Part shown: positions 1 to 64,000 of the stretch, in pieces
Layout: each line of letters begins with the position of its first letter
Numbering within the stretch: position 1 is the first letter of the stretch
NCBI GenBank assembly: GCA_963707915.1
Contig: OY970178.1
Coordinates: 2,976,001 to 3,040,000, forward strand
Source of the DNA: Candidatus Eiseniibacteriota bacterium
GTDB taxonomy: Bacteria; Eisenbacteria; RBG-16-71-46
Direction of reading: 5' to 3'
DNA length: 64,000 nucleotides
Program-made: the position numbers and the translations under genes
The notes under the pieces: model-generated
Told to the model about the DNA's origin: nothing
What the model saw: only the letters and a program-made list of their open reading frames with translations
Databases searched by the model: none

Positions 1-179
1 ATGGCCCCGCCCGCGCCGTCCGAGACGCTTGCGGGGTGGTCCTGCTCGCCGGCCGCGGTGCAGATCGGTACGTTCACGGTGGGGTCGGTGGGCCAGGCGG
101 CGAGGCCGGGGCGCGGCAGCAGGAACACGAGAGCGAACAGCCCCGCGCGGACGAAGATGGACGCTCTGGTGCCAGGCAT
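1..179 (-). CDS. Secreted protein, 5' part only (runs off the window start)
   Basis: Hand translation from ATG at 179: MPGTRASIFVRAGLFALVFLLPRPGLAAWPTDPTVNVPICTAAGEQDHPASVSDGAGGAI; signal-peptide-like N-terminus followed by an SDGAGGAI beta-repeat-like motif. Not in the ORF track. Confidence 0.7.
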   Translation of the reverse strand, partial: MPGTRASIFVRAGLFALVFLLPRPGLAAWPTDPTVNVPICTAAGEQDHPASVSDGAGGA

Positions 180-243
180 GCTGCGGTCTCCGGGATGTCG
201 ATTCAGGCTGGCGGGCGGATCCGATGCATAGAGTCTAGCCCTG

Positions 244-1713
244 CTACGCCGGTCCGCCAAGGTCGTCCCCGGAGGGGGCGGCCGACCCCAGCCGGTGCAC
301 CCGCAGCGAGTTCGTGGTGCCGGCGGCCCCCGGGGGCGTGCCCGCCACCATCACGATCAGGTCACCGGGCTCGCCGCGGCCGAGTTCGAGCATGGCGCTC
401 GTCACCTGCTGGACCATCTCGTCGGTGGTCTTCACGCTGGGCACGACGAAGGTCTCCACGCCCCAGACCACCGAGAGCTGGCCGCGCACGGCAGGCTCGC
501 TGGTGAAGGCGTAGAGCGGTACCGGCTCGCGGTGCGAGGCCAGCAGGCACACGGTCGAGCCGGACCGCGTGAAGGCGACCAGCGCCTGGGCGCCGAGGTC
601 GCACGCGGTCCGCGCCGCGGCGCGCGCGATGGCCGCCTGCACCGAGGCGCGCTCCCGCAGCGGGGGCAGGTGACGCAGGTCCACGGCCTCGGCGGCGACG
701 ATGATCCGCCGCATGGTGGACACGACCTGCACCGGGTAGCGCCCGACGGTGGTCTCGGCCGTGAGCAGGAGCGCGTCGGCCCCGTCGAGCACGGCGTTGG
801 CCACGTCCGAGACCTCGGCGCGCGTGGGCCGCGAATGGCACACCATCGAGTCGAGCATCTGGGTCGCCACGATGACCGGCCGGCCGTGCTCGCGGGCCAG
901 CTGCACGGCGTGCTTCTGGACGATCGGCACGTCCTCGAGCGGCATCTCGACGCCCAGGTCGCCGCGCGCGACCAGCACGCCGTCGAAGGCCCTGACGATG
1001 GCGTCCATCTGGAGCACCGCCTCGGGCTTCTCGATCTTGGCGTAGACCGGCACGCGCCGGCCGGCGGCGTCCATGACGCGCCGCACTTCGGCGGCGGCGT
1101 CCGCGCTGCGCACGAAGGAGAGCGCCACCAGGTCCACGCCCAGGTCGAGCGCGAAGCGCAGGTCCTCGACGTCCTTGGGCGTCAGCGCGGGGGCGGAGAC
1201 CTTCACGCCGGGCAGGTTGATGCCCTTGTGGTCGGAAACCTCGCCGCCCTCGACGACGCGGCAGGTCACCCGCACGCCGTCGCTGGCGAGGGCCTGGAGC
1301 CGCACCAGGCCGTCGTTCACCAGCAGCGCGTCGCCGGGCCCGACGTCGCGGGCGAGGCCCTCGTAGGTGGTCGAGGCCTGGCGCGCGTCGCCCGCGACCG
1401 GCTCGGTGGTGATGACGAACTCGGCGCCGGTCTCCAGCGTCACCGGGCCGGCGGGGAAGACGCCGAGGCGGATCTTCGGCCCGGAGAGGTCGGCCATGAC
1501 GCCGACCGCCTGCCCGGCCTCGGCGGCGGCGTCGCGCACGCGGTCGTAGTGCCCGCGATGCTGGTCGTAGGTGCCGTGCGAGAAGTTGAGGCGCGCGGCG
1601 TCCATGCCGGCGTCCACGAGGGCGCGCACCGCCTCGGGCGTGCCCGTCGCGGGGCCCAGCGAACAGATGATCTTGACCCGGGGCGTCGCGCCCTCGCTCG
1701 GAGACTTCGACAT
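244..1713 (-). CDS. pyk: Pyruvate kinase
   Basis: Motifs KIICSLGPA, RLNFSHG, DLSGPKIR, AKIEK, VARGDLGVE, ATQMLDSM, PTRAEVSDV. Start moved to ATG 1713 because the ORF-track extension overlaps two tRNAs. Confidence 0.97.
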   Translation of the reverse strand: MSKSPSEGATPRVKIICSLGPATGTPEAVRALVDAGMDAARLNFSHGTYDQHRGHYDRVRDAAAEAGQAVGVMADLSGPKIRLGVFPAGPVTLETGAEFVITTEPVAGDARQASTTYEGLARDVGPGDALLVNDGLVRLQALASDGVRVTCRVVEGGEVSDHKGINLPGVKVSAPALTPKDVEDLRFALDLGVDLVALSFVRSADAAAEVRRVMDAAGRRVPVYAKIEKPEAVLQMDAIVRAFDGVLVARGDLGVEMPLEDVPIVQKHAVQLAREHGRPVIVATQMLDSMVCHSRPTRAEVSDVANAVLDGADALLLTAETTVGRYPVQVVSTMRRIIVAAEAVDLRHLPPLRERASVQAAIARAAARTACDLGAQALVAFTRSGSTVCLLASHREPVPLYAFTSEPAVRGQLSVVWGVETFVVPSVKTTDEMVQQVTSAMLELGRGEPGDLIVMVAGTPPGAAGTTNSLRVHRLGSAAPSGDDLGGPA

Positions 1714-1740
1714 GCGGCCCGACCTTTGGTCCAAGAGAAT

Positions 1741-1770
1741 GACCGCGGCCACTTGCGCGTGGCCGCGGTC
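1741..1770 (-). terminator. Hairpin downstream of tRNA-His, probable terminator or processing stem
   Basis: Perfect 12-bp inverted repeat GACCGCGGCCAC-N6-GTGGCCGCGGTC followed on the minus strand by ATTCTCTT (weak U tract). Confidence 0.55.
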
Positions 1771-1777
1771 GAGAGAT

Positions 1778-1854
1778 TGGGGTGGATGATGGGGCTTGAA
1801 CCCACGACCCCCTGAGCCACAGTCAGGTGCTCTGCCAGCTGAGCTACACCCACC
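1778..1854 (-). tRNA. tRNA-His(GTG)
   Basis: GGTGGGTGTAGCTCAG...CCTGA-CTGTGGC-TCAGG...GTTCAAGCCCCATCATCCACCCCA; G-1 and encoded CCA present. Confidence 0.97.
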
Positions 1855-1894
1855 GCCACTTGAACTCGGTGCTGCGATGTCCGGCGCGAAGGAC

Positions 1895-1971
1895 TGGCGC
1901 GCCTGGAGGGAATCGAACCCCCGACCCACGGATTAGAAATCCGTTGCTCTATCCTTCTGAGCTACAGGCGC
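1895..1971 (-). tRNA. tRNA-Arg(TCT)
   Basis: GCGCCTGTAGCTCAG...ACGGA-TTTCTAA-TCCGT...GTTCGATTCCCTCCAGGCGCGCCA. Confidence 0.97.
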
Positions 1972-2073
1972 AGGACGATCCCCGCCCGGGTCCGCGATCC
2001 CGGAACCGGGGTATTGCTCATCGGACCCGCCCAGGCGGCGGCCCTGCCCGAGGGACCCGTCTGGGCGGCAAGT

Positions 2074-2150
<77 letters not shown>

Positions 2151-2176
2151 GACTGCCCGAAGGCATTCGACGGCGG

Positions 2177-2206
2177 AGGATACGGGCGGGGCTCCGCGGG
2201 CGTCAA
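2177..2206 (-). promoter_or_regulatory. Sigma70-like promoter of the tRNA Pro-Arg-His cluster
   Basis: TTGACG-N18-TATCCT followed by a GC-rich discriminator, just upstream of tRNA-Pro. Confidence 0.6.
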
Positions 2207-2298
2207 ACGCGGCGTCGGCGCCGGTCCGTCGCCGTGCCCCACCCGGCCGCCGTGCCGGCAGGAGGGAAGCCCCCGGAGAATGGGAAGTTACCGGGGCG

Positions 2299-2327
2299 TT
2301 GCGCCGGCGCACCCCGGACCGTATGCT
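2299..2327 (+). promoter_or_regulatory. Sigma70-like promoter for ssb-ssrA
   Basis: TTGCGC-N17-TATGCT, divergent from the tRNA promoter. Confidence 0.5.
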
Positions 2328-2395
2328 CCCCGCACAGCGGTCGGCCCCTGGCGGCACGGACGGCTCCCGGCTGGCATTGAACGAGGGGGAGAAGA

Positions 2396-2824
2396 ATGGG
2401 CGTGAACAAGGTGATCCTGGTCGGGAACCTGGGGGCGAACCCCGAGATGCGGACGACCCAGGGTGGCCAGAAGGTCGCGAACCTGCGGCTCGCGACCACC
2501 GAGCGCTGGACCGACAAGAACGGCCAGAAGCAGGAACAGACCGAGTGGCATCGCGTGGTGGTGTTCGGCAAGCTGGCGGAGATCTGTGGCCAGTACCTCA
2601 CCAAGGGACGGCAGATCTACGTCGAGGGCCGGATCCAGACGCGTCAATGGCAGGACCAGCAGGGCCAGAAGCGCTACAGCACCGAGGTCGTGGCGCAGGG
2701 CATGCAGATGCTGGGCAATCGCACGGACGGGGGTCCGCGCGAGGACTCGAGCGTGATGATGCCGCCCGACGACTCCGCCACGAACGATTTCGGCGGCGGT
2801 CCGGACGACGACATCCCGTTCTAG
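2396..2824 (+). CDS. ssb: Single-stranded DNA-binding protein
   Basis: [27 protein letters not shown] and acidic C-terminal DDDIPF. Confidence 0.98.
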
Positions 2825-2831
2825 CGCTCCA

Positions 2832-3191
2832 GGGGGCGAATGGTCTCGACGGGGGTCGAGAAGCAGGAAGTGCAGGCCGGGGACCCGTGACCTCGTCAAA
2901 AAAGCGGGACAATTCAACTGCCAATGAGCAGTTGGCTTTCGCTGCCTAGCTAAACACTAGCAGCGACGGCTGCCCGGACCCCGCCTGTGGGGGCTGGAGC
3001 GGGCGTCAGATAAACGCAGGCTGGTCCGATGTCATGCCCGAGGGCGGAGGACGAGAACGATAGAGGGCTGGCGTGCCGCTGATCCCGCCGGTCGGAGCGG
3101 AGGCACGCGAGAACCAATCGGCCGGACAAGCCTGTAGGACTTCCTGGGGACTGACTTTCGGACGCGGGTTCGATTCCCGCCGCCTCCACCA
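2832..3191 (+). ncRNA. ssrA: tmRNA; tag reading frame 2920-2949 encodes ANEQLAFAA
   Basis: 5' GGGGGCGAATGGTCTCGAC pairs with 3' GGTTCGATTCCCGCCGCCTCCACCA; internal tag ends LAFAA-stop; 360 nt. Confidence 0.96.
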
Positions 3192-3285
3192 ATTCCCGGG
3201 CCGTTCCCGCGAGGGAGCGGCCCGGAGCCCGCCGCGATTTGCCGGCCGACGGTCCACCGATGCACCCAGCGGAGCGCTTCGCCCC

Positions 3286-6200
3286 ATGAGCCCCTCCGGG
3301 AAGAGCACCCGAGCCAAGCGCTCCAGGGTGGCCGCCGCCCGCCCCGCCGCGAAGCCGTCGCGCCAGCCTGCCAGGCCTGCGCGCGCTCCCGCGAAGCCTG
3401 CGCGCAAGCCCACCCGCGCCGCCGAGGCGCTGCGCGAGAGCGAGGCCAAGTTTCGGATGCTGGTGGGGGAGGCCACGGACGGCATCACGATCACCGATTC
3501 CGAATGGCGCTTCCTCGAGGTGAACCCGAGCTTCTGCGAGCTGGTCGGCTACACGCGGGAAGAGTTGTCGGGGATGTCGGTGCGGGACATCGGGGTACGG
3601 GAGGACCTGGAGCGCGAGCAGCTCCGCGTCGAGGACCTCGCCGCCGGACGGAAGATCCTCACCCAGCGGACCCTGCGCCGCAAGGACGGCACCGTCCTGG
3701 CCGTGGAGATCGGCGCGCGGAGCCTGCCCGATGGGACGGTCCTGAGCGTGGTCCGCGACATCACCGAGCGCCGGAAGGCCGAGCAGGCGCTCGTGTCATC
3801 CGAGGCCAGGTATCGCGCGCTGCACGACTCCCTGATGGACGCCTTCGTCATCGTGGCCCGGGACGGGCGGATCCTGGAATTCAACGAGCCGTACCGCGCC
3901 ATGCTCGGCTACGAATCCGGGGAACTGCTGGCGCGCACCTACATGGATCTCACGCCGGAGCGCTGGCACGCGCTCGAAGTCGAGGTGGTCGAGAAGGAGA
4001 TCCTGCCGCGGGGACATTCCGTGGTCTACGAGAAGGAATACCGCCGGAAGGACGGCACCGTCTTCCCGGTGGAGCTGCGGGCGATGCTATTGCCCGACGC
4101 CGCGGGCGCACCGACGAGGATGTGGGCGCTGGTGCGCGACATCAGCGCGCGCAAGCAGGCGGAGGCCGACCTGCGCGAGAGCGAGGAACGCTTCAGGGGC
4201 GTGTTCCACTCGGACCTGCTGGGCATCGTCTTCGGAGCGGCCGGGGGCACGTTCGTCGATGCCAACGAGTACTTCCTGCGCCTCACGGGCTACACCCGCG
4301 AGGACCTGCTGGCGGGCCAGGTGCGCGAGGACGTCATCTTCTCCCCCGAGGAGCTCGCCCGGGCGCGCGAGAATCCGCGGTGGAACCGGGACACCGGCGT
4401 CGCCCTCCCGTTCGAGTCCGAGTTCGTCCGCAAGGACGGCACCCGGGTGCCGGTCCTGACCGGCGCCGCGTTCCTCGAGCCGGAGCGCCGGTTCGCCGTC
4501 GGATTCGCGCTGGACCTGACGGAGCTCAAGAGCGCGCAGCGCCGCCTGTCGGACAGCGAGCGTCACCTCGAGAAGTCGCAGGAGCTGGCGCACGTGGGGA
4601 CCTGGACGGCGGGCGCCGGGACCACCACCGCGACCTTGTCCGACGAGATGGCGAGCATCCTCGGCTTCCCCGAGGGCACCCGGACGATCGAGCTGTCCCG
4701 CTTCCTGGAGCGGGTGCACCCCGACGACCGCGAACGGATCGGGCGCGACCTGCGCGGGGCGCTGGAGCGGCCGGCGAGCATGCGCTACGAGCACCGCGTG
4801 GTGTGGTCCGACGGCAGCGTGCGGTTCCTCGAGACCGTGAGCGAGCCGGGGCTGGACGAAGCGGGCCGCTTCACGAACCTGCTGGGAGTCACGCAGGACG
4901 TCACCGAGCGCCGGAACACGGCGCGGCGACTCGCGGAGAGCGAGTACTACCTCGAGCGGGCCCAGCAGTTGGCCCACGTCGGCACCTGGGACGCCGACCT
5001 CGCGACCATGACCGCCAAGTTCTCCGACGAGTTGCTGCGCATCCACGGGCTGCCGGCCGGCCTGAAACAGGTCCCGTTCGCGGATTTCATCGCGTCCATC
5101 CACCCCGACGACCGCGCGGCCGTGCAGCAGGCCATCCGCGAGGAGATCGCGCGGCCGGGCCAGCGGAACTTCGAGCACCGCATCGTGCGCCCCGACGGCT
5201 CGGTGCGCGTGGTCGCGGCCACCTCCGAATCGGTGGTGGACGCGTCGGGCCGCCCGCAGCGCATCATCGGCTCGGTCCAGGACGTCACCGAGCGCCGCCT
5301 GCTCGAGCTGCAGCTGCGCGAGGCGCAGCGGCTGGAGTCCATCGGCCGGCTCGCGGGCGGGGTGGCGCACGACTTCAACAACCTGCTCACGGTCATCCTC
5401 GGCTTCACCGAGACCCTGCTGGAAGGCCTGCCGGCGGGGGACGAGCGCCGCGCGAGCGCCGAGCAGGTCCGCTCGGCCGGGCGGCGCGCGGCCGAGCTCA
5501 CTCAGCAACTGCTCGCCTTCGGGCGCCGGCAGGTGCTTCGCACGCGGGTGTTCGACCTGAACGAGGTGCTGGCGGAGCTGCGGGACATCATCCGGCGGCT
5601 GGTCGGCGAACAGGTCGAGCTCGGGATCTCCACCGACACCGTGCCGTGCCTGGCCCGCGCCGACCAGGGCCAGATCGAGCAGGTCATCGTCAACCTGGCG
5701 CTCAATGCCCGCGACGCCATGCCCGCGGGCGGACGCCTCGACATCTCGGTACGGAACGTCGATCTCGCCGCGGACGGGAAGGGCGGCCTGGCCGGGCGCT
5801 GCCTGCAGCTCACCGTGAGCGATACGGGCACGGGCATGAGTCCCGAGGTCCGGGCCCAGATCTTCGAGCCGTTCTTCACGACCAAGGACCTGGGGCAGGG
5901 GACCGGGCTCGGTCTCGCCACGGTCCACGGTGTCGTGCTGCAGACCGGCGGCCGCATCGAGGTGAGCAGCGTCCCCGGGAAGGGTTCGACCTTCCGCGTG
6001 TTCCTGCCCTGCGCTGCCGGGGTGGCCGGGGCCCAGGAAGCCGCCTCCGTGCCCGCGCCGTCCGAATCGCGCGGCGAGGAGACCGTGCTCCTGGTCGAGG
6101 ACGAGAGCTCGGTGCGGGAGTTCATCGCCGGGGCGCTGCGCCGCGGGGGCTACCAGGTGGTCGCTGCCGCCGACGGCGACGAGGCGATCGACGCCGCCCA

Positions 6201-6450
6201 CCGGCACGCCGGCGTCATCCACCTGCTGGTCACGGACCTCGTCATGCCGGGGATGACCGGCCGGGAGCTGGCGCGCTACCTGACCCACGAGCGCCCGGGC
6301 CTGCGGGTCCTCTTCATCTCGGGCTACAGCGACCAGCGGAGCGAGTCGCGGGCCGGCGAGGGCGTGGCCGAGGCCTTCATGCAGAAGCCCTTCACGGCGG
6401 CGACCCTCGCCCGCCAGGTCCGGCAGGTCCTGGACGCCCCCGGCCCCTGA
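3286..6450 (+). CDS. Multi-PAS/PAC hybrid sensor histidine kinase with C-terminal receiver
   Basis: About five PAS/PAC repeats, H-box LAGGVAHDFNNLL, N-box NLALNARDAM, G-boxes DTGTG/GTGLGL, receiver LLVED...TDLVMP...KPF. Start placed at ATG 3286 because the longer ORF overlaps tmRNA. Confidence 0.93.
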   Translation: MSPSGKSTRAKRSRVAAARPAAKPSRQPARPARAPAKPARKPTRAAEALRESEAKFRMLVGEATDGITITDSEWRFLEVNPSFCELVGYTREELSGMSVRDIGVREDLEREQLRVEDLAAGRKILTQRTLRRKDGTVLAVEIGARSLPDGTVLSVVRDITERRKAEQALVSSEARYRALHDSLMDAFVIVARDGRILEFNEPYRAMLGYESGELLARTYMDLTPERWHALEVEVVEKEILPRGHSVVYEKEYRRKDGTVFPVELRAMLLPDAAGAPTRMWALVRDISARKQAEADLRESEERFRGVFHSDLLGIVFGAAGGTFVDANEYFLRLTGYTREDLLAGQVREDVIFSPEELARARENPRWNRDTGVALPFESEFVRKDGTRVPVLTGAAFLEPERRFAVGFALDLTELKSAQRRLSDSERHLEKSQELAHVGTWTAGAGTTTATLSDEMASILGFPEGTRTIELSRFLERVHPDDRERIGRDLRGALERPASMRYEHRVVWSDGSVRFLETVSEPGLDEAGRFTNLLGVTQDVTERRNTARRLAESEYYLERAQQLAHVGTWDADLATMTAKFSDELLRIHGLPAGLKQVPFADFIASIHPDDRAAVQQAIREEIARPGQRNFEHRIVRPDGSVRVVAATSESVVDASGRPQRIIGSVQDVTERRLLELQLREAQRLESIGRLAGGVAHDFNNLLTVILGFTETLLEGLPAGDERRASAEQVRSAGRRAAELTQQLLAFGRRQVLRTRVFDLNEVLAELRDIIRRLVGEQVELGISTDTVPCLARADQGQIEQVIVNLALNARDAMPAGGRLDISVRNVDLAADGKGGLAGRCLQLTVSDTGTGMSPEVRAQIFEPFFTTKDLGQGTGLGLATVHGVVLQTGGRIEVSSVPGKGSTFRVFLPCAAGVAGAQEAASVPAPSESRGEETVLLVEDESSVREFIAGALRRGGYQVVAAADGDEAIDAAHRHAGVIHLLVTDLVMPGMTGRELARYLTHERPGLRVLFISGYSDQRSESRAGEGVAEAFMQKPFTAATLARQVRQVLDAPGP

Positions 6451-6705
6451 CCGCGTTCCTCGTGCCGCCCGGCGCTGCGCCCTCCGGTGCACCGTCGATG
6501 GGGCACGTAGGAGAGCCTTCAGCACGCCCAAGTCCTGCCCGGCCACTCCGTTCCCTTCGCCGCCCCGGCCCAGGTGCCCGGCCGCGCGCCGCTGCCACCC
6601 GGCCTCCAGCGACGCTCCACGACGTGGCTCCCGGGCGTGGCTGTGGGTATCGGGAGGCCCCTCCGGGGCGGGGCGGGCGTCCCCGGATCACCGGTCCGAT
6701 TCCGC

Positions 6706-6735
6706 TTGCGGCCGGCCGGTCCGGGCGCTTAGTCT
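6706..6735 (+). promoter_or_regulatory. Sigma70-like promoter for yggS operon
   Basis: TTGCGG-N18-TAGTCT, 9 nt before the GTG start. Confidence 0.45.
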
Positions 6736-6744
6736 CGCGCGCTT

Positions 6745-7446
6745 GTGGATTTCGATAAGGGCACCCTCCGGCAGCGCTTGGACGATGTCCGCGGCCGCAT
6801 CACGGCGGCGGCGGCCCGTTCGGGGCGCCCCGTGGAGCGGGTGACGCTCGTCGGAGTCACCAAGACGGTGCACGCGGAGGCGGTGCAGGCGGCGGTCGCT
6901 CTCGGCCTGGCCGACCTGGGCGAAAGCCGGGTGCAGGAAGCGCAGGCCAAGATCCTGGCCGTGGGCCGGGACCGGGCGCGCTGGCACCTCATCGGCCACC
7001 TGCAGCGCAACAAGGCCGGGCGGGCGGTCGAGTTGTTCGACCGGGTCCACGGCGTGGACGACGCGGAACTGGCCGGGGCGCTCTCCCGGCACGCCGTTTC
7101 GTCCGGGCGCTCGCTCCCGGTGCTGGTGGAGGTGAACGTGAGCGGCGAGGCCACCAAGTTCGGCGTCGCCCCGGAAGGGCTCGAGCCCCTGCTCGAGCGC
7201 GTCGCGGCCCTGCCGGGCCTGAGGCTCGATGGCCTCATGACCGTGGGGGCTCCGGCCGATCATGCAGAGGCTGCGCGCGCCGGGTTCGCCCGGCTGCGCG
7301 CGCTGCGCGACCGGGCGGAACAGCGGTTCGGGCGGTCGCTGCCCGAGCTCTCGATGGGGATGAGCGGCGACTTCGAGGTGGCGGTCGAGGAAGGCAGCAC
7401 GATGGTGCGCGTGGGATCGGCGATCTTCGGGGCGCGGCCCGCGTAG
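6745..7446 (+). CDS. yggS: PLP homeostasis protein, YggS family
   Basis: VGVTK, WHLIGHLQRNK, VNVSGEATKFG, LSMGMSGDF, MVRVGSAIFG. Confidence 0.96.
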   Translation: MDFDKGTLRQRLDDVRGRITAAAARSGRPVERVTLVGVTKTVHAEAVQAAVALGLADLGESRVQEAQAKILAVGRDRARWHLIGHLQRNKAGRAVELFDRVHGVDDAELAGALSRHAVSSGRSLPVLVEVNVSGEATKFGVAPEGLEPLLERVAALPGLRLDGLMTVGAPADHAEAARAGFARLRALRDRAEQRFGRSLPELSMGMSGDFEVAVEEGSTMVRVGSAIFGARPA

Positions 7447-7473
7447 CGCCGGGTCCGGGTGGAGGCTCACGAC

Positions 7474-7773
7474 ATGTTCGTGGTCGGGAATTTCCTGAAT
7501 GCGGTGGCGGGGTTGCTGGACGTGGTCCTGCAGGCCCTGCTGGTCGTGATCCTCATCAACGCCGTGCTCTCGTGGGTGCGGCCGGATCCGTCGAACCCGA
7601 TCGTGGCGTTCCTGGACCGCGTCTCGGATTTCGTCTGCGACCCGCTGCGCAGGCTGTTCCCGACGGTGTTCGGCGGCATCGACTTCGCGCCGTTCATCGC
7701 CATGCTGGCGATCTACTTCGTCCAGCAGTTCGTGATCGCATCGTTGCGCGGCGCGGCGCTGCGGATGGGCTGA
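7474..7773 (+). CDS. yggT: YggT family membrane protein
   Basis: VLSWV.PDP.NPIV..L, P...GGIDFAP; GGAGG before ATG 7474; follows yggS. Confidence 0.92.
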   Translation: MFVVGNFLNAVAGLLDVVLQALLVVILINAVLSWVRPDPSNPIVAFLDRVSDFVCDPLRRLFPTVFGGIDFAPFIAMLAIYFVQQFVIASLRGAALRMG

Positions 7774-7775
7774 GC

Positions 7776-8093
7776 ATGCCGGTCCGCCTGCAGGTGCGGG
7801 TGCACCCCGGCGCGCAGCGGCCGGGGCTGGTGGGACGGCTGGCGGACGGGTCGCTCAAGGTGGCGGTGGCCGAGGCCCCCGAGGGGGGCCGGGCGAACCG
7901 GGCGGTGGAGGTGCTGGTGGCGGGGCTGCTGTCGCTCCGGCGCACGCAGGTGAAGGTGGTGGGCGGCGCGGCCGCACGCCTCAAGCAGGTCGAGATCGAG
8001 AGCCTGGACGCGGCGGACGTCGAGCGCCGGATCGTCGAGGCGCTGGCGGGTGCACGCGGAAGGCGTGGCGGAGAGGCGTCCCATGGCAAGTGA
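7776..8093 (+). CDS. yggU: DUF167 (YggU) family protein
   Basis: VRVHPGA, LKVAV...PEGGRAN, G...RLK; yggS-yggT-yggU synteny. Confidence 0.9.
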   Translation: MPVRLQVRVHPGAQRPGLVGRLADGSLKVAVAEAPEGGRANRAVEVLVAGLLSLRRTQVKVVGGAAARLKQVEIESLDAADVERRIVEALAGARGRRGGEASHGK

Positions 8094-8919
8094 GTACCTG
8101 GAGCGGATCGAGGAGGCGGCGGCGGCGGTGCGCGCGCGCACGCGGGTGCGGCCCGAGGTCGGGGTGATCCTCGGCACCGGGCTGGGCGACTTCGCGGACG
8201 CGCTCGATCTCGAGACGATGATCCCCTTTGCGGAGATCCCGCACTTCCCGGTCTCGACCGTGGAGAGCCACGCGGGCGAGCTGCACCTCGGCCGGCTGGC
8301 GGGACGTCCGGTGGCGGTGATGAAGGGGCGCGTCCACTACTACGAAGGCTACGCCATGCGCGAGGTCGCCTTCCCGGTGCGCGTGCTCCGGGCCCTCGGC
8401 TGCGGCACGCTGGTCATCACGAACGCCGTGGGCGGGATGAACCCCGACATGCCGCCGGGGTCCATCGTGGTCACGACCGACCACATCAACCTGATGGGGG
8501 ACAATCCGCTGGTCGGTCCCAACGACGACGAGTTGGGCCCGCGCTTCCCCGACATGAGCGAGCCCTACTCGCGCGCGCTGGTCGCGCTCGCGGAACGCGT
8601 CGCGCTCGACCTCGGGATCACGCTGCAGCGCGGCGTGATGGTCGCGGTGCCGGGCCCGAACCTGGAGACCGCCGCCGAGTACCGTTTCCTGCGCGCGGTC
8701 GGGGCCGACATCGTCGGCATGTCGCTGGTGCCCGAGAACCTCGCCGCCGTGCACGGCGGGCAGCGGGTGCTGGCGCTCAACGTGGTGACCGACGCCTGCC
8801 TGCCGGACGCCCTGGCGCCCGCCAGCATCCCCGAGATCCTGGCGTGCGCGGGACGAGTGGCGCCCACGCTCATCCGGCTGGTGACGGAGGTCATCCGTCG
8901 CCAGGGCGACGTGAAATGA
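8083..8919 (+). CDS. Purine nucleoside phosphorylase (trimeric PNP/XapA type)
   Basis: ILGTGLG, GRVHYYEGY, TNAVGG, DHIN, GPRFPDM, GPNLET.AE, GADIVGMS. Confidence 0.93.
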   Translation: MASEYLERIEEAAAAVRARTRVRPEVGVILGTGLGDFADALDLETMIPFAEIPHFPVSTVESHAGELHLGRLAGRPVAVMKGRVHYYEGYAMREVAFPVRVLRALGCGTLVITNAVGGMNPDMPPGSIVVTTDHINLMGDNPLVGPNDDELGPRFPDMSEPYSRALVALAERVALDLGITLQRGVMVAVPGPNLETAAEYRFLRAVGADIVGMSLVPENLAAVHGGQRVLALNVVTDACLPDALAPASIPEILACAGRVAPTLIRLVTEVIRRQGDVK

Positions 8920-8959
8920 GACCGAGGACTCTTCCGATCGGCGACACGGAGGTGTGACG

Positions 8960-9862
8960 ATGGCCAGTCAGCGCAGATCCGCAAGCCCCACCCGGTCCGC
9001 GAAGCCCACCCGGAAGACACCCGTGGCGAAGAAGAAGGCGGTGACCGTGCAGAAGAAGAAGGCGACCCCTGCGACCCGGAAGGCCACCCCCGTGGCGAAG
9101 AAGAAGGCGGTGACCGTGCAGAAGAAGAAGGCGACTCCCCCGACCCGGAAGCCCGCCCCGGCGGCGAAGAAGGCCGTGCCCAGGGGGAAGCCGACCGCCC
9201 CGGCGCCGAGGAAGGGCGCCGCCGCGGCCAGGAAGCCCGCCGCCCGGGCCGCCGCGCCGGCGGCGAAGGCCGTCAAGGCTCCGCCGCGCCGCATGAAGGC
9301 CGTGCCGCGGCCGCCCGCCCCGCACCCCACCGTGCGTCCGCTCGGCGTGCTGCCGGCGGATGCGCGCGCGCGCGGCGCCGAGCGTCCGGCGCACGCGCCC
9401 GCGGTCGCGCCCCGGGCCGCGGCCCTGCCCGCGCGACCCGCGAAGCCGGGGGCGAAGGCCCCGGGGCTGCAGCGCGTGACCGACAAGGACCTCAAGGAGC
9501 TCGAGCGGCTGCTGCTCGCGGAGCGGGGACGCGTGATGAAGGAGATGGGGCACCTGGAGAGCACGGTGCTCAAGGTGAACCCGCGCGAGAGCGCCGGCGA
9601 CCTCTCCGGCTACTCGTTCCACATGGCAGACGCCGGCACGGACGCCTACGAGCGCGAGAAGGCGTTCCAGTTCGCCTCGAACGAGGGACGGCTGCTGCTG
9701 GACCTGGACGAGGCACTGCGCCGGCTCTACCGTGGCGAGTACGGCAGCTGCGAGACGTGCGGCAACGCGATCGCCAAGGCGCGGCTCGAGGCGATGCCGA
9801 CCGCTCGGCTGTGCCGAGACTGCAAGGAGAAGGAGGAGCGGGAGAACCGCCCGCAGACGTGA
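8960..9862 (+). CDS. dksA: DksA/TraR C4 zinc-finger protein with long Lys/Ala/Pro-rich N-terminal extension
   Basis: HMADAGTD coiled-coil tip, YGSCETCG..I..ARLEAMP.ARLCRDC; GGAGG 7 nt before ATG 8960. Confidence 0.88.
   Translation: MASQRRSASPTRSAKPTRKTPVAKKKAVTVQKKKATPATRKATPVAKKKAVTVQKKKATPPTRKPAPAAKKAVPRGKPTAPAPRKGAAAARKPAARAAAPAAKAVKAPPRRMKAVPRPPAPHPTVRPLGVLPADARARGAERPAHAPAVAPRAAALPARPAKPGAKAPGLQRVTDKDLKELERLLLAERGRVMKEMGHLESTVLKVNPRESAGDLSGYSFHMADAGTDAYEREKAFQFASNEGRLLLDLDEALRRLYRGEYGSCETCGNAIAKARLEAMPTARLCRDCKEKEERENRPQT
9020..9135 (+). repeat. Intragenic direct repeat, 47 bp identical, period 69 bp
   Basis: CCCGTGGCGAAGAAGAAGGCGGTGACCGTGCAGAAGAAGAAGGCGAC at 9020 and 9089, encoding PVAKKKAVTVQKKKAT twice. 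Confidence 0.9.
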
Positions 9863-10458
9863 GACGCCTCCTTCCCTGGCTGGCGGCGCTGGTCGTCCTG
9901 GTCGTCGGGCTGGACCGGTGGACCAAGCACTGGGCCAGCACGACGCTGCCCTTCGGCCAGCCGATCCAGGTGTTGGGCGACTACCTGCGCCTCACCTACA
10001 CGCGCAACTCGGGCGTGGCCTTCGGCATCGGGCAGGGCACCGGCTTCCCGTACTACGTCTTCTCGCTGGTCGCCATCGTCGCGATCGTCTGGATGTTCCT
10101 GCGCGGCCGGGTGGGGCACGACCCGGTGCGCGGGGCCGCGCTCACGCTCATCCTGAGCGGCGCGGTCGGCAACCTCGTGGACCGCTTGACCAGCGGCGAG
10201 GTGGTGGACTTCATCGAGGTGGGGATCCCGCAGTGGCACTGGCCGATCTTCAACGTGGCGGACTCCGCGGTGACCGCGGGCGTGCTGCTCTTCGTGCTCT
10301 CCTGGTCGCGGGGGGGCGAGCCGGCGGTCGTGGCGGACGCCGCGGCGCCCGGCGCGGCGGGCGGCGATGAGCCGGCTCGACCTGGAGGTTCCGGCGTCGA
10401 GCGCGGGGGAGCGCCTGGACCGCTTCCTGGCGGCGGCGCAGAAGGACCTCTCCCGTAG
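9859..10458 (+). CDS. lspA: Lipoprotein signal peptidase II
   Basis: D.WTK, NSGVAFG, GAVGNLVDR, VVDFI, WPIFNVAD; GTG start overlaps the dksA stop (GTGA). Confidence 0.95.
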   Translation: MRRLLPWLAALVVLVVGLDRWTKHWASTTLPFGQPIQVLGDYLRLTYTRNSGVAFGIGQGTGFPYYVFSLVAIVAIVWMFLRGRVGHDPVRGAALTLILSGAVGNLVDRLTSGEVVDFIEVGIPQWHWPIFNVADSAVTAGVLLFVLSWSRGGEPAVVADAAAPGAAGGDEPARPGGSGVERGGAPGPLPGGGAEGPLP

Positions 10459-11347
10459 CCGCCTGCAGGCGCTGATCCGCGACGGCCGCGTGAAGGTCGA
10501 GGGCCGCGCGGCGCGCGCCTCGCAGCACCTGCGCGCGGGCGAGCGCGTGCTCGTCGAGTTGCCCGAGCCGCGCACGGTCGCGCTCCTGCCCGAGGCGATC
10601 CCGCTCGCCATCGTGCACGAGGACGCGCACCTGCTGGTGGTGGACAAGCCCGCCGGTCTCGTCGTCCACCCCGGTGCCGGGGTCGCGAGCGGCACGCTGG
10701 TGCACGCGCTGCTCCACCACGCGCCCGGGATCGCCGACGTCGGCGGCGCGGGCCGCCCGGGCATCGTCCATCGTCTCGACAAGCAGACCTCGGGGCTGAT
10801 GGTGGTGGCCAAGAGCGCCGCGGCCTACCGGGCGCTGGTCGAGATGCTGCGCGCGCGCACCGTGCGGCGGCGCTACCTGGCCATCGTCTGGGGCCTGCCG
10901 CGCGGCGCGAAGGGCACCATCGAGGGCGCCATCGGCCGCGATCCGCGGGAGCGCAAGCGCATGGCCGTGGTCGCCCGCGGGGGCAAGCCGGCGCGCACGC
11001 GCTGGCGGGTGCGCGAGCGGCTCGCGGGGGCCGCGCTGCTCGAGGTCGCTCTCGACACCGGGCGCACCCACCAGATCCGCGTGCACCTCGCCCACCTCGG
11101 CCACCCGGTGGCGGGCGACCCGCTCTACGGCGGACGCGGGAAGGCCCAGTTGAGCGGAACCGTGCAGGAGCGTAGTCTCCGCTCCGCCGTGCTCGAAGCG
11201 TTGTCGCGCCAGGCCCTCCACGCGACGGAACTCGAGTTTCCGCACCCCGTAACGGGAGAGCTGATGCGATTCCACTCGCCCCCGCCGGAAGACTTCGAAC
11301 GCGCGCTGGAGCTGCTGCGCACTTCCGCCAGCTCGAGGACGCGCTGA
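10367..11347 (+). CDS. rluD: RluA/RluD family pseudouridine synthase with S4 domain
   Basis: RLDRFL S4 domain, VDKPAGLVVHP, HRLDKQTSG, TGRTHQIRVH, QALHA. Confidence 0.94.
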   Translation: MSRLDLEVPASSAGERLDRFLAAAQKDLSRSRLQALIRDGRVKVEGRAARASQHLRAGERVLVELPEPRTVALLPEAIPLAIVHEDAHLLVVDKPAGLVVHPGAGVASGTLVHALLHHAPGIADVGGAGRPGIVHRLDKQTSGLMVVAKSAAAYRALVEMLRARTVRRRYLAIVWGLPRGAKGTIEGAIGRDPRERKRMAVVARGGKPARTRWRVRERLAGAALLEVALDTGRTHQIRVHLAHLGHPVAGDPLYGGRGKAQLSGTVQERSLRSAVLEALSRQALHATELEFPHPVTGELMRFHSPPPEDFERALELLRTSASSRTR

Positions 11348-11355
11348 GTCCCGAC

Positions 11356-11796
11356 ATGTCCGACGAACCGCACGCCCCCGAAGCCGTCCGCCTGACCATC
11401 CCGGGCCGGCTGGAACTCCTCGGCCTGTTCGACCGGGTGAGTTCGCTGCTGTGCGAGCGGGCGGGTTTCGGCGAGGACGCCTGCACGCAGGTGACGCTGT
11501 CGGTGATCGAGGCGGGCACGAACGCGGTCCAGCACGGCTCCCGAAGCGACCCCGCCAAGCTCGTCGAAGTGGTCTTCACCATGCACCCCGACCGGCTCGA
11601 GGTGACCGTGCACGACCAGGGCCCCGGCTTCTCGCTCGACGAGGTGGGCGGCGACGTCACGACGCCGGAGCGGCTGTTCGACGCGCGCGGGCGGGGCATC
11701 TTCATCATGCGCGCCTGCATGGACTCGGTGGACTTCACGTTCGACGGGTCCGGCACCACCTGCCGCCTCGTGAAGCGCCGCCCGTCCGGGAGCTGA
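11356..11796 (+). CDS. Anti-sigma factor / RsbW-like HATPase
   Basis: EAGTNAVQHG, VHDQGPGF, RGRGIFIM..CMD. Confidence 0.88.
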   Translation: MSDEPHAPEAVRLTIPGRLELLGLFDRVSSLLCERAGFGEDACTQVTLSVIEAGTNAVQHGSRSDPAKLVEVVFTMHPDRLEVTVHDQGPGFSLDEVGGDVTTPERLFDARGRGIFIMRACMDSVDFTFDGSGTTCRLVKRRPSGS

Positions 11797-11813
11797 GGGC
11801 GGAAGCCCGCGCC

Positions 11814-12251
11814 ATGCGCGTGCTGGCGGTGGACTGGGGCGAGCGCCGGATCGGGCTCGCGGTGAGCGACCCGCTCGAGGTGATCGCCACCGGCCTCGCG
11901 ACCCTGCGGGTGCGCAGCGCGGCCGAGGGCGTGCAGGAGGTGGTCCGGGTCGCGCGCGAGACCGGGGCCGGTGGCGTGGTGGTGGGACTGCCGCTGCTCA
12001 TGGGCGGCGGGCACGGCACGGCCGCCGCCGCGGCGCAGCGCTTCGCCGACCAGGTGCGCGAGCTGTGCGGGCTGCCGGTCGAGACCTACGACGAGCGCCT
12101 CACCTCGGTGGTCAGCGAGCGCCGGCTGCACGAGACCGGCGTGCGCGTCGGCCGCGCCAAGGAACGCGTGGACCAGGGCGCGGCGGTGGCGCTGCTCGAG
12201 TCCTACCTGGCCCGGCTCCGGTCGCGGCGCGCCCGCGGGGAGGCGCCGTGA
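11814..12251 (+). CDS. ruvX: RuvX/YqgF nuclease
   Basis: LAVDWGERRIGLAVSD, VVVGLP, DERLTS, VD..AA..LL. Confidence 0.95.
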   Translation: MRVLAVDWGERRIGLAVSDPLEVIATGLATLRVRSAAEGVQEVVRVARETGAGGVVVGLPLLMGGGHGTAAAAAQRFADQVRELCGLPVETYDERLTSVVSERRLHETGVRVGRAKERVDQGAAVALLESYLARLRSRRARGEAP

Positions 12252-13381
12252 GGGGGCCGCTGCTGCCCCGCCTGCCGCGCCCGCGCCTGCGCATCTTCCG
12301 GCCGCGGCGCTGGGCCCTGCTGCTGGTGCTGGCCGGGGCCCTGGTGGTGGCCGCCGACCTGTTCTTCCCTGCGGGCCTGTTCCCGCCGCACGAGCGTCGC
12401 GCCATCCTGGTCGAGCGCGGCGCGACGCTGGGCCAGGTGGCCGGCGAGTTGAAGCGCGTCGGATTGCTGCGCGGCACGCTCGGCTTCCAGGTGCTGGCGC
12501 GGCTCATGCGGCTCGACCGCCACATCCAGGCGGGGCAGTACGACTTCGCGCTCGGCACGCCGGTGTCCGGGCTGCTGCGCGCGCTGTCGACCGGCATGGG
12601 CGCGCTGAACCTCATCACCATCCCCGAGGGCCTCACGCTGCAGGAGACCGGCGCGCTGCTCGCGCGCCACCTGGGCGTGCCCGCGGCGGCGTTCGATTCG
12701 CTCGGGCACGACCCCGCGTTCTGCGACTCGGCGGGGGTGGAGGCCGCCTCGCTCGAAGGCTACCTGGGGCCCGACACCTACTCGTTCCTGCCGGGCACAC
12801 CGCCCGAGGTGGCGCTGCGCACGATGGTCGCGCGCCAGAAGGAGGTGCTGCGCCGCGCGGCGTCCGGGCGCGACTCGCTGCCGCTCGGCCTGTCGCTCCC
12901 GCAACTGCTGGTGCTCGCCTCGATCGTCGAGTCGGAGGCGCAGCGCCCCGCGGAGCGCGCGCGCATCGCGCGCGTCTACCTCAACCGGCTGGCGCGCGGC
13001 ATGAAGCTGCAGGCGGACCCGACCGTGGCCTACGGCCTGGGCATGACGCCGCGCTCGCGCCTCTTCCTCAAGAACCTGCGCAGCGCCTCGCCCTACAACA
13101 CCTACCTGCACGCGGGCCTTCCGCCGGGGCCGATTTGCAGCCCGGGCGCCGCGTCGATCGTGGCGGCGGTGAATCCCGTGCCCCCCGAGCCGGTGCTCTA
13201 CTTCGTGGCCCGCGGCGACGGCAGCCACCTGTTCGGGCGCAGCTACGAGGAGCACCTCGCGAACATCCGCGCCGCCCGCATGCAGCAGGCGGACGCCGCG
13301 GCGAGCGCCGAATCGCCGGCGGTGCTGGACTCGCTCCCGGCGAAGCCGGCGCCCTCCGGCGCGAGCCCCGCCCGGCGCTGA
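12248..13381 (+). CDS. mltG: Endolytic transglycosylase MltG
   Basis: N-terminal TM, TIPEG, LEGYL.PDTY, LASIVE.E, NRL..GMKLQADPT, SPYNTY...GLPPGPI. Confidence 0.95.
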   Translation: MRGPLLPRLPRPRLRIFRPRRWALLLVLAGALVVAADLFFPAGLFPPHERRAILVERGATLGQVAGELKRVGLLRGTLGFQVLARLMRLDRHIQAGQYDFALGTPVSGLLRALSTGMGALNLITIPEGLTLQETGALLARHLGVPAAAFDSLGHDPAFCDSAGVEAASLEGYLGPDTYSFLPGTPPEVALRTMVARQKEVLRRAASGRDSLPLGLSLPQLLVLASIVESEAQRPAERARIARVYLNRLARGMKLQADPTVAYGLGMTPRSRLFLKNLRSASPYNTYLHAGLPPGPICSPGAASIVAAVNPVPPEPVLYFVARGDGSHLFGRSYEEHLANIRAARMQQADAAASAESPAVLDSLPAKPAPSGASPARR

Positions 13382-13595
13382 TCCCGCGGGCAGCGCGGCG
13401 ATCGGCGGGAGCCGGCCGGGGAATCCGGGCCCTCTTCAGGCCCCGCCGGCCGGGCGTCCGGCCCCGCACCCTGCACGAGCTCCCGTTGCGAAATCGGGCC
13501 CGCTGCGTGCCCCGGGAGCGGCCCCGGGACGGTTCCCCGGGGGCTCGAACCCCCTAGCTCACTGCGGTGCAACGCGCCCGGCCGCAACCCGAAGG

Positions 13596-13612
13596 TGGCA
13601 CCGGGGTTGCAT
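13596..13612 (+). promoter_or_regulatory. Sigma54 (-24/-12) promoter of minor pilin cluster
   Basis: TGGCACCGGGGTTGCAT = TGGCAC-N5-TTGCA, about 45 nt before the first pilin ATG. Confidence 0.8.
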
Positions 13613-13655
13613 AGACCCGGGCGGGTAATCGTCTGTTCCCCTCTCGGAGACCCGC

Positions 13656-14135
13656 ATGGATTCGCGTGGCTTCAGTCTCATCGAGCTCATGATCGTCGTC
13701 GTGGTGGCCGGGCTGGTGCTCACCTTCGGGCTCCCGGCCTTCGGCACGTTCCGTGACGGCATGACCCTCGTCCAGGCCCGTGACCAGGTCACGCAGGACC
13801 TGCGCATGGCACGGCAGACCGCGGTCACCCGGCACTGCCCGGTCGTGGTCACGTTCGGCGACGGGGCGACCACCACGAACGTCCGCGACTACTCGGTCCT
13901 CTACGACACCAACGGTGACGGCGCGGCGTCGACCGGCGAGCGCAACGTCAACCGCCGGATGCCGAGCCGCACGCGGATGAGCCAGGTCTCCCTCATGCCC
14001 ACCAACAAGCTGACGTTCGACATGAGCGGGGTGCTCAAGCCGGGCACCGCGGGCGGCGAGCTGGTCTTCGCCAGCCCGCGCGGCCGGGTGGACACGGTGC
14101 TGGTCTCCGCGACCGGCGTGGTGTACCGGCCGTGA
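13656..14135 (+). CDS. FimT/GspH-like minor pilin
   Basis: Prepilin motif RG|FSLIELMIVVVV; L..AR..A and TF...G motifs. Confidence 0.85.
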   Translation: MDSRGFSLIELMIVVVVAGLVLTFGLPAFGTFRDGMTLVQARDQVTQDLRMARQTAVTRHCPVVVTFGDGATTTNVRDYSVLYDTNGDGAASTGERNVNRRMPSRTRMSQVSLMPTNKLTFDMSGVLKPGTAGGELVFASPRGRVDTVLVSATGVVYRP

Positions 14136-14569
14136 GCGCGCGCCCCGGCATCCGCAGGAGGGCCGCACGGCCCGCGCCCGGGCGCGCGGCGGGCTTCTCG
14201 CTGGTCGAGGTCATCATCGCGCTCGCGGTGTTCATGGTCGGGGCGCTCTCGCTCTCGGTGGTGATGCCGCTGGCGACCAAGCGCATCGTGGCCGCGTCCT
14301 CGCAGACCCGGGCCTCCGAGCTGTCGGCGGAGTGCGCCGAGCGCATCCTGGTCACGCCCTGGGACGACGGCGCGCTGGTCGACGGCACTCACGTCGACGC
14401 GACCAATCCCCACGACGGCGTCTACTACGTGAGCTGGGCGGTCCGGGACAGCATCCCGGTGCCGAACTGCAAGCGGGTCATCGTCAGCGTCAGCCGGCGC
14501 TCGGCCACCGCCGCCCCGCTGGCCCAGGTCACCGTCATCGTGCCCCGGGCCGGAGCGACGACGCCATGA
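14132..14569 (+). CDS. PilV/GspI-like minor pilin
   Basis: AG|FSLVEVIIAL; second in a translationally coupled cluster. Confidence 0.8.
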   Translation: MSARPGIRRRAARPAPGRAAGFSLVEVIIALAVFMVGALSLSVVMPLATKRIVAASSQTRASELSAECAERILVTPWDDGALVDGTHVDATNPHDGVYYVSWAVRDSIPVPNCKRVIVSVSRRSATAAPLAQVTVIVPRAGATTP

Positions 14570-15438
14570 CCCCCCGCCCCCGCGGCCGGGCCGCCGGCGC
14601 CAGCGGCTTCACCCTGATCGAGCTGATCATCGCCCTCTCGGTCATGGCCCTGGTGCTGATCGCGGTGTTCACGACCTTCTTCCGCTCGCAGCAGGTGAGC
14701 CAGACCATGTCCACCGCGGTGAACCTGCGCCAGGGCGTGCGCGGGGCGAACCAGTTGCTCGAGCGCGAGCTGCGCATGGCCGGATCGGGCTGGGGCCGCT
14801 GCACCGTGGACCACTACTCGGCCGGCGGGACGGACTCGGTCTTCGCGGTGAACTTCGGGCCGGGTGGCACGGCCGCGTGCGACTCGATCAGCATCATGGG
14901 GGGCTGGACCGCGGCGACCGTGCTGAACGCGGCGATGCCCACCGCGACCTCGAGCCTCCCGGTGGCCAGCGCGACGGGCTTCGCGGCCAACGACCTGGTG
15001 GTGGTCACGAACGGGTCGAGCGCGCACCTGTTCCAGGTCACGGACGTGCAGACCTCGCCGGCCGCGCTGACGATCGGCTCGGCCTCGTCCTTCAACCCGC
15101 CCACCGGCACGACGCTGATGAACTGGCCGGCCGGCGGCTACGCCACCGGGGCGCAGGTCTACCGGGTCTCGTGGGTGAGCTACGGGATCGACAGCACGAC
15201 CTTCCGCCGCACGGCGCTGGTGCGCCGCGAGTTCGGCGGCACGCCTCAGCTGGTCGCGTACGACGTGTCGGGGTTCCAGGTCCACTACCGCATGCAGGAC
15301 GGCACCACGACGCGGAGCCCGTCGGACTTCCACATGGTGGACGAGATCGTTCCGGTCATCTGGACGCGCCAGGCGGTTCGCGGCCGGGCGACGATGGTGG
15401 ACTCGGTGTGGGCGGTCGTGCGTCCACGGACCTTCTAG
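14566..15438 (+). CDS. PilW/GspJ-like minor pilin
   Basis: SG|FTLIELIIAL; LERELRMAG motif; ATG overlaps previous stop. Confidence 0.82.
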   Translation: MTPRPRGRAAGASGFTLIELIIALSVMALVLIAVFTTFFRSQQVSQTMSTAVNLRQGVRGANQLLERELRMAGSGWGRCTVDHYSAGGTDSVFAVNFGPGGTAACDSISIMGGWTAATVLNAAMPTATSSLPVASATGFAANDLVVVTNGSSAHLFQVTDVQTSPAALTIGSASSFNPPTGTTLMNWPAGGYATGAQVYRVSWVSYGIDSTTFRRTALVRREFGGTPQLVAYDVSGFQVHYRMQDGTTTRSPSDFHMVDEIVPVIWTRQAVRGRATMVDSVWAVVRPRTF

Positions 15439-15450
15439 AGGAGATCGCTC

Positions 15451-17100
15451 ATGGACCCCGTGACCCGCCCCGGTTGCGGCCGGCGTCAGCGCGGCTTCGC
15501 GCTGGTCGCCGCGCTGCTCGTGCTGATGCTGACCGCGATCCTCGCCATCACCTATTTCAGCATCACCACCGGGGAGCGGACGCAGTCTTCCAACGTGCAC
15601 GTGGCGCGCGCCTCGCTGTACGCGGCGGACGCCGGCGTGCGCGCGGTCGAGCAGGCCCTGGCCAACTACGGGAAGGCCAAGCTCGACAGCCTGGCGCTGA
15701 TCCAGAGCGGCACCAACCCGCTGATCTCGGTGGCGGGCCGGCTGACCTTCTTCCCGACGGGCGCGCTGCCGTCCATCAACTGCACCAACCCGGCCTTCAA
15801 CGCCAACGGCACGGTGACCTTCGTCGACGCCACCATCCAGGACACCGCCCAGACCTACAACTACCTGTTCACCATCAACTCGACCGGCACCCGCGGCGGG
15901 ATCGGACGGCGCATGGTCCAGAGCCAGGGCATCCTGCGGGTGAGCGCCTCGCGCGGCAGCTTCGCCGACTACCTGTTGTTCACCAACATCCACCTGATGG
16001 CGGACAACTCGCAGGTCTGGTTCAGCTCGACCACCAACTTCGACGGGCGCATGCACACCAACGGCGAGTACCGCTTCGCCTACAAGCCGACCTTCCAGGA
16101 CCTGGCGAGCAGCGTGAACTCGAAGGCCTGGTACTACAACGGCGGCGGCACCGCCAAGGAGCTGGCCGCGGACAAGAACGGCACCATCGACGTGCCCAAC
16201 TTCTACGGCGGCTTCAACCGCGGGGCGCCGAGCGTCACCCTGCCGGCGGACCCCTACAACCAGCAGAACGCCGCCCTGGGCCTGAGCCCGAGCAGCACCA
16301 CCGCGCCGACCACCGCGCAGATCCGCACCGCGCTGGGCATCACCAGCGGCAGCGGCGTGCCCAACGACGTCTACGTGCCGAACGACGGGAGCGCGCTCAC
16401 CGGTGGCATCTACGTGCAGGGCGACCTGACGCAGTGCTCCATGAAGGTGGACGCCGCCGGGAACCAGGTCTACCTGCTCAAGCAGGGCACGTCCACGGAC
16501 ACCGTGCGGGTGAACCACGCCGCGGGCACGACCACCTGGTACAACGCGGGCACCGGGACCAGCCACACCTACAGCGGCACGATGCGGGGCATCATGTTCA
16601 CCAACGGCGCGATCAGCGACCTGCGCGGCCCGGACCGCGTCAGCGGCGTGCCGCCGCCGGCGCTCGCCACCGACACGCAGATGCTGATCGCGAGCACCGG
16701 CGACATCGTGGTGCAGCGCGACGTCACCTGCAAGAACTTCGACACCAGCAGCAACGTGCTGGGGCTCTACACCAGCGGCGGCAGCGTGCGCATCGGCACC
16801 GGCGCGCCGAACGACATGAACCTGGACGCCTACGTCATGGCGACCGGCACGTCCGGGGCGTTGCAGGTGGACAACTACAACTCGGGCAGTCCGCGCGGGA
16901 CGTTCCACCTGCGCGGCGGCGCGGTCACCAAGTACTACGGCGCCTTCGGCACGATGAACACCAGCGGCGTGCAGCAGTCGGGCTTCAACCGGGACTTCCA
17001 CTACGACCGGCGCGGGCTGGTGCCGCCCTACTACCCGACCACGCCCCGCATGAACCCCGACGTGCCGACGGCACGCACGCTCTCCTGGAAGGAGATGTGA
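15451..17100 (+). CDS. PilX/GspK-like large minor pilin (DUF4900-like C-terminus)
   Basis: RG|FALVAAL lacking Glu5, A.YAADAG, FDGRMHTNG, C-terminal YDRR...PPY.P. Confidence 0.78.
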   Translation: MDPVTRPGCGRRQRGFALVAALLVLMLTAILAITYFSITTGERTQSSNVHVARASLYAADAGVRAVEQALANYGKAKLDSLALIQSGTNPLISVAGRLTFFPTGALPSINCTNPAFNANGTVTFVDATIQDTAQTYNYLFTINSTGTRGGIGRRMVQSQGILRVSASRGSFADYLLFTNIHLMADNSQVWFSSTTNFDGRMHTNGEYRFAYKPTFQDLASSVNSKAWYYNGGGTAKELAADKNGTIDVPNFYGGFNRGAPSVTLPADPYNQQNAALGLSPSSTTAPTTAQIRTALGITSGSGVPNDVYVPNDGSALTGGIYVQGDLTQCSMKVDAAGNQVYLLKQGTSTDTVRVNHAAGTTTWYNAGTGTSHTYSGTMRGIMFTNGAISDLRGPDRVSGVPPPALATDTQMLIASTGDIVVQRDVTCKNFDTSSNVLGLYTSGGSVRIGTGAPNDMNLDAYVMATGTSGALQVDNYNSGSPRGTFHLRGGAVTKYYGAFGTMNTSGVQQSGFNRDFHYDRRGLVPPYYPTTPRMNPDVPTARTLSWKEM

Positions 17101-17324
17101 TGAAGAAGCTCGGCGGACTCGACCCCTTCACGCTGGTCATGCTGGTCCTGGTCGTGCTGTGCGCGGGAGTGCTGGGCTACGAAGGCCTGAAGCGGCTGCA
17201 GCGGCCGGCCCCGCAGGCCACCACCCTGGCGAACGCGCCCGCGCCGGCCGACCCGTCCCCGGCGCCGCCGCCGGCCCCGGAACCGCAGCCGGCGCCGCAG
17301 CGCGGCGAGCGCATCAATATCTAG
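17100..17324 (+). CDS. Small membrane protein with Pro-rich tail
   Basis: ATG overlaps pilX stop; MKKLGGLDPFTLVMLVLVVLCAGVLGY followed by PAPADPSPAPPPAPEPQP. Confidence 0.65.
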   Translation: MKKLGGLDPFTLVMLVLVVLCAGVLGYEGLKRLQRPAPQATTLANAPAPADPSPAPPPAPEPQPAPQRGERINI

Positions 17325-17396
17325 GAGCGTGCTGCTCCCGGCCGTTCGGCCATCCCGCTTAGTCGCCACGGGGACGTGTGCTAGCCTCCGTTCCCC

Positions 17397-18272
17397 GTGG
17401 CGACTTCCCCTTTGACCCGGCATTCCGGCGACGCCCCCGATCCGCCCGCCCGCCCGCCCGGCGACCCGGCGTGGGCCGCGCGGCTCGAGCGCCTGCGCGA
17501 GTTGTTGCGCGGGCTCGGCAGCGTGGTCGTCGCCTACTCGGGCGGCGTGGACTCGAGCCTGCTGCTGCGCGTGGCGCACGAGACGCTGGGCGAGCGGGCG
17601 CTGGGGGTGATCGGGCGCTCCGATTCCTACGCGGCGCGCGAGCTGGAACTCGCCCGCGCGCAGGCGGCCTCGTTCGGCGCGCGGCTCGAGGTGGTGACCA
17701 CCGGCGAACTGGCCGACCCGGCCTTCCGGGCGAACCCGGCCGAGCGCTGTTATCACTGCAAGAGCGAGCTTTACCGGCAACTGGACGCCGTGGCGCGGCG
17801 CACGGGAGCGGTGATCGTGGACGGCACCATCGCCGACGACCTGTCCGACTGGCGGCCCGGCCGGCGCGCCGCGGCGGAGCGCGGCGTGCGCTCGCCGCTG
17901 GCCGAGCTGGGCTTCGTCAAGGCCGACGTGCGCGCCGCGGCCGCCCACTTCGGCCTCGCGAGCGCGGGCAAGCCGGCCTCGCCCTGCCTGGCCTCGCGCA
18001 TCCCGTACGGGACCGAGATCACGCGCGCGAGCCTCGCCATGATCGAGGGGGCCGAGGAGTTGCTGCGCTCCCTGGGCTTCGCCGAACTGCGCGTGCGGCA
18101 CCACGGCGACACCGCCCGCATCGAGGTCCCGCTCGCCGAGCTGGCGCGCTTCGCCGAGCCGGGCCTTCGCGAGCGCGTGGTCGGGGGGCTCAAGGCGCTG
18201 GGATACCGCACGATAACGCTTGACCTCGAGGGTTTCCGCTCGGGCAGCCTCAACCAGGTGCTGGGCGCCTGA
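17397..18272 (+). CDS. larE: LarE-family ATP-dependent sulfur transferase
   Basis: PP-loop AYSGGVDS, RCYHCK, DD..D.RPG, KP..PCLASRIPYG, RVRHHG, GFRSGS. Confidence 0.93.
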   Translation: MATSPLTRHSGDAPDPPARPPGDPAWAARLERLRELLRGLGSVVVAYSGGVDSSLLLRVAHETLGERALGVIGRSDSYAARELELARAQAASFGARLEVVTTGELADPAFRANPAERCYHCKSELYRQLDAVARRTGAVIVDGTIADDLSDWRPGRRAAAERGVRSPLAELGFVKADVRAAAAHFGLASAGKPASPCLASRIPYGTEITRASLAMIEGAEELLRSLGFAELRVRHHGDTARIEVPLAELARFAEPGLRERVVGGLKALGYRTITLDLEGFRSGSLNQVLGA

Positions 18273-18558
18273 TTGGGCCGGGGGCGCCGGGGGAGGACTC
18301 CCGGGCGCGGCCCGTCCGGGGACCGTTCCCGGGCCGCTTGCTTCGCGGGTCGGGACGTTGAGAATATCTGGAACCGCCGTGCCCTGTGCCCGTGTACTAC
18401 CCGTACGCCCCACAGAGGCGGCGGCACGAAATCGCGGTCTTCGCTGGGACCGTCGGTGCCCTGGGCCCTCAAGGCCCCGAAACGCCGATGCTCCCGGTCC
18501 GGCCGCCCGGTCCGAAGCGTCGGCATTCGTGTTTTCCGCCCGCAGCAGGAGGTCGTGG

Positions 18559-18804
18559 ATGAGCGTGGTGAAGTCGGCCCGTCAAAGGGCACAGAGACGG
18601 GCCCAGGAAGTCGACCTGGGGTTCACCTGGGGGCCGGCCAACAGCGTCCTCCTGGCCTTGGGAGTGGGGGTGCTGGCAGTGGGTTATGTGACCCTGGCGA
18701 AGGGTTCCATCACCCTGTCCCCGGTGCTCCTGGTGTTCGGCTACTGCGTCATCATCCCGGGTTCCCTGCTGTTTCGTGGGCGAAAGACGGGTTCGGGCGA
18801 ATAG
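18559..18804 (+). CDS. Small two-TM membrane protein (DUF3098-like)
   Basis: AGGAGG SD; N...L..G......GY......SITLSPVLLV.GY.V.IP; stop codon lies inside tRNA-Val. Confidence 0.75.
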   Translation: MSVVKSARQRAQRRAQEVDLGFTWGPANSVLLALGVGVLAVGYVTLAKGSITLSPVLLVFGYCVIIPGSLLFRGRKTGSGE

Positions 18805-18870
18805 CTCAGCTGGCAGAGCGCTTGCCTTACAAGCAAGAGGTCACAGGTTCGAGCCCTGTTTCGCCCACCA
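18795..18870 (+). tRNA. tRNA-Val(TAC)
   Basis: GGGCGAATAGCTCAGCTGGCAGAGCG-CTTGC-CTTACAA-GCAAG...GTTCGAGCCCTGTTTCGCCCACCA. Confidence 0.97.
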
Positions 18871-18984
18871 GGTGGGGCGCTGAGATCACGGGAAGCACCG
18901 GCCGGTCGGGCCCCGCGGGGCCGCAGACCCCCGGAGAAGGCAGGAAAATCGCAGAGATCGTCAGTTCGAGCGTCAAGAATGGTC

Positions 18985-19014
18985 TTGACAGTGTGATGGC
19001 AGGACCCATAAACT
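18985..19014 (+). promoter_or_regulatory. Strong sigma70-like promoter for secreted-protein genes
   Basis: TTGACA-N18-TAAACT in a lower-GC intergenic region. Confidence 0.7.
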
Positions 19015-19184
19015 TTCTCCCGGCATCAAACGTCTTGCCAACCCATTCGATTGCAACGCCTGGAGACTCGAACTCGCACTCTCGATGAGTTCGAAAGGAG
19101 GTGGCAGCAAACCAGACCTGTTTGCTCGCAACTGAGCCTTGCTCGATCTCAGCAACAGGGTGAACCATCCATGGAGGTGCAACA

Positions 19185-19844
19185 ATGACTGGTGTGATTC
19201 GCAAGGCTACGCTTCTCGTGGTGGCTCTCGGGCTGGTAGCGGCGTCGGTGGCCGTGGCCGGAATCCCCAATGCGGCCAATTGTACCGTCCCGGCGTTCGT
19301 CAGGGTCGTCGGCACGAAGGCTACGGTTCCCGATCCGGTCGGCACGTACAGCGTCACCGTGCGTGACATCGGCAACTTCCCGGTCGCCGGCAGCGTCGTT
19401 TCGCTGGACTTCACGGCCTGCACCGACATGAAGCTCTGCAACGCCGCCAACGTGATTTGCACGCCTGCCCAGATCACCGCGACCGCGAACGGCTCCGGCG
19501 TCGCGACGTTCATCGTCGTCGGCGGCGGCCTGCATCCCGGTGGCGCGTTCGCTGGCGTCGGCGCTGGCTGCGTCACGGTCCGGGCCGACGGCTACATCAT
19601 CGGCACCGCCTCCGCGAACGTGTACGACCTGAACGGCGCGCTTCCCGGCGCTGGCAAGAACGGCGTCCTGATCACCGACCTGCCGCTCTTCCTGGCGGAC
19701 TGGGCTGGTGGCGCCGGACCGTACAAGGCCCGTTCGGACTTCAATCAGAGTGGCACGCTGGCCATCACGGACCTGCCGCCCTGGCTCGCGGTCTGGGGTC
19801 CTGCCAACTCGTCGGGCGGCTGCGCCACCACGTACTGCCCGTAG
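19185..19844 (+). CDS. Secreted Cys-containing protein with C-terminal dockerin/EF-hand-like duplicated motif
   Basis: GGAGG SD, signal peptide ending AVA; DLNG...ITDLPLFLADW and DFNQSG..AITDLPPWLAVW. Confidence 0.85.
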   Translation: MTGVIRKATLLVVALGLVAASVAVAGIPNAANCTVPAFVRVVGTKATVPDPVGTYSVTVRDIGNFPVAGSVVSLDFTACTDMKLCNAANVICTPAQITATANGSGVATFIVVGGGLHPGGAFAGVGAGCVTVRADGYIIGTASANVYDLNGALPGAGKNGVLITDLPLFLADWAGGAGPYKARSDFNQSGTLAITDLPPWLAVWGPANSSGGCATTYCP

Positions 19845-19998
19845 TCGAGGTGGACAATTCGAGGGTCGCACTTCATGATACCGTCGCATGACTCTAGCGA
19901 AAGGTGGTGATGTGACGACCCGCGAAGCGATTCTCAATCGGTAGATGAAAAGACAGTCTCCCCCGTTACCCCCTAGGCTCTGCATCTTGGAGGAAGCA

Positions 19999-20790
19999 AT
20001 GAAGAAGATCATCCTCACCGGTATGCTGCTTTGCCTGACTGCCTCGATGGCGTTGGCCGCCGGCCTCAACTTCAACTGGAACACCGGCATGAACTGCCCG
20101 GTCGACCAGGTCGCCGGCAAGAGCCTGACGTGGGACTGCCTGGATCCGGGCGCCAACGACGGCGTGTTCTACATGATCGCTTCGGTCATGCCGAACATCG
20201 CGGTGGTCGGCTTCAACGCCATGGACGCCCGCATCGACGGCCAGTCGGCCGGCCCGATCGCTCCCTGGTGGCAGGCGTTCAACGCCGGTTCGTGCCGTGA
20301 GGCGGCCTTCACGCCTGGCGTCATCGGAACCAACCCCATCGCTCCCTGCGCTGGCACCGCGACCACGAAGCTGTGGACGACCGCTGCGTACGGCGGCATG
20401 GGTGCGTGGACGATCAACGGCAACCGGTTCTTCACGGTCATCGGCTTCGCGACGGCTGCGAACCGCGTCGCCAACCTGAACAACACGACCACCCAGTACA
20501 ACGTGTTCAACGTCCAGATGATGACGTCGAACTCGCTGGACGTCCCCGAGTCCGAGCCCGGCGCGGGCGACGGCATCGTCGCTTGCCCCGGCTGCGCCGA
20601 CGGCATGACGCTCGTGCTGAACCAGATCGGCCTGTACGGCTCCGCCGCTGAGGACCAGGTCATGCTGCCTGCCACCCTCGCGAATGCCTCCCAGTGCATC
20701 ACGTGGCAGGGCGGCGCTGGCGCTGGCGTGTGCGGTGCGACTCCTGCCCGCAACACGACCTGGGGCCAGGTCAAGAGCCTGTACCGGTAG
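19999..20790 (+). CDS. Secreted Cys-rich protein with TWGxxKxLYR C-terminus (paralog 1)
   Basis: GGAGG SD; MKKIIL signal peptide; ends ATPARNTTWGQVKSLYR. Confidence 0.88.
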   Translation: MKKIILTGMLLCLTASMALAAGLNFNWNTGMNCPVDQVAGKSLTWDCLDPGANDGVFYMIASVMPNIAVVGFNAMDARIDGQSAGPIAPWWQAFNAGSCREAAFTPGVIGTNPIAPCAGTATTKLWTTAAYGGMGAWTINGNRFFTVIGFATAANRVANLNNTTTQYNVFNVQMMTSNSLDVPESEPGAGDGIVACPGCADGMTLVLNQIGLYGSAAEDQVMLPATLANASQCITWQGGAGAGVCGATPARNTTWGQVKSLYR

Positions 20791-20810
20791 TCTTCTGCAG
20801 AACGAACACC

Positions 20811-20850
20811 ACGGCGGCCACCTCTTCGGAGGTGGCCGCCGTTTCTTCTT
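20811..20850 (+). terminator. Rho-independent terminator
   Basis: ACGGCGGCCACCTC-TTCG-GAGGTGGCCGCCGT perfect stem with UUCG loop followed by TTCTTCTT. Confidence 0.9.
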
Positions 20851-20932
20851 CCGCCGCGATGGTCGCGCCTCCCGCCCCGCTCGTCCGGCCGGCGCTTGGG
20901 GATGGCCGACGGCGTGGGCTAGTATCGGCCGC

Positions 20933-21700
20933 GTGAACGCGCTCCGTCCGAACCCGGCGCTCGCGGCGCTCCTGCTGACGGCCCTGCTGGGCTGCCTGGC
21001 CTGCCCGGCCGTGCGCGCCGACGAGGGGCTCTTCCTCACCTGGGGCGATTGCGCGCTGGGGACGTCCACGCATGACCTCTGGAGCGCCTGCGACACGAAC
21101 CTGGGTGACCAGAAGCTCTTCTGCGCCTTCCGCGTGCCCTTCGCGGCCGACAGCGTGCTGGGCCTCGAGGTGGTGGTGGACCTGCAGCACTCGGCCCCGA
21201 CCCTGCCCGCCTGGTGGCTGTTCGCCCCCGGGGGTTGCCGCGCCGGGGTCCTGCGGCCGTCCTTCGACTTCACCGGGCGGACGGCGTGCCGCGACTTCTT
21301 CGGGGGAAACGCGAGCGGGACGCTGCAGAGCTACACGGTGGGGCAGCCGGGCGGCGCGGCCAACCAGGCCCGCATCCGGACGGCGGCGGCGATGCTCCCC
21401 GGGTACGGCTACGCCACGCTCGACGCCGCCGAGACGTACTACGCGGCGATCCTGCCCATCCCCGATGACAACACGGTGGGCGTCACGGCCTGCGCCGGCT
21501 GCGCCGGGCCCGCCTGCCTGGTGCTCAACTCGATCACGGTGCGCCGCCAGCCCGGGGCGACCGGCGGCGACATCGTGCTGGCCGCGCCGGGGCCGGGCAA
21601 CGCCAACTTCGCCACCTGGCAGGGCGGCGCGGGCGCGAATTGCGCCGCCGTCCCCGTGCGATCCATGACCTGGGGCCGGATCAAGGGGCTCTACCGATGA
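20933..21700 (+). CDS. Secreted Cys-rich protein with TWGxxKxLYR C-terminus (paralog 2)
   Basis: GTG start, signal peptide ending VRA, GLFLTWGDC, PAWW...GGCR, CAGC..PACL, ends TWGRIKGLYR. Confidence 0.83.
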   Translation: MNALRPNPALAALLLTALLGCLACPAVRADEGLFLTWGDCALGTSTHDLWSACDTNLGDQKLFCAFRVPFAADSVLGLEVVVDLQHSAPTLPAWWLFAPGGCRAGVLRPSFDFTGRTACRDFFGGNASGTLQSYTVGQPGGAANQARIRTAAAMLPGYGYATLDAAETYYAAILPIPDDNTVGVTACAGCAGPACLVLNSITVRRQPGATGGDIVLAAPGPGNANFATWQGGAGANCAAVPVRSMTWGRIKGLYR

Positions 21701-22563
21701 TGACGCGTCCCGCCCGGACCCTGGGCGCGCTGGGTGCGCTCGCCACCGCCGCCGTGCTGCTCGGGGGCGCGGTCCCCGTCGCCGTGCGGTCCCCCGCGCG
21801 GTCCGCGCCCGCGGCCGTGTCCGCCGCCGGCGCTGCGGGCGCCGACTCGCTGGCCGCCGTGCGGAGCCGGGGCGACAGCCTGGGCCCGGAGTGGGCGCAG
21901 AGCGACTCGTTCGCCCCGCCGCAGCTCTACCTGGCCTGGCACGCGCCCTACGGCATGCCCGGCGCCACCGACACCATCTCCTTCGGGGCCGGCGACTCGA
22001 ACCGCGTGGACACCCTCTACATGTCCTTCGAGACCGGCCGGCACGTCGGCCGCTTCCTGGGCATGTTCGCCCGGCTCACCTTCCATCCCGCTGCCGGGGA
22101 CTCGCTCGGCTCCTACTGGAACTACGATTACGGGTGGCCGAACTACCGCAACGTGGAGATCCAGTTCGACCCCGACGGCACGTTCCCCTGCCCGCAGCCG
22201 TGGATTCGCGCCGGCGCCGGTTTCCCCGACTTCACGTTCGACCCCACCGGGGCAAGGCTGGAGTTGTTCTACCTCAACCTGAACCTGCCGAGCGTCATCC
22301 CGGTGGACGGCACCGTGCGGTACTGCTACGCGCGGGTGATGTTCCGGCAGAGACGATGGAACCTGCCGGGAGCGCGCCAGCCGGTCTGCATCGAGTGGTC
22401 GCGCGCGGTCTTCTCGGCGGGCCACGAGGATGCGGTCGCGCGCGGCGGGATCGGGCGCAGCGTCTCGGTCAACTCGCCGGACGGGAGCGTGAGCGCCCCG
22501 TACCGCCGCGCCCCCGGTCCCGTCCCCTGGTCGCCGAACGCCAACCCCCACCTCAAGCGCTGA
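21697..22563 (+). CDS. Secreted protein, distant member of the same family without the C-terminal motif
   Basis: ATG overlaps previous stop; signal peptide; LYLAW, YW.Y, PCPQPW, YCY, PVC align loosely with neighbours. Confidence 0.72.
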   Translation: MMTRPARTLGALGALATAAVLLGGAVPVAVRSPARSAPAAVSAAGAAGADSLAAVRSRGDSLGPEWAQSDSFAPPQLYLAWHAPYGMPGATDTISFGAGDSNRVDTLYMSFETGRHVGRFLGMFARLTFHPAAGDSLGSYWNYDYGWPNYRNVEIQFDPDGTFPCPQPWIRAGAGFPDFTFDPTGARLELFYLNLNLPSVIPVDGTVRYCYARVMFRQRRWNLPGARQPVCIEWSRAVFSAGHEDAVARGGIGRSVSVNSPDGSVSAPYRRAPGPVPWSPNANPHLKR

Positions 22564-22686
22564 GTCGCGTTCCGAGGATCGGGTCCGGGGGCGCGGCGCC
22601 GCCCGGGCCGCGCCGCTCGAACGAGACGCCGGGGAGCGCACCGCCCCCCGGCGTTCCCGGTCCGGGAACCATCCCCGGCGCGCGGC

Positions 22687-24516
22687 TCAGTCGTCCAGCG
22701 GGTCGGTGAGCCTGATCAGCATGACGCGCTCGGGATGGAGCACGATGCGGTGTCCCGCCCGGTGGCGGGCGATGAATTCCTTCAGCATCTTCTCCGCCTT
22801 GATGTTCTGCAACGACTCGTCCACGATCTTCTCGACCTCGTCGTAGCGGAGTTGGCGGCCGGCGTCGTGTTCGAGCTTCTGCAGCACCGCGTACTCGCCG
22901 TTCTTGATCGGCCCCTGCACCAGGACGTCGCCCGGCTTCAGCTCCTGGGCGAGGAGGGCGAAGAACGGGCCCGGCTGGTTCTCGCGCTCGAAGCGGATCG
23001 AGCCGGTGCTCCGGCCCAGCCGCAGCGAGTCCTCCCGCAGGATCGCCTCGGCCTTCTCGCCGCGGCGCAGCCGTTCGGCCAGCGAGTCGGCCGCCGCCCT
23101 CGTGGCCCGCGGGATGGCCGCGTAGCGCACGCCCTGGTAGCTCCAGAACTCGGGGAGCCGCGACTGGTAGTACTGCTGGCGCTCCGCGGGGGTGACCCAG
23201 ATCTTCGACTCGATGGAGTCCTGGAACAGGTGCCCCACCATGAGCTCCTCGCGCTTCCGCTCGATCTGGGCGATCGTCAGCGGGTCGCGGTCGACGCCGC
23301 GCTCGGTGCCGAGCTCGGCCATGTAGGGCTCGAGGACGCTGCCGTCGAGGAACGAGCGGAACGTCTCGTAGGTGTACACGTCGGGGCGGCTCAGCGGCGT
23401 CATGGCGCGGTAGACCGAGATGAAACGGCCCATCGTGAACTGCCCGTTCTTCCAGCGGGCGAGCACGCGCGCGGTGTCGGACGTGGTGAGCCGGGGGAGC
23501 CGGTCCCTCATGTCCAGCACCGGGGTGCCGTCCTCCCGGCTCTTCACCGGCACCACCCTCGCGAACTGGGACGCGGCCCACGCGATGTTCGTGCTGTCGT
23601 AGGTCAACCCGGCGCGTTCCCGCAGGATGACGCGCAGCTCCTCGACCCGTTGGCTGACCATCAGCGGGGCGAGCTGGAAGGACAGGATCTCGCGCATCCG
23701 CTCGTAGGGCGGTATCAGGATCGGCTTGCGCCCCAGCAGGCGGAACACCTGGAATCCGTTCCGGTTCAGGAACACCGTCGAGAGCTCGCCCTCCTTCAGC
23801 TCCCACAGGCGGTCGGCCTGGTCGAGCGGGACCGCGGAGCGCTGCAGCCAGCCCGTGTCGCCGTCCGGCCCGGAGTCCTGCTGCGCGACGGAGAAGCGCG
23901 CCACCGCCGCGGGCCAGACGATCCGGCCGGCCGCCAGCTCCGCGCGCGCCTGCTCGGCCTCGGCGCGCGTGGCGGTCTGGATGTGCTGGAAGTGCCGAAT
24001 GGAGCAGCTCTGCTCGTAGGCGTGCCGCAGGTCCGCTTCGGAGGCCCGGGCGGAGTCCTGCACCAGGCGCTGGAAGGTCATGTTCGAGAGGACCCGCTGC
24101 GTGTGCTCGCGCAGCGTCGCGCGGTCCTCGAAGCCGAATGGCTTGTTCACCTGGCGGGCCAGCCGGGCGAGGACCTCCTTGTCGGCCATGGTCGTGAGGA
24201 ACGTGACCCGCCCGGTGCTGTCTCCCGGCGGACGGTCCAGCGCGTAGGAGGCGAACCAGGACTGGCGGAACTCCCCGACGGTGAAGTTCCGGTCGTCCAC
24301 GCTCCCGAGCAGGGCCGTGTCGGGGAGGAACTGGCCGGTGTCGGGGACGCCGTTCACGTAGCGCAGGGGCTGGCGGGCGGCCGGAGCCGGCTGCGAATCG
24401 GCCGGGGCGCCGGGCCTCCCGGCCGCGGGCGTCCAGGGCTTCACCGCCGGGGCGGCGGCGAAGGTCGCGGTTCCGAGCAGGAGCAGGCCGAGCGTGGCGA
24501 GCGTGCGACGTCTCAT
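22687..24516 (-). CDS. SurA/PrsA-like periplasmic chaperone with parvulin-type PPIase domains
   Basis: Signal peptide; HI......A.......G..W......FS......DGDTGW; L.EGELS...GF.VF; second degenerate rotamase domain. Confidence 0.75.
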   Translation of the reverse strand: MRRRTLATLGLLLLGTATFAAAPAVKPWTPAAGRPGAPADSQPAPAARQPLRYVNGVPDTGQFLPDTALLGSVDDRNFTVGEFRQSWFASYALDRPPGDSTGRVTFLTTMADKEVLARLARQVNKPFGFEDRATLREHTQRVLSNMTFQRLVQDSARASEADLRHAYEQSCSIRHFQHIQTATRAEAEQARAELAAGRIVWPAAVARFSVAQQDSGPDGDTGWLQRSAVPLDQADRLWELKEGELSTVFLNRNGFQVFRLLGRKPILIPPYERMREILSFQLAPLMVSQRVEELRVILRERAGLTYDSTNIAWAASQFARVVPVKSREDGTPVLDMRDRLPRLTTSDTARVLARWKNGQFTMGRFISVYRAMTPLSRPDVYTYETFRSFLDGSVLEPYMAELGTERGVDRDPLTIAQIERKREELMVGHLFQDSIESKIWVTPAERQQYYQSRLPEFWSYQGVRYAAIPRATRAAADSLAERLRRGEKAEAILREDSLRLGRSTGSIRFERENQPGPFFALLAQELKPGDVLVQGPIKNGEYAVLQKLEHDAGRQLRYDEVEKIVDESLQNIKAEKMLKEFIARHRAGHRIVLHPERVMLIRLTDPLDD

Positions 24517-24628
24517 GAGCATCTCCAGTGGGCGGCCCGGAGGACCGGGCCGGGGGGGGAGTCGAAGGACACAAAAGTCTAGGGGCGGCGCCGGGGACGG
24601 TCAAACCCGCCCCCGGCGCCGCCGGGGC

Positions 24629-27600
24629 TCAGGCGGCCGGCGTCACCCGGCGTCCGCGCACCCGGTGCTGGAGCGCGTCGAGGTAGGTGTAGACCACCGG
24701 CGTGATGTAGAGCGTGATGAGCTGCGAGAACGCCAGCCCGCCCACCACGGCCAGGCCCAGCGGGCGGCGCGCCTCGGCGCCCGCGCCGAAGCCGATCGCG
24801 ATCGGCAGCGTGCCCATCAGCGCGGCGAAGGTGGTCATCATGATCGGGCGGAAGCGGACGCTGCACGCCTGCAGGATCGCCTCGCGCGCCGACTTGCCCT
24901 CGTTGCGCTCGGCCTCGAGCGCGAAGTCGATCATCATGATGGCGTTCTTCTTGACCAGCCCCACCAGCATGATGATGCCGACGTAGGCGTAGATGGTCAG
25001 CTCGGTGCGGAAGACCAGCAGCGTGAGCAGCGCGCCGAAGGCCGCGAACGGCAGCCCCGAGAGGATCGTGAGCGGGTGGATGAAGCTCTCGTAGAGGATG
25101 CCGAGCACCAGGTAGATCACCAGGATCGCGAGCACCAGCAGCGCCAGCAGCCCCTTCTGGCTCGACTGGAACACCTGCGCGGTGCCGAAGAAGCCGGTGG
25201 TGATGGTGGAGGGCAGCACCTCGCGCGCGGTGCGCTCCACCGCCGCGGTGGCGGTGCCGAGTGACACGCCCGAGCGCAGGTTGAAGGAGATGGTCACCGC
25301 CGGGATCTGGCCCTGGTGGTTCATGGTGAGCGGGCCCACGCTCGGCGAGAGCTTCGCCACCGCGCCGAGCGGCACCTGCTCGCCGCCCGAGGAGCGCACC
25401 GTCAGCAGCGAGAGCGCCGAGGCGTCCAGCTGGTACTGGGGCATCAGCTCCATGATGACCCAGTACTGGTCGCTGGGCGTGAGGATGGTCGAGACCTGGC
25501 CCGAGCCGTACGCGCTCGCCAGGGCGTCCTGGATCTGGAAGACGGAGATGCCCAGCGCCGAGGCGCGGTCGCGGTCGATCTCCACGTGCACCTGCGGGTT
25601 CTTGATCTGCAGGTCGCTGGTCACGTCCTGCAGCTCGGGCGCCTGGTTGAGCCGGGCCAGCAGGTCGGCGGCGCCCTGGTAGAGCGCCTCGACGTCGGTG
25701 CTCTGCAGGGTGAACTGGTACTGGCTGCGCGCGACGCGCCCGCCCACGCTGATGACCGGCGGGTTGACCAGGTAGGCGCGGATGCCGGGGATGCGCGAAA
25801 GCTTCGGTTGCAGCTCCTTGATGACCTCGTCGGCCGAGAGCCGGCGCTTCGCGCGCGGCTTGAGCCGGATGAACACCCGTCCCGAGTTCGCCCCGCCACC
25901 GCCGCCGCCGCCCGCCGAGGACATGATGCTCTCGACGTTGGGATCGGCGGCGATGACGTCCGCCACCAGCTTCTGGTGCCGCACCATGGACTGGAACGAG
26001 GTGCCCTCGGCGGTCTCGGTGCTGCAGTTGATCAGCCCGGTGTCCTCGCTCGGGATGAAGCCCTTGGGCACGACCCGGAAGAGCAGGACGGTGCCGATCA
26101 GGATCGCCAGCGAGGCGGCCATCGCGGAGCGGCGGTGGTCCATGACCCACTCGAGCGAGACCTGGTAGAGCCGGAGCGAGTCCAGGTAGACGCGCTCGAT
26201 GGCCTCGTAGGCGCGCCCGTGCCGGACCGCGTGCTCGGGCTTGAGGAAGCGGCTGCAGAGCATCGGCGTGAGCGTGAGCGAGACGAAGCCCGACACCAGG
26301 ATGGCGACGCTGATGGTGATCGCGAACTCGTGGAACAGGCGCCCGAGGATGCCGCCCATCAGCAGCACGGGGATGAACACGGCCACCAGCGAGACGGTCA
26401 TCGAGAGGATGGTGAAGCCGATCTCGCGCGAGCCGTCGAGCGCCGCCTGCAGGGGGCGCTTGCCCATCTCCATGTGGCGGTGGATGTTCTCGAGCATCAC
26501 GATGGCGTCGTCCACCACGAAGCCGACCGAGAGCGTGAGCGCCATCAGCGACAGGTTGTCGAGGCTGAACTTGAGCTGGTGCATCGCCGCGAACGTGCCC
26601 ACCACCGAGAGCGGCAGCGCCAGGCTGGGGATGATGGTGGCCGGCAGGTTCCGCAGGAACAGGAAGATCACCAGGATCACCAGCAGCAGCGTGAGCAGCA
26701 GCGTGAACTGGACGTCCGTGACCGAGTTGCGGATGGACTCGGAGCGGTCGTACATGATGTTCGCGTCCACCGAGGCCGGCAGCTGGGGGCGCAGCCGCTC
26801 GATCATGGCGCGCACGTCGCGCGAGACCTGCACCGTGTTGGTGCCGGGCTGGCGCTGGATGGCGAGCATGACGGCCCGCTGGCCCCGGTACCAGGCCGCG
26901 TTCCGGTTGTTCTGCACGTCGTCGATCACGCGCCCGAGGTCGCGCAGGCGGACCGCGCGCCCGTTGCGCCAGGCCACGATCAGGTCGCCGAAGCCCTTGG
27001 CGTCCTGCAGCTGGCCCGAGGCCTCGACCGTGGTCGTGCGGTTCGGGCCCCAGAGGATGCCGGTCGGCAGGTTCACGTTGCCGGCGCCGATGATGTCGGG
27101 CAGCTCGGCGATGCCGATGCCCAGCTGGTTGAGCGCCTTCGGGTCGAGCTGGATGCGGACCGCGAACTTCTGCGAGCCGTAGACCTGCACCGCGGCGACG
27201 CCGTTCACCATCGAGAGGCGCTGCGCGAGGAATCCCTCGGCGTACTCGTTCAGCCGCGGCAGCGGCATCATGGACGAGGTCAGCGTCATCATCAGGACCG
27301 GCGAGTCCGCCGGGTTCACCTTCTGGTAGGAGGGCGGGATGATGCCGGTCGGCAGCCGGCGTTGCACGTGCGCGATGGCCGCGTTCACGTCCTGCGCGGC
27401 GGCGTCGATGTCGCGGTCGAGCACGAACTGCAGCGTGATGCTGGTGCTGCCCTGGCCGGACGACGAGGTCATGACCTCGATGCCGGGGATGGTCGAGAAC
27501 TCCTTCTCGAGCGGGGTGGCCACGGTCGAGGCCATGGTCTCGGGCGAGGCGCCGGGCAGGCTCGCGCCCACCGAGATGATGGGGTAGTCCACGTTCGGCA

Positions 27601-27709
27601 CGTCGCTCACCGGCAGCAGCGTGTAGCCGATGAAGCCGAAGAACAGGATGCCGATCATGACCAGCGTGGTCGCGACCGGCCGCTGGATGAAGAGCGCGGA
27701 GAAGTTCAC
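24629..27709 (-). CDS. RND efflux permease (MdtB/C-like)
   Basis: FIQRPVATTL, PGASPE.MA..VATPLE, GFVVDDAIVMLENI, GLVKKNAIMMIDFA, RFRPIMMTT; GTG start at 27709. Confidence 0.95.
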   Translation of the reverse strand: MNFSALFIQRPVATTLVMIGILFFGFIGYTLLPVSDVPNVDYPIISVGASLPGASPETMASTVATPLEKEFSTIPGIEVMTSSSGQGSTSITLQFVLDRDIDAAAQDVNAAIAHVQRRLPTGIIPPSYQKVNPADSPVLMMTLTSSMMPLPRLNEYAEGFLAQRLSMVNGVAAVQVYGSQKFAVRIQLDPKALNQLGIGIAELPDIIGAGNVNLPTGILWGPNRTTTVEASGQLQDAKGFGDLIVAWRNGRAVRLRDLGRVIDDVQNNRNAAWYRGQRAVMLAIQRQPGTNTVQVSRDVRAMIERLRPQLPASVDANIMYDRSESIRNSVTDVQFTLLLTLLLVILVIFLFLRNLPATIIPSLALPLSVVGTFAAMHQLKFSLDNLSLMALTLSVGFVVDDAIVMLENIHRHMEMGKRPLQAALDGSREIGFTILSMTVSLVAVFIPVLLMGGILGRLFHEFAITISVAILVSGFVSLTLTPMLCSRFLKPEHAVRHGRAYEAIERVYLDSLRLYQVSLEWVMDHRRSAMAASLAILIGTVLLFRVVPKGFIPSEDTGLINCSTETAEGTSFQSMVRHQKLVADVIAADPNVESIMSSAGGGGGGGANSGRVFIRLKPRAKRRLSADEVIKELQPKLSRIPGIRAYLVNPPVISVGGRVARSQYQFTLQSTDVEALYQGAADLLARLNQAPELQDVTSDLQIKNPQVHVEIDRDRASALGISVFQIQDALASAYGSGQVSTILTPSDQYWVIMELMPQYQLDASALSLLTVRSSGGEQVPLGAVAKLSPSVGPLTMNHQGQIPAVTISFNLRSGVSLGTATAAVERTAREVLPSTITTGFFGTAQVFQSSQKGLLALLVLAILVIYLVLGILYESFIHPLTILSGLPFAAFGALLTLLVFRTELTIYAYVGIIMLVGLVKKNAIMMIDFALEAERNEGKSAREAILQACSVRFRPIMMTTFAALMGTLPIAIGFGAGAEARRPLGLAVVGGLAFSQLITLYITPVVYTYLDALQHRVRGRRVTPAA

Positions 27710-28878
27710 GGCCGCACGCCCTGGCCGGCCTTCCGCACCAGCACCTTCGCGCCCGGCGCGAGCCGGAACTGCCCGTCGGTCACCACCGTCTCGCCGGGCT
27801 TGAGCCCGGACGCGAGCACGGCCGTCACGTCGTCGGTGCGCTTCACCACGACCGGCCGCGGGGTCGCCGTCGAGTCCGCGTTCAGCACGTAGACGTAGGC
27901 GCCCTGCTGGCCGTTGGTGACGGCCGGCGCCGGCACCACGATGCAGTCGGGCTCGACCGCGAGCACCAGGCGCACCTCCACGAACTCGCCCGGCCACAGC
28001 TTCCCGTCGCCGTTCGCGAACTCGCCCTTGAGCAGCAGCGTGCCGGTGGCCGGGTCCAGCGCGTTGTCCACGAAGGCGAGCCGGCCCGCGATGTCGGTCG
28101 AGTCGCCCGCCGAGACGCGCACCAGGACCCTCGGGGCCGCGTTGCGGTAGCGCTGGACCAGCGGGATCTGGTCCTGCGGCACGGTGAAGCCCACGCGGAT
28201 GGGCTGGACCCGGTTGACGGTCACCAGCGGCTCGCTGGTGCCGGCCTTGACCAGGTCGCCGACGTGCACGTTGAGCCGGCCGGTGCGTCCCGTGATCGGC
28301 GCGCGGATGCCGGAGAACTCCAGGTTGAGCCGCGCGTTCGCGACCGTGCCCGAGTCGGCCCGCACCGAGGCCTGCAGGGCGTCGGCCGCGGCCGTCGCCT
28401 TGTCGTGGTCCGCGGCGGAGATGAGGTTCTGCTCGAGCAGCCGGTCGGCGCGCTCGGCGTCCAGCCGCGCGCTCTGCAGTTGCGCCAGGTCGCGGGCCAG
28501 CACGCCGCTGGCCTGCTCGAGCGCCGCGCGGAAGGGCCGCGCGTCCAGCTCGATCAGCGTCTGCCCCGCCCGCACGTCCTGGCCTTCGCGGAAGGCGATG
28601 CGCACGACCACCCCGCCGACCTGCGAGCCCACGTCGGCCGTCTCGACCGGCTCGATCGTGCCCGTGGTGATGATCTGCACCGGCATGCGGCGCTGCTCGG
28701 CGCGCGCGACCGTGACCGCCACGCGCGGCTGGCGCTGCGCCTTCTTCGCCCCGCAGCCCGGGAGCGCCGCGAGCAGCAGCAGGGCCGCGCAGGCCGCGAG
28801 CAGGGCCCCGGCCGCCGGGCGCGGGGACCGCGTTCCGGGGCGGGAGGGTGACGTTCGTTCGAGCGCTTCGAATCGCAT
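27706..28878 (-). CDS. RND membrane fusion protein (MdtA-like lipoprotein)
   Basis: Lipobox LPGC, QVGG.V....FREGQ.V..G, IRAPITGR.G, VDN..D..TGT, GL.PGE.VV.DG. Confidence 0.93.
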   Translation of the reverse strand: MRFEALERTSPSRPGTRSPRPAAGALLAACAALLLLAALPGCGAKKAQRQPRVAVTVARAEQRRMPVQIITTGTIEPVETADVGSQVGGVVVRIAFREGQDVRAGQTLIELDARPFRAALEQASGVLARDLAQLQSARLDAERADRLLEQNLISAADHDKATAAADALQASVRADSGTVANARLNLEFSGIRAPITGRTGRLNVHVGDLVKAGTSEPLVTVNRVQPIRVGFTVPQDQIPLVQRYRNAAPRVLVRVSAGDSTDIAGRLAFVDNALDPATGTLLLKGEFANGDGKLWPGEFVEVRLVLAVEPDCIVVPAPAVTNGQQGAYVYVLNADSTATPRPVVVKRTDDVTAVLASGLKPGETVVTDGQFRLAPGAKVLVRKAGQGVRP

Positions 28879-29030
28879 GGGTTCGTTCCCGTCATCCCGC
28901 GCCGTCGCGCAGGCCTGTGGGTGGAGTGGCGTGCAACCAGGGCAACAGGGGCCTCCACACTATACAACGCTGCGAGCCGACGACGACACGCGCCGGGGCG
29001 CGGGAACGCGGTCCGGGAGCCCTGCCGGCT

Positions 29031-30494
29031 TCAAGGCTTTGTCAAGGATGCGCCCGCCGGCCGCATGCTCTCCGGCGGATGGGCGACCAGGGCGTCGAGC
29101 GCCGCCTCGTTGATGACCGTCGTCCGGCACGCCGCGCGCGCCCGTGCCACCAGCGCCAGCGTCAGCCGCTCGCCCTCCTCGCCGTTCCAGCGCTGCGCCA
29201 CCAGGTCGCGCACCTCCGCGAACGGACGTCCCCGTCCCGGGACCACCGCGATCACCCGCGCCACCGCCCAGCCCCCCGCCGTCTCGTCCGGGCCCAGCAC
29301 CGCCCCCGGGCCCGCGCGCAGCGCGCGCCCGAAGAGCGCGCTGTCCTCCTCCGCGCTCACGTCCACCGACCACTCCACGCCCGCCCGCCGCGCCCCCGCC
29401 GCCAGGCTCTCCGCCCCCGCCGCCTCCGCCAGGCGCAGCGCCATCGTGCCCGCCTCCGCGCGGCTGCCCAGCACCACGCGCACCAGCCGCACGCGGGTCG
29501 GCAGCATCCAGTGCCGCTCGGTGTCGCGGTAGAAGCGGGACAGCGTGACCGAGTCCGTCGCGATGCGCGCGTAGACCTCGCGGTCGACCAGGCGCGAGAC
29601 GTCGTTGAGGTCGCGCTGGTTCGCGAGCCGCTGCGCGATGTCCGGCCGCTGCTCGAGCCCCCGTCCCGCGCCCTCGCGGCGCAGCAGCTGCTCGAACAGC
29701 CCGTTCATCACCAGCTCGCGCACCTCCTCCGTCGTCGCGACGCGCGGGCGGTAGATCGGGTTCAGCCTGCGCCACGCGGCCAGCAGGTCGCCGGCCCGGA
29801 AGTCGCCGGCGGCGGAGCGCGCCACCACCCGTCCCGTGTCGGTCGGGTCCACGCGGGGGCTGGCGCCGAGCATGCGCAGCTGGGCGACGACCGAGGAGTC
29901 CGCGGTCGGGCGTTCGAGCGCGGCGAAAGCCAGCGCGAGCCGTGCCAGCAGCGGCTCGTCGTAGACCGGCCCGAGCCGCTCCATCGCCCGTTCCCGCGCC
30001 GCCACGCCCAGCGCCTGCCGGTCGAGCGAGTCGCCCGCCGGGCCCAGCGCCCGACGCGTCGCGGAGAGCGCCGAATCCAGCATGACCTCCACCACCAGCC
30101 GGTCACGCAGGGTCTCGAACGAGACGCTCTCGCGGGCCGTCCAGGTCCAGCGCTCGCGGGCAGCCAGCAGGCCCAGCGCCTCCTTGTCGAGCAGAAGCTC
30201 GAGAAACCGCCGCGCCCCGACCGGGGTAAGCGAATCAGGCCTCGCGGGCGGCGCGAGCCGGGACCAGGCGCGGACGAAGGCCGCCCGGCCGATCTCGCGG
30301 CCGGGCTCGCCGGGCCGGCCGCTCCCGATCAACGCCAGGACGCTGTCGGGAAGGCTGACGCCCGGGGCGTGTGCGCCCCGCCGTGGCCGGGCCTCGCCCG
30401 GCCCCGGGAGCAGCGCCGCGGACACCAGGAGCAGCAGGCCGAGGAGCGCCCGGGATGCCCGGGGAAGGGAGCTCGATCTTGCGATGCGCGACAT
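29031..30494 (-). CDS. SurA/PrsA-like chaperone, paralog of 22687-24516
   Basis: Shares PD.(V/A)L, F...W......RP, FL....DKE.L...A and P..RP motifs with the other copy; signal peptide. Confidence 0.68.
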   Translation of the reverse strand: MSRIARSSSLPRASRALLGLLLLVSAALLPGPGEARPRRGAHAPGVSLPDSVLALIGSGRPGEPGREIGRAAFVRAWSRLAPPARPDSLTPVGARRFLELLLDKEALGLLAARERWTWTARESVSFETLRDRLVVEVMLDSALSATRRALGPAGDSLDRQALGVAARERAMERLGPVYDEPLLARLALAFAALERPTADSSVVAQLRMLGASPRVDPTDTGRVVARSAAGDFRAGDLLAAWRRLNPIYRPRVATTEEVRELVMNGLFEQLLRREGAGRGLEQRPDIAQRLANQRDLNDVSRLVDREVYARIATDSVTLSRFYRDTERHWMLPTRVRLVRVVLGSRAEAGTMALRLAEAAGAESLAAGARRAGVEWSVDVSAEEDSALFGRALRAGPGAVLGPDETAGGWAVARVIAVVPGRGRPFAEVRDLVAQRWNGEEGERLTLALVARARAACRTTVINEAALDALVAHPPESMRPAGASLTKP

Positions 30495-30598
30495 GGGGCC
30501 TCCGGGGACGCTTGGGGTCGGCGAGCCGGCAGTCTAGCCCGGTCCGTTCGCGGGTCGCCAGTTGGTCCGGGGCCGCTCCAGCGCCTACGCTGCGGGGC

Positions 30599-31273
30599 GT
30601 GATCGGCCCCCTCGCGGAACCTGCCCTGCTCGGCTTCTCGTCCGGCCTCGTGTGCCTCGCCGCCTGCGGCCCGGTGCTGCTGCCCTGGCTGGCCGCCGAG
30701 GGCGTGGGACTGCGCGGGACCGGCGCGCTGCTCGGCCGCTTCCTCGGCGGGCGGCTCGCGGGCTACCTCGCCTTCGCCACGATGGCCTGGGCGCTCGGTC
30801 TCGCGCTGCCGTTGCCCGCGGGCCTCGAGGCTTGGAGGTTCGGCGCCGTCCACCTGGCGCTCGCCGCGGCCCTCGCGTGGTACGCCCTCTCGACCCTGCG
30901 GCCGCGACCCGCGACGTGCGCGGGCGGGCTCTCCGCCCCGCGCCGCCGCGCCCTGGCGGTGCGCTTCCGCGCGGCCGGTCCGGCCGTGCTGGGGTTCCTC
31001 TCCGGCCTCAACCTCTGCCCGCCGTTCCTCGTGGCCGGGGTGCGCGCCGCGCAGCAGCACAGCCTGCCCGGTGCGCTGGAATTCTTCGCGCTCTTCTTCG
31101 CGGGCACGCTGGTCTGGTTCCTGCCCTTCCTGGGCGTGAGCGCCGTGCGCCGCTTCACCGGCCTGCGGCTGGTCGCGCGCTTCACCACCCTGCTGGTCGC
31201 CGCGTACTACGGCTACCTCGGCAGCGTCACGATGGGAGCGGCGCTTCTCCATGCCTGGCACGAACGCTCCTGA
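30599..31273 (+). CDS. TauE/DsbD_2-like membrane protein
   Basis: G..C...CGP, GRL.GY, GFLSGL..CPP, FF.GT; about six TMs; GTG start. Confidence 0.8.
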   Translation: MIGPLAEPALLGFSSGLVCLAACGPVLLPWLAAEGVGLRGTGALLGRFLGGRLAGYLAFATMAWALGLALPLPAGLEAWRFGAVHLALAAALAWYALSTLRPRPATCAGGLSAPRRRALAVRFRAAGPAVLGFLSGLNLCPPFLVAGVRAAQQHSLPGALEFFALFFAGTLVWFLPFLGVSAVRRFTGLRLVARFTTLLVAAYYGYLGSVTMGAALLHAWHERS

Positions 31274-33089
31274 CGCCGGCGCGCCGCCGGGGCTGCGGGT
31301 CCGCGCGCTCTCGCTGGGGCTGCTGGGGGCGGCGGTGCTGGCGGCGTTCGCCGGGGTGCTGCGCAACGGCTGGGTCTTGGTCGACGACCCGGCCTACGTG
31401 ACGCAGAACCCGTACGTCACGGGCGGTCTGACGGCGCGCGGGCTGGGGTGGTTCCTGCGGCAGCCGCACGGCGGCAACTGGCACCCGCTGACCTCGCTGT
31501 CGCACCTGGTCGACGTGCAACTGTTCGGGCTGGCGCCGGCGGGGCACCACGCGGTGAGCCTGGCGCTGCACCTGGTGAACGTGCTGCTGCTGGTGGTGGT
31601 GCTGCAGCGGCTGAGCGGGGCGTGGTGGCGCAGCCTGCTGGTGGGGGCGTTGTTCGGGCTGCACCCGCTGCGGGTCGAGTCGGTGGCGTGGGTGGCGGAG
31701 CGCAAGGACGTGTTGAGCGGGCTGTTCTTCCTGCTGGTGTTGTGGAGCTACGCGCGCTGGGCGGCGCGGCCGGGCGCGGGGCGCTACGCGCTGGTGGTGG
31801 TGGCGCTGGGGCTGGGACTGATGTCGAAGCCGATGCTGGTGACGGTGCCGTGCGTGCTGGTGCTGGTGGACGTGTGGCCGCTGGGGCGGCTGCGGGGCGG
31901 GTGGCGTGGGGCGGGCGGCGCGGGGGCGCGGCCGCTGGCGGGGCTGGTGGCGGAGAAGTGGCCGCTGTTCGCGCTGGCGGCGGCGGCGGCGGTGGTGACC
32001 TTCGTGGTGCAGCGGCAGAGCGGGGCGGTGGCGGCGCTGGAGACGGTGGGCGCGGGGGCGCGGGCGGGCAACGCGCTGCTGTCGATCTGGCGCTACGCGG
32101 GCGCGACGCTGTGGCCGGCGGGGCTGGCGGCGTTCTACCCGCTGCGGGTGACGGTGGATCCGTGGGCGGTGGGGGCGGCGGCGGCGGGGCTGGTGGGGGT
32201 GACGGGGCTGGCGCTGCGCTGGCGGGGGGAGCGGCCGTACCTGGCGGTGGGGTGGCTGTGGTACGTGGGGATGCTGGTGCCGGTGCTGGGGCTGGTGCAG
32301 GTCGGGATGCAGGCTCACGCCGACCGTTACACCTACCTGCCGGGGATCGGGCTGCTGGTGGCGGGGGTGTGGGGGGTGTCGGACGGGCTGGCCGGGCACG
32401 CGCGGGCGCGGCGGGTGGCGGTGGCGGGGGTGGTGGTCGCGCTGGCGGCGCTCGGCGTGGCGACGGCGCGGCAGGTGGCGCTGTGGCGGGACACGCGCAC
32501 GCTGTTCACCCACGCCCGGCGCGTCACCGGCGAGAACGTCGTGACGATCGAGATGCTGGGCATGGCGGACATGCTGCAGGGCCGCAGGGCGGAGGGCCTC
32601 GCGTTGCTGCGCCGCGGCGTCGCGCTCGCCCCGGCCCACCCGCTGGCGCGGCTCAACCTCGCCACCGCCCTGCTCGACCTGCCGGGCCACGACGCGGAGG
32701 CGGCCGGGCACCTGCGGGAGGTGCTCCGCCGGTATCCCTCGAACGGCGAGGCGCTGAACGGCCTGGCGTGGCTCCTGGCGACCAGCCCCGACTCGTCGGT
32801 GCGCGACGGCCGGGAGGCCGAACGGCTGGCGGAACGGGCCCTGCAGGTGGGCGGATCCGACGATCCGGGCCTGCTCGACACGCAGGCCGCGGCGCAGGCG
32901 ACGGCCGGGCGGACCGACGCGGCGGTCGCCACCGCGCGCCGGGCGCTGGAGCTGGCGCAGCGCGCCGGGAACGACACGCTGGCCGCCGCCATCCGCGGCC
33001 GGCTCGCATCGTTCGAGCGCGGCCGCGCGTGGGTGGATTCCACCCGCGCCGCCCCGGTGCAGCGGGGCGACGATGGTGCGCCGCAATGA
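31251..33089 (+). CDS. TMTC-like GT-C membrane protein with C-terminal TPRs (putative protein O-glycosyltransferase)
   Basis: DD..YV..N, NWHPLT.LS, LHPL.VESVAW..ERKD.L, SKPM.V, ADRY.Y.P, W.D...L, then TPR-like repeats. Confidence 0.85.
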   Translation: MPGTNAPDAGAPPGLRVRALSLGLLGAAVLAAFAGVLRNGWVLVDDPAYVTQNPYVTGGLTARGLGWFLRQPHGGNWHPLTSLSHLVDVQLFGLAPAGHHAVSLALHLVNVLLLVVVLQRLSGAWWRSLLVGALFGLHPLRVESVAWVAERKDVLSGLFFLLVLWSYARWAARPGAGRYALVVVALGLGLMSKPMLVTVPCVLVLVDVWPLGRLRGGWRGAGGAGARPLAGLVAEKWPLFALAAAAAVVTFVVQRQSGAVAALETVGAGARAGNALLSIWRYAGATLWPAGLAAFYPLRVTVDPWAVGAAAAGLVGVTGLALRWRGERPYLAVGWLWYVGMLVPVLGLVQVGMQAHADRYTYLPGIGLLVAGVWGVSDGLAGHARARRVAVAGVVVALAALGVATARQVALWRDTRTLFTHARRVTGENVVTIEMLGMADMLQGRRAEGLALLRRGVALAPAHPLARLNLATALLDLPGHDAEAAGHLREVLRRYPSNGEALNGLAWLLATSPDSSVRDGREAERLAERALQVGGSDDPGLLDTQAAAQATAGRTDAAVATARRALELAQRAGNDTLAAAIRGRLASFERGRAWVDSTRAAPVQRGDDGAPQ

Positions 33090-33133
33090 CCTGGAGGTAC
33101 GCAGCTCCCGTTGCGATCGTCCGGAGGTCCCCC

Positions 33134-33163
33134 TTGACCCTGTTCGAGACGCGTCCCTACACT
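33134..33163 (+). promoter_or_regulatory. Sigma70-like promoter of C25 gene
   Basis: TTGACC-N18-TACACT, 9 nt before ATG 33173. Confidence 0.55.
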
Positions 33164-33172
33164 GTGCGCTTC

Positions 33173-36100
33173 ATGCGAGTGATCCCGTCGTTCTTGAAGG
33201 CGGCTGCGGCGGTCGCGCTGCTGCTCCTGCCGGCCGCCGCCGCCCGCGCCCAGTCCCTGCGGGTGATCGCCACCGACCCGCGCGGCGTCACGCTGCGGCT
33301 GGAACTCCCGGGCTACCGGCTTTCGCCGCCGCTCCCCGACGGTCGCGTCGAGCTGAGCGTGTCCGGCTACGCGGTCACCAGTCTCGAGGGGCGGCCCCAC
33401 CTGCCCTACGCGCAGGCGCTGGTGGCGTTGCCGCCGGGCGCCGGGGCGACGGCCCGGATCGTGGAGCCGGGCGAGGAGGAGGTCCGCGACGGCCTGCGAC
33501 TGGCGCTGGGTGCGAAGCCGGTGATGGAAGCGGGGCCCGACGGCTTCGGTCCCTCGCCCGCGCGCGAGCCGGTGCCGCCCATCCTCGACGGGCCGTGGCC
33601 CGCCACGCCGGTCGAGCTGGGCGATCCCGTCACCGTGCGCCGCCAGCGCCTGGTGGCCGTGCAGGTCCGGCCGTTCCGCTACGACGAGGCCGCCGGCCGG
33701 CTCTGGGTGCGCCGCTCGCTCACCGTGCGCGTGGACTTCACCGGCCTGGCGCCGGGGGCCGCGGTGGCCCCCACGACCGACAGCCACTGGGAGCCCGTCT
33801 TCCGCAGCTCGCTCGCCAACTACGAGCAGGGGCGCAGTTGGCGGGCGCCGCAGCCGGCCGCGGCCGCCTCGCCGGCGGTCGGGCTGCCCGGCGACCGCGC
33901 CGCCCTGCCCGCGGCGCTGCGCGGCGTGGCCGCCTTCGACGAGAGCGAGCCCGAGGTGCGCATCAAGGTGGACTCGACCGGGGTCTACGCCTTCCCGTAC
34001 GCCGAGCTGGCGGCCCAGGGCTACCCGGCGGGGGTGCCGGTGGGCGAGGTCAGCCTGCACCGGCACGAGTACGTCGGACCGGTCGACCCCGCCTACGTCA
34101 CGATCGAGCTGCCCATCGAAGTGAACGACGGCAACGCGAACGGCGTGTTCGACGCGGGCGACGACATCGTCGTCTTCGTGCCCAACTGGGTCGAGCGCTC
34201 GGGCGTGACCTCGATGATGCAACGCGACTGGGGCGACGCCGAGGTGGTCTTCGCCACGCGGCTCGCCGGCGGCGCGGGCCTGCGCCTGCCGACCCGCGCC
34301 GGCTGGCGCGACGCGGTGAGCCCGGAGCTGCTCGCCTCGTACCCGTGGACCCAGCGCTGGGAGCGCACGCTGGTCTACTTCGCCTACCCTTCGCCGGTCG
34401 ACACCGCGATCGTGGACCGCTTCCTGTGGACCAACTACTTCACCTACTACGACCGGCCCGACACCTACCGCTTCGAGGTCAACCACCTCGATCCATCGCG
34501 CAGCGTCACCTTCCGCACCCGGCTGCAGGGGGAGAGCAACGAGCCCCACGTCATGTTCGGGCGGATCCGGAACGGCGGGGCGCAGGTCGCGACCGTGGTG
34601 GACTCGGTGGTCTGGTACACCAAGGATCCGCAGACCCTGTCGGCGACCCTGCCCGGCACGGCGGTGACCGAGGGCCTCACCAATTCCCTCGCGCTGTGGG
34701 GCAAGGGATCGACCTCGGCCCCCAGCGCGGCGACCCCGATCTGCAAGGCCGCGCTCGACTGGTTCGAGCTCACCTACTGGCGCTCCTACCGCGCGCTCGC
34801 GGGCTACCTCGCGGCCGGCAGCGGCACCGCCGCCGGGGAGTACCAGGTGCACGCCACCGGCTTCTCCTCGCCGGCGATCCGGGTCTACGACGTGACCGAC
34901 CCGGTGGGCCCGGTGCGGCTCACCCTGGACGCGAGCCACATCGTTCCGGACGGCGCCGAGTACGCGCTCGACTTCCAGGACCTCGCCGGCGCGGGCCCGC
35001 GCCGCTACGTGGTCTTCGACCGCCCGAAGACGCTGCCTTCCGCGGCCTACTCCGGGGTCACGCGCCGGCAGCTCACCGCGGCCGCCGGGGAGCTCGACTA
35101 CGTGGTCGTCGTGCCCGAGGCCTTCCTGGCCGCGGTGGACCCGCTGGTCGCGCTGCGCCAGTCGCAGGGGCTCGGCACGATCGTGGCCCCGCTCGAGTCG
35201 GTGTACGACGAATTCAACGGCGGGCGCAAGTCCCGCTGGGCCCTCAAGCGTTTCCTGCGCTACGCGACGGAGCGCTGGAACTCGCGCTTCGTCGTGCTGG
35301 TCGGCGACGGCAGCTCCGACCCGCGGAACCTGCTCCACACCGCCGGCACGGACTACGTCCCCTGCGCGCTCATCCCCGGGCCGGTCTCCTCCGGCGTGCT
35401 CGGGCTCGAGATGATCCCGGCCGACCCGTGGTACGGCTGGTGCCTGACCGATGACCCGGCGTGCACGAGCTCGAACCTGATGGAGCCCGACCTGTTCGTC
35501 GGGCGCCTGCCGGTGAACTCGCTCCAGCAGGCCCGTGACGTGGTGGCGAAGCTGGTCGCCTACGAGGGCTTCGACGCCGCCGCGATCTGGCGCCGCCGCA
35601 TGATGCTGCTCGCGGACGACTGCTACTCGGGCGTGAGCACCTTCGGTGGGGGCGGCGGGACCGGGTACTGCTTCCGCGGCTACGAGATCGCCTTCCGCCT
35701 GCTCAACCAGGCGGTGCGGGCGGTCATCGCCGATTCGTCGGGGATGAGCCTGGCGAGCCCCGAGGTGGTCGACCTGCGCTCCTACCTGACCGACCCCTCG
35801 CTCTACCAGGTCAACGGGCCCGGCGACACCTGCCGCGTCGGCCCCTCCGGCGGGCCGGCCCGGGCCGAGGAGATCCTGCGCGCCAGCTTCGACCCGGTGT
35901 TCTTCCAGAAGCTGAACGAGGGCGTGCTCTGGTGGAACTACCAGGGTCACGCGAATCCCTACGTGCTCTCCCACGAGGGCTTCTACCGCAACCAGGGGAT
36001 GACCCAGGACCGCGACAACTTCATGAACGACGGGAAGCTGTTCCTGTTCTCGGCCTTCTCCTGCCATGCGAACGCGTTCGCGGACGTGTCCGAGGGCTCC

Positions 36101-37426
36101 GCCGCGCTCGGGCCCTCGCTGGGCGAGAACCTGCTGACCCTGCCCTCGCGCGGGGCGATCGCCTCGTGGGCCTCCACCGGTTTCGAGATCGTGCCCTCGA
36201 ACAGCTCCTACCACCTGAACGTCGAGTTCGCCCGCTCGTTGTTCGTGGACCCGCCGCACGACGACGAGTTCGGGCGCGGGCTCGCGGACCGCGGCGCGCG
36301 CGTGCCGGTGGGCGAGGCCATCGCGCTGACCATGCTGAACTACCTGCCCACGGTGAGCCAGAACCCGAGCGAGCGCGGGGTCGGGCTCACCTACAACCTG
36401 CTCGGCGATCCCGCGACCCGGCTGTGGGTGGGGGCCGCGCAGATCACGGTGACCGCGAACGGCCAGCCCGTGACCAGCGGCGAGCCGGTGCGGCTGGCGA
36501 CCGGCGGCGACACGCTGCGGCTGGAGGCCGACCTGGTGTCCAACGTCGAGCTCCGCTCCATCGAGCTGCTGCGGACGGGCTGCGACGGGACGTCCGCGGT
36601 GCCGCCCGGGCAATACACGCTGACCCCGGCGTTCCCCGACACGGCGCCCGGCGGGCTGGGTGGACGACGCTATCACCTCTCGTACGCCACGACGCTCGCC
36701 ACCAGCTCGCTGCGCTACACGCTGCGGCCCACCGACCGCTACGGCGTGGCCCAGGCGTTCGACATCGTCTTCGAGTTCACGACCGAGCTGTTCGCGGGCG
36801 ACGTGCCGGTGCGGCCGAACGACGTGGTGGCCCCGGACGCGGCACTCGGCCTGCTCGTGCTCTCGCCGGGCCTGCTCGATCCCGACAGCCTGCGCCTCTC
36901 GGTGGATGGGCTGCCGCAGCCCTTCACCTCCGCGCTGGCCCGCGGCGACACGACCGGGCGCCAGTACCGCCTCGCCTGGAGCCACGCGCCGTACGCGAAG
37001 GGCGCGCACAACGTCCAGCTCGAGGTCTCGTGCGGCCAGGTCAAGGAGCACCCCTTCCGGGTCGACCCGACGTTCGCGCTGCGCGACGTGCTGGCCTTCC
37101 CGAACCCCTTCGACGACGGACAGGGCACGTGCTTCAGCTTCACGATGACCGGGCAGGCCGCGTCCGACGTGCTGGTGCGCGTCTACACGGTGAGCGGGCG
37201 ACGCGTGCGCGACCTGCGCAGCGAGCCCGGCGGCCCGCTCCAGATCGGTGCCAACCAGGTCTGCTGGGACGGACTCGATGAGGAGGGACAGAAGCTTGCG
37301 AACGGCGTCTACTTCTACAAGCTGGTGGCCCACGGCCCCTCCGGCACGTCCTCGTACGAGGGCCGGCTGGTCAAGCTCCGCCGTCCGCGAAACACCTCCG
37401 ACGCGGCCGCCGGCGCGACTCCGTAG
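33173..37426 (+). CDS. C25 (gingipain/PorU-like) cysteine peptidase with propeptide-like N-terminus and FlgD/T9SS-CTD-like C-terminus
   Basis: Signal peptide; YDEFNGG, LVGD.S.D, D.WY, VGRLPV, NYQGH (His), FSCH (Cys), YNLLGDP; FPNPF...VYTVSGRRVR...WDG.D..G..LANGVYFYKL. Confidence 0.85.
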   Translation: MRVIPSFLKAAAAVALLLLPAAAARAQSLRVIATDPRGVTLRLELPGYRLSPPLPDGRVELSVSGYAVTSLEGRPHLPYAQALVALPPGAGATARIVEPGEEEVRDGLRLALGAKPVMEAGPDGFGPSPAREPVPPILDGPWPATPVELGDPVTVRRQRLVAVQVRPFRYDEAAGRLWVRRSLTVRVDFTGLAPGAAVAPTTDSHWEPVFRSSLANYEQGRSWRAPQPAAAASPAVGLPGDRAALPAALRGVAAFDESEPEVRIKVDSTGVYAFPYAELAAQGYPAGVPVGEVSLHRHEYVGPVDPAYVTIELPIEVNDGNANGVFDAGDDIVVFVPNWVERSGVTSMMQRDWGDAEVVFATRLAGGAGLRLPTRAGWRDAVSPELLASYPWTQRWERTLVYFAYPSPVDTAIVDRFLWTNYFTYYDRPDTYRFEVNHLDPSRSVTFRTRLQGESNEPHVMFGRIRNGGAQVATVVDSVVWYTKDPQTLSATLPGTAVTEGLTNSLALWGKGSTSAPSAATPICKAALDWFELTYWRSYRALAGYLAAGSGTAAGEYQVHATGFSSPAIRVYDVTDPVGPVRLTLDASHIVPDGAEYALDFQDLAGAGPRRYVVFDRPKTLPSAAYSGVTRRQLTAAAGELDYVVVVPEAFLAAVDPLVALRQSQGLGTIVAPLESVYDEFNGGRKSRWALKRFLRYATERWNSRFVVLVGDGSSDPRNLLHTAGTDYVPCALIPGPVSSGVLGLEMIPADPWYGWCLTDDPACTSSNLMEPDLFVGRLPVNSLQQARDVVAKLVAYEGFDAAAIWRRRMMLLADDCYSGVSTFGGGGGTGYCFRGYEIAFRLLNQAVRAVIADSSGMSLASPEVVDLRSYLTDPSLYQVNGPGDTCRVGPSGGPARAEEILRASFDPVFFQKLNEGVLWWNYQGHANPYVLSHEGFYRNQGMTQDRDNFMNDGKLFLFSAFSCHANAFADVSEGSAALGPSLGENLLTLPSRGAIASWASTGFEIVPSNSSYHLNVEFARSLFVDPPHDDEFGRGLADRGARVPVGEAIALTMLNYLPTVSQNPSERGVGLTYNLLGDPATRLWVGAAQITVTANGQPVTSGEPVRLATGGDTLRLEADLVSNVELRSIELLRTGCDGTSAVPPGQYTLTPAFPDTAPGGLGGRRYHLSYATTLATSSLRYTLRPTDRYGVAQAFDIVFEFTTELFAGDVPVRPNDVVAPDAALGLLVLSPGLLDPDSLRLSVDGLPQPFTSALARGDTTGRQYRLAWSHAPYAKGAHNVQLEVSCGQVKEHPFRVDPTFALRDVLAFPNPFDDGQGTCFSFTMTGQAASDVLVRVYTVSGRRVRDLRSEPGGPLQIGANQVCWDGLDEEGQKLANGVYFYKLVAHGPSGTSSYEGRLVKLRRPRNTSDAAAGATP

Positions 37427-39425
37427 CGGGCTGCTCGCGCTGGTCGCGCTCGCGGCGCTCGCCGGGGCGCCGCCCGCCGTCGCCGCGCCGCAGCGCAGGC
37501 CCGCGCGCCCGCCGGTGCCGGCCGTGTCCGCTGCGGCGCCCGCGCCGGCCGCGCTCGCCGCGGACACGCTCGCCGATTCGCGGCTCACCGCGCTCCAGCT
37601 CATCGCCAAGGCCGAGGACCAGCGCGCGCCGGCCGGCGGCACGCTGGCGCGGTATCTCGACGATCCGGACGCCGTGCTGCGCCGCCGGGCCGCGCTCGCC
37701 GTGGGCCGGCTCCAGGACACGGCGGGCGTGGCACTGCTGCTGCCGCTGCTCGAGGACGCGGACGACGAGGTGCGGCGCGAGGCCCTGTTCGCGCTGGGCC
37801 AGATCGGGCTCGCCCACCCCGTGGGGCCGGGGCAGGCGGCGCCCGCGCGGGCGGCCGTCGAGCGGCTGGCCGGAGCCGGCGACTCGGCGACCGCCGACCT
37901 CGCGCTCGAGGCGCTGGGCAAGCTCGGGGACCGGGCGGCGACCCCGCGGCTCGTCTCGTTCCTGCGCGACGCCCCCTCGCCGCTGCTGCGCGGCGGCGCC
38001 GCCGTCGCGCTGTGGCGCCTGGCCGATTCCACCGCGCTCGCCCCGCTGCTCACCGCGCTCGACGACGCCGACGCGGGCGTGCGCTGGCGGGCGCTCTACG
38101 CGCTCGAGAAGCTCAGGAGCCCGGACCCGGTGGTGCTGCTGGCCGCCATGCACGTGGACGACGAGGATGCGCTGGTGCGCGCGTACGCCGTGCGCACGCT
38201 CGGCCGGCAGAAGTCGCCGCAGGGCACGGCCTACGTCCTGCAGAAGCTCGGCGACCCCGACGTGGGGGTGGTGGTGAACGCGATGCGCGCCCTCTCGCTC
38301 ATCGCCGACACGACCTGCGGCGCCTGCCTGCCGGCGCTGGTCCGCGCGCTCGACGCCGGGGACCCGTACGTGCGCGTGACGGCGGCCACCGCGCTGGCCG
38401 ACCGCTTCGCGTGGGTCACCGCCGACACCGCCGCGAGCCGCGCCGCGCTCGACTCGCTGGCCGCGGGTCTGGGGGATCCGGACCCGGCGACGCGCGGGGC
38501 CTGCGCGCGCGCGCTCCTCGCGCGGCGCGGCGCGGACGCGCTGGCGCCGGTCGGTGCGCTGCTCGCCGACTCCTCGGTGTACGTCCGCGTGGCGGTGCTG
38601 CAGGCGCTGGCGTTCGCGCCGGCGGCGGCGACGCCGCTGCTGGTGGAGCGGCTCGGGCCCGGCACGCCGGCGTTCGAGCGCGCCACGGCGGCCGAGGTGC
38701 TGGCCACGCTCAAGGTGGCGGCCGCGGCGCCGGGTCTGCGGAATGCGCTCGCCGACAGCTCCGTGCTGCTGGTGGCCACGGCGGCCGGCGCGCTGGCCGA
38801 GCTGGGCGACTCGGCCGCGGTGCCGGCGCTGCGGCGCGCCTACGTCTCGCACGCGGGGGACGCCGAGGCCGACGCCCGCGCGGCCCTGCTCGACGCGCTG
38901 AAGACGCTGGCGGGCAAGGCCGCCGCCGACAGCCTGGAGCGGGCGCACCCGTCCCCGCCGGCGCGGGCGGTCTACGACTCGGCCTTCTTCGCGCCGCCGG
39001 CGGCGCGCGGGGCGGTGCTGCGCACCACGAAGGGCGAGATCGAGTGGGCCTTCTACGGTGCGGAGGCGCCGCAGACGGTGAAGAACTTCGTGCGGCTCGC
39101 CGGGCGCGGCTACTTCGACGGGCTCGCCATCCACCGCGTGGTCCCCAACTTCGTGATCCAGGACGGCGATCCCACCGGCACCGGGTCCGGCGGTCCGGGC
39201 TGGACCATCCGTTGCGAGTACAACCGCCTGCGCTACGAGGCCGGCATGGTGGGCATGGCGCTCTCGGGCAAGGACACCGGCGGCAGCCAGTGGTTCATCA
39301 CCCACGCCCCGCAGCCCCACCTGAACGGGCGCTACACCATCTTCGCGCGCGTGGTGCGGGGCCAGGACGTGGTGGGCCGCATCGTCCAGGGCGACCGCGT
39401 GCTGGGCGTGGAGATCCTGCCCTAG
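37278..39425 (+). CDS. HEAT-repeat protein fused to cyclophilin-type PPIase (start uncertain)
   Basis: Many D.D..VR..A..ALG repeats; AP.TV.NF, HRVVPNFVIQ.GDP.G.G.GG, GKDTGGSQ.FI, HLNG.YT.F. Confidence 0.85.
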   Translation: MRRDRSLRTASTSTSWWPTAPPARPRTRAGWSSSAVRETPPTRPPARLRSGLLALVALAALAGAPPAVAAPQRRPARPPVPAVSAAAPAPAALAADTLADSRLTALQLIAKAEDQRAPAGGTLARYLDDPDAVLRRRAALAVGRLQDTAGVALLLPLLEDADDEVRREALFALGQIGLAHPVGPGQAAPARAAVERLAGAGDSATADLALEALGKLGDRAATPRLVSFLRDAPSPLLRGGAAVALWRLADSTALAPLLTALDDADAGVRWRALYALEKLRSPDPVVLLAAMHVDDEDALVRAYAVRTLGRQKSPQGTAYVLQKLGDPDVGVVVNAMRALSLIADTTCGACLPALVRALDAGDPYVRVTAATALADRFAWVTADTAASRAALDSLAAGLGDPDPATRGACARALLARRGADALAPVGALLADSSVYVRVAVLQALAFAPAAATPLLVERLGPGTPAFERATAAEVLATLKVAAAAPGLRNALADSSVLLVATAAGALAELGDSAAVPALRRAYVSHAGDAEADARAALLDALKTLAGKAAADSLERAHPSPPARAVYDSAFFAPPAARGAVLRTTKGEIEWAFYGAEAPQTVKNFVRLAGRGYFDGLAIHRVVPNFVIQDGDPTGTGSGGPGWTIRCEYNRLRYEAGMVGMALSGKDTGGSQWFITHAPQPHLNGRYTIFARVVRGQDVVGRIVQGDRVLGVEILP

Positions 39426-39581
39426 GAGCTGGTCCGGGCATTCGAGCCGGGGTCGATCCCGGCACGAGCGACCCCGGGCGATTCGGGATCGACGGCGCGG
39501 GCTGCGCCTCGCAGCGTGTCCCGGCCGGCGCGGGCCGCGGGTGCCGCCCGTGGACCGGGGGCACCCGCGACGACCGGTGCG

Positions 39582-40028
39582 CTACTTGGCGGTGGCCGGC
39601 TTCGCCGCCGTGGCGGCGTGCCGGGTGTGCCCCTTGGCTGCCACCGGGGCCGCCTTCTCGACCTCGGCCTGCTTCGCGATCACCGCCGAGCGGATCTTCG
39701 CGTAGACGTTGCCGGGAACGATGTTCGCGGTGACCAGCTGGTGCTTGGTCTTGTAGGGCCGGCCGGCGATGATCTTGTCGGCGTAGGCCTCGCCCACACC
39801 GGGCAGCGCCACCAACTGCTCCTTGGTGGCCGAGTTGAGGTCCAGCATCTCCTTCCTGGCCTCCGCGGTCTTCGTGGCCGCCGCGTGCTGTTCCATCGTC
39901 GGGGTCTTCATCGCCTTCTCGACCGCCGGGGCCGCCGGCTTGGTCGGCGTGGTGCCGCCCAGGGCGATGGGGGCGGTGAGGGCGACGACGAGCGCGCACA
40001 GCGCGACGGACGGGATGAAGCTCTTCAT
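39582..40028 (-). CDS. Secreted ComEA-like helix-hairpin-helix protein
   Basis: Signal peptide; [34 protein letters not shown]. Confidence 0.88.
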
Positions 40029-40735
40029 GGTGCTTCTCCACTCGAGGGCGTGGTGAGACACGTCGCCGCGCCCTCGGGGCGGCTGACGCGGGAGCGGCCG
40101 AAGACCGGCTCCGGGCTTTCACGACGGGGGACCGCGCGGCTTCCGGCACGCGGGCGTGACACGGCCACTGCGGTCGGTGGGGCGGGGTCGGTCGGCGGGA
40201 CGGGTGCGGCGCGAAGGGCGGCGGATCGGGGCGAGGGGCCGGATTCGCGCAGGCAGGCAGGACGGAGGCTCGCGGAGCTTGGCGCGGGCGGCGGTCCGCG
40301 GCCCGACGTCACGCGGCCGGCGCGGATCGAGAAGAGGTCCTCCGGAAGCGAGCCGAGCCGTGCCGCGACCGCCGTCCCGGTCGGGACCGCGGTCCAGACC
40401 GGCAGCGCGTCTCCCAGGCGCGACGTGGGCGAGTGGCGGTGTCCGCTCGCCGGGACCGGCACCGTGGCGCGGTGCGAGGCTCGCGGATCGGCCGGGCGCC
40501 GGGGCGAGGGCTCGTCGCGCCGGGCGCAACGGCTCCCGGGTTGCCGCGCCCCGGCGCCGTCGCGGAGATGCGCGCGGCGGTGCGCAGCGTGGTGCGCCCT
40601 CGCCCCGTCATGGCCCGGCTCGGCCTGCATCGCGGGCGGGGCGAGGGGCATCATGGCCCGCGCTACCGGGGCCCAGGCCAGCAGGCCCAGAACCAGCACC
40701 GCCAACGGGTACCCGATCAGGTGATGCCGATTCAC
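40025..40735 (-). CDS. Signal-peptide-bearing low-complexity ORF with internal RGPP motif
   Basis: AGGAAGGA SD before GTG 40735; hydrophobic N-terminus ending ARA; stop overlaps comEA-like ATG. Confidence 0.5.
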
Positions 40736-41056
40736 CGGTTCCTTCCTGCATGAGCGGAAGCGCGGCGCAGTGGACACCCATCCTGATGCGCCCGGTCCGC
40801 CTCCCGGTGTCAACAGAAGGCAAGCCTCCGCTGGGAAACGCCAAGGAACCGACAATCCTGCGCCCCGGGGCCGGAGGCCGTCCCCGAGCGGGCTGGACCG
40901 GGCGTTCCGCCCGGTCGGGACCGGCCGCCGCGCCGTCCCGCGCCCCGCCGGGCCAGATTCCTGCTGCTGCGAGCCGCCCGCCGGGGTAGAATGAAGGTGT
41001 GGTCACTGCGCCTCGCGTCGTGGCCGCCGGGCGTGTCCGGGGCGAGGAGATCGCTA

Positions 41057-41839
41057 GTGCCTTCATCGCGTCGCAGACCTTGGGTCGTATCGTTGCTGCT
41101 GGCGATGGCGTTCGTCGCCTTCGCGGCGGGCGCGACCCGCTCCCAGCCCGTGAGCCCGGCCGAGCCCTCCCCCCTCCTCTCCGCCAGCGACGGCTGGTTC
41201 GCCGCCGCCGCTACCGTCGGCGTGGCGGCCTCCACGCTCGGGGACGAGTGGGCCTGGCGCGAGTCCCAGAAGTCGCGCAGCCCGGAGGTCCGGAGCTTCG
41301 CGCGCTTCACGCAGCGCCTGGGCGACCCGCGCGTCGTCGGGCCCGCGCTGCTGGCCGGTTACTTCACCGGGCGCATCGCCGGGCTGCCCGACATCTCGGC
41401 GGCCAGCGCCCGCGTCGCCGGTGCCACGCTCGGGGCGGCCGTGCTGTGCGCGGGGATCAAGCTGGCGGTGGGACGTGCCCGGCCGGACCTCGCGCCCGGC
41501 GACCCTGCCGACTTCCGGCCCTTCGGCCGCCTCGACGGGTCGTTCCCCTCGGGGCACACCACCATCGCCTTCGCCGCGGCCGCGGCGATCGACGAGGAGT
41601 CCCAGGCGCGCTGGGTGCCGTGGGTGGTCTACCCGGCCGCGACGGCCGTGGGCTGGGCCCGCGTGCACCAGGACCATCACTGGCTGAGCGACGTCACCGC
41701 GGGCGCTGCGCTCGGGTTCTGGGCCGGCCGCAAGGTGGACCGCATCGAGCGCGGCAGGGTGCGGCTCCTCGACCGCGCGAGCTTCCTGCTGACCGGTTCG
41801 CGCCGCAACTTCCGCCTGGGGTTCAAGACGCGCTTCTGA
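41057..41839 (+). CDS. PAP2-family phosphatase
   Basis: K..VGRARP, SFPSGH, RV..D.HWLSDV; GAGGAG before GTG 41057. Confidence 0.9.
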   Translation: MPSSRRRPWVVSLLLAMAFVAFAAGATRSQPVSPAEPSPLLSASDGWFAAAATVGVAASTLGDEWAWRESQKSRSPEVRSFARFTQRLGDPRVVGPALLAGYFTGRIAGLPDISAASARVAGATLGAAVLCAGIKLAVGRARPDLAPGDPADFRPFGRLDGSFPSGHTTIAFAAAAAIDEESQARWVPWVVYPAATAVGWARVHQDHHWLSDVTAGAALGFWAGRKVDRIERGRVRLLDRASFLLTGSRRNFRLGFKTRF

Positions 41840-41900
41840 GCGGGCCCGGCAGGGGAGGGGCGTCACCCGCGGGCGGCAGGCCGCCGGTCCGCCGGACCGG

Positions 41901-42779
41901 CTAGCGCGCCGCGGTCTCGTCCGTCGCCGGCGGGAAGGAACCGGCGCGCAGGAACTCCTCGATGATGCGCCGCAGCGACCCGGCGACGCGGTCCGCCACC
42001 TCGGTCACCTCGGAGTGGGCCAGCGGGCCCGCGGAGAGCCCGGTCGCGCGGTTGGTGATGCACGAGATGCTCGCGGCGTCGGTCCCCAGCTGGGCGGCCA
42101 GCATGACCTCGTGCACGGTGCTCATGCAGGCCACGTCCGCGCCCACGAAGGTCGCCATGCGCACCTCGGCGGCCGTCTCGTACGCGGGACCGAGCCCGCC
42201 CATCAGCACGCCGCGGTGCAGGTCCACGCCCACGCGCTGCGCCGCCGCGATCAGCGCTTCGCGCAGCCGCAGGCTGTAGTAGCCCCCCACCGGCCGGCCG
42301 GCCCGGCGCGCGACCAGTTCCCCGGGGGTGAAGATCCCGCGCTTGCCGATCGAGTTGACGTGGTCGATCGCGAGCATCAGGTCCCCGGGCCGGAAGGCGG
42401 GGTTCATCGCGCCCACGGCGTTGGTGAACAGCATCGTGCGGGCGCCCAGCGCGTGCATGACGCGCACCGCGAAGGTGACGCGGTCGAGCGTGTAGCCCTC
42501 GTAGCGATGGCTGCGGCCGGAGAGCGCGGCGACCGGCACGCCCTGCCAGTGACCGAGCGCCAGCCGCCCGGCGTGGCCGTGCACGGTCGAGCGCGGCCAG
42601 TGGGGCAGCTCGGCGGTGGGGAAGACGACCGCGTCGTCGAGCGCGTCCACCACGCCCCCCAGCCCCGAGCCGAGCGTGAGCCCGACGCGCGGCACCAGGC
42701 CGGTGCGCGCGCGGATGGCGCGCGTGGCGTCGGCGACGCGGGCGTCGAGGTCGTGCGAGGGCAGCAGGTCATCGATCAT
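41901..42779 (-). CDS. Purine nucleoside phosphorylase (second copy)
   Basis: LGSGLG, V.GH.G, GRSH.YEG, TNAVG, GP.YET.AE, GAD...MST..E, ITN. Confidence 0.9.
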   Translation of the reverse strand: MIDDLLPSHDLDARVADATRAIRARTGLVPRVGLTLGSGLGGVVDALDDAVVFPTAELPHWPRSTVHGHAGRLALGHWQGVPVAALSGRSHRYEGYTLDRVTFAVRVMHALGARTMLFTNAVGAMNPAFRPGDLMLAIDHVNSIGKRGIFTPGELVARRAGRPVGGYYSLRLREALIAAAQRVGVDLHRGVLMGGLGPAYETAAEVRMATFVGADVACMSTVHEVMLAAQLGTDAASISCITNRATGLSAGPLAHSEVTEVADRVAGSLRRIIEEFLRAGSFPPATDETAAR

Positions 42780-42923
42780 GGGCGGGGATTATCCACGCGG
42801 AGGGCCTTCTCGGCAATGCGGGCCGGACCGGCCCGGAGGCCCGGCATCCGCCCGCGCGGCCGCGGCCGCCTGCGCCGTCCTGCTGCTCCCCGCAGCGGTG
42901 CTCCGGAAGCGGGGCGCCGCCGC

Positions 42924-43829
42924 CTAGTGCTCCTCGGGGTCGTACGGCACGCCGACGGCGCGCGGGGCCACCGCCCGGCCGATGAAGCCGGCCAGAGCCA
43001 GCATCGTGACCAGGTAGGGCATCATCTGCAGCAACTCGTTGGGGAAGCGCGAGCCCTGCAGCGTGATCTGCAGCGCCTCGGCGGCGCCGAACAGCAGGCA
43101 GGCCGCGGCCGCGCCGAACGGTGACCACTTGCCCACGATCATCGCGGCCAGCGCGATGTAGCCCCGGCCGCCGGTCATGCCGTCGGTGAACGAGTGCTGC
43201 TCGCTCGCCAGCCAGGCCCCGGCGAGCCCGGCCAGGGCGCCCGAGACCAGCACGCCGGCGGTGCGGTAGGCGTTCACCGAGAGCCCCAGCGTGGCCGCCG
43301 CCTCCGGCCGCTCGCCGATGCTGCGCAGGCGCAGCCCGAAGACCGAACGGAACAGCACCCACTGCGCGCCCAGCACGAGGGCCACGGTGATCAGCACCAG
43401 CGGCGTGGCGAGGACCGGTCCGACGCCGGGCAGGTCCGCGAGGCCCGCCAGGTCCCAGCTCGGCAGGCCCACCACGCGCGCGGAGTTGGACGAGGAGTGG
43501 AAGACCTGCGTGAGCACGAACTTGGTGAGCCCGGCGGCGAGCAGGTTGATCCCGAGGCCGCTGGTGATCTGGTCGGCGCGGGCCACGACCGTGACCAGCG
43601 CGTGCAGCGCCCCGGTCGCGATGCCGGCGGCCAGCGCTGCGGCCACGCCGGCCCAGGCGTTCCCGCTGAAGTAAGCCCCGAGCACGTAGGCGAGCGCCCC
43701 GTTCAGCATCATGCCCTCGATCGCGATGTTGACCACGCCGCCGCGCTCGTTGATGGACGCACCCAGGGCGGCGAGCGTGTACGGCACGCTGATGCGAAGC
43801 GTGGCGGCGAGGAACAGCAGCAGGATCAT
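42924..43829 (-). CDS. Nucleoside/sugar ABC permease (second subunit)
   Basis: ERGGVVNIAIEG.M, DQI.SG..IN, FGLRLR..GE.P.AA...G, GRGYIALAA.I.G.W, PY..T. Confidence 0.92.
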   Translation of the reverse strand: MILLLFLAATLRISVPYTLAALGASINERGGVVNIAIEGMMLNGALAYVLGAYFSGNAWAGVAAALAAGIATGALHALVTVVARADQITSGLGINLLAAGLTKFVLTQVFHSSSNSARVVGLPSWDLAGLADLPGVGPVLATPLVLITVALVLGAQWVLFRSVFGLRLRSIGERPEAAATLGLSVNAYRTAGVLVSGALAGLAGAWLASEQHSFTDGMTGGRGYIALAAMIVGKWSPFGAAAACLLFGAAEALQITLQGSRFPNELLQMMPYLVTMLALAGFIGRAVAPRAVGVPYDPEEH

Positions 43830-43883
43830 GGCCGCAGTCCAGCACGGCGGGGGGGGGCGGTCAAGCGGGGTCGCGGTGGGCGG

Positions 43884-44345
43884 TCAGACGCGGGCCGCCA
43901 TCAACTCCTCGCTGATCAGCAGCGCGGCCTCGCGCACCGCGCACTCGACCGGGTACGAGATGCGCGTGCCGATGCCGAAGTCCGTCCCCTCGATGGCGAA
44001 GATGACCAGCGATGGCGGCAACTGGCCCAGCGAGCGCGCCAGCTCGACCGCCTCGGCCAGGCCCAGGCCGTGCGAGGAGCCGCGGAACAGCTCGACCCGC
44101 AGCGGGCCCCGCGTGGCGTCCAGGCGCCGCACCGTTCCGGCCGGCGAGCCCGAGGACATGGCGTCCACCACCACGACCACCGGCTCGTCCCGCCAGGCCT
44201 CGACCAGCTCCGCGGCGTTGCCGGCGCACTCGATCACCCGGGCCCGCGGCCACAGCAGCGCCCGCACCAGCCGCGCCGTGCGCACCCCCGCGGCGTCGTC
44301 GCACCGGCCCTCCTGGCCGACCCCGATCAGCAGCGGCGTGTCCGT
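43884..44345 (-). CDS. Hydrogenase maturation protease; conserved N-terminus lies upstream of the first canonical start
   Basis: LLIGVG...RCDDAAG, VVVDA, SSH; frame open from ACG at 44345, directly after the large-subunit TAG. Confidence 0.82.
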   Translation of the reverse strand, partial: TDTPLLIGVGQEGRCDDAAGVRTARLVRALLWPRARVIECAGNAAELVEAWRDEPVVVVVDAMSSGSPAGTVRRLDATRGPLRVELFRGSSHGLGLAEAVELARSLGQLPPSLVIFAIEGTDFGIGTRISYPVECAVREAALLISEELMAARV

Positions 44346-45668
44346 CTAGCCCTCCACCCGGCGCAGCTTCAGGAAGTGCGTCGCGCAGGAGATGCAGGGG
44401 TCGTAGTTGCGGATCGCCTGCTCGCACTGCCAGGTGAGCGTCGCGTCGTCCAGGTCGAGGCGGCGCTCGATGAACCGCCACAGGTCGTCCTCGATGGACC
44501 GCTGGTTCTGCGATGTCGGCGGGATGATCCGCGCCTCGGCGATGGCGCCGTCCGGCTCGATGCGATAGCGGTGGACCAGCAGCCCGCGCGGGGCCTCGGT
44601 CGCGCCCACGCCCGTAGCGGCGCGCGGCTCGACCGGCACCGCGGGCGCGGCCGGCGGCTCGTAGGCGGCGACGATGCGCAGCGCCTCCTCGACCGCCCAC
44701 AGGGTCTCGACCGAGCGCACCAGGATGGAGTGGAACGGGTTGCGGCACACCGGGCCGAGGCCGGCGTCGCGCGCGGCCTGCTGGGCGGCCGGCGTGAGCC
44801 GGTCGAAGTTGAGGCTGTAGCGGGCGAGCGGGCCGACCAGGTAGGGCGTCACCGCGCCGGGATCGCCCTCGCGCGGCGCCCGCTTCGCGCTCCGCAGCGC
44901 GTTCGAGTGCTCGGCGTGCTCCTCGACGAAGTGCCGCTCGTACTCGGACGCCGGGATCTCGAACCCCAGGCTCGAGCGGATCCGCCCCTCGTTGATCGGG
45001 TACTCGTCCGGGTGGCGCAGCGCGACGAACTCGTAGTCGCGCTCGAAGTCGGGAAACTCGAAGCCCTTCACCCACGCGAGCATGGCGAGGGCCTGCTCGC
45101 GGGCGCGCTCGAGGGGCTCGACCAGGGAACGCAGCTCGCGTCTCGCCGGCGCGCGGTAGAAGCCGCCCACGCGCACGTTGACCGGGTGGATCTCGCGCCC
45201 CCCGACCAGCGCCACGATGGCGTTGCCGGTCTTCTTGAGCGCCAGCCCGTTCGTCACCCGGGCGGCGTGGTCCTTCGCCATGTGCACGGCGCTCTCGTAG
45301 CCCAGGAAGTCCGGGGCGTGGAGCATCACCACGTGCAGGGCGTGGCTCTCGATCCACTCGCCGCAGTAGAGCAGGCGCCGCAGTTCGCGCAGCGGCCCGT
45401 CCACGGTCACGCCGCAGGCGGCCTCCATCGCGTGGGCGGAGCTCATCTGGTAGGCCACCGGGCAGATGCCGCAGATGCGGGCGGTGAGGTCGGGGGCCTC
45501 GGTGAACCGGCGGCCGCGCAGGAACGCCTCGAACAGGCGCGGCGGCTCGAAGATGCGGAACTTCACGTCGGCCACGCGGCCGTTGCGCACGCGCACTTCC
45601 AGCCCGCCCTCGCCCTCGACCCGGGCCAGCATCGCCACCTTGATGTTCCGGCTCTTACGGTCGCTCAT
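44346..45668 (-). CDS. Group 3b [NiFe]-hydrogenase large (alpha) subunit
   Basis: RVEGEG, L1 RICGICP, EAPRG, L2 DPCISCATH plus short C-terminal extension. Confidence 0.95.
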
Positions 45669-46464
45669 GGGACTCGCTCGCGTCGTGCTCGTGCAGTTCG
45701 CTCGCCTTGCGGAACGCCTCGGCCCCGCAGGTGAAGGTGCGGAAGAGCCGCGCCAGGTCCCGGTGGGAGTGGCCGTGGCCCTCGAGCACCGCGCTCAGGG
45801 AGTCGGTGTTGGCGCTGCCGCGCAGGGGGCCGAAGCAGCCGTAGCAGCCGCGCCCGTAGGCGGGACACAGGGCCCCGCAGCCGGTGCGCGTCACCGGGCC
45901 GAGGCAGGCCTCGCCGCGCGCCACCGTCAGGCACACCACGCCGCGCCGCTTGCAGTCCATGCAGACTGCGTGGCTGGGCAGGAACGGGCGGCGCCTGCCG
46001 ACGAACGCCAGCACCACCTCGAGCAGCTGGTGCTTGTTCACCGGGCAGCCCTGCAGCTCGTAGTCCACCTTGACGTGGTGCGCGATGGGGGTCGAGGTCT
46101 TGAGCGTGTGGATCCAGTCCGGGGTGGCGTAGACCAGGGGCACCCAGCCGCCGACCTCGGTGAAGTTGCGCAGCGCCTGGATGCCGCCGGCGGTGGCGCA
46201 GGCGCCGATGCTGACCAGCACCTTCGAGATGCGGCGCACCGCGTGGATGCGCTCGGCGTCGTGCGGCGTGGTGATCGAGCCCTCGACCAGGGTCAGGTCG
46301 TAGGGGCCCTTCAGCACCGCCCGGGACGCCTCCGGGAAGTTGGCGATGTCCACGGCGCCGGCGACGGCGAGCAGTTCGTCCTCGCAATCGAGGATGCTCA
46401 GCTGGCAGCCGTCGCACGAGGCGAACTTGATGACGGCGAGACGGGGTTTGCGCGGGGCGGCCAC
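45655..46464 (-). CDS. Group 3b hydrogenase small (delta) subunit
   Basis: SCDGCQ, VEGS, GACA..GG, GCP, VC..C....C...CLGPVT..GCGA.CP....GC.GC. Confidence 0.93.
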
Positions 46465-46465
46465 G

Positions 46466-47338
46466 TCACACCTCCCGGACGCCGAGCAGCGACGCCACCT
46501 GGTCGAAGCGGAACACCGGCCCGTCCTTGCAGACGAACAGCGGGCCGAACTGGCAGTGGCCGCAGAAGCCGACGCCGCACTTCATGTTCCGTTCCATCGA
46601 GACCCAGACGCTCTCCGCCGGGACGCCACGGCGCTCGAGCTCGCCCCGGGTGAAGTGCATCATCACCTCGGGGCCGCAGAGGAAGGCCACGCTGTTGGTC
46701 GGGTCGAACTGGGCCCGCGGGACCAGCGTGGTGACCACGCCGACGCGGCCGTGCCAGTCGGCCCCGGCGCGGTCCACGGTCACCTCGACGTTCACGTCGA
46801 AGCGACCGCGCCAGGTCTCGATCTCCTTGGCGAACAGGATGTCCTGCGGGCTGCGGGCGCCGAACAGCAGGTTCACGCGCCCGAAGCGCTCGCGGTGCCG
46901 GAGCATGTGGCACAGCGCCGGGCGCAGCGGCGCGAGCCCGATGCCGCCCGCCACCAGCACCACGTCGCGTCCTTCGGCCTCGCGCACCGGCCACGGCCGG
47001 CCGAAGGGGCCGCGCAGCCCGAGCACGTCGCCGCGCTTGAGGGTCCGCAGGGTCTTGGTCACCCGGCCGGCCGCGCGAATGGTGTGGACGACCTGCTCGA
47101 CCGTGCCCGCGCAGCCACTCATCGAGATGGCGGCCTCGCCCACGCCGGGCGCGTAGAGCATGTTGAACTGTCCCGCTTCGAATGCGAACGGCGGGCCCTT
47201 CTCGACGGGGGCCAGCGTCAGGGTGAAGGCGTCGTGGGTCTCGGGCTGGGTGCGGACGACGCGCCAGGGCGCCGGCTGCATCGGGTCCGTCGCCGTCACG
47301 GCATGGGTGGGGGCTGCGGCCGCGGCCCGCTCACTCAT
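46466..47338 (-). CDS. Group 3b hydrogenase gamma subunit (FAD/NAD(P), 2Fe-2S)
   Basis: GQFNML, RGPFG, GGIGLAP, CGPEVMM, M.CGVG.CGHCQ....C.DGPVF. Confidence 0.93.
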
Positions 47339-47804
47339 GTTCGCCGTCGTGGTCGCCGTAGAGGTCGAGGAGCTGGATGCTCATCGCCTCGAGCCGGCGC
47401 AGGATGACCTGCGAGAAGCGCTGCATGAGCTCGTAGCCGAGCTCGGGATCGTTCGCGAACTTGCCCCGCAGGCACTTGCCGTCGAACGCCAGCACGCGCG
47501 TGGAGGTCACCGCGTGGACGTCGAAGCGCAGCTGGTAGGGCGGGATGAGCCACGACCAGCCGACGACGTCGTCGTCGCCGATGGTCTGGACCGTGAGCGG
47601 CCCGCGGCCGGGGGCGTGGATCTCGAGCGCCACGCGCCCCTGGCGGATGATCCAGAAGCGGTCGGCCGGCCCGCCGACCCGCCCCATGAACTCGCCGGCC
47701 TCGAAGCGCGCGTTCGCCGCGCAGCCGGTGATGACCTGGATGTGCTCGGGCTTCAGCCCCTTGAACAACGGCAGTCCCGAGACGATGGGCTCAAGCGTTT
47801 CCAC
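47331..47804 (-). CDS. Stand-alone cyclic-nucleotide-binding domain protein
   Basis: PLF.GL, F.AGE, G.V, GWSW..PP, RL; no HTH seen. Confidence 0.87.
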
Positions 47805-48951
47805 GGGGTCCCTCCTTCCGACGTCCGCGCTGCCGCAGGGCGCGGGCCTCCTCGGTGATGTCGATCCCGGCCGGGCACCAGGTGATGCACCGGCCGCATC
47901 CGACGCAGCCCGACGAACCGAACTGCTCGTGCCAGGATCCGAGCTTGTGGGTGAGCCACTGGCGGTGGCGCGAGCGGATGGACGACCGCACGTTGCCGCC
48001 GTGGATGTAGGTGAAGTCGACCGAGTAGCAGGAGTCCCAGCGCCGGACCCGGCGGCTCAGCCCCGCCGCGAGATCGGTGAAGTCCTCGGTCGTGACGCAG
48101 AAGCAGGTCGGGCAGACCGACGTGCAGTTGCCGCACGCCAGGCAGCGCGCGGCGATCGTGTCCCAGTGCGGGTGCTCGGGGCTCTGCGCGAGCAGGGCGG
48201 GCAGCCCCTCGGTCTCGAGCGTGCGGCCCATGCCCGCGCGGGCGCGCTCCGGCGCCGCCTGCGCGGCGCGGGCCTCGGCCGCGGTGGCGGCCGCGCCCGG
48301 CAGGGCGGCGAGGAGCTCGGCGCCGCGCTCGCTGCCGGCCCCGGCCACGAACACGTGGCGTCCGTCCTCGAGCAGCTCGGTCAGGACCAGGTCGTGCCCC
48401 GAGCGGACCTCGGGGCCGGTGCCCAGCGAGGCGCAGAAGCAGGTGCGGCCCGCGCGGCCGCACTGCACCGCGATGAGCAGCGCCCCCTCGCGCCGCGCCC
48501 GGTAGACCGGGTCGGTCACGGTGCCGCCGAGCAGGACCCGGTCCTGGACCGCGATGGCCGCCAGGTCGCAGGCCCGCAGGCCGAAGAAGGCCAGCCGCAC
48601 GGGCTGCGGTGCGCGCTCCATCAGCTCCAGGGCCGGGCCCTTGCGCCGCGCGTCGAGCAGCGGGACCGTGGCGGGGTGCAGCGCTCCCTTGGGCGAGGCC
48701 GGTCCCACCGTCCAGTCGAACAGCGCCGCCCCGTCGGAGGGCGTCAGGCGGTAGCGCCCGGCCTCCTGCTCGTCGGTCCAGCCGGCGGGCAGGTCGGCGG
48801 GGGTCGAGAGCTCGTCCCAGGCGATGGCCCCGTCGCGGGCCACGGGTCCCATGACCGTGTAGCCCCGGGCGCGCAGGAGCTCGAAGAGTTGGTCCAGGTC
48901 CTTCCGCTCGATGGTCGTCTGCCGTGCTTCCGCTGCCGGGCGCTGTGGCAT
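47791..48951 (-). CDS. Group 3b hydrogenase beta (4Fe-4S) subunit
   Basis: G.R.CD, C.....[37 protein letters not shown] 48951. Confidence 0.92.
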
Positions 48952-49040
48952 GGGTCCCTCGGAGAGCGTGCGGGGCAATACACCACCCCCCACGCAGGGA
49001 CTCCTGCCCCGCGCCGGGAAGCGGCCGAATCCGAAACAAA

Positions 49041-49056
49041 GGCACAACCTGTGCCG
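49041..49056 (-). promoter_or_regulatory. Possible sigma54 promoter or palindromic operator upstream of hydrogenase operon
   Basis: Minus strand CGGCACAGGTTGTGCC = GG-N10-GC; also an inverted repeat GGCACA-N3-TGTGCC. Confidence 0.5.
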
Positions 49057-49292
49057 TTCGCCCGGCCGCCCGGCGGTTGCCCTGAAGGGGCGGCGGGCAT
49101 CCGCAAGTGGCGCTATTCCAACGGATGACGCGGGCGGAGCGCGGTGCCGGGACGCCGGAGCCGGGCGGGTCCTGACGCTCGTGGCCGCGCCGGGCGGCAG
49201 GGCATGACGGGGCTGACAGGCCGCGGGTTCGTGCTCGGTCGCTCCGGGGCGACCATCCCGAGCCCCGCCCGGTGGCGGTCGGGGTCCGCCGC

Positions 49293-51014
49293 TCAGGCCG
49301 GGTCGCTCGAGTCCGACGGGGGTTCCTCGAAGGCGCGTTCCGGCTTCACGCGCTTGCCGGTCTTCTCGGGCCGGGCGGGCCAGAACACGCTGGTCCCCGA
49401 GTCGGCGAGGATCAGGGCCAGGGCGACCGCCGGCAGGCTCGCCGCGCCGGGGTGGACGAGGTAGCGCGGCTCCCAGCGGGGGCCGAACTTGTCCTTGAAG
49501 TCGTGGACTCCCTTGAAGCTGTAGAAGCGGTTCACGTGTTCGTAGATGAATCCCAGGGCGCGCTCGACCGCCGGCGAGTCCGGGTGGCCGCCGACCAGCG
49601 CCAGGGCGCTGAGGCCGAGGTTGAAGGAGTCGTAGCCGCGTTCGCGCGCCCACCGGAACGTCTCGATGAACAGGAAGTCCATGGTGCCGCTCTCGGCGCT
49701 GCGCCGGTAGCGCATCAGGTCCAGGGTCACCTCGTTGCGCCGGTACTCGGTGACCAGGTTGGCGAATGCGCGGATGCCCCCCGCGGGGCTGATCACCGTC
49801 ATCACCGGGGCCGGCCGCAGGTAGTCCTCGTCGAACCAGCCCAGCGAGAAGCGCTTCTCGGTCCCGTGCATGGTGGCCAGCCACTCGTCGCTCACCTCGC
49901 GCAACTCGGCCATCAACGCCTCCTCGAGCGGCGGATCGAGGGCGATGGCGCGGGCCCCGGAGCGCTGGAGACGGCTCACCACGTTGCGTAGCCGCTTCAT
50001 CCCGCCGCCTTCGAGGCTGAAGGTCTTCAGGTCCACGATGGCCTCGTGCCCGATGCACAGGGCCTCCAGGCCGGCCGCCCGGTACTCGTCGAGCCGGTCG
50101 GGGAAGGTCTGGTAGAACGCCGGTCGCCAGTCGTTGCGGCCGCAGTACTCGACGAACCCGGCGATCGCCGCCGCGGCGTCCTGCGGCGGGCCGATGGGAT
50201 CGCCGAGGGACAGGGCCACGCGGTTCTTGACCACGAAGGCGACCACCGAGCCGCCCGGCGTGAAGTGGAACGACTTGTCGTCCATCAGCGCCAGGCGGGC
50301 GAGCGAGGAGCAGCCGTGGGCCTCGACGATCCGCAGGGCGCGCTCGCGCTCGGCGGCGGTCGCGGGGCGCCGCAGCAGCACGGGGCGGACGATCAGGAAC
50401 AGCGCCAGGCTGCCGCTCGCCAGGCTGACCCCGTAGATCGAGGCGGCGAACCAGCGGCCGAAGTGCGTGACCGGCTCGAGCCCGGGGTCGTAGAGCTGGG
50501 TGAACATCACCACGGTCTGGCGCAGCGCCGCCCCCAGGCCGAAGCTCACGCTGAAGTGGTGGTCGAGCAGGTAGAATCCGGTCACGCCGTAGAGCAGCGT
50601 GAACGCCAGCGCGCCCAGCAGCACCCACAGGCCCTGCCGCACCGAGGGCGGATCCGAGCGGGCCTGGAAGTGGTGCTGCTGCGTGAACAGGAAGGCCGCC
50701 AGCATGGCGGCCACGGCCGCCTCCTCGAAGTCGAGGCCCTTGACGACGTGGCTCGCCACCGAGACCACCAGCACGGCCTCGGTCAGCAGCCAGGCCGCGC
50801 GCTTGCGCCGCGCGAGGTTCACGGCCAGCAGCAGGAGCACGAACCCCGCCATCGCCGCGGTGAAGTGCCCGCCATGGCGCAGGAGCCGCGGGACCCAGGG
50901 CTCGACCAGCCGGAGCCGCGTCAGCTCCGAGGGCGTCACGCCCGACAGCAGGTTGATGAACCCCATCGCGGCGGTGAGCGCCGCCGCGGTCCGGACCGCG
51001 CCCCGGCCTCTCAC
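49293..51014 (-). CDS. MprF/LysX-like aminoacyl-phosphatidylglycerol synthase (TM plus catalytic domain)
   Basis: L.RRKRAAW, KGLD.EEA, DK, GDPIG, G.EA..DL..F, EK.FS.G, DLMR, LGL..L, FK.KF.P.WEPRY. Confidence 0.9.
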   Translation of the reverse strand: MRGRGAVRTAAALTAAMGFINLLSGVTPSELTRLRLVEPWVPRLLRHGGHFTAAMAGFVLLLLAVNLARRKRAAWLLTEAVLVVSVASHVVKGLDFEEAAVAAMLAAFLFTQQHHFQARSDPPSVRQGLWVLLGALAFTLLYGVTGFYLLDHHFSVSFGLGAALRQTVVMFTQLYDPGLEPVTHFGRWFAASIYGVSLASGSLALFLIVRPVLLRRPATAAERERALRIVEAHGCSSLARLALMDDKSFHFTPGGSVVAFVVKNRVALSLGDPIGPPQDAAAAIAGFVEYCGRNDWRPAFYQTFPDRLDEYRAAGLEALCIGHEAIVDLKTFSLEGGGMKRLRNVVSRLQRSGARAIALDPPLEEALMAELREVSDEWLATMHGTEKRFSLGWFDEDYLRPAPVMTVISPAGGIRAFANLVTEYRRNEVTLDLMRYRRSAESGTMDFLFIETFRWARERGYDSFNLGLSALALVGGHPDSPAVERALGFIYEHVNRFYSFKGVHDFKDKFGPRWEPRYLVHPGAASLPAVALALILADSGTSVFWPARPEKTGKRVKPERAFEEPPSDSSDPA

Positions 51015-52018
51015 CGTGCCTCCGGGCGCAGCGAGCGGAGCCGCCGCAGCAGCAGGAACCCGACGAAGGTCGGCAGCCAGAAGGTCAGCCCGCGGAAGGA
51101 CAGCACGACCAGCGCGGCCGGCTCGGGGTGCACGCCGAGCGAGGTGTAGACCAGCGTCATCACGCCCTCGACCACGCCGATCCCCTGCGGGACCGGCGAG
51201 AGCAGCCAGCTCAGGATGCCGAAGGCGTAGCCGGCCACCACCACGCCCGGCCGCAGCGCCTCGCGGAAGGCGAGGAACAGCGCGCCGAGGCTCGCCACGT
51301 CGAGCGCGGTCATGGCGAGCGCGAGCCCGAGCAGGCGCAGCGGTCCCCACGGCCGCGCGCGCAGCGCCTGCGCGACCTCGACGAACTCGCCGGCGGTGCG
51401 CGCGGCCCACTCCGGGCCGAGCGGGCCGCGCAGCCGGACGGCCCGGGCGACGGCGTCGGTGGCGGCCGCCGTCCCGCGCAGCAGGGCGTGCAGCGCGCGC
51501 GGCAGCCGGAGCCCGAGCGCCAGCAGCAGGAGCAGGGCGGCGATCATCGCCCCGAGCGCGGCCGCGCCCCAGACCTCCAGGGGCTGAAGCTCGTGGCGCG
51601 CGGCCAGGTAGGGGAGGCTCCCGGCCAGCACCAGCGCCAGCGCCGTGAGGATGGCGGTCATCGCCAGCATCAGGCCGGCCGCGGCGCGGGCCGGCGACTC
51701 GCCGCGGCGCGCGGCGTCGTCCATGAACAGGGCGGCGCCGGCCGCCCCGCCGCTCGGCACCACCACGTTGGCGAACATCGAGCCGAGCAGCACGGCGAGG
51801 ACCTCGCGGAAGCGGCTGCGCACGCCCACGACGCCGAAGGCCGCCTGGCAGAGCGCGGCGTAGACCAGGTAGTAGACGCCCTGCGCGGCGGCCGCCGCCG
51901 CCACCCAGGGCCAGCGCCCCAGGGCCAGCGTGCGGGCCAGCTCGTCCAGCTCGGTGCGGCGCGCGATGATCACCCAGAGGAAGGCGACCACGGCGAGCGG
52001 GAGGATCCAGCGGCGCAT
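51011..52018 (-). CDS. MprF flippase-like membrane protein (LPG synthase TM family)
   Basis: Multi-TM; P.GG, PQGIGVVE, FR..TFWLP; coupled to synthase gene. Confidence 0.85.
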   Translation of the reverse strand: MRRWILPLAVVAFLWVIIARRTELDELARTLALGRWPWVAAAAAAQGVYYLVYAALCQAAFGVVGVRSRFREVLAVLLGSMFANVVVPSGGAAGAALFMDDAARRGESPARAAAGLMLAMTAILTALALVLAGSLPYLAARHELQPLEVWGAAALGAMIAALLLLLALGLRLPRALHALLRGTAAATDAVARAVRLRGPLGPEWAARTAGEFVEVAQALRARPWGPLRLLGLALAMTALDVASLGALFLAFREALRPGVVVAGYAFGILSWLLSPVPQGIGVVEGVMTLVYTSLGVHPEPAALVVLSFRGLTFWLPTFVGFLLLRRLRSLRPEAR

Positions 52019-52040
52019 GTCCCTGCCTTTCGGTACCCGG

Positions 52041-53080
<1,040 letters not shown>

Positions 53081-53084
<4 letters not shown>

Positions 53085-54614
53085 GGCGCGCCGGCTCCCC
53101 GCCGGCCGGTCATGTGGAGGCCCAGCGTGCGCTCGTCGGTCTCGGCCGGCCGGGTCTCGTGCACCAGACGCCCCTCGTACATCACGAAGACGCGGTCGGA
53201 GAGCGCGAGGATCTCGGACAGCTCGGAGGAGACCAGCAGCACCGCGCGGCCGGCGTCGCGCTCGCGCAGCAGGCGCTGATGGAGGAAGGAGATGGCCCCG
53301 AGGTCCACGCCGCGCGTCGGGTGGGCGGCCAGCACCACCGCCGCGCCGCGGCTCAGCTCGCGCGCGGCGATGAGCTTCTGCTGGTTGCCGCCCGAGAGCT
53401 GGCGCGCTTGCCGCCCGGGCTCGGGCGGACGCACGTCGTACTCGGCCAGCACGCCGGCGGCCCGCGCCTCGAGCGTGCCGCGCGTCAGCAACGGCCCCTG
53501 GCCCGAGTCCGGCTCGCGCTGGCGGCCCAGCACCAGGTTCTCGGCCAGCGTCATCTCCGGCACCAGGCCGCGGCGCAGCCGGTCGCTGGGGATGTGGGCG
53601 AGGCCCGCGGCCGCGCGCCCGCGCACCGTGAGCGCCGTGCAGTCCCGGTCGGCGATGAAGATCTCCCCGTGCTGGGCGCGCCGCAGTCCCGCCAGGCACT
53701 CGACCAGTTCGTGCTGACCGTTCCCCTCGACGCCGGCCAGGCCGACGATCTCGCCGGCGTGGACCTCGAACGAGGCGTGCTTCACCGCCTGCAGCCCGCG
53801 GTCGTCGAGCACGTCGAGCAGGCTCACGCGCAGCAGCGGGTCGCGCTCCTCGTGGTGGGCGCGGGCGCGCAGCGCCGGGATGCTGTGCCCCACCATGAGC
53901 TCCGCCATGCGCTCGACCGGGTGCTCCGCGATCGCGCCGCCGCCGACCACGCGCCCGCCCCGCATCACCGTGACGCGCTGCGCCAGCGCGGTCACCTCGG
54001 CCAGCTTGTGGGTGATGAGCACGATGCTCGTGCCCTGCGCCTGCAGCCTCCGCAGCACCTCGAAGAGGTCGTCCACCTCCTGGGGGGTGAGCACGGCCGT
54101 CGGCTCGTCGAGGATGAGCACCCGCGCGCCGTGGTAGAGCGCCTTGAGGATCTCGACCCGCTGCTGCGCCCCGACCGAGAGCGTCGCGATGCGCGCGGCC
54201 GGGTCCACCGGCAGGCCGTGGCGGGCGGCCAGTGCGGCCACCTCGCGCTCGGCCGCCGCCGGGCTGTAGCTCCCGAAGCCGCCGAGCGGCTCGCGGCCCA
54301 GCGTGACGTTCTCCGCCACGGTGAGCGGGTCCACCAGCATGAAGTGCTGGTGCACCATGCCGAGACCGAGCCGCATCGCCGCTGCCGGGCTGTGGATGCG
54401 CGCCACGCGGCCGCCGACTTCGATGGTCCCCGCAGTCGGGCTGGATGAGGCCGTAGAGGACGCGCATCAGCGTGCTCTTGCCCGCCCCGTTCTCGCCCAC
54501 GAGGCCGTGGATCTCGCCGGGCGCGAGTTCGAGGGAGACGTCGTCGTTGGCCACCACCGGCCCGAAGCGGCGGGTGATGTGGCGCAGCGAGATGGCGGGA
54601 GCGGACTCGGTCAT
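53081..54614 (-). pseudogene. Nucleoside ABC ATPase (two NBDs) with 1-nt frameshift near 54430; possibly an assembly error
   Basis: Walker [10 protein letters not shown] in one frame; [28 protein letters not shown] in another; junction GAC-T-GCG-GGG-ACC. Confidence 0.85.
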
Positions 54615-54781
54615 GGAGCGGGGAGCGTAGCCGGGGTGGCGGGAGGCGTCCAGCGCGTGCCGGCGCGCGGGCGCCGCGCCGCGCGCCGGCGGCCGGCGGG
54701 AGAAGACCGGCGGCCTGCGGGGTAGGAGGAAGGGGCGCGCCCGGGCTGCCGCATGCCCGGCGGCGCGCGGCCGGCGTGACC

Positions 54782-54790
54782 TGCTATAGT
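54782..54790 (+). promoter_or_regulatory. Extended -10 promoter of the isolated TWG-tail gene
   Basis: TGcTATAGT about 75 nt before TTG 54866. Confidence 0.45.
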
Positions 54791-54865
54791 CGTGCGTCGT
54801 CGGATTCCGGTGTCCGCCCCGCCGGGTGAACCAGTCGCCGTGTCCGTTCTCCAGGAGTCGCTCGT

Positions 54866-55639
54866 TTGAGATCCTTGACGCTGAGGCTCGCCCTCTGCCT
54901 GGTGCTGATCCTGCCGGGCGCCACGGTCCGCGCCGCCGGCCTCAACCTGGCATGGGACAAGTGTCTCTCCGACGGCGGCTCCCTCACGAAGCTGTTCGCC
55001 TGCAACAGCAACATGGGCTACGCCGACGTCATCGGCTCGTTCGTCCCGATGCAGCCGCACCCGCGGTTCGTGGGCATCGAGGTGAAGCTGGACGTGCAGT
55101 CGCAGTCGAAGGAGTTGCCGGCCTGGTGGCAGTTCTACAACGCCGGCTCCTGCCGCGAGAACGCCTACGAGCTGGTGACCAACCTCCGGGACCTGCCGCA
55201 GCAGTCGTGCGATGACGCCTTCGACGGGAACTGGTGGGGCGGGGTGGGCTTCTACGCGACCCCCGACCACCCGGTGTCCACCTACCAGGGCGGGCCCAAC
55301 ACGGCGCGCCTGGTGCTGGGCTTCGCCCGGATGTACTCGAAGAGCCTGGCGCCCGGAACCGAGTACTACGCCTTCCGCCTGCGCCTCCAGTACGAATCGA
55401 GCACCGGTGGCGGCGCGTGCGCGGGATGCAGCACGCCGGCCTGCCTGACGCTGGCCGAGGTGGCGGTCTACGACGAGTCGGCGGAGCCGCTCGACGGCAA
55501 CCTGTCGCACCCGCCCGACCCGGAGATCATCGCCCAGCAGGCGCAGAACATGATGATCAGCTGGCAGGACAGCGGCGGCAACTGCCAGTCCAAGGTGCAG
55601 AACAAGACCTGGGGCCAGCTGAAGAGCCTGTATCGCTAG
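54866..55639 (+). CDS. Secreted Cys-rich protein with TWGxxKxLYR C-terminus (paralog 3)
   Basis: AGGAG SD, TTG start, signal peptide, [15 protein letters not shown]...GSCR, CAGC.TPACL, ends [12 protein letters not shown]. Confidence 0.87.
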
Positions 55640-55672
55640 TCGCCGGCCGCGCCGCCCGGACGCGCGCGGACC

Positions 55673-56530
55673 TCACGCCGGCCCGGGCCCGCCCGCCGCC
55701 CAGGCGAAGCGCACGTTCTCCCGGTGGACGCCGTCCATCGGGTAGGCCGCACCCTTGCCGACGTGGTCGAGCGCCGCGAGCCGCTCCTGCGCCTGCCCGA
55801 GCGTGAGTCCCGCCCGGCGTGCCTCCGCGACGCCGGACTCCAGCGTGTCGAGGTAGGCGAGGTCGCGCCGGATGCGCGCCAGCGCCCCGGCCGCGTCCGC
55901 GATCGCGCCGTGGCCCGGCACCAGCGTGCCGATGCCGCCGGCCTCCGCCAGCCGCAGCAGGCCGTCGAGCGTCGCCCGGTAGGCCGCCGGCTCGCGGTCG
56001 AGCCACGGGATCTCCAGGTCCGACACCAGGTCGCCCGCGAACAGCAGCGAGCGCTCCGGCAGGTGCACGGTCACCGCGCTGTCGCAGTGCCCCGGCGCCG
56101 CGCGCAGCGTCAGCCGCCACGGCCCAAGGGCGAGCGCGCGCTCGGCCTCGACCGCGAGATCGGTCTCGAAGGGCTCGAAGCCGCGGTCCCACGCCTCGGC
56201 GAGGCGCGCCGCGTGCTCCGTCGCCTCGCGCAGGATCGCGCCGGCGTCGCGCCGCAGCCCGGCCCCGAGCCCGGCGTGCCCCACGGTGTCCGCCGCCGGC
56301 CACCACGGCCGCCCGAGCACGTGGTCCCAGTGCGCGTGGGTGAAGACGATGGAGACGGCCCGTGCCCCGGCCGCGCTCACCGCGGCCGCGAGGTCGTCCA
56401 GTTCGGAGGGCAGCACACCCGGGTCCACGAGCACGGCGTGCGCGCGGTCAAGCAGCAGCACGCTGTTCATCCAGAACACGCGGCTCTGCCGCACGAACAC
56501 GCCATCGCCGAGGTCGGTCCAGGGGGACAT
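55673..56530 (-). CDS. Metallo-beta-lactamase-fold hydrolase
   Basis: VDPG, THAHWDH, PGH, FAGD, VPGHG. Confidence 0.9.
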   Translation of the reverse strand: MSPWTDLGDGVFVRQSRVFWMNSVLLLDRAHAVLVDPGVLPSELDDLAAAVSAAGARAVSIVFTHAHWDHVLGRPWWPAADTVGHAGLGAGLRRDAGAILREATEHAARLAEAWDRGFEPFETDLAVEAERALALGPWRLTLRAAPGHCDSAVTVHLPERSLLFAGDLVSDLEIPWLDREPAAYRATLDGLLRLAEAGGIGTLVPGHGAIADAAGALARIRRDLAYLDTLESGVAEARRAGLTLGQAQERLAALDHVGKGAAYPMDGVHRENVRFAWAAGGPGPA

Positions 56531-56547
56531 CGCAGTCCGCCGCGCGG

Positions 56548-57582
56548 CTACTTCGTCGGCACGACGATCCGGCCGGCCACGATCTCGGCCTTGAGCGCGT
56601 CCACCTTCGCCTTCACGGCGTCGGGGATGAGCGCCTTGTTCTGGTCGTCGTAGACCCAGCCGACGCCGTCCTCCTTGAGCCCGAACTCGCGCACGCCGCC
56701 CTGCCAGCGCCCTTCCTTCAGCTCGAGGATGGTGTCGAAGACCGAGGTCTCGACGTGCTTCACCATCGAGGTGAGGATGAACCCGGGCGCCTCGGCCTGC
56801 TGGTCCGCGTCCACGCCGATGGCGTAGTTGCCCTTGCCCTTCTCGCGCGCCGCCTCGAAGACCCCGAGGCCGGTCGAGCCCGAGGCGTGGAAGATGATGT
56901 CGGCCCCCTGGTTGTACTCCGCCAGGCCCAGCTCCTTGCCCTTGGTCGGGTCCTTGAAGGCGGTGCCCGTGGTGCCCGCGTACTTCACCAGCACCTCGAC
57001 CTTCGGGTTCGCCGCCTTCGCGCCCGCGCGGTAGCCCGCCTCGAACTTCTTGATGAGCGGGATCTCCATGCCGCCGACGAAGCCCACCTTGCCGGTCCGG
57101 GTCACGAGCCCCGCGAGCGCGCCGACCAGGAACGAGCCCTCCTGCTCCTTGAACTCGAGTGCGACGAGATTCGGCGGGAGCACCTGGCCTTCCTTCAGCG
57201 TGTAGTCCACGCAGGCGAACTTCACCTTCGGGAACTCCTGCGCCAGCCCGTAGATGTCGTCGGAGAACAGGAAGCCCACGCCGAACACCAGCTGCGAGCC
57301 GCCGGCGGCGAGCTGGCGCATCTGCGCCTCGCGGTCCGAGCCCTCGCCGGTCTCGAGCGTGGTGAACGTGACCCCCAGCTCCTTCTGCGCGCGTTCGAGT
57401 CCGGCATAGGCGGCGTCGTTGAAGGACTTGTCGCCGCGCCCGCCGACGTCGAACACGAGGCCGACCTGGAGCGTGCCGGCCTTGGCCGGCGCGGCTGACT
57501 TCTCAGCCGGCTTTGCGCACCCCGCGGCGAGGACGACGACGGCGATCAGGGCGAGGATGCGCGGCAACGGGGACGACCTCAT
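56548..57582 (-). CDS. BMP-family nucleoside ABC substrate-binding lipoprotein
   Basis: Lipobox [42 protein letters not shown]. Confidence 0.94.
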
Positions 57583-58189
57583 CGGAACCTCCGGGTGGGG
57601 GCGGCTCATCGGGGGCGACCGCGCGGCGGCCCAGTTCGTAGCAGCGGCGGCAGCGCGCCTCGTAGAGATCGGCGCCCCCCACCACCACGCGTGCCGTGCG
57701 GCGCTTCTTGCGGTAGCTGCGGTTGGCGGGGTTGCCGCACACCACGCAGATGGCGAGCGTCTTGGTGATGTACTCGGCGATGGCGAGCAGTTGCGGCATG
57801 GGCTCGAACGGCTTGCCGAGGTAGTCCTGGTCGAGCCCGGCCACGATCACCCGCTTGCCGCGGCGGGCCAGGCGCTCGCAGACCCGGACCAGGTCGGGGC
57901 CCAGGAACTGGCCCTCGTCGATGCCGATGACCTGGGCCTCGTGGGCGTGGCGCAGCACGTCCTTCGCGGTCGAGACGGCCCGCGAGGGGATGCGCAGCTC
58001 CGAGTGCGACACGAGCTGGTCGCGTCCGAAACGGTCGTCGATGGCGGGCTTGAAGATGGCGACCCGCTGGCGGGCGATCTGGGCGCGGCGCAGGCGGCGG
58101 ATGAGCTCCTCCGTCTTGCCGCTGTACATGCTGCCGACGATCACCTCGATCCAGCCGGAGTTGACGAACGGTTGCGTGGGCTCGGTCAT
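57503..58189 (-). CDS. tdk: Thymidine kinase
   Basis: [30 protein letters not shown]...YEARCRRC. Confidence 0.95.
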
Positions 58190-58282
58190 GGTGGACGGAC
58201 GCTAACCAGCGGGGCGGGCCATGTCAACGGCCCCGTCGCCTCCGGCACGTGAACGCCACCCTGCCATGCGTCGGCACCGCCT

Positions 58283-58331
58283 CTTGATGTCGGCTTGATG
58301 GGCGGAGAACGCATCCTGACACCCCTCTGAC
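58283..58331 (+). promoter_or_regulatory. Direct-repeat boxes, possible KdpE/OmpR-family binding site
   Basis: CTTGATG at 58283 and 58294, CTGAC at 58316 and 58327 (11-bp period) upstream of kdpB. Confidence 0.5.
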
Positions 58332-58378
58332 CGGCGCCGGTGCTCCAATGGGGTGTGGGAAACGCGGAGGGTCTGGTG

Positions 58379-60448
58379 ATGCCGAAACCCAGGACAAGGC
58401 AACTGTTCGAGCCGCGGATCGTCCGTCGCGCGGCGTGGGCGGCCGTACTCAAGCTCGACCCGCGGGTCCAGTTCCGCAATCCGGTGATGTTCGTCGCGTT
58501 CGTGACCGCGTTGCTGACCTCCGGCCTGGGGATCGAGGCGCTGCGGGGCCACGGCGAGGCGCCGGCGAGCTTCATCCTCGGCGTGTCCGCCTGGCTGTGG
58601 GCCACCGTGCTGTTCGCGAACTTCGCGGAGGCCCTGGCCGAGGGCCGGGGGCGGGCGCAGGCCGGGGCGTTGCGCCGGGCCCGCGGCGATCGCTACGCAC
58701 GGAAGCTCAACGATCCGGCCGAGCGCATGAACTTCTGGGCGGTCCCCGCCTACACGCTGCGCCGGGATGACTTCGTGGTGGTCACCGCCGGCGACGTCAT
58801 CCCTTGCGACGGCGAGGTGATCGACGGCGTGGCCTCCGTGGACGAGAGCGTCATCACCGGTGAGAGCGCGCCCGTCATCCGCGAACACGGGGGGGACCGC
58901 AACTCGGTCACCGGCGGCACGCGCATGCTCTCGGACTGGCTGGTGGTGCGCGTCACGGCCAATCCGGGTGAGACCTTCCTCGACCGCATGATCGCCATGG
59001 TGGAGGGCGCCCGTCGTCAGAAGACGCCGAACGAGATTGCCCTCAACATCCTGCTGGCCGCGCTGACCCTGATCTTCCTCCTCGCCACGGTGACGCTGCT
59101 CCCGCTCTCGGTCTTCAGCGTGCGGGTCGCGGGCGCGGGCGCGCCCATCACCGTCACGGCGCTCAGCGCCCTGCTCGTCTGCCTGATTCCGACGACCATC
59201 GGTGGGTTGCTGTCGGCGATCGGGATCGCCGGGATGGACCGGCTGACCCAGAACAACGTTGTGGCGCTGTCGGGGCGCGCGGTGGAGGCCGCAGGTGACG
59301 TGGACGTCCTGCTGCTCGACAAGACGGGGACCATCACGCTGGGCAACCGACAGGCCACGGAGCTGCTCCCCGCCGCCGGCGTGACGATCGAGCGGTTGGC
59401 GGACGCCGCACAACTTGCCTCGCTGTCCGACGAGACGCCCGAGGGTCGCAGCATCGTGGTGCTCGCCAAGGAGCGCTACGGCCTGCGCGAACGGGACCTC
59501 CAGGGGCTCGGCGCCGCATTCATCCCGTTCAGCGCGCGGACGCGCATGAGCGGCGTGAATCTCGGGCCGCGCAGGATCCGCAAGGGTGCCGTGGACGCCA
59601 TCGACGCGTTCGTGCGCGGGGAGGGCGGCACCTTCCCGGCCGAGGTCCGGGCGGGCGTCGAGGCCATCGCACGCGCGGGGGCCACGCCGCTGGTGGTGGC
59701 CGAGAACGGGAACGTCCTCGGCGTGATCGAGCTCCGGGACGTCGTCAAGGGCGGCATCCGCGAGCGCTTCGAGCACCTGCGGCGCATGGGGATCAAGACC
59801 ATCATGATCACCGGGGACCATCCGCTCACGGCCGCGGCCGTCGCCGCCGAGGCCGGAGTGGACGACTTCCTGGCCGAAGCCACACCGGAGGCCAAGCTCC
59901 GTCTGATCCGCGCGCAGCAGGCGGGCGGGCGGCTGGTGGCGATGACCGGCGATGGCACCAACGACGCCCCGGCCCTGGCCCAGGCCGATGTCGCCGTGGC
60001 GATGAACTCGGGCACCCAGGCGGCCAAGGAGGCCGGGAACATGGTGGACCTGGACTCCAACCCGACGAAGCTGCTGGAGATCGTCGAGACCGGCAAGCAG
60101 CTTCTCATCACGCGGGGCGCGCTCACGACGTTCAGTATCACGAACGACGTCGCCAAGTACTTCGCGATCCTCCCGGCGGCCTTCGCCACGACCTACCCTG
60201 CGCTGCGGGCGCTCAACATCATGCGGCTGACGACGCCGCAGAGCGCCATCCTGTCGGCGGTCATCTTCAACGCCCTGATCATCGTCGCGCTCATCCCGCT
60301 GGCGCTGCGCGGCGTGCGCTACCGCCCCGGCGGGGCGAAAGCCATGCTGCGGAACCATCTCTTCGTGTACGGGATCGGCGGTCTGGTGGCGCCGTTCCTC
60401 GGCATCAAGGTCATCGACCTGACCCTGGCCGCGCTCCACTGGACCTAG
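58379..60448 (+). CDS. kdpB: K+-transporting ATPase subunit B (copy 1)
   Basis: [43 protein letters not shown]. Confidence 0.96.
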
Positions 60449-60524
60449 CCGGGCGGGCGCCCGTGGCGCACGGCTCGCCGTATGCGGCCCTCGCGATGGG
60501 GTCCTGGAAAAGGAGAACCAACCG

Positions 60525-60623
60525 ATGTTCGACCTCTTCTGTGTCGCCATCACGCTGCTGTTCTTCGCGGTAGCGGTGGCCTACGTGCGCGGTTGCGAAG
60601 CCCTCGAGCGGGAGGACGACTAG
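60525..60623 (+). CDS. Small single-TM peptide upstream of kdpF
   Basis: AAGGAG SD; MFDLFCVAITLLFFAVAVAYVRGCEALEREDD. Confidence 0.7.
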   Translation: MFDLFCVAITLLFFAVAVAYVRGCEALEREDD

Positions 60624-60624
60624 C

Positions 60625-60711
60625 ATGAGCGAGTACGCGTGGACGGGAATCGTGGTCCTCTTCCTGCTGGTCTATCTCACCTACGCGCTGCTGAAGCCGC
60701 AGAAGTTCTAG
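60625..60711 (+). CDS. kdpF: K+-transporting ATPase subunit F
   Basis: MSEYAWTGIVVLFLLVYLTYALLKPQKF; YL.YAL..P.KF motif; GGAGG SD. Confidence 0.9.
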   Translation: MSEYAWTGIVVLFLLVYLTYALLKPQKF

Positions 60712-60720
60712 GGGGAGGCC

Positions 60721-62581
60721 ATGACGACCAACGGGATCCTGCAGATGCTGGTGTTCTTCGGCCTGATCCTGCTTCTGACCAGGCCGCTGGGGACGTTCAT
60801 GGACCGCGTCTTCGCCGGGGAGCGCACGTTCCTCACGCCCGTGCTGGGGCCGGTCGAGCGGGTGTTCTACCGGCTCCTGGGCGTCCGCGAGGACCAGGAC
60901 ATGGCGTGGACCACCTACGCCTTCGCCCTGCTGGCGTTCAGCGCGGCTGGCGCGTTGCTCACCTACGCGCTGTTGCGCCTGCAGGGGTTCCTGCCCTGGA
61001 ACCCGCAGCACCTGGGCGGCGCGCAGATGCCACCGGACCTCGCCTTCAACACGGCGATGTCGTTCACCACGAACACGAACTGGCAGAACTACGTGCCGGA
61101 GACCGTGGTGAGCTACTTCTCCAACATGGTGGCCCTGGCCTCCCACAACTGGATGTCCGCGGCCGCCGGCATCGCGGTCGCGATCGCGATCGTGCGCGGC
61201 TTTGCCCGGCACTCGGCGAGCGGCCTGGGCAACTTCTGGGTGGACGTGACGCGGGCCACGCTCTACGTGCTGATGCCGATCAGCCTGGTGGCGGCGCTGG
61301 TGCTGGTCTGGCAGGGCGTGCCCCAGAACTTCTCCCCCCGCGCAGGTGGCCACCCTGGAGGGCGCGAAGCAGACCATCGCCCAGGGCCCGGTGGCCTCCC
61401 AGGAGGCCATCAAGATGCTGGGGACGAACGGCGGCGGCTTCTTCAACGCCAATTCCGCCCATCCCTACGAGAACCCGACCCCGCTCACCAACCTGCTGCA
61501 GATGCTGCTCATCTTCGTGATCCCGGCCGGACTCACCTATACGTTCGGCCGGATGGTGCGCAACACGCGGCAGGGCTGGGCCATCTTCGCCGCCATGACC
61601 TTCATGTTCGTCGGCGGGCTGGGCCTCTGCTACTGGGCCGAGTCGAACGGCAACCCGAACGTCACGAAGCTCGGCGTCCTGGCGCAGGCCACGGCCGGGC
61701 AGCCCGGCGGCAACATGGAGGGCAAGGAGACCCGGTTCGGCATCGCCAACTCCGCGCTGTTCGCCACGGTCACGACCGACGCCTCCTGCGGCGCCGTGAA
61801 CGCGATGCACGACAGCTTCACGCCGCTGGGCGGCATGGTGCCGCTCGTCAACATCATGTGCGACGAGACCATCTTCGGCGGCGTGGGCGCGGGGTTGTTC
61901 GGCATCCTCATGTACGCGGTGATCGCCGTGTTCATCGGCGGTCTCATGGTGGGGCGCACGCCGGAGTATGTCGGCAAGAAGATCGAGAAGTACGAGGTCC
62001 GGATGGCCATCGTGGCGGTGCTCATCCTGTTCGCGAACGTCGTGGTCTGGACGGCTCTGGGGACGAACCTGAACCTGCCGCCCGGCACCGCGCCGCGGAC
62101 CTTCACCGGCGCCCAGAAGGCCGACGAGGAGAAGCTGCTCGCCACGCGTCCGACGGCCTCCTGGAACAGCGTCAACGGGAGCAACCCGAGGCTCTACTAC
62201 GGGGCGACCTACAACAACGTCAACAACGCCGGAGCGCACGGCCTGACGGAGATCCTGTACCAGTACGCGTCACAGACCGGAAACAACGGATCCGCCTTCG
62301 CCGGCTTCACCGGGAACACCCCGTATTACAACGTCACGGGGGGCATCGCCATGCTCATCGGGCGCTTCCTCATGATCGTGCCGCTGCTGGCAATGGCGGG
62401 CAGCCTCGCCCGCAAGAAGCTCGTGCCAGCCTCGGCCGGCACCCTGGCCACGGACTCGGCCACCTTCGCGTTCCTGCTGGCCGCCGTCGTGCTGATCGTC
62501 GGCGCGCTCGAGTACTTCCCCGCTCTCGCGCTGGGTCCGATCGTGGAGCACTTCCAGATGACCGCGGGGAGCCTGTTCTAG
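60721..62581 (+). pseudogene. kdpA: K+-transporting ATPase subunit A with frameshift in a C6 run at 61334-61339; possibly an assembly error
   Basis: TNTNWQ.Y and GNFW.D in first frame; [36 protein letters not shown] in second frame. Confidence 0.9.
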
Positions 62582-62609
62582 GCCCCGCGGGAAAGGCGAA
62601 GAGGACCCC

Positions 62610-64000
62610 ATGATGACTGCCCAATCCCCGCGCATCCCGGCCGCGCCCGTGGTGGCGAACGAGACGACTGGCTACCGCCGGCCGAAGCACGCCCCCCGGA
62701 AGCTCTTCGATCCGCCGCTCGTCCGCAGGGCGCTCGTGGACGCGTTCTGGAAGCTCGACCCACGGCACATGGCGAGGAACCCGGTCATGTTCGTGGTCGA
62801 GGTCGGCAGCGTGCTCACCACGCTCCTGCTCCTGCGGGATGTGGCGACCGGCGGCCACGGCCTGCTCTTCAACTCCCAGATCACGGTGTGGCTGTGGTTC
62901 ACGGTCCTGTTCGCGAACTTCGCGGAGGCCATGGCGGAGGGACGCGGCAAGGCCCAGGCCGATGCGCTGCGCCGCACGAAGACGGAGACCGTGGCGCGGC
63001 GCCTTCCCGGAGGCCGCGCGGAGGAGACCCGCGAGGAGCGCGTCCCGGCCACCCAGTTGCGCAAGGGCGACCTCGTGGTGTGCGAGACGGGGGACTTCAT
63101 CCCCGGCGACGGGGACGTGATCCAGGGCATCGCCTCGGTCGACGAGTCGGCCATCACGGGCGAGAGCGCGCCGGTCATCCGCGAGGGCGGCGACCGGAGC
63201 GCCGTCACGGGGGGCACCCGCGTGCTCTCCGACCGCATCGTGGTGCGCATCACCGCCAACCCCGGGGAAGCGTTCCTCGACCGGATGATCTCCCTGGTCG
63301 AGGGTGCGAAGCGGCAGAAGACCCCCAACGAGATCGCGCTCACGATCCTGCTGGCCGGGACCACGATCATCTTCCTGCTGGCCGTCGCGGCGCTCGTGCC
63401 CCTGGCGGCCTTCAGCGTGCGCGCGGCCGGGGCTGGCTCGCTGCCGTCCATCTTCCTGCTCTTCGCACTGCTCGTGTGCCTCATCCCCACGACGATCGGC
63501 GGGTTGCTGTCGGCCATCGGCATCGCCGGGATGGACCGGGTCATGCAGCACAACGTCCTGGCCATGTCGGGCAAGGCGGTCGAGGCGGCCGGCGACGTGA
63601 ACACCCTGCTCCTCGACAAGACCGGCACCATCACGCTGGGCAACCGCCAGGCGGTGGAGTTCGTCCCGCTCCCCGGCGTCGGGATCAACGAACTCGCGGA
63701 TGCCGCCCAGTTGTCGTCGCTGGCCGATGAGACGCCGGAGGGACGCAGCATCGTGGTCCTCGCCAAGGAGAAGTACGGCCTGCGGGGACGGGAACTCCAC
63801 GACCAGGACGCGCGGTTCATCCCCTTCACGGCCCAGACCCGGATGAGCGGCGTCGACCTGGGCGGGAGCCAGATCCGCAAGGGGGCGGCGGAATCCGTCA
63901 AGCAACACGTCGCCCGGCAGGGCGGGCACCTCCCGCCGGACCTCGACGAGATCGTCACGCGTATCTCCCGGGTGGGGGGCACGCCGCTCGTGGTCGCGGT
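62610..64000 (+). CDS. kdpB: K+-transporting ATPase subunit B (copy 2), truncated by window end
   Basis: Hand translation from ATG 62610: KLDPR...[46 protein letters not shown]. Confidence 0.93.

Follow-up and report, generated by a model that had tools for sequence, protein, structure and literature searches.

A short, portable C-terminal tail on small exported proteins of Candidatus Eisenbacteria is a candidate docking helix

Three Cys-rich exported proteins encoded in the window (the whole 64,000-nucleotide stretch of contig OY970178.1 that was analyzed) end in similar short peptides, which raises the question of whether this tail belongs to their fold or is a signal and, if it is a signal, what reads it. 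The three open reading frames, with their tails, lie where a sequence-only reading of the same DNA had placed them (Table 1), and they are true paralogues as that reading supposed: a profile of their core recovers 19999-20790 at E 4e-71 and the others at the values tabulated, and it finds two further tailed paralogues elsewhere in the genome. The proposed tail-less fourth relative (21697-22563) fared less well; the family profile did not detect it with E<0.01 as the limit, and a profile comparison gave it a probability of 2.2% and an E of 0.021.

Table 1. Positions of the genes and elements discussed; coordinates are those of the window unless prefixed
Feature	Location	Strand	Remarks
Sigma-70-like promoter consensus, 10/12	18985..19014	+	Upstream of the dockerin-like gene; consensus match only
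Exported 219-aa Ig-dockerin-like protein	19185..19844	+	Ig-like ~24-148, dockerin-like ~144-208; lacks both a TWG tail and a T9SS C-terminal domain
Weaker promoter-like site, 9/12	19851..19879	+	Between the dockerin-like and cohesin-like genes; consensus match only
Exported 263-aa Cys-rich protein with TWG tail	19999..20790	+	Cohesin-like beta-sandwich ~20-240, pLDDT 88.9
TWG tail, 17 codons	20737..20787	+	Junction tripeptide, short linker, helix
Intrinsic-terminator-like hairpin	20811..20842	+	14 pairs; 3' of the dockerin-like and cohesin-like pair
Second Cys-rich cohesin-like paralogue	20933..21700	+	Tail 21647-21697; family profile E 2e-48
Exported-type 288-aa protein, tail-less	21697..22563	+	At best a remote family relative
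Gingipain-type C25 peptidase with FlgD-Ig C-terminal domain	33134..37426	+	PorU-like architecture; context, no action on the tail implied
Third Cys-rich cohesin-like paralogue	54866..55639	+	Tail 55586-55636; family profile E 1e-51
Outer-membrane barrel, example	L249:9908-12022		Sub-threshold OMP_b-brl and PorP matches only; Atlas neighbours are barrel proteins

Across this genome, 28 exported proteins that fall into 19 groups by sequence, about 1% of its proteins (28 of ~2,900 called genes), have a C terminus of the form [VT]P[AT]xxx[TS]WGx[LIV]KxxYR followed directly by the stop. When all six frames were searched for W[GS]x[LIVM]K, 27 of 52 matches stood exactly 4 residues ahead of a stop, a fixed placement that puts the tail beyond chance. 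A position matrix seeded with 26 of these stop-proximal matches returned 29 segments, 28 of them at the stop, one a residue earlier and none internal; 28 of the 29 are full exported-type proteins, and the other, a segment of 81 aa, lacks a leader. With crude home-made scripts for gene calls and leader detection, the leader test was positive in 21 of 25 tail proteins versus 406 of 2545 genes. The carriers have Sec-type leaders and are small (178-382 aa in this genome, versus a median of 668 for T9SS-type proteins), mostly single-domain binding modules; their domain matches here include NHL, LTD, CBM20 and cohesin, with dockerin and reeler weakly matched. The tail was present in 116 of 121 genomes of the phylum (0 for the reversed control) and also in neighbouring phyla. 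It marks at least 1,876 protein clusters (50% identity) and is described by no family library.

If the tail were built into the fold of a single Cys-rich family, near-length homologues should keep it, and all 74 of those of 19999-20790 do. This interpretation has practically no chance of being right, because 19 unrelated groups within one genome bear the tail, long proteins repeat the core up to five times with no tails, and in the AlphaFold model of 19999-20790 the tail is a separate helix (residues 254-262) with a pLDDT of ~55 versus ~90 for the core. Among 20 orthologues the tail was 80% identical and the body 22%, and 12 of 12 single-copy proteins shared an identical tail despite diverging bodies. 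Pfam and NCBIfam, searched with the window proteins and 120 tails, hold no model for the tail, and a literature search of titles and abstract openings, with subscription papers and supplements outside its range, found no account of it. The tail is not part of the Cys-rich fold, and it is almost certainly a dedicated tag. The sequence-only reading had proposed a dedicated export, cleavage or anchoring signal, to be sought in this and related genomes, and had raised two objections to itself, that the tail might be confined to one family or explained by an existing family model. Neither objection survives, and the part of the proposal that stands is that the signal is dedicated, portable and placed on exported proteins with unrelated domains.

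Which known signals does it resemble? The sequence PVEP[ST]TW resembles PEP-CTERM starts, some tails read this way, and the genome has one exosortase. It is nevertheless very improbable that the tail is a shortened PEP-CTERM signal processed by exosortase. The exosortase family PF09721, present in 89 of 121 phylum genomes, occurs in 0 of 5 genomes of family f2, which have 32-42 tails each, and is likewise missing from G001 (100% complete, 34 tails), G074 and G112; the exosortase gene of the window organism belongs to a polysaccharide-export locus, and its genome also encodes a true PEP-CTERM protein; and PF07589 matched 0 of 120 tails. Exosortase as the reader is ruled out by these tail-rich complete genomes without PF09721, barring a remote exosortase. 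bioRxiv 10.1101/2023.06.07.544157 characterizes tripartite signals by a place near the C terminus, many copies per genome, a near-invariant signature and a leader. Such signals also have a hydrophobic transmembrane segment after the signature. The tail shares with LPXTG/sortase, PEP-CTERM/exosortase, GlyGly-CTERM/rhombosortase and MYXO-CTERM/myxosortase signals that it is short, C-terminal, abundant per genome and near-invariant in signature, with a leader on the carrier and a basic end, but it differs in that its signature lies inside a helix, in that exosortase does not co-occur with it and in having no transmembrane segment (mean hydrophobicity ~-0.1 and net charge ~+2.3 over the 10-residue segment), the last as already remarked from the sequence.

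The tail occupies the slot that larger proteins fill with a T9SS C-terminal domain. All 8 longer homologues of 19999-20790 have the core without the tail, and 7 of them end in a T9SS-type domain; this genome encodes one tail-less protein with the same core that ends in such a domain, and the two elements coincide on 0 of 98 proteins here. That one core bears either element favors a possible, though doubtful, explanation in which the tail is a T9SS signal in miniature that serves small cargo: SprA or a PorV-type shuttle would read the helix, and a C25 peptidase would cleave at the junction tripeptide, so that the cargo is either set free or joined to a surface glycolipid. The genome has SprA, 72 FlgD-Ig matches and, among the families searched in this genome only, four PorV-like and four C25 genes (33134..37426 included) with one C25-PorV gene pair. 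The tail starts with a tripeptide, [VT][PASG][TVA], resembling the [VTLA][GADSP]V that precedes 58 of 87 T9SS-type domains versus an 18% background, but Pro stands in its middle in half of the junctions (64/128). Against this explanation, GldM_1st had no match and GldK only a partial match far below the cut-off in this genome, where remote forms may escape, and neither FlgD_ig nor Por_Secre_tail matched the tail. The T9SS C-terminal domain (type A; FlgD_ig PF13860-type in this phylum, with SprA, PorV and PorU) is likewise C-terminal and found on many Sec-exported carriers in each genome; one and the same cargo domain can bear either element, a similar tripeptide precedes both, and both are present in the same genomes. 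However, PMC11285876 describes the T9SS signal as a sandwich of 7 strands and 67-108 residues that must be folded to function, whereas the tail has 17 residues and, in the model, a helix in place of strands, and it occurs on small carriers only.

The tail is not always single or terminal. One lipoprotein bears four tandem copies, one copy was found immediately after a leader, and among the top 150 profile matches 11 members of one lipoprotein-like family and one short repeat protein carry 2-5 tandem or internal copies; 19 of the 44 members of that family bear the strict tail. Such tandem, internal, N-terminal and lipoprotein-borne copies would hardly make sense for a cleaved signal, T9SS or other, and are easier to reconcile with a helix that docks or anchors non-covalently. 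Counting against docking, pattern matches in the phylum genomes were ~2,000 terminal versus 116 non-terminal, and in 27 of 30 sampled non-terminal matches only 2-13 residues remained to the end; this excess and these short extensions show a strong preference for the C terminus, which is what a sorting signal would display. None of the 30 sampled copies was followed by a T9SS-type domain, a further point against a T9SS signal. On balance we lean slightly toward non-covalent docking rather than cleavage.

A docking helix could dispense with a protein reader: being short, basic and amphipathic, it could itself attach to membrane lipid or to an envelope polymer, much as membrane-targeting helices or SLH modules do. 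Its charge would suit this role, tandem copies would add avidity, and cohesin plus tail mirrors the cohesin-plus-SLH anchoring scaffoldins described in PMC8063739. The hydrophobic moment does peak at 110 degrees, but it is equally high at 180 degrees. We consider direct binding unlikely, given that lipid-anchored proteins bear the tail too and that Trp-Gly, Lys and Tyr are near-invariant at fixed spacing; this spacing, and the identical tails on diverging bodies, suggest a shaped binding site.

A candidate for such a site is encoded by an operon of an orphan 600-700-aa outer-membrane barrel and two NTF2-like lipoproteins, which occurs as a single locus in 114 of 121 genomes and 63 of 63 genera, and whose barrel and lipoprotein profiles had no match among PDB sequences. 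A family lipoprotein lies immediately downstream of the barrel in all 54 loci with room for it. The distinct downstream lipoproteins end in [TS][WFLMYI][GST] in 45 of 51 cases and in TWG or SWG in 13, and one of them matched the tail profile with a probability of 74% (E 3e-5). In two genomes of a Zixibacteria-titled phylum the lipoprotein ends in SWxxFKxxYR at the stop, in register with the tail; in that phylum, on small numbers, all 3 genomes that encode a tailed protein yielded the barrel and neither of the 2 others did. Because the lipoprotein encoded next after the barrel has this helix at its own C terminus, we think the barrel module the likeliest receptor in Eisenbacteria and their kin, and the tag may derive from a copied docking element of the lipoprotein; we name the barrel module as reader only tentatively. 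The lipoprotein helix may also simply pack on its own domain, and in the window organism's own family the helix of the first lipoprotein has drifted to a TFG type.

Co-occurrence gives a mixed answer. The barrel was not found in three tail-carrying Poribacteria-type genomes (G132, a single 5.7-Mb chromosome, G163 and G164), nor in G133 and G170; lipoprotein matches in these genomes are generic, with neither barrel nor tail. SprA is present in 114 of 121 phylum genomes and, among 35 tail-rich genomes, in 32 (including weak matches in 2,232-2,246-aa frames of the three Poribacteria-type genomes), which favors the T9SS alternative, versus 30 for the barrel. These 35 remain of 39 genomes reached by pattern, at least two of which duplicate genomes of the phylum sample, after removal of three genomes titled Polyangiaceae, Sulfurimonas and Elusimicrobia (1-2 matches, neither SprA nor barrel) and of G138 (2 matches). 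The case for the barrel is weakened because SprA co-occurs at least as well, and since five phylum genomes without the strict tail have both, neither profile discriminates. The profiling against candidate machinery that had been suggested from the sequence rejects exosortase and retains SprA and the barrel, without choosing between them.

Our preferred explanation is that the tail is a portable docking helix, no structural part of its carrier and probably no cleaved signal. The carrier would be exported by Sec, after which the 10-residue helix, with its conserved Trp, Ile/Leu, Lys and Tyr, would bind non-covalently to one conserved outer-envelope receptor that retains or displays the carrier. 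As a whole, with the barrel as receptor and the local scaffoldin-like pair described below, this explanation stands a little short of an even prospect. It is distinctly doubtful that all parts hold jointly, such that the plug-less orphan barrel and two NTF2-like lipoproteins form a hitherto undescribed machine for export or display at the outer membrane of uncultured FCB-side phyla, read a 10-residue helix that first evolved on their own lipoprotein and has since been copied onto thousands of small proteins, work beside SprA as a second, small-cargo route and present assemblies of cohesin and dockerin at the surface of a diderm. A role as reader would make the barrel a new envelope machine, whereas reading by SprA/PorV would give T9SS another class of signal, of peptide size. 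The candidate receptor operon and a minimal case, a phylum in which one small protein is tailed, make the question of the reader testable, and in several uncultured phyla a tail profile would flag small proteins of the envelope or surface.

What might the tail hold in place at this locus? The best folds for the model of 19999-20790 are cohesins (2vo8_A, Z 8.8, rmsd 3.3, 127 aligned; 2w1n_A, Z 8.1), and many of the top 21 structure matches are cohesins, yet pilin and adhesin folds reach Z 7.7. Foldseek placed the model against cohesins at E ~5e-3 and gave no match at E<=0.001 for it or for the model of 19185-19844; PF00963 (cohesin) did not match 19999-20790, and its nearest family-bearing Atlas cluster, at 0.84, is Cohesin (16% of members), a lead only. 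We regard the predicted cohesin likeness of the core as moderate. Directly upstream, and overlooked by the sequence-only reading, lies 19185-19844, whose model (pLDDT 84; helices 163-174 and 194-204) is predicted to adopt the two-repeat calcium-loop-helix dockerin fold: dockerin 2vn5_B aligns over 56 of 56 residues (rmsd 2.2, Z 4.7), and Asp 148, 165, 185 and 196 are conserved in the module. PF00404 (Dockerin) did not match the protein itself; among 20 relatives, Pfam gave Big_1 in 9 and Dockerin_1 in 3, with weak E-values (best for Dockerin_1, 0.0036). The two repeats are alike at positions 10, 11 and 14, with 41 of 60 identities within proteins versus 15.3 between them (0 of 10,000 shuffles, kinship of the rows ignored), and 10 and 11 are recognition positions of dockerins according to PMC8063739.

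A TWG-tailed gene lies immediately downstream of a tail-less Ig-dockerin gene in 20 of 30 loci. The product of 19185-19844 is the predicted partner of 19999-20790, and the two probably bind as cohesin and dockerin. The tailed protein would then act like an anchoring scaffoldin, its tail docked at the envelope and its cohesin-like domain holding the Ig-dockerin protein encoded upstream. The cellulosome anchoring scaffoldin (cohesin plus SLH, binding an X-dockerin; PDB 2b59, 5g5d) likewise joins a cohesin-like sandwich to a C-terminal attachment element and has an adjoining Ig-plus-dockerin protein with symmetrical repeats. In contrast, the host here is a diderm, a TWG helix replaces SLH, the cohesin-like domain is Cys-rich, of disulfide type and unmatched by PF00963, and the dockerin partner, whose binding is only predicted, has no enzyme. 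Expression and assay of the two-gene pair would not require a culture of the organism.

In two RNA runs, 0.05 of the words were present; the aligned contigs were short, came from related organisms and were mostly 85-95% alike, and they are silent on transcription. Terminator-like sites in the region did not exceed shuffles (2 versus 1.9). Promoter-like sites within 18800-22750 numbered 2, versus 0.2 +/- 0.4 in shuffles.

The C-terminal tails of the three Cys-rich paralogues first picked out in the window were confirmed at sequence level, and named homologues are of Candidatus Eisenbacteria origin. The window is part of a single 3.62-Mb contig. All six frames of this genome together contain 52 matches to W[GS]x[LIVM]K, of which 27 are placed exactly four residues ahead of a stop. 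A matrix seeded with 26 of these stop-proximal matches returned 29 genome segments, none internal, with the consensus [VT]P[AT]xxx[TS]WGx[LIV]K[SAT]xYR (junction tripeptide, short linker, helix; the TWG tail). The 28 full tailed proteins (178-382 aa) form 19 sequence groups, with domain matches to NHL, lamin-tail, CBM20 and cohesin and weak ones to dockerin and reeler. A hydrophobic N-terminal leader is present on all 25 outside the window, and 21 of these 25 passed a crude four-part leader test, versus 406 of 2,545 called genes. The genome-wide motif search suggested by the sequence-only reading thus found the tail on unrelated domains of leader-bearing proteins; the fourth relative proposed there (21697-22563) is remote at best, since the family profile misses it and profile comparison gives a probability of 2.2%. 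One tailed protein (genome 256482-257477, minus strand; locus L004) has, unlike other carriers, a Gly/Ala-rich hydrophobic helical end without the junction tripeptide. At locus L007 (genome 450348-452548), an NHL-repeat gene is cut off from its TWG tail by an insertion element that has terminal inverted repeats and that we take to be IS3-like; 50 bases at the right end of the element are duplicated.

The tail is a module separate from the Cys-rich core. The model of the first paralogue (mean pLDDT 88.9) has a beta-sandwich and a final helix (residues 254-262) with pLDDT ∼55. The tail is retained in 74 of 74 near-length homologues. Identity to the window protein across 20 orthologues is 80% over the last ten residues, versus 22% for the body. 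Eight longer tail-less proteins carry two to five copies of the same core; three have PF13860, four others end in what by eye is a similar domain, and one protein is partial. The window's own genome encodes one such protein. Tail-less cores and the 19 groups together dispose of the idea that the tail is an integral element of one folded family.

Across the phylum sample, a tail-plus-stop DNA pattern matched 116 of 121 genomes (∼2,000 matches; reversed control, 0). A scan of species genomes matched at least 128 stretches, with Eisenbacteria, Krumholzibacteriota, Latescibacterota, Poribacteria and Zixibacteria among the titles of the matches listed; all 129 distinct matches finish at a true stop, though the pattern permitted TGG too. 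A 21-position tail profile matched 1,876 of 1.84 billion representatives at E<=0.001. No Pfam or NCBIfam model matched more than one of 120 tails, so no existing family model there explains it. The phylum of the Zixibacteria-titled genome shows no tail expansion (1-3 loose matches in 19 of 41 genomes, several due to chance). Twelve fetched matches from it (L343-L354) are one exported, single-copy protein of ∼140 aa ending TWGK[IV]KALF[KR], adjoined in 11 of 12 cases by what is presumably rex. This protein, whose tail is near-invariant, offers a minimal case in which to look for the reader.

Published criteria for tripartite C-terminal sorting signals comprise position, multiplicity, signature, leader and a transmembrane segment (available part of bioRxiv 10.1101/2023.06.07.544157, in which "TWG" occurs 0 times); the tail has the first four and, as originally noted, lacks the last. 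A literature search of titles and abstract starts found no description. We are nearly certain that the tail is a real, undescribed, portable envelope tag.

Our best account of its mechanism is that the tail docks non-covalently to a receptor conserved in the outer envelope. The close rival is a T9SS-like cleaved signal read by a partial T9SS. The genome encodes SprA, four PorV-like proteins and four C25 peptidases and has 72 FlgD-Ig matches, and the tail's junction tripeptide resembles that before T9SS-type domains. Tail and T9SS domain also alternate: the tail is on none of 98 proteins (median 668 aa) with a T9SS-type C-terminal domain. However, the known T9SS signal needs a folded sandwich, according to the accessible part of PMC11285876, and the tail's structure is unlike it; GldM and GldK were not found in the genome, whose T9SS may lack the known motor; and the motif extends beyond single terminal copies. 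With a looser pattern, 116 matches were non-terminal; among 30 read, 27 have 2-13 extra residues, and the others are a lipoprotein with four tandem copies, a motif right after the leader and an apparent lost stop. Multi-copy and internal motifs among the best 150 profile matches fall almost wholly in one lipoprotein family, which we read as NTF2-like and which has only a weak DUF4440 match; the strict tail ends 19 of its 44 sampled members. Of the dedicated export, cleavage or anchoring signal originally proposed, the portable envelope tag stands and cleavage is less favored. One of the four C25 peptidases, PorU-like and with a FlgD-Ig domain, lies at window 33134-37426, followed by a HEAT-repeat cyclophilin gene (37515-39425).

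Exosortase was excluded as reader because there are tail-rich genomes without it. This genome has a separate sorting system, with exosortase in a polysaccharide-export locus (326843-344287) and a single PEP-CTERM gene (2596448-2596744).

Our first candidate for the docking receptor is a barrel-lipoprotein module. In 6 of 12 fetched neighborhoods the multi-copy lipoprotein family lies downstream of an exported protein of 600-700 aa whose last strand is aromatic; this protein gave nothing above cut-off against family models and no match to PDB sequences; its Atlas neighbors are barrel proteins (weak recognition score). Of the 121 genomes of the phylum, 114 have the barrel, at a single locus (63/63 genera), directly followed by a family lipoprotein in 54/54 loci with room. 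Distinct barrel-linked lipoproteins end TWG-like in 45 of 51 cases (exactly TWG-type in 13), and one matches the tail profile at E 3e-5. In the Zixibacteria-titled phylum two end SWxxFKxxYR-stop, and the barrel was found in 3/3 tailed and 0/2 untailed genomes. Against the barrel, it was found in 30 of the 35 tail-rich genomes reached by pattern, and SprA in 32. Such counts come from related, not independent, genomes, with no many-genome tail-free phylum among those profiled for the barrel. The barrel misses include three Poribacteria-type genomes (one so titled, two inferred from synteny), whose lipoprotein matches have neither barrel nor tail. Phylogenetic profiling thus removed exosortase but did not single out a reader, as both barrel and SprA are retained in five genomes of the phylum that have no strict tail. 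If the barrel does read the tail, which we consider rather unlikely, the tail would be of a categorically new kind; otherwise it is a variant among C-terminal address and anchor tags. The operon, single-locus and near-universal in the phylum, merits study regardless.

Coordinates of the tailed paralogues and associated features
Feature	Position	Strand	Remark
Tailed Cys-rich paralogues	window 19999-20790, 20933-21700, 54866-55639		
Ig-like domain + dockerin-like module, exported, tail-less	window 19185-19844		upstream of first paralogue; structure model
Orphan barrel + two lipoproteins operon	genome 355448-359021 (L249:8452-12022)	minus	
Four tandem TWG helices on lipoprotein / motif directly after leader	L209:898-1698 and L207:1394-2062		

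Cohesins are the best structural matches to the core of the first paralogue (Z 8.8 and 8.1), and adhesin and pilin folds score nearly as high; Foldseek with the core model gave no significant match. The adjoining dockerin-like module overlays a dockerin over 56/56 residues (rmsd 2.2), and weak Foldseek rows include X-dockerin chains. Positions 10 and 11 determine dockerin specificity and repeat symmetry is the basis of dual binding, according to the part of PMC8063739 available; at positions 10, 11 and 14 the two repeats of the dockerin-like module agree in 41/60 cases within proteins versus 15.3 between proteins. A TWG-tailed gene lies directly downstream of dockerin-like relatives in 20 of 30 loci (16 matched by the core profile); of the rest, five end too soon, three are paralogue arrays and two have the tail on the dockerin protein itself. 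A promoter-like site precedes the window pair and a hairpin follows. We infer that the two genes form a unit, the cohesin-like protein with its tail serving as a putative anchor for the predicted tail-less partner.

Four pilin or pseudopilin genes (GspH-like, N-methyl motifs, PilX_N; 13656-17100) lie ∼2 kb upstream of the pair, tRNA-Val (18795-18870) just upstream, and tRNA-His, -Arg, -Pro and tmRNA within 1778-3191. The cluster is immediately followed by a minus-strand gene (22687-24522), opposite in orientation, for an exported rotamase-domain (SurA/PpiD-like) protein. A sugar ABC ATPase reading (52041-54614, minus) is apparently split over two frames near 54376-54614, which appears to be a frameshift or assembly error.
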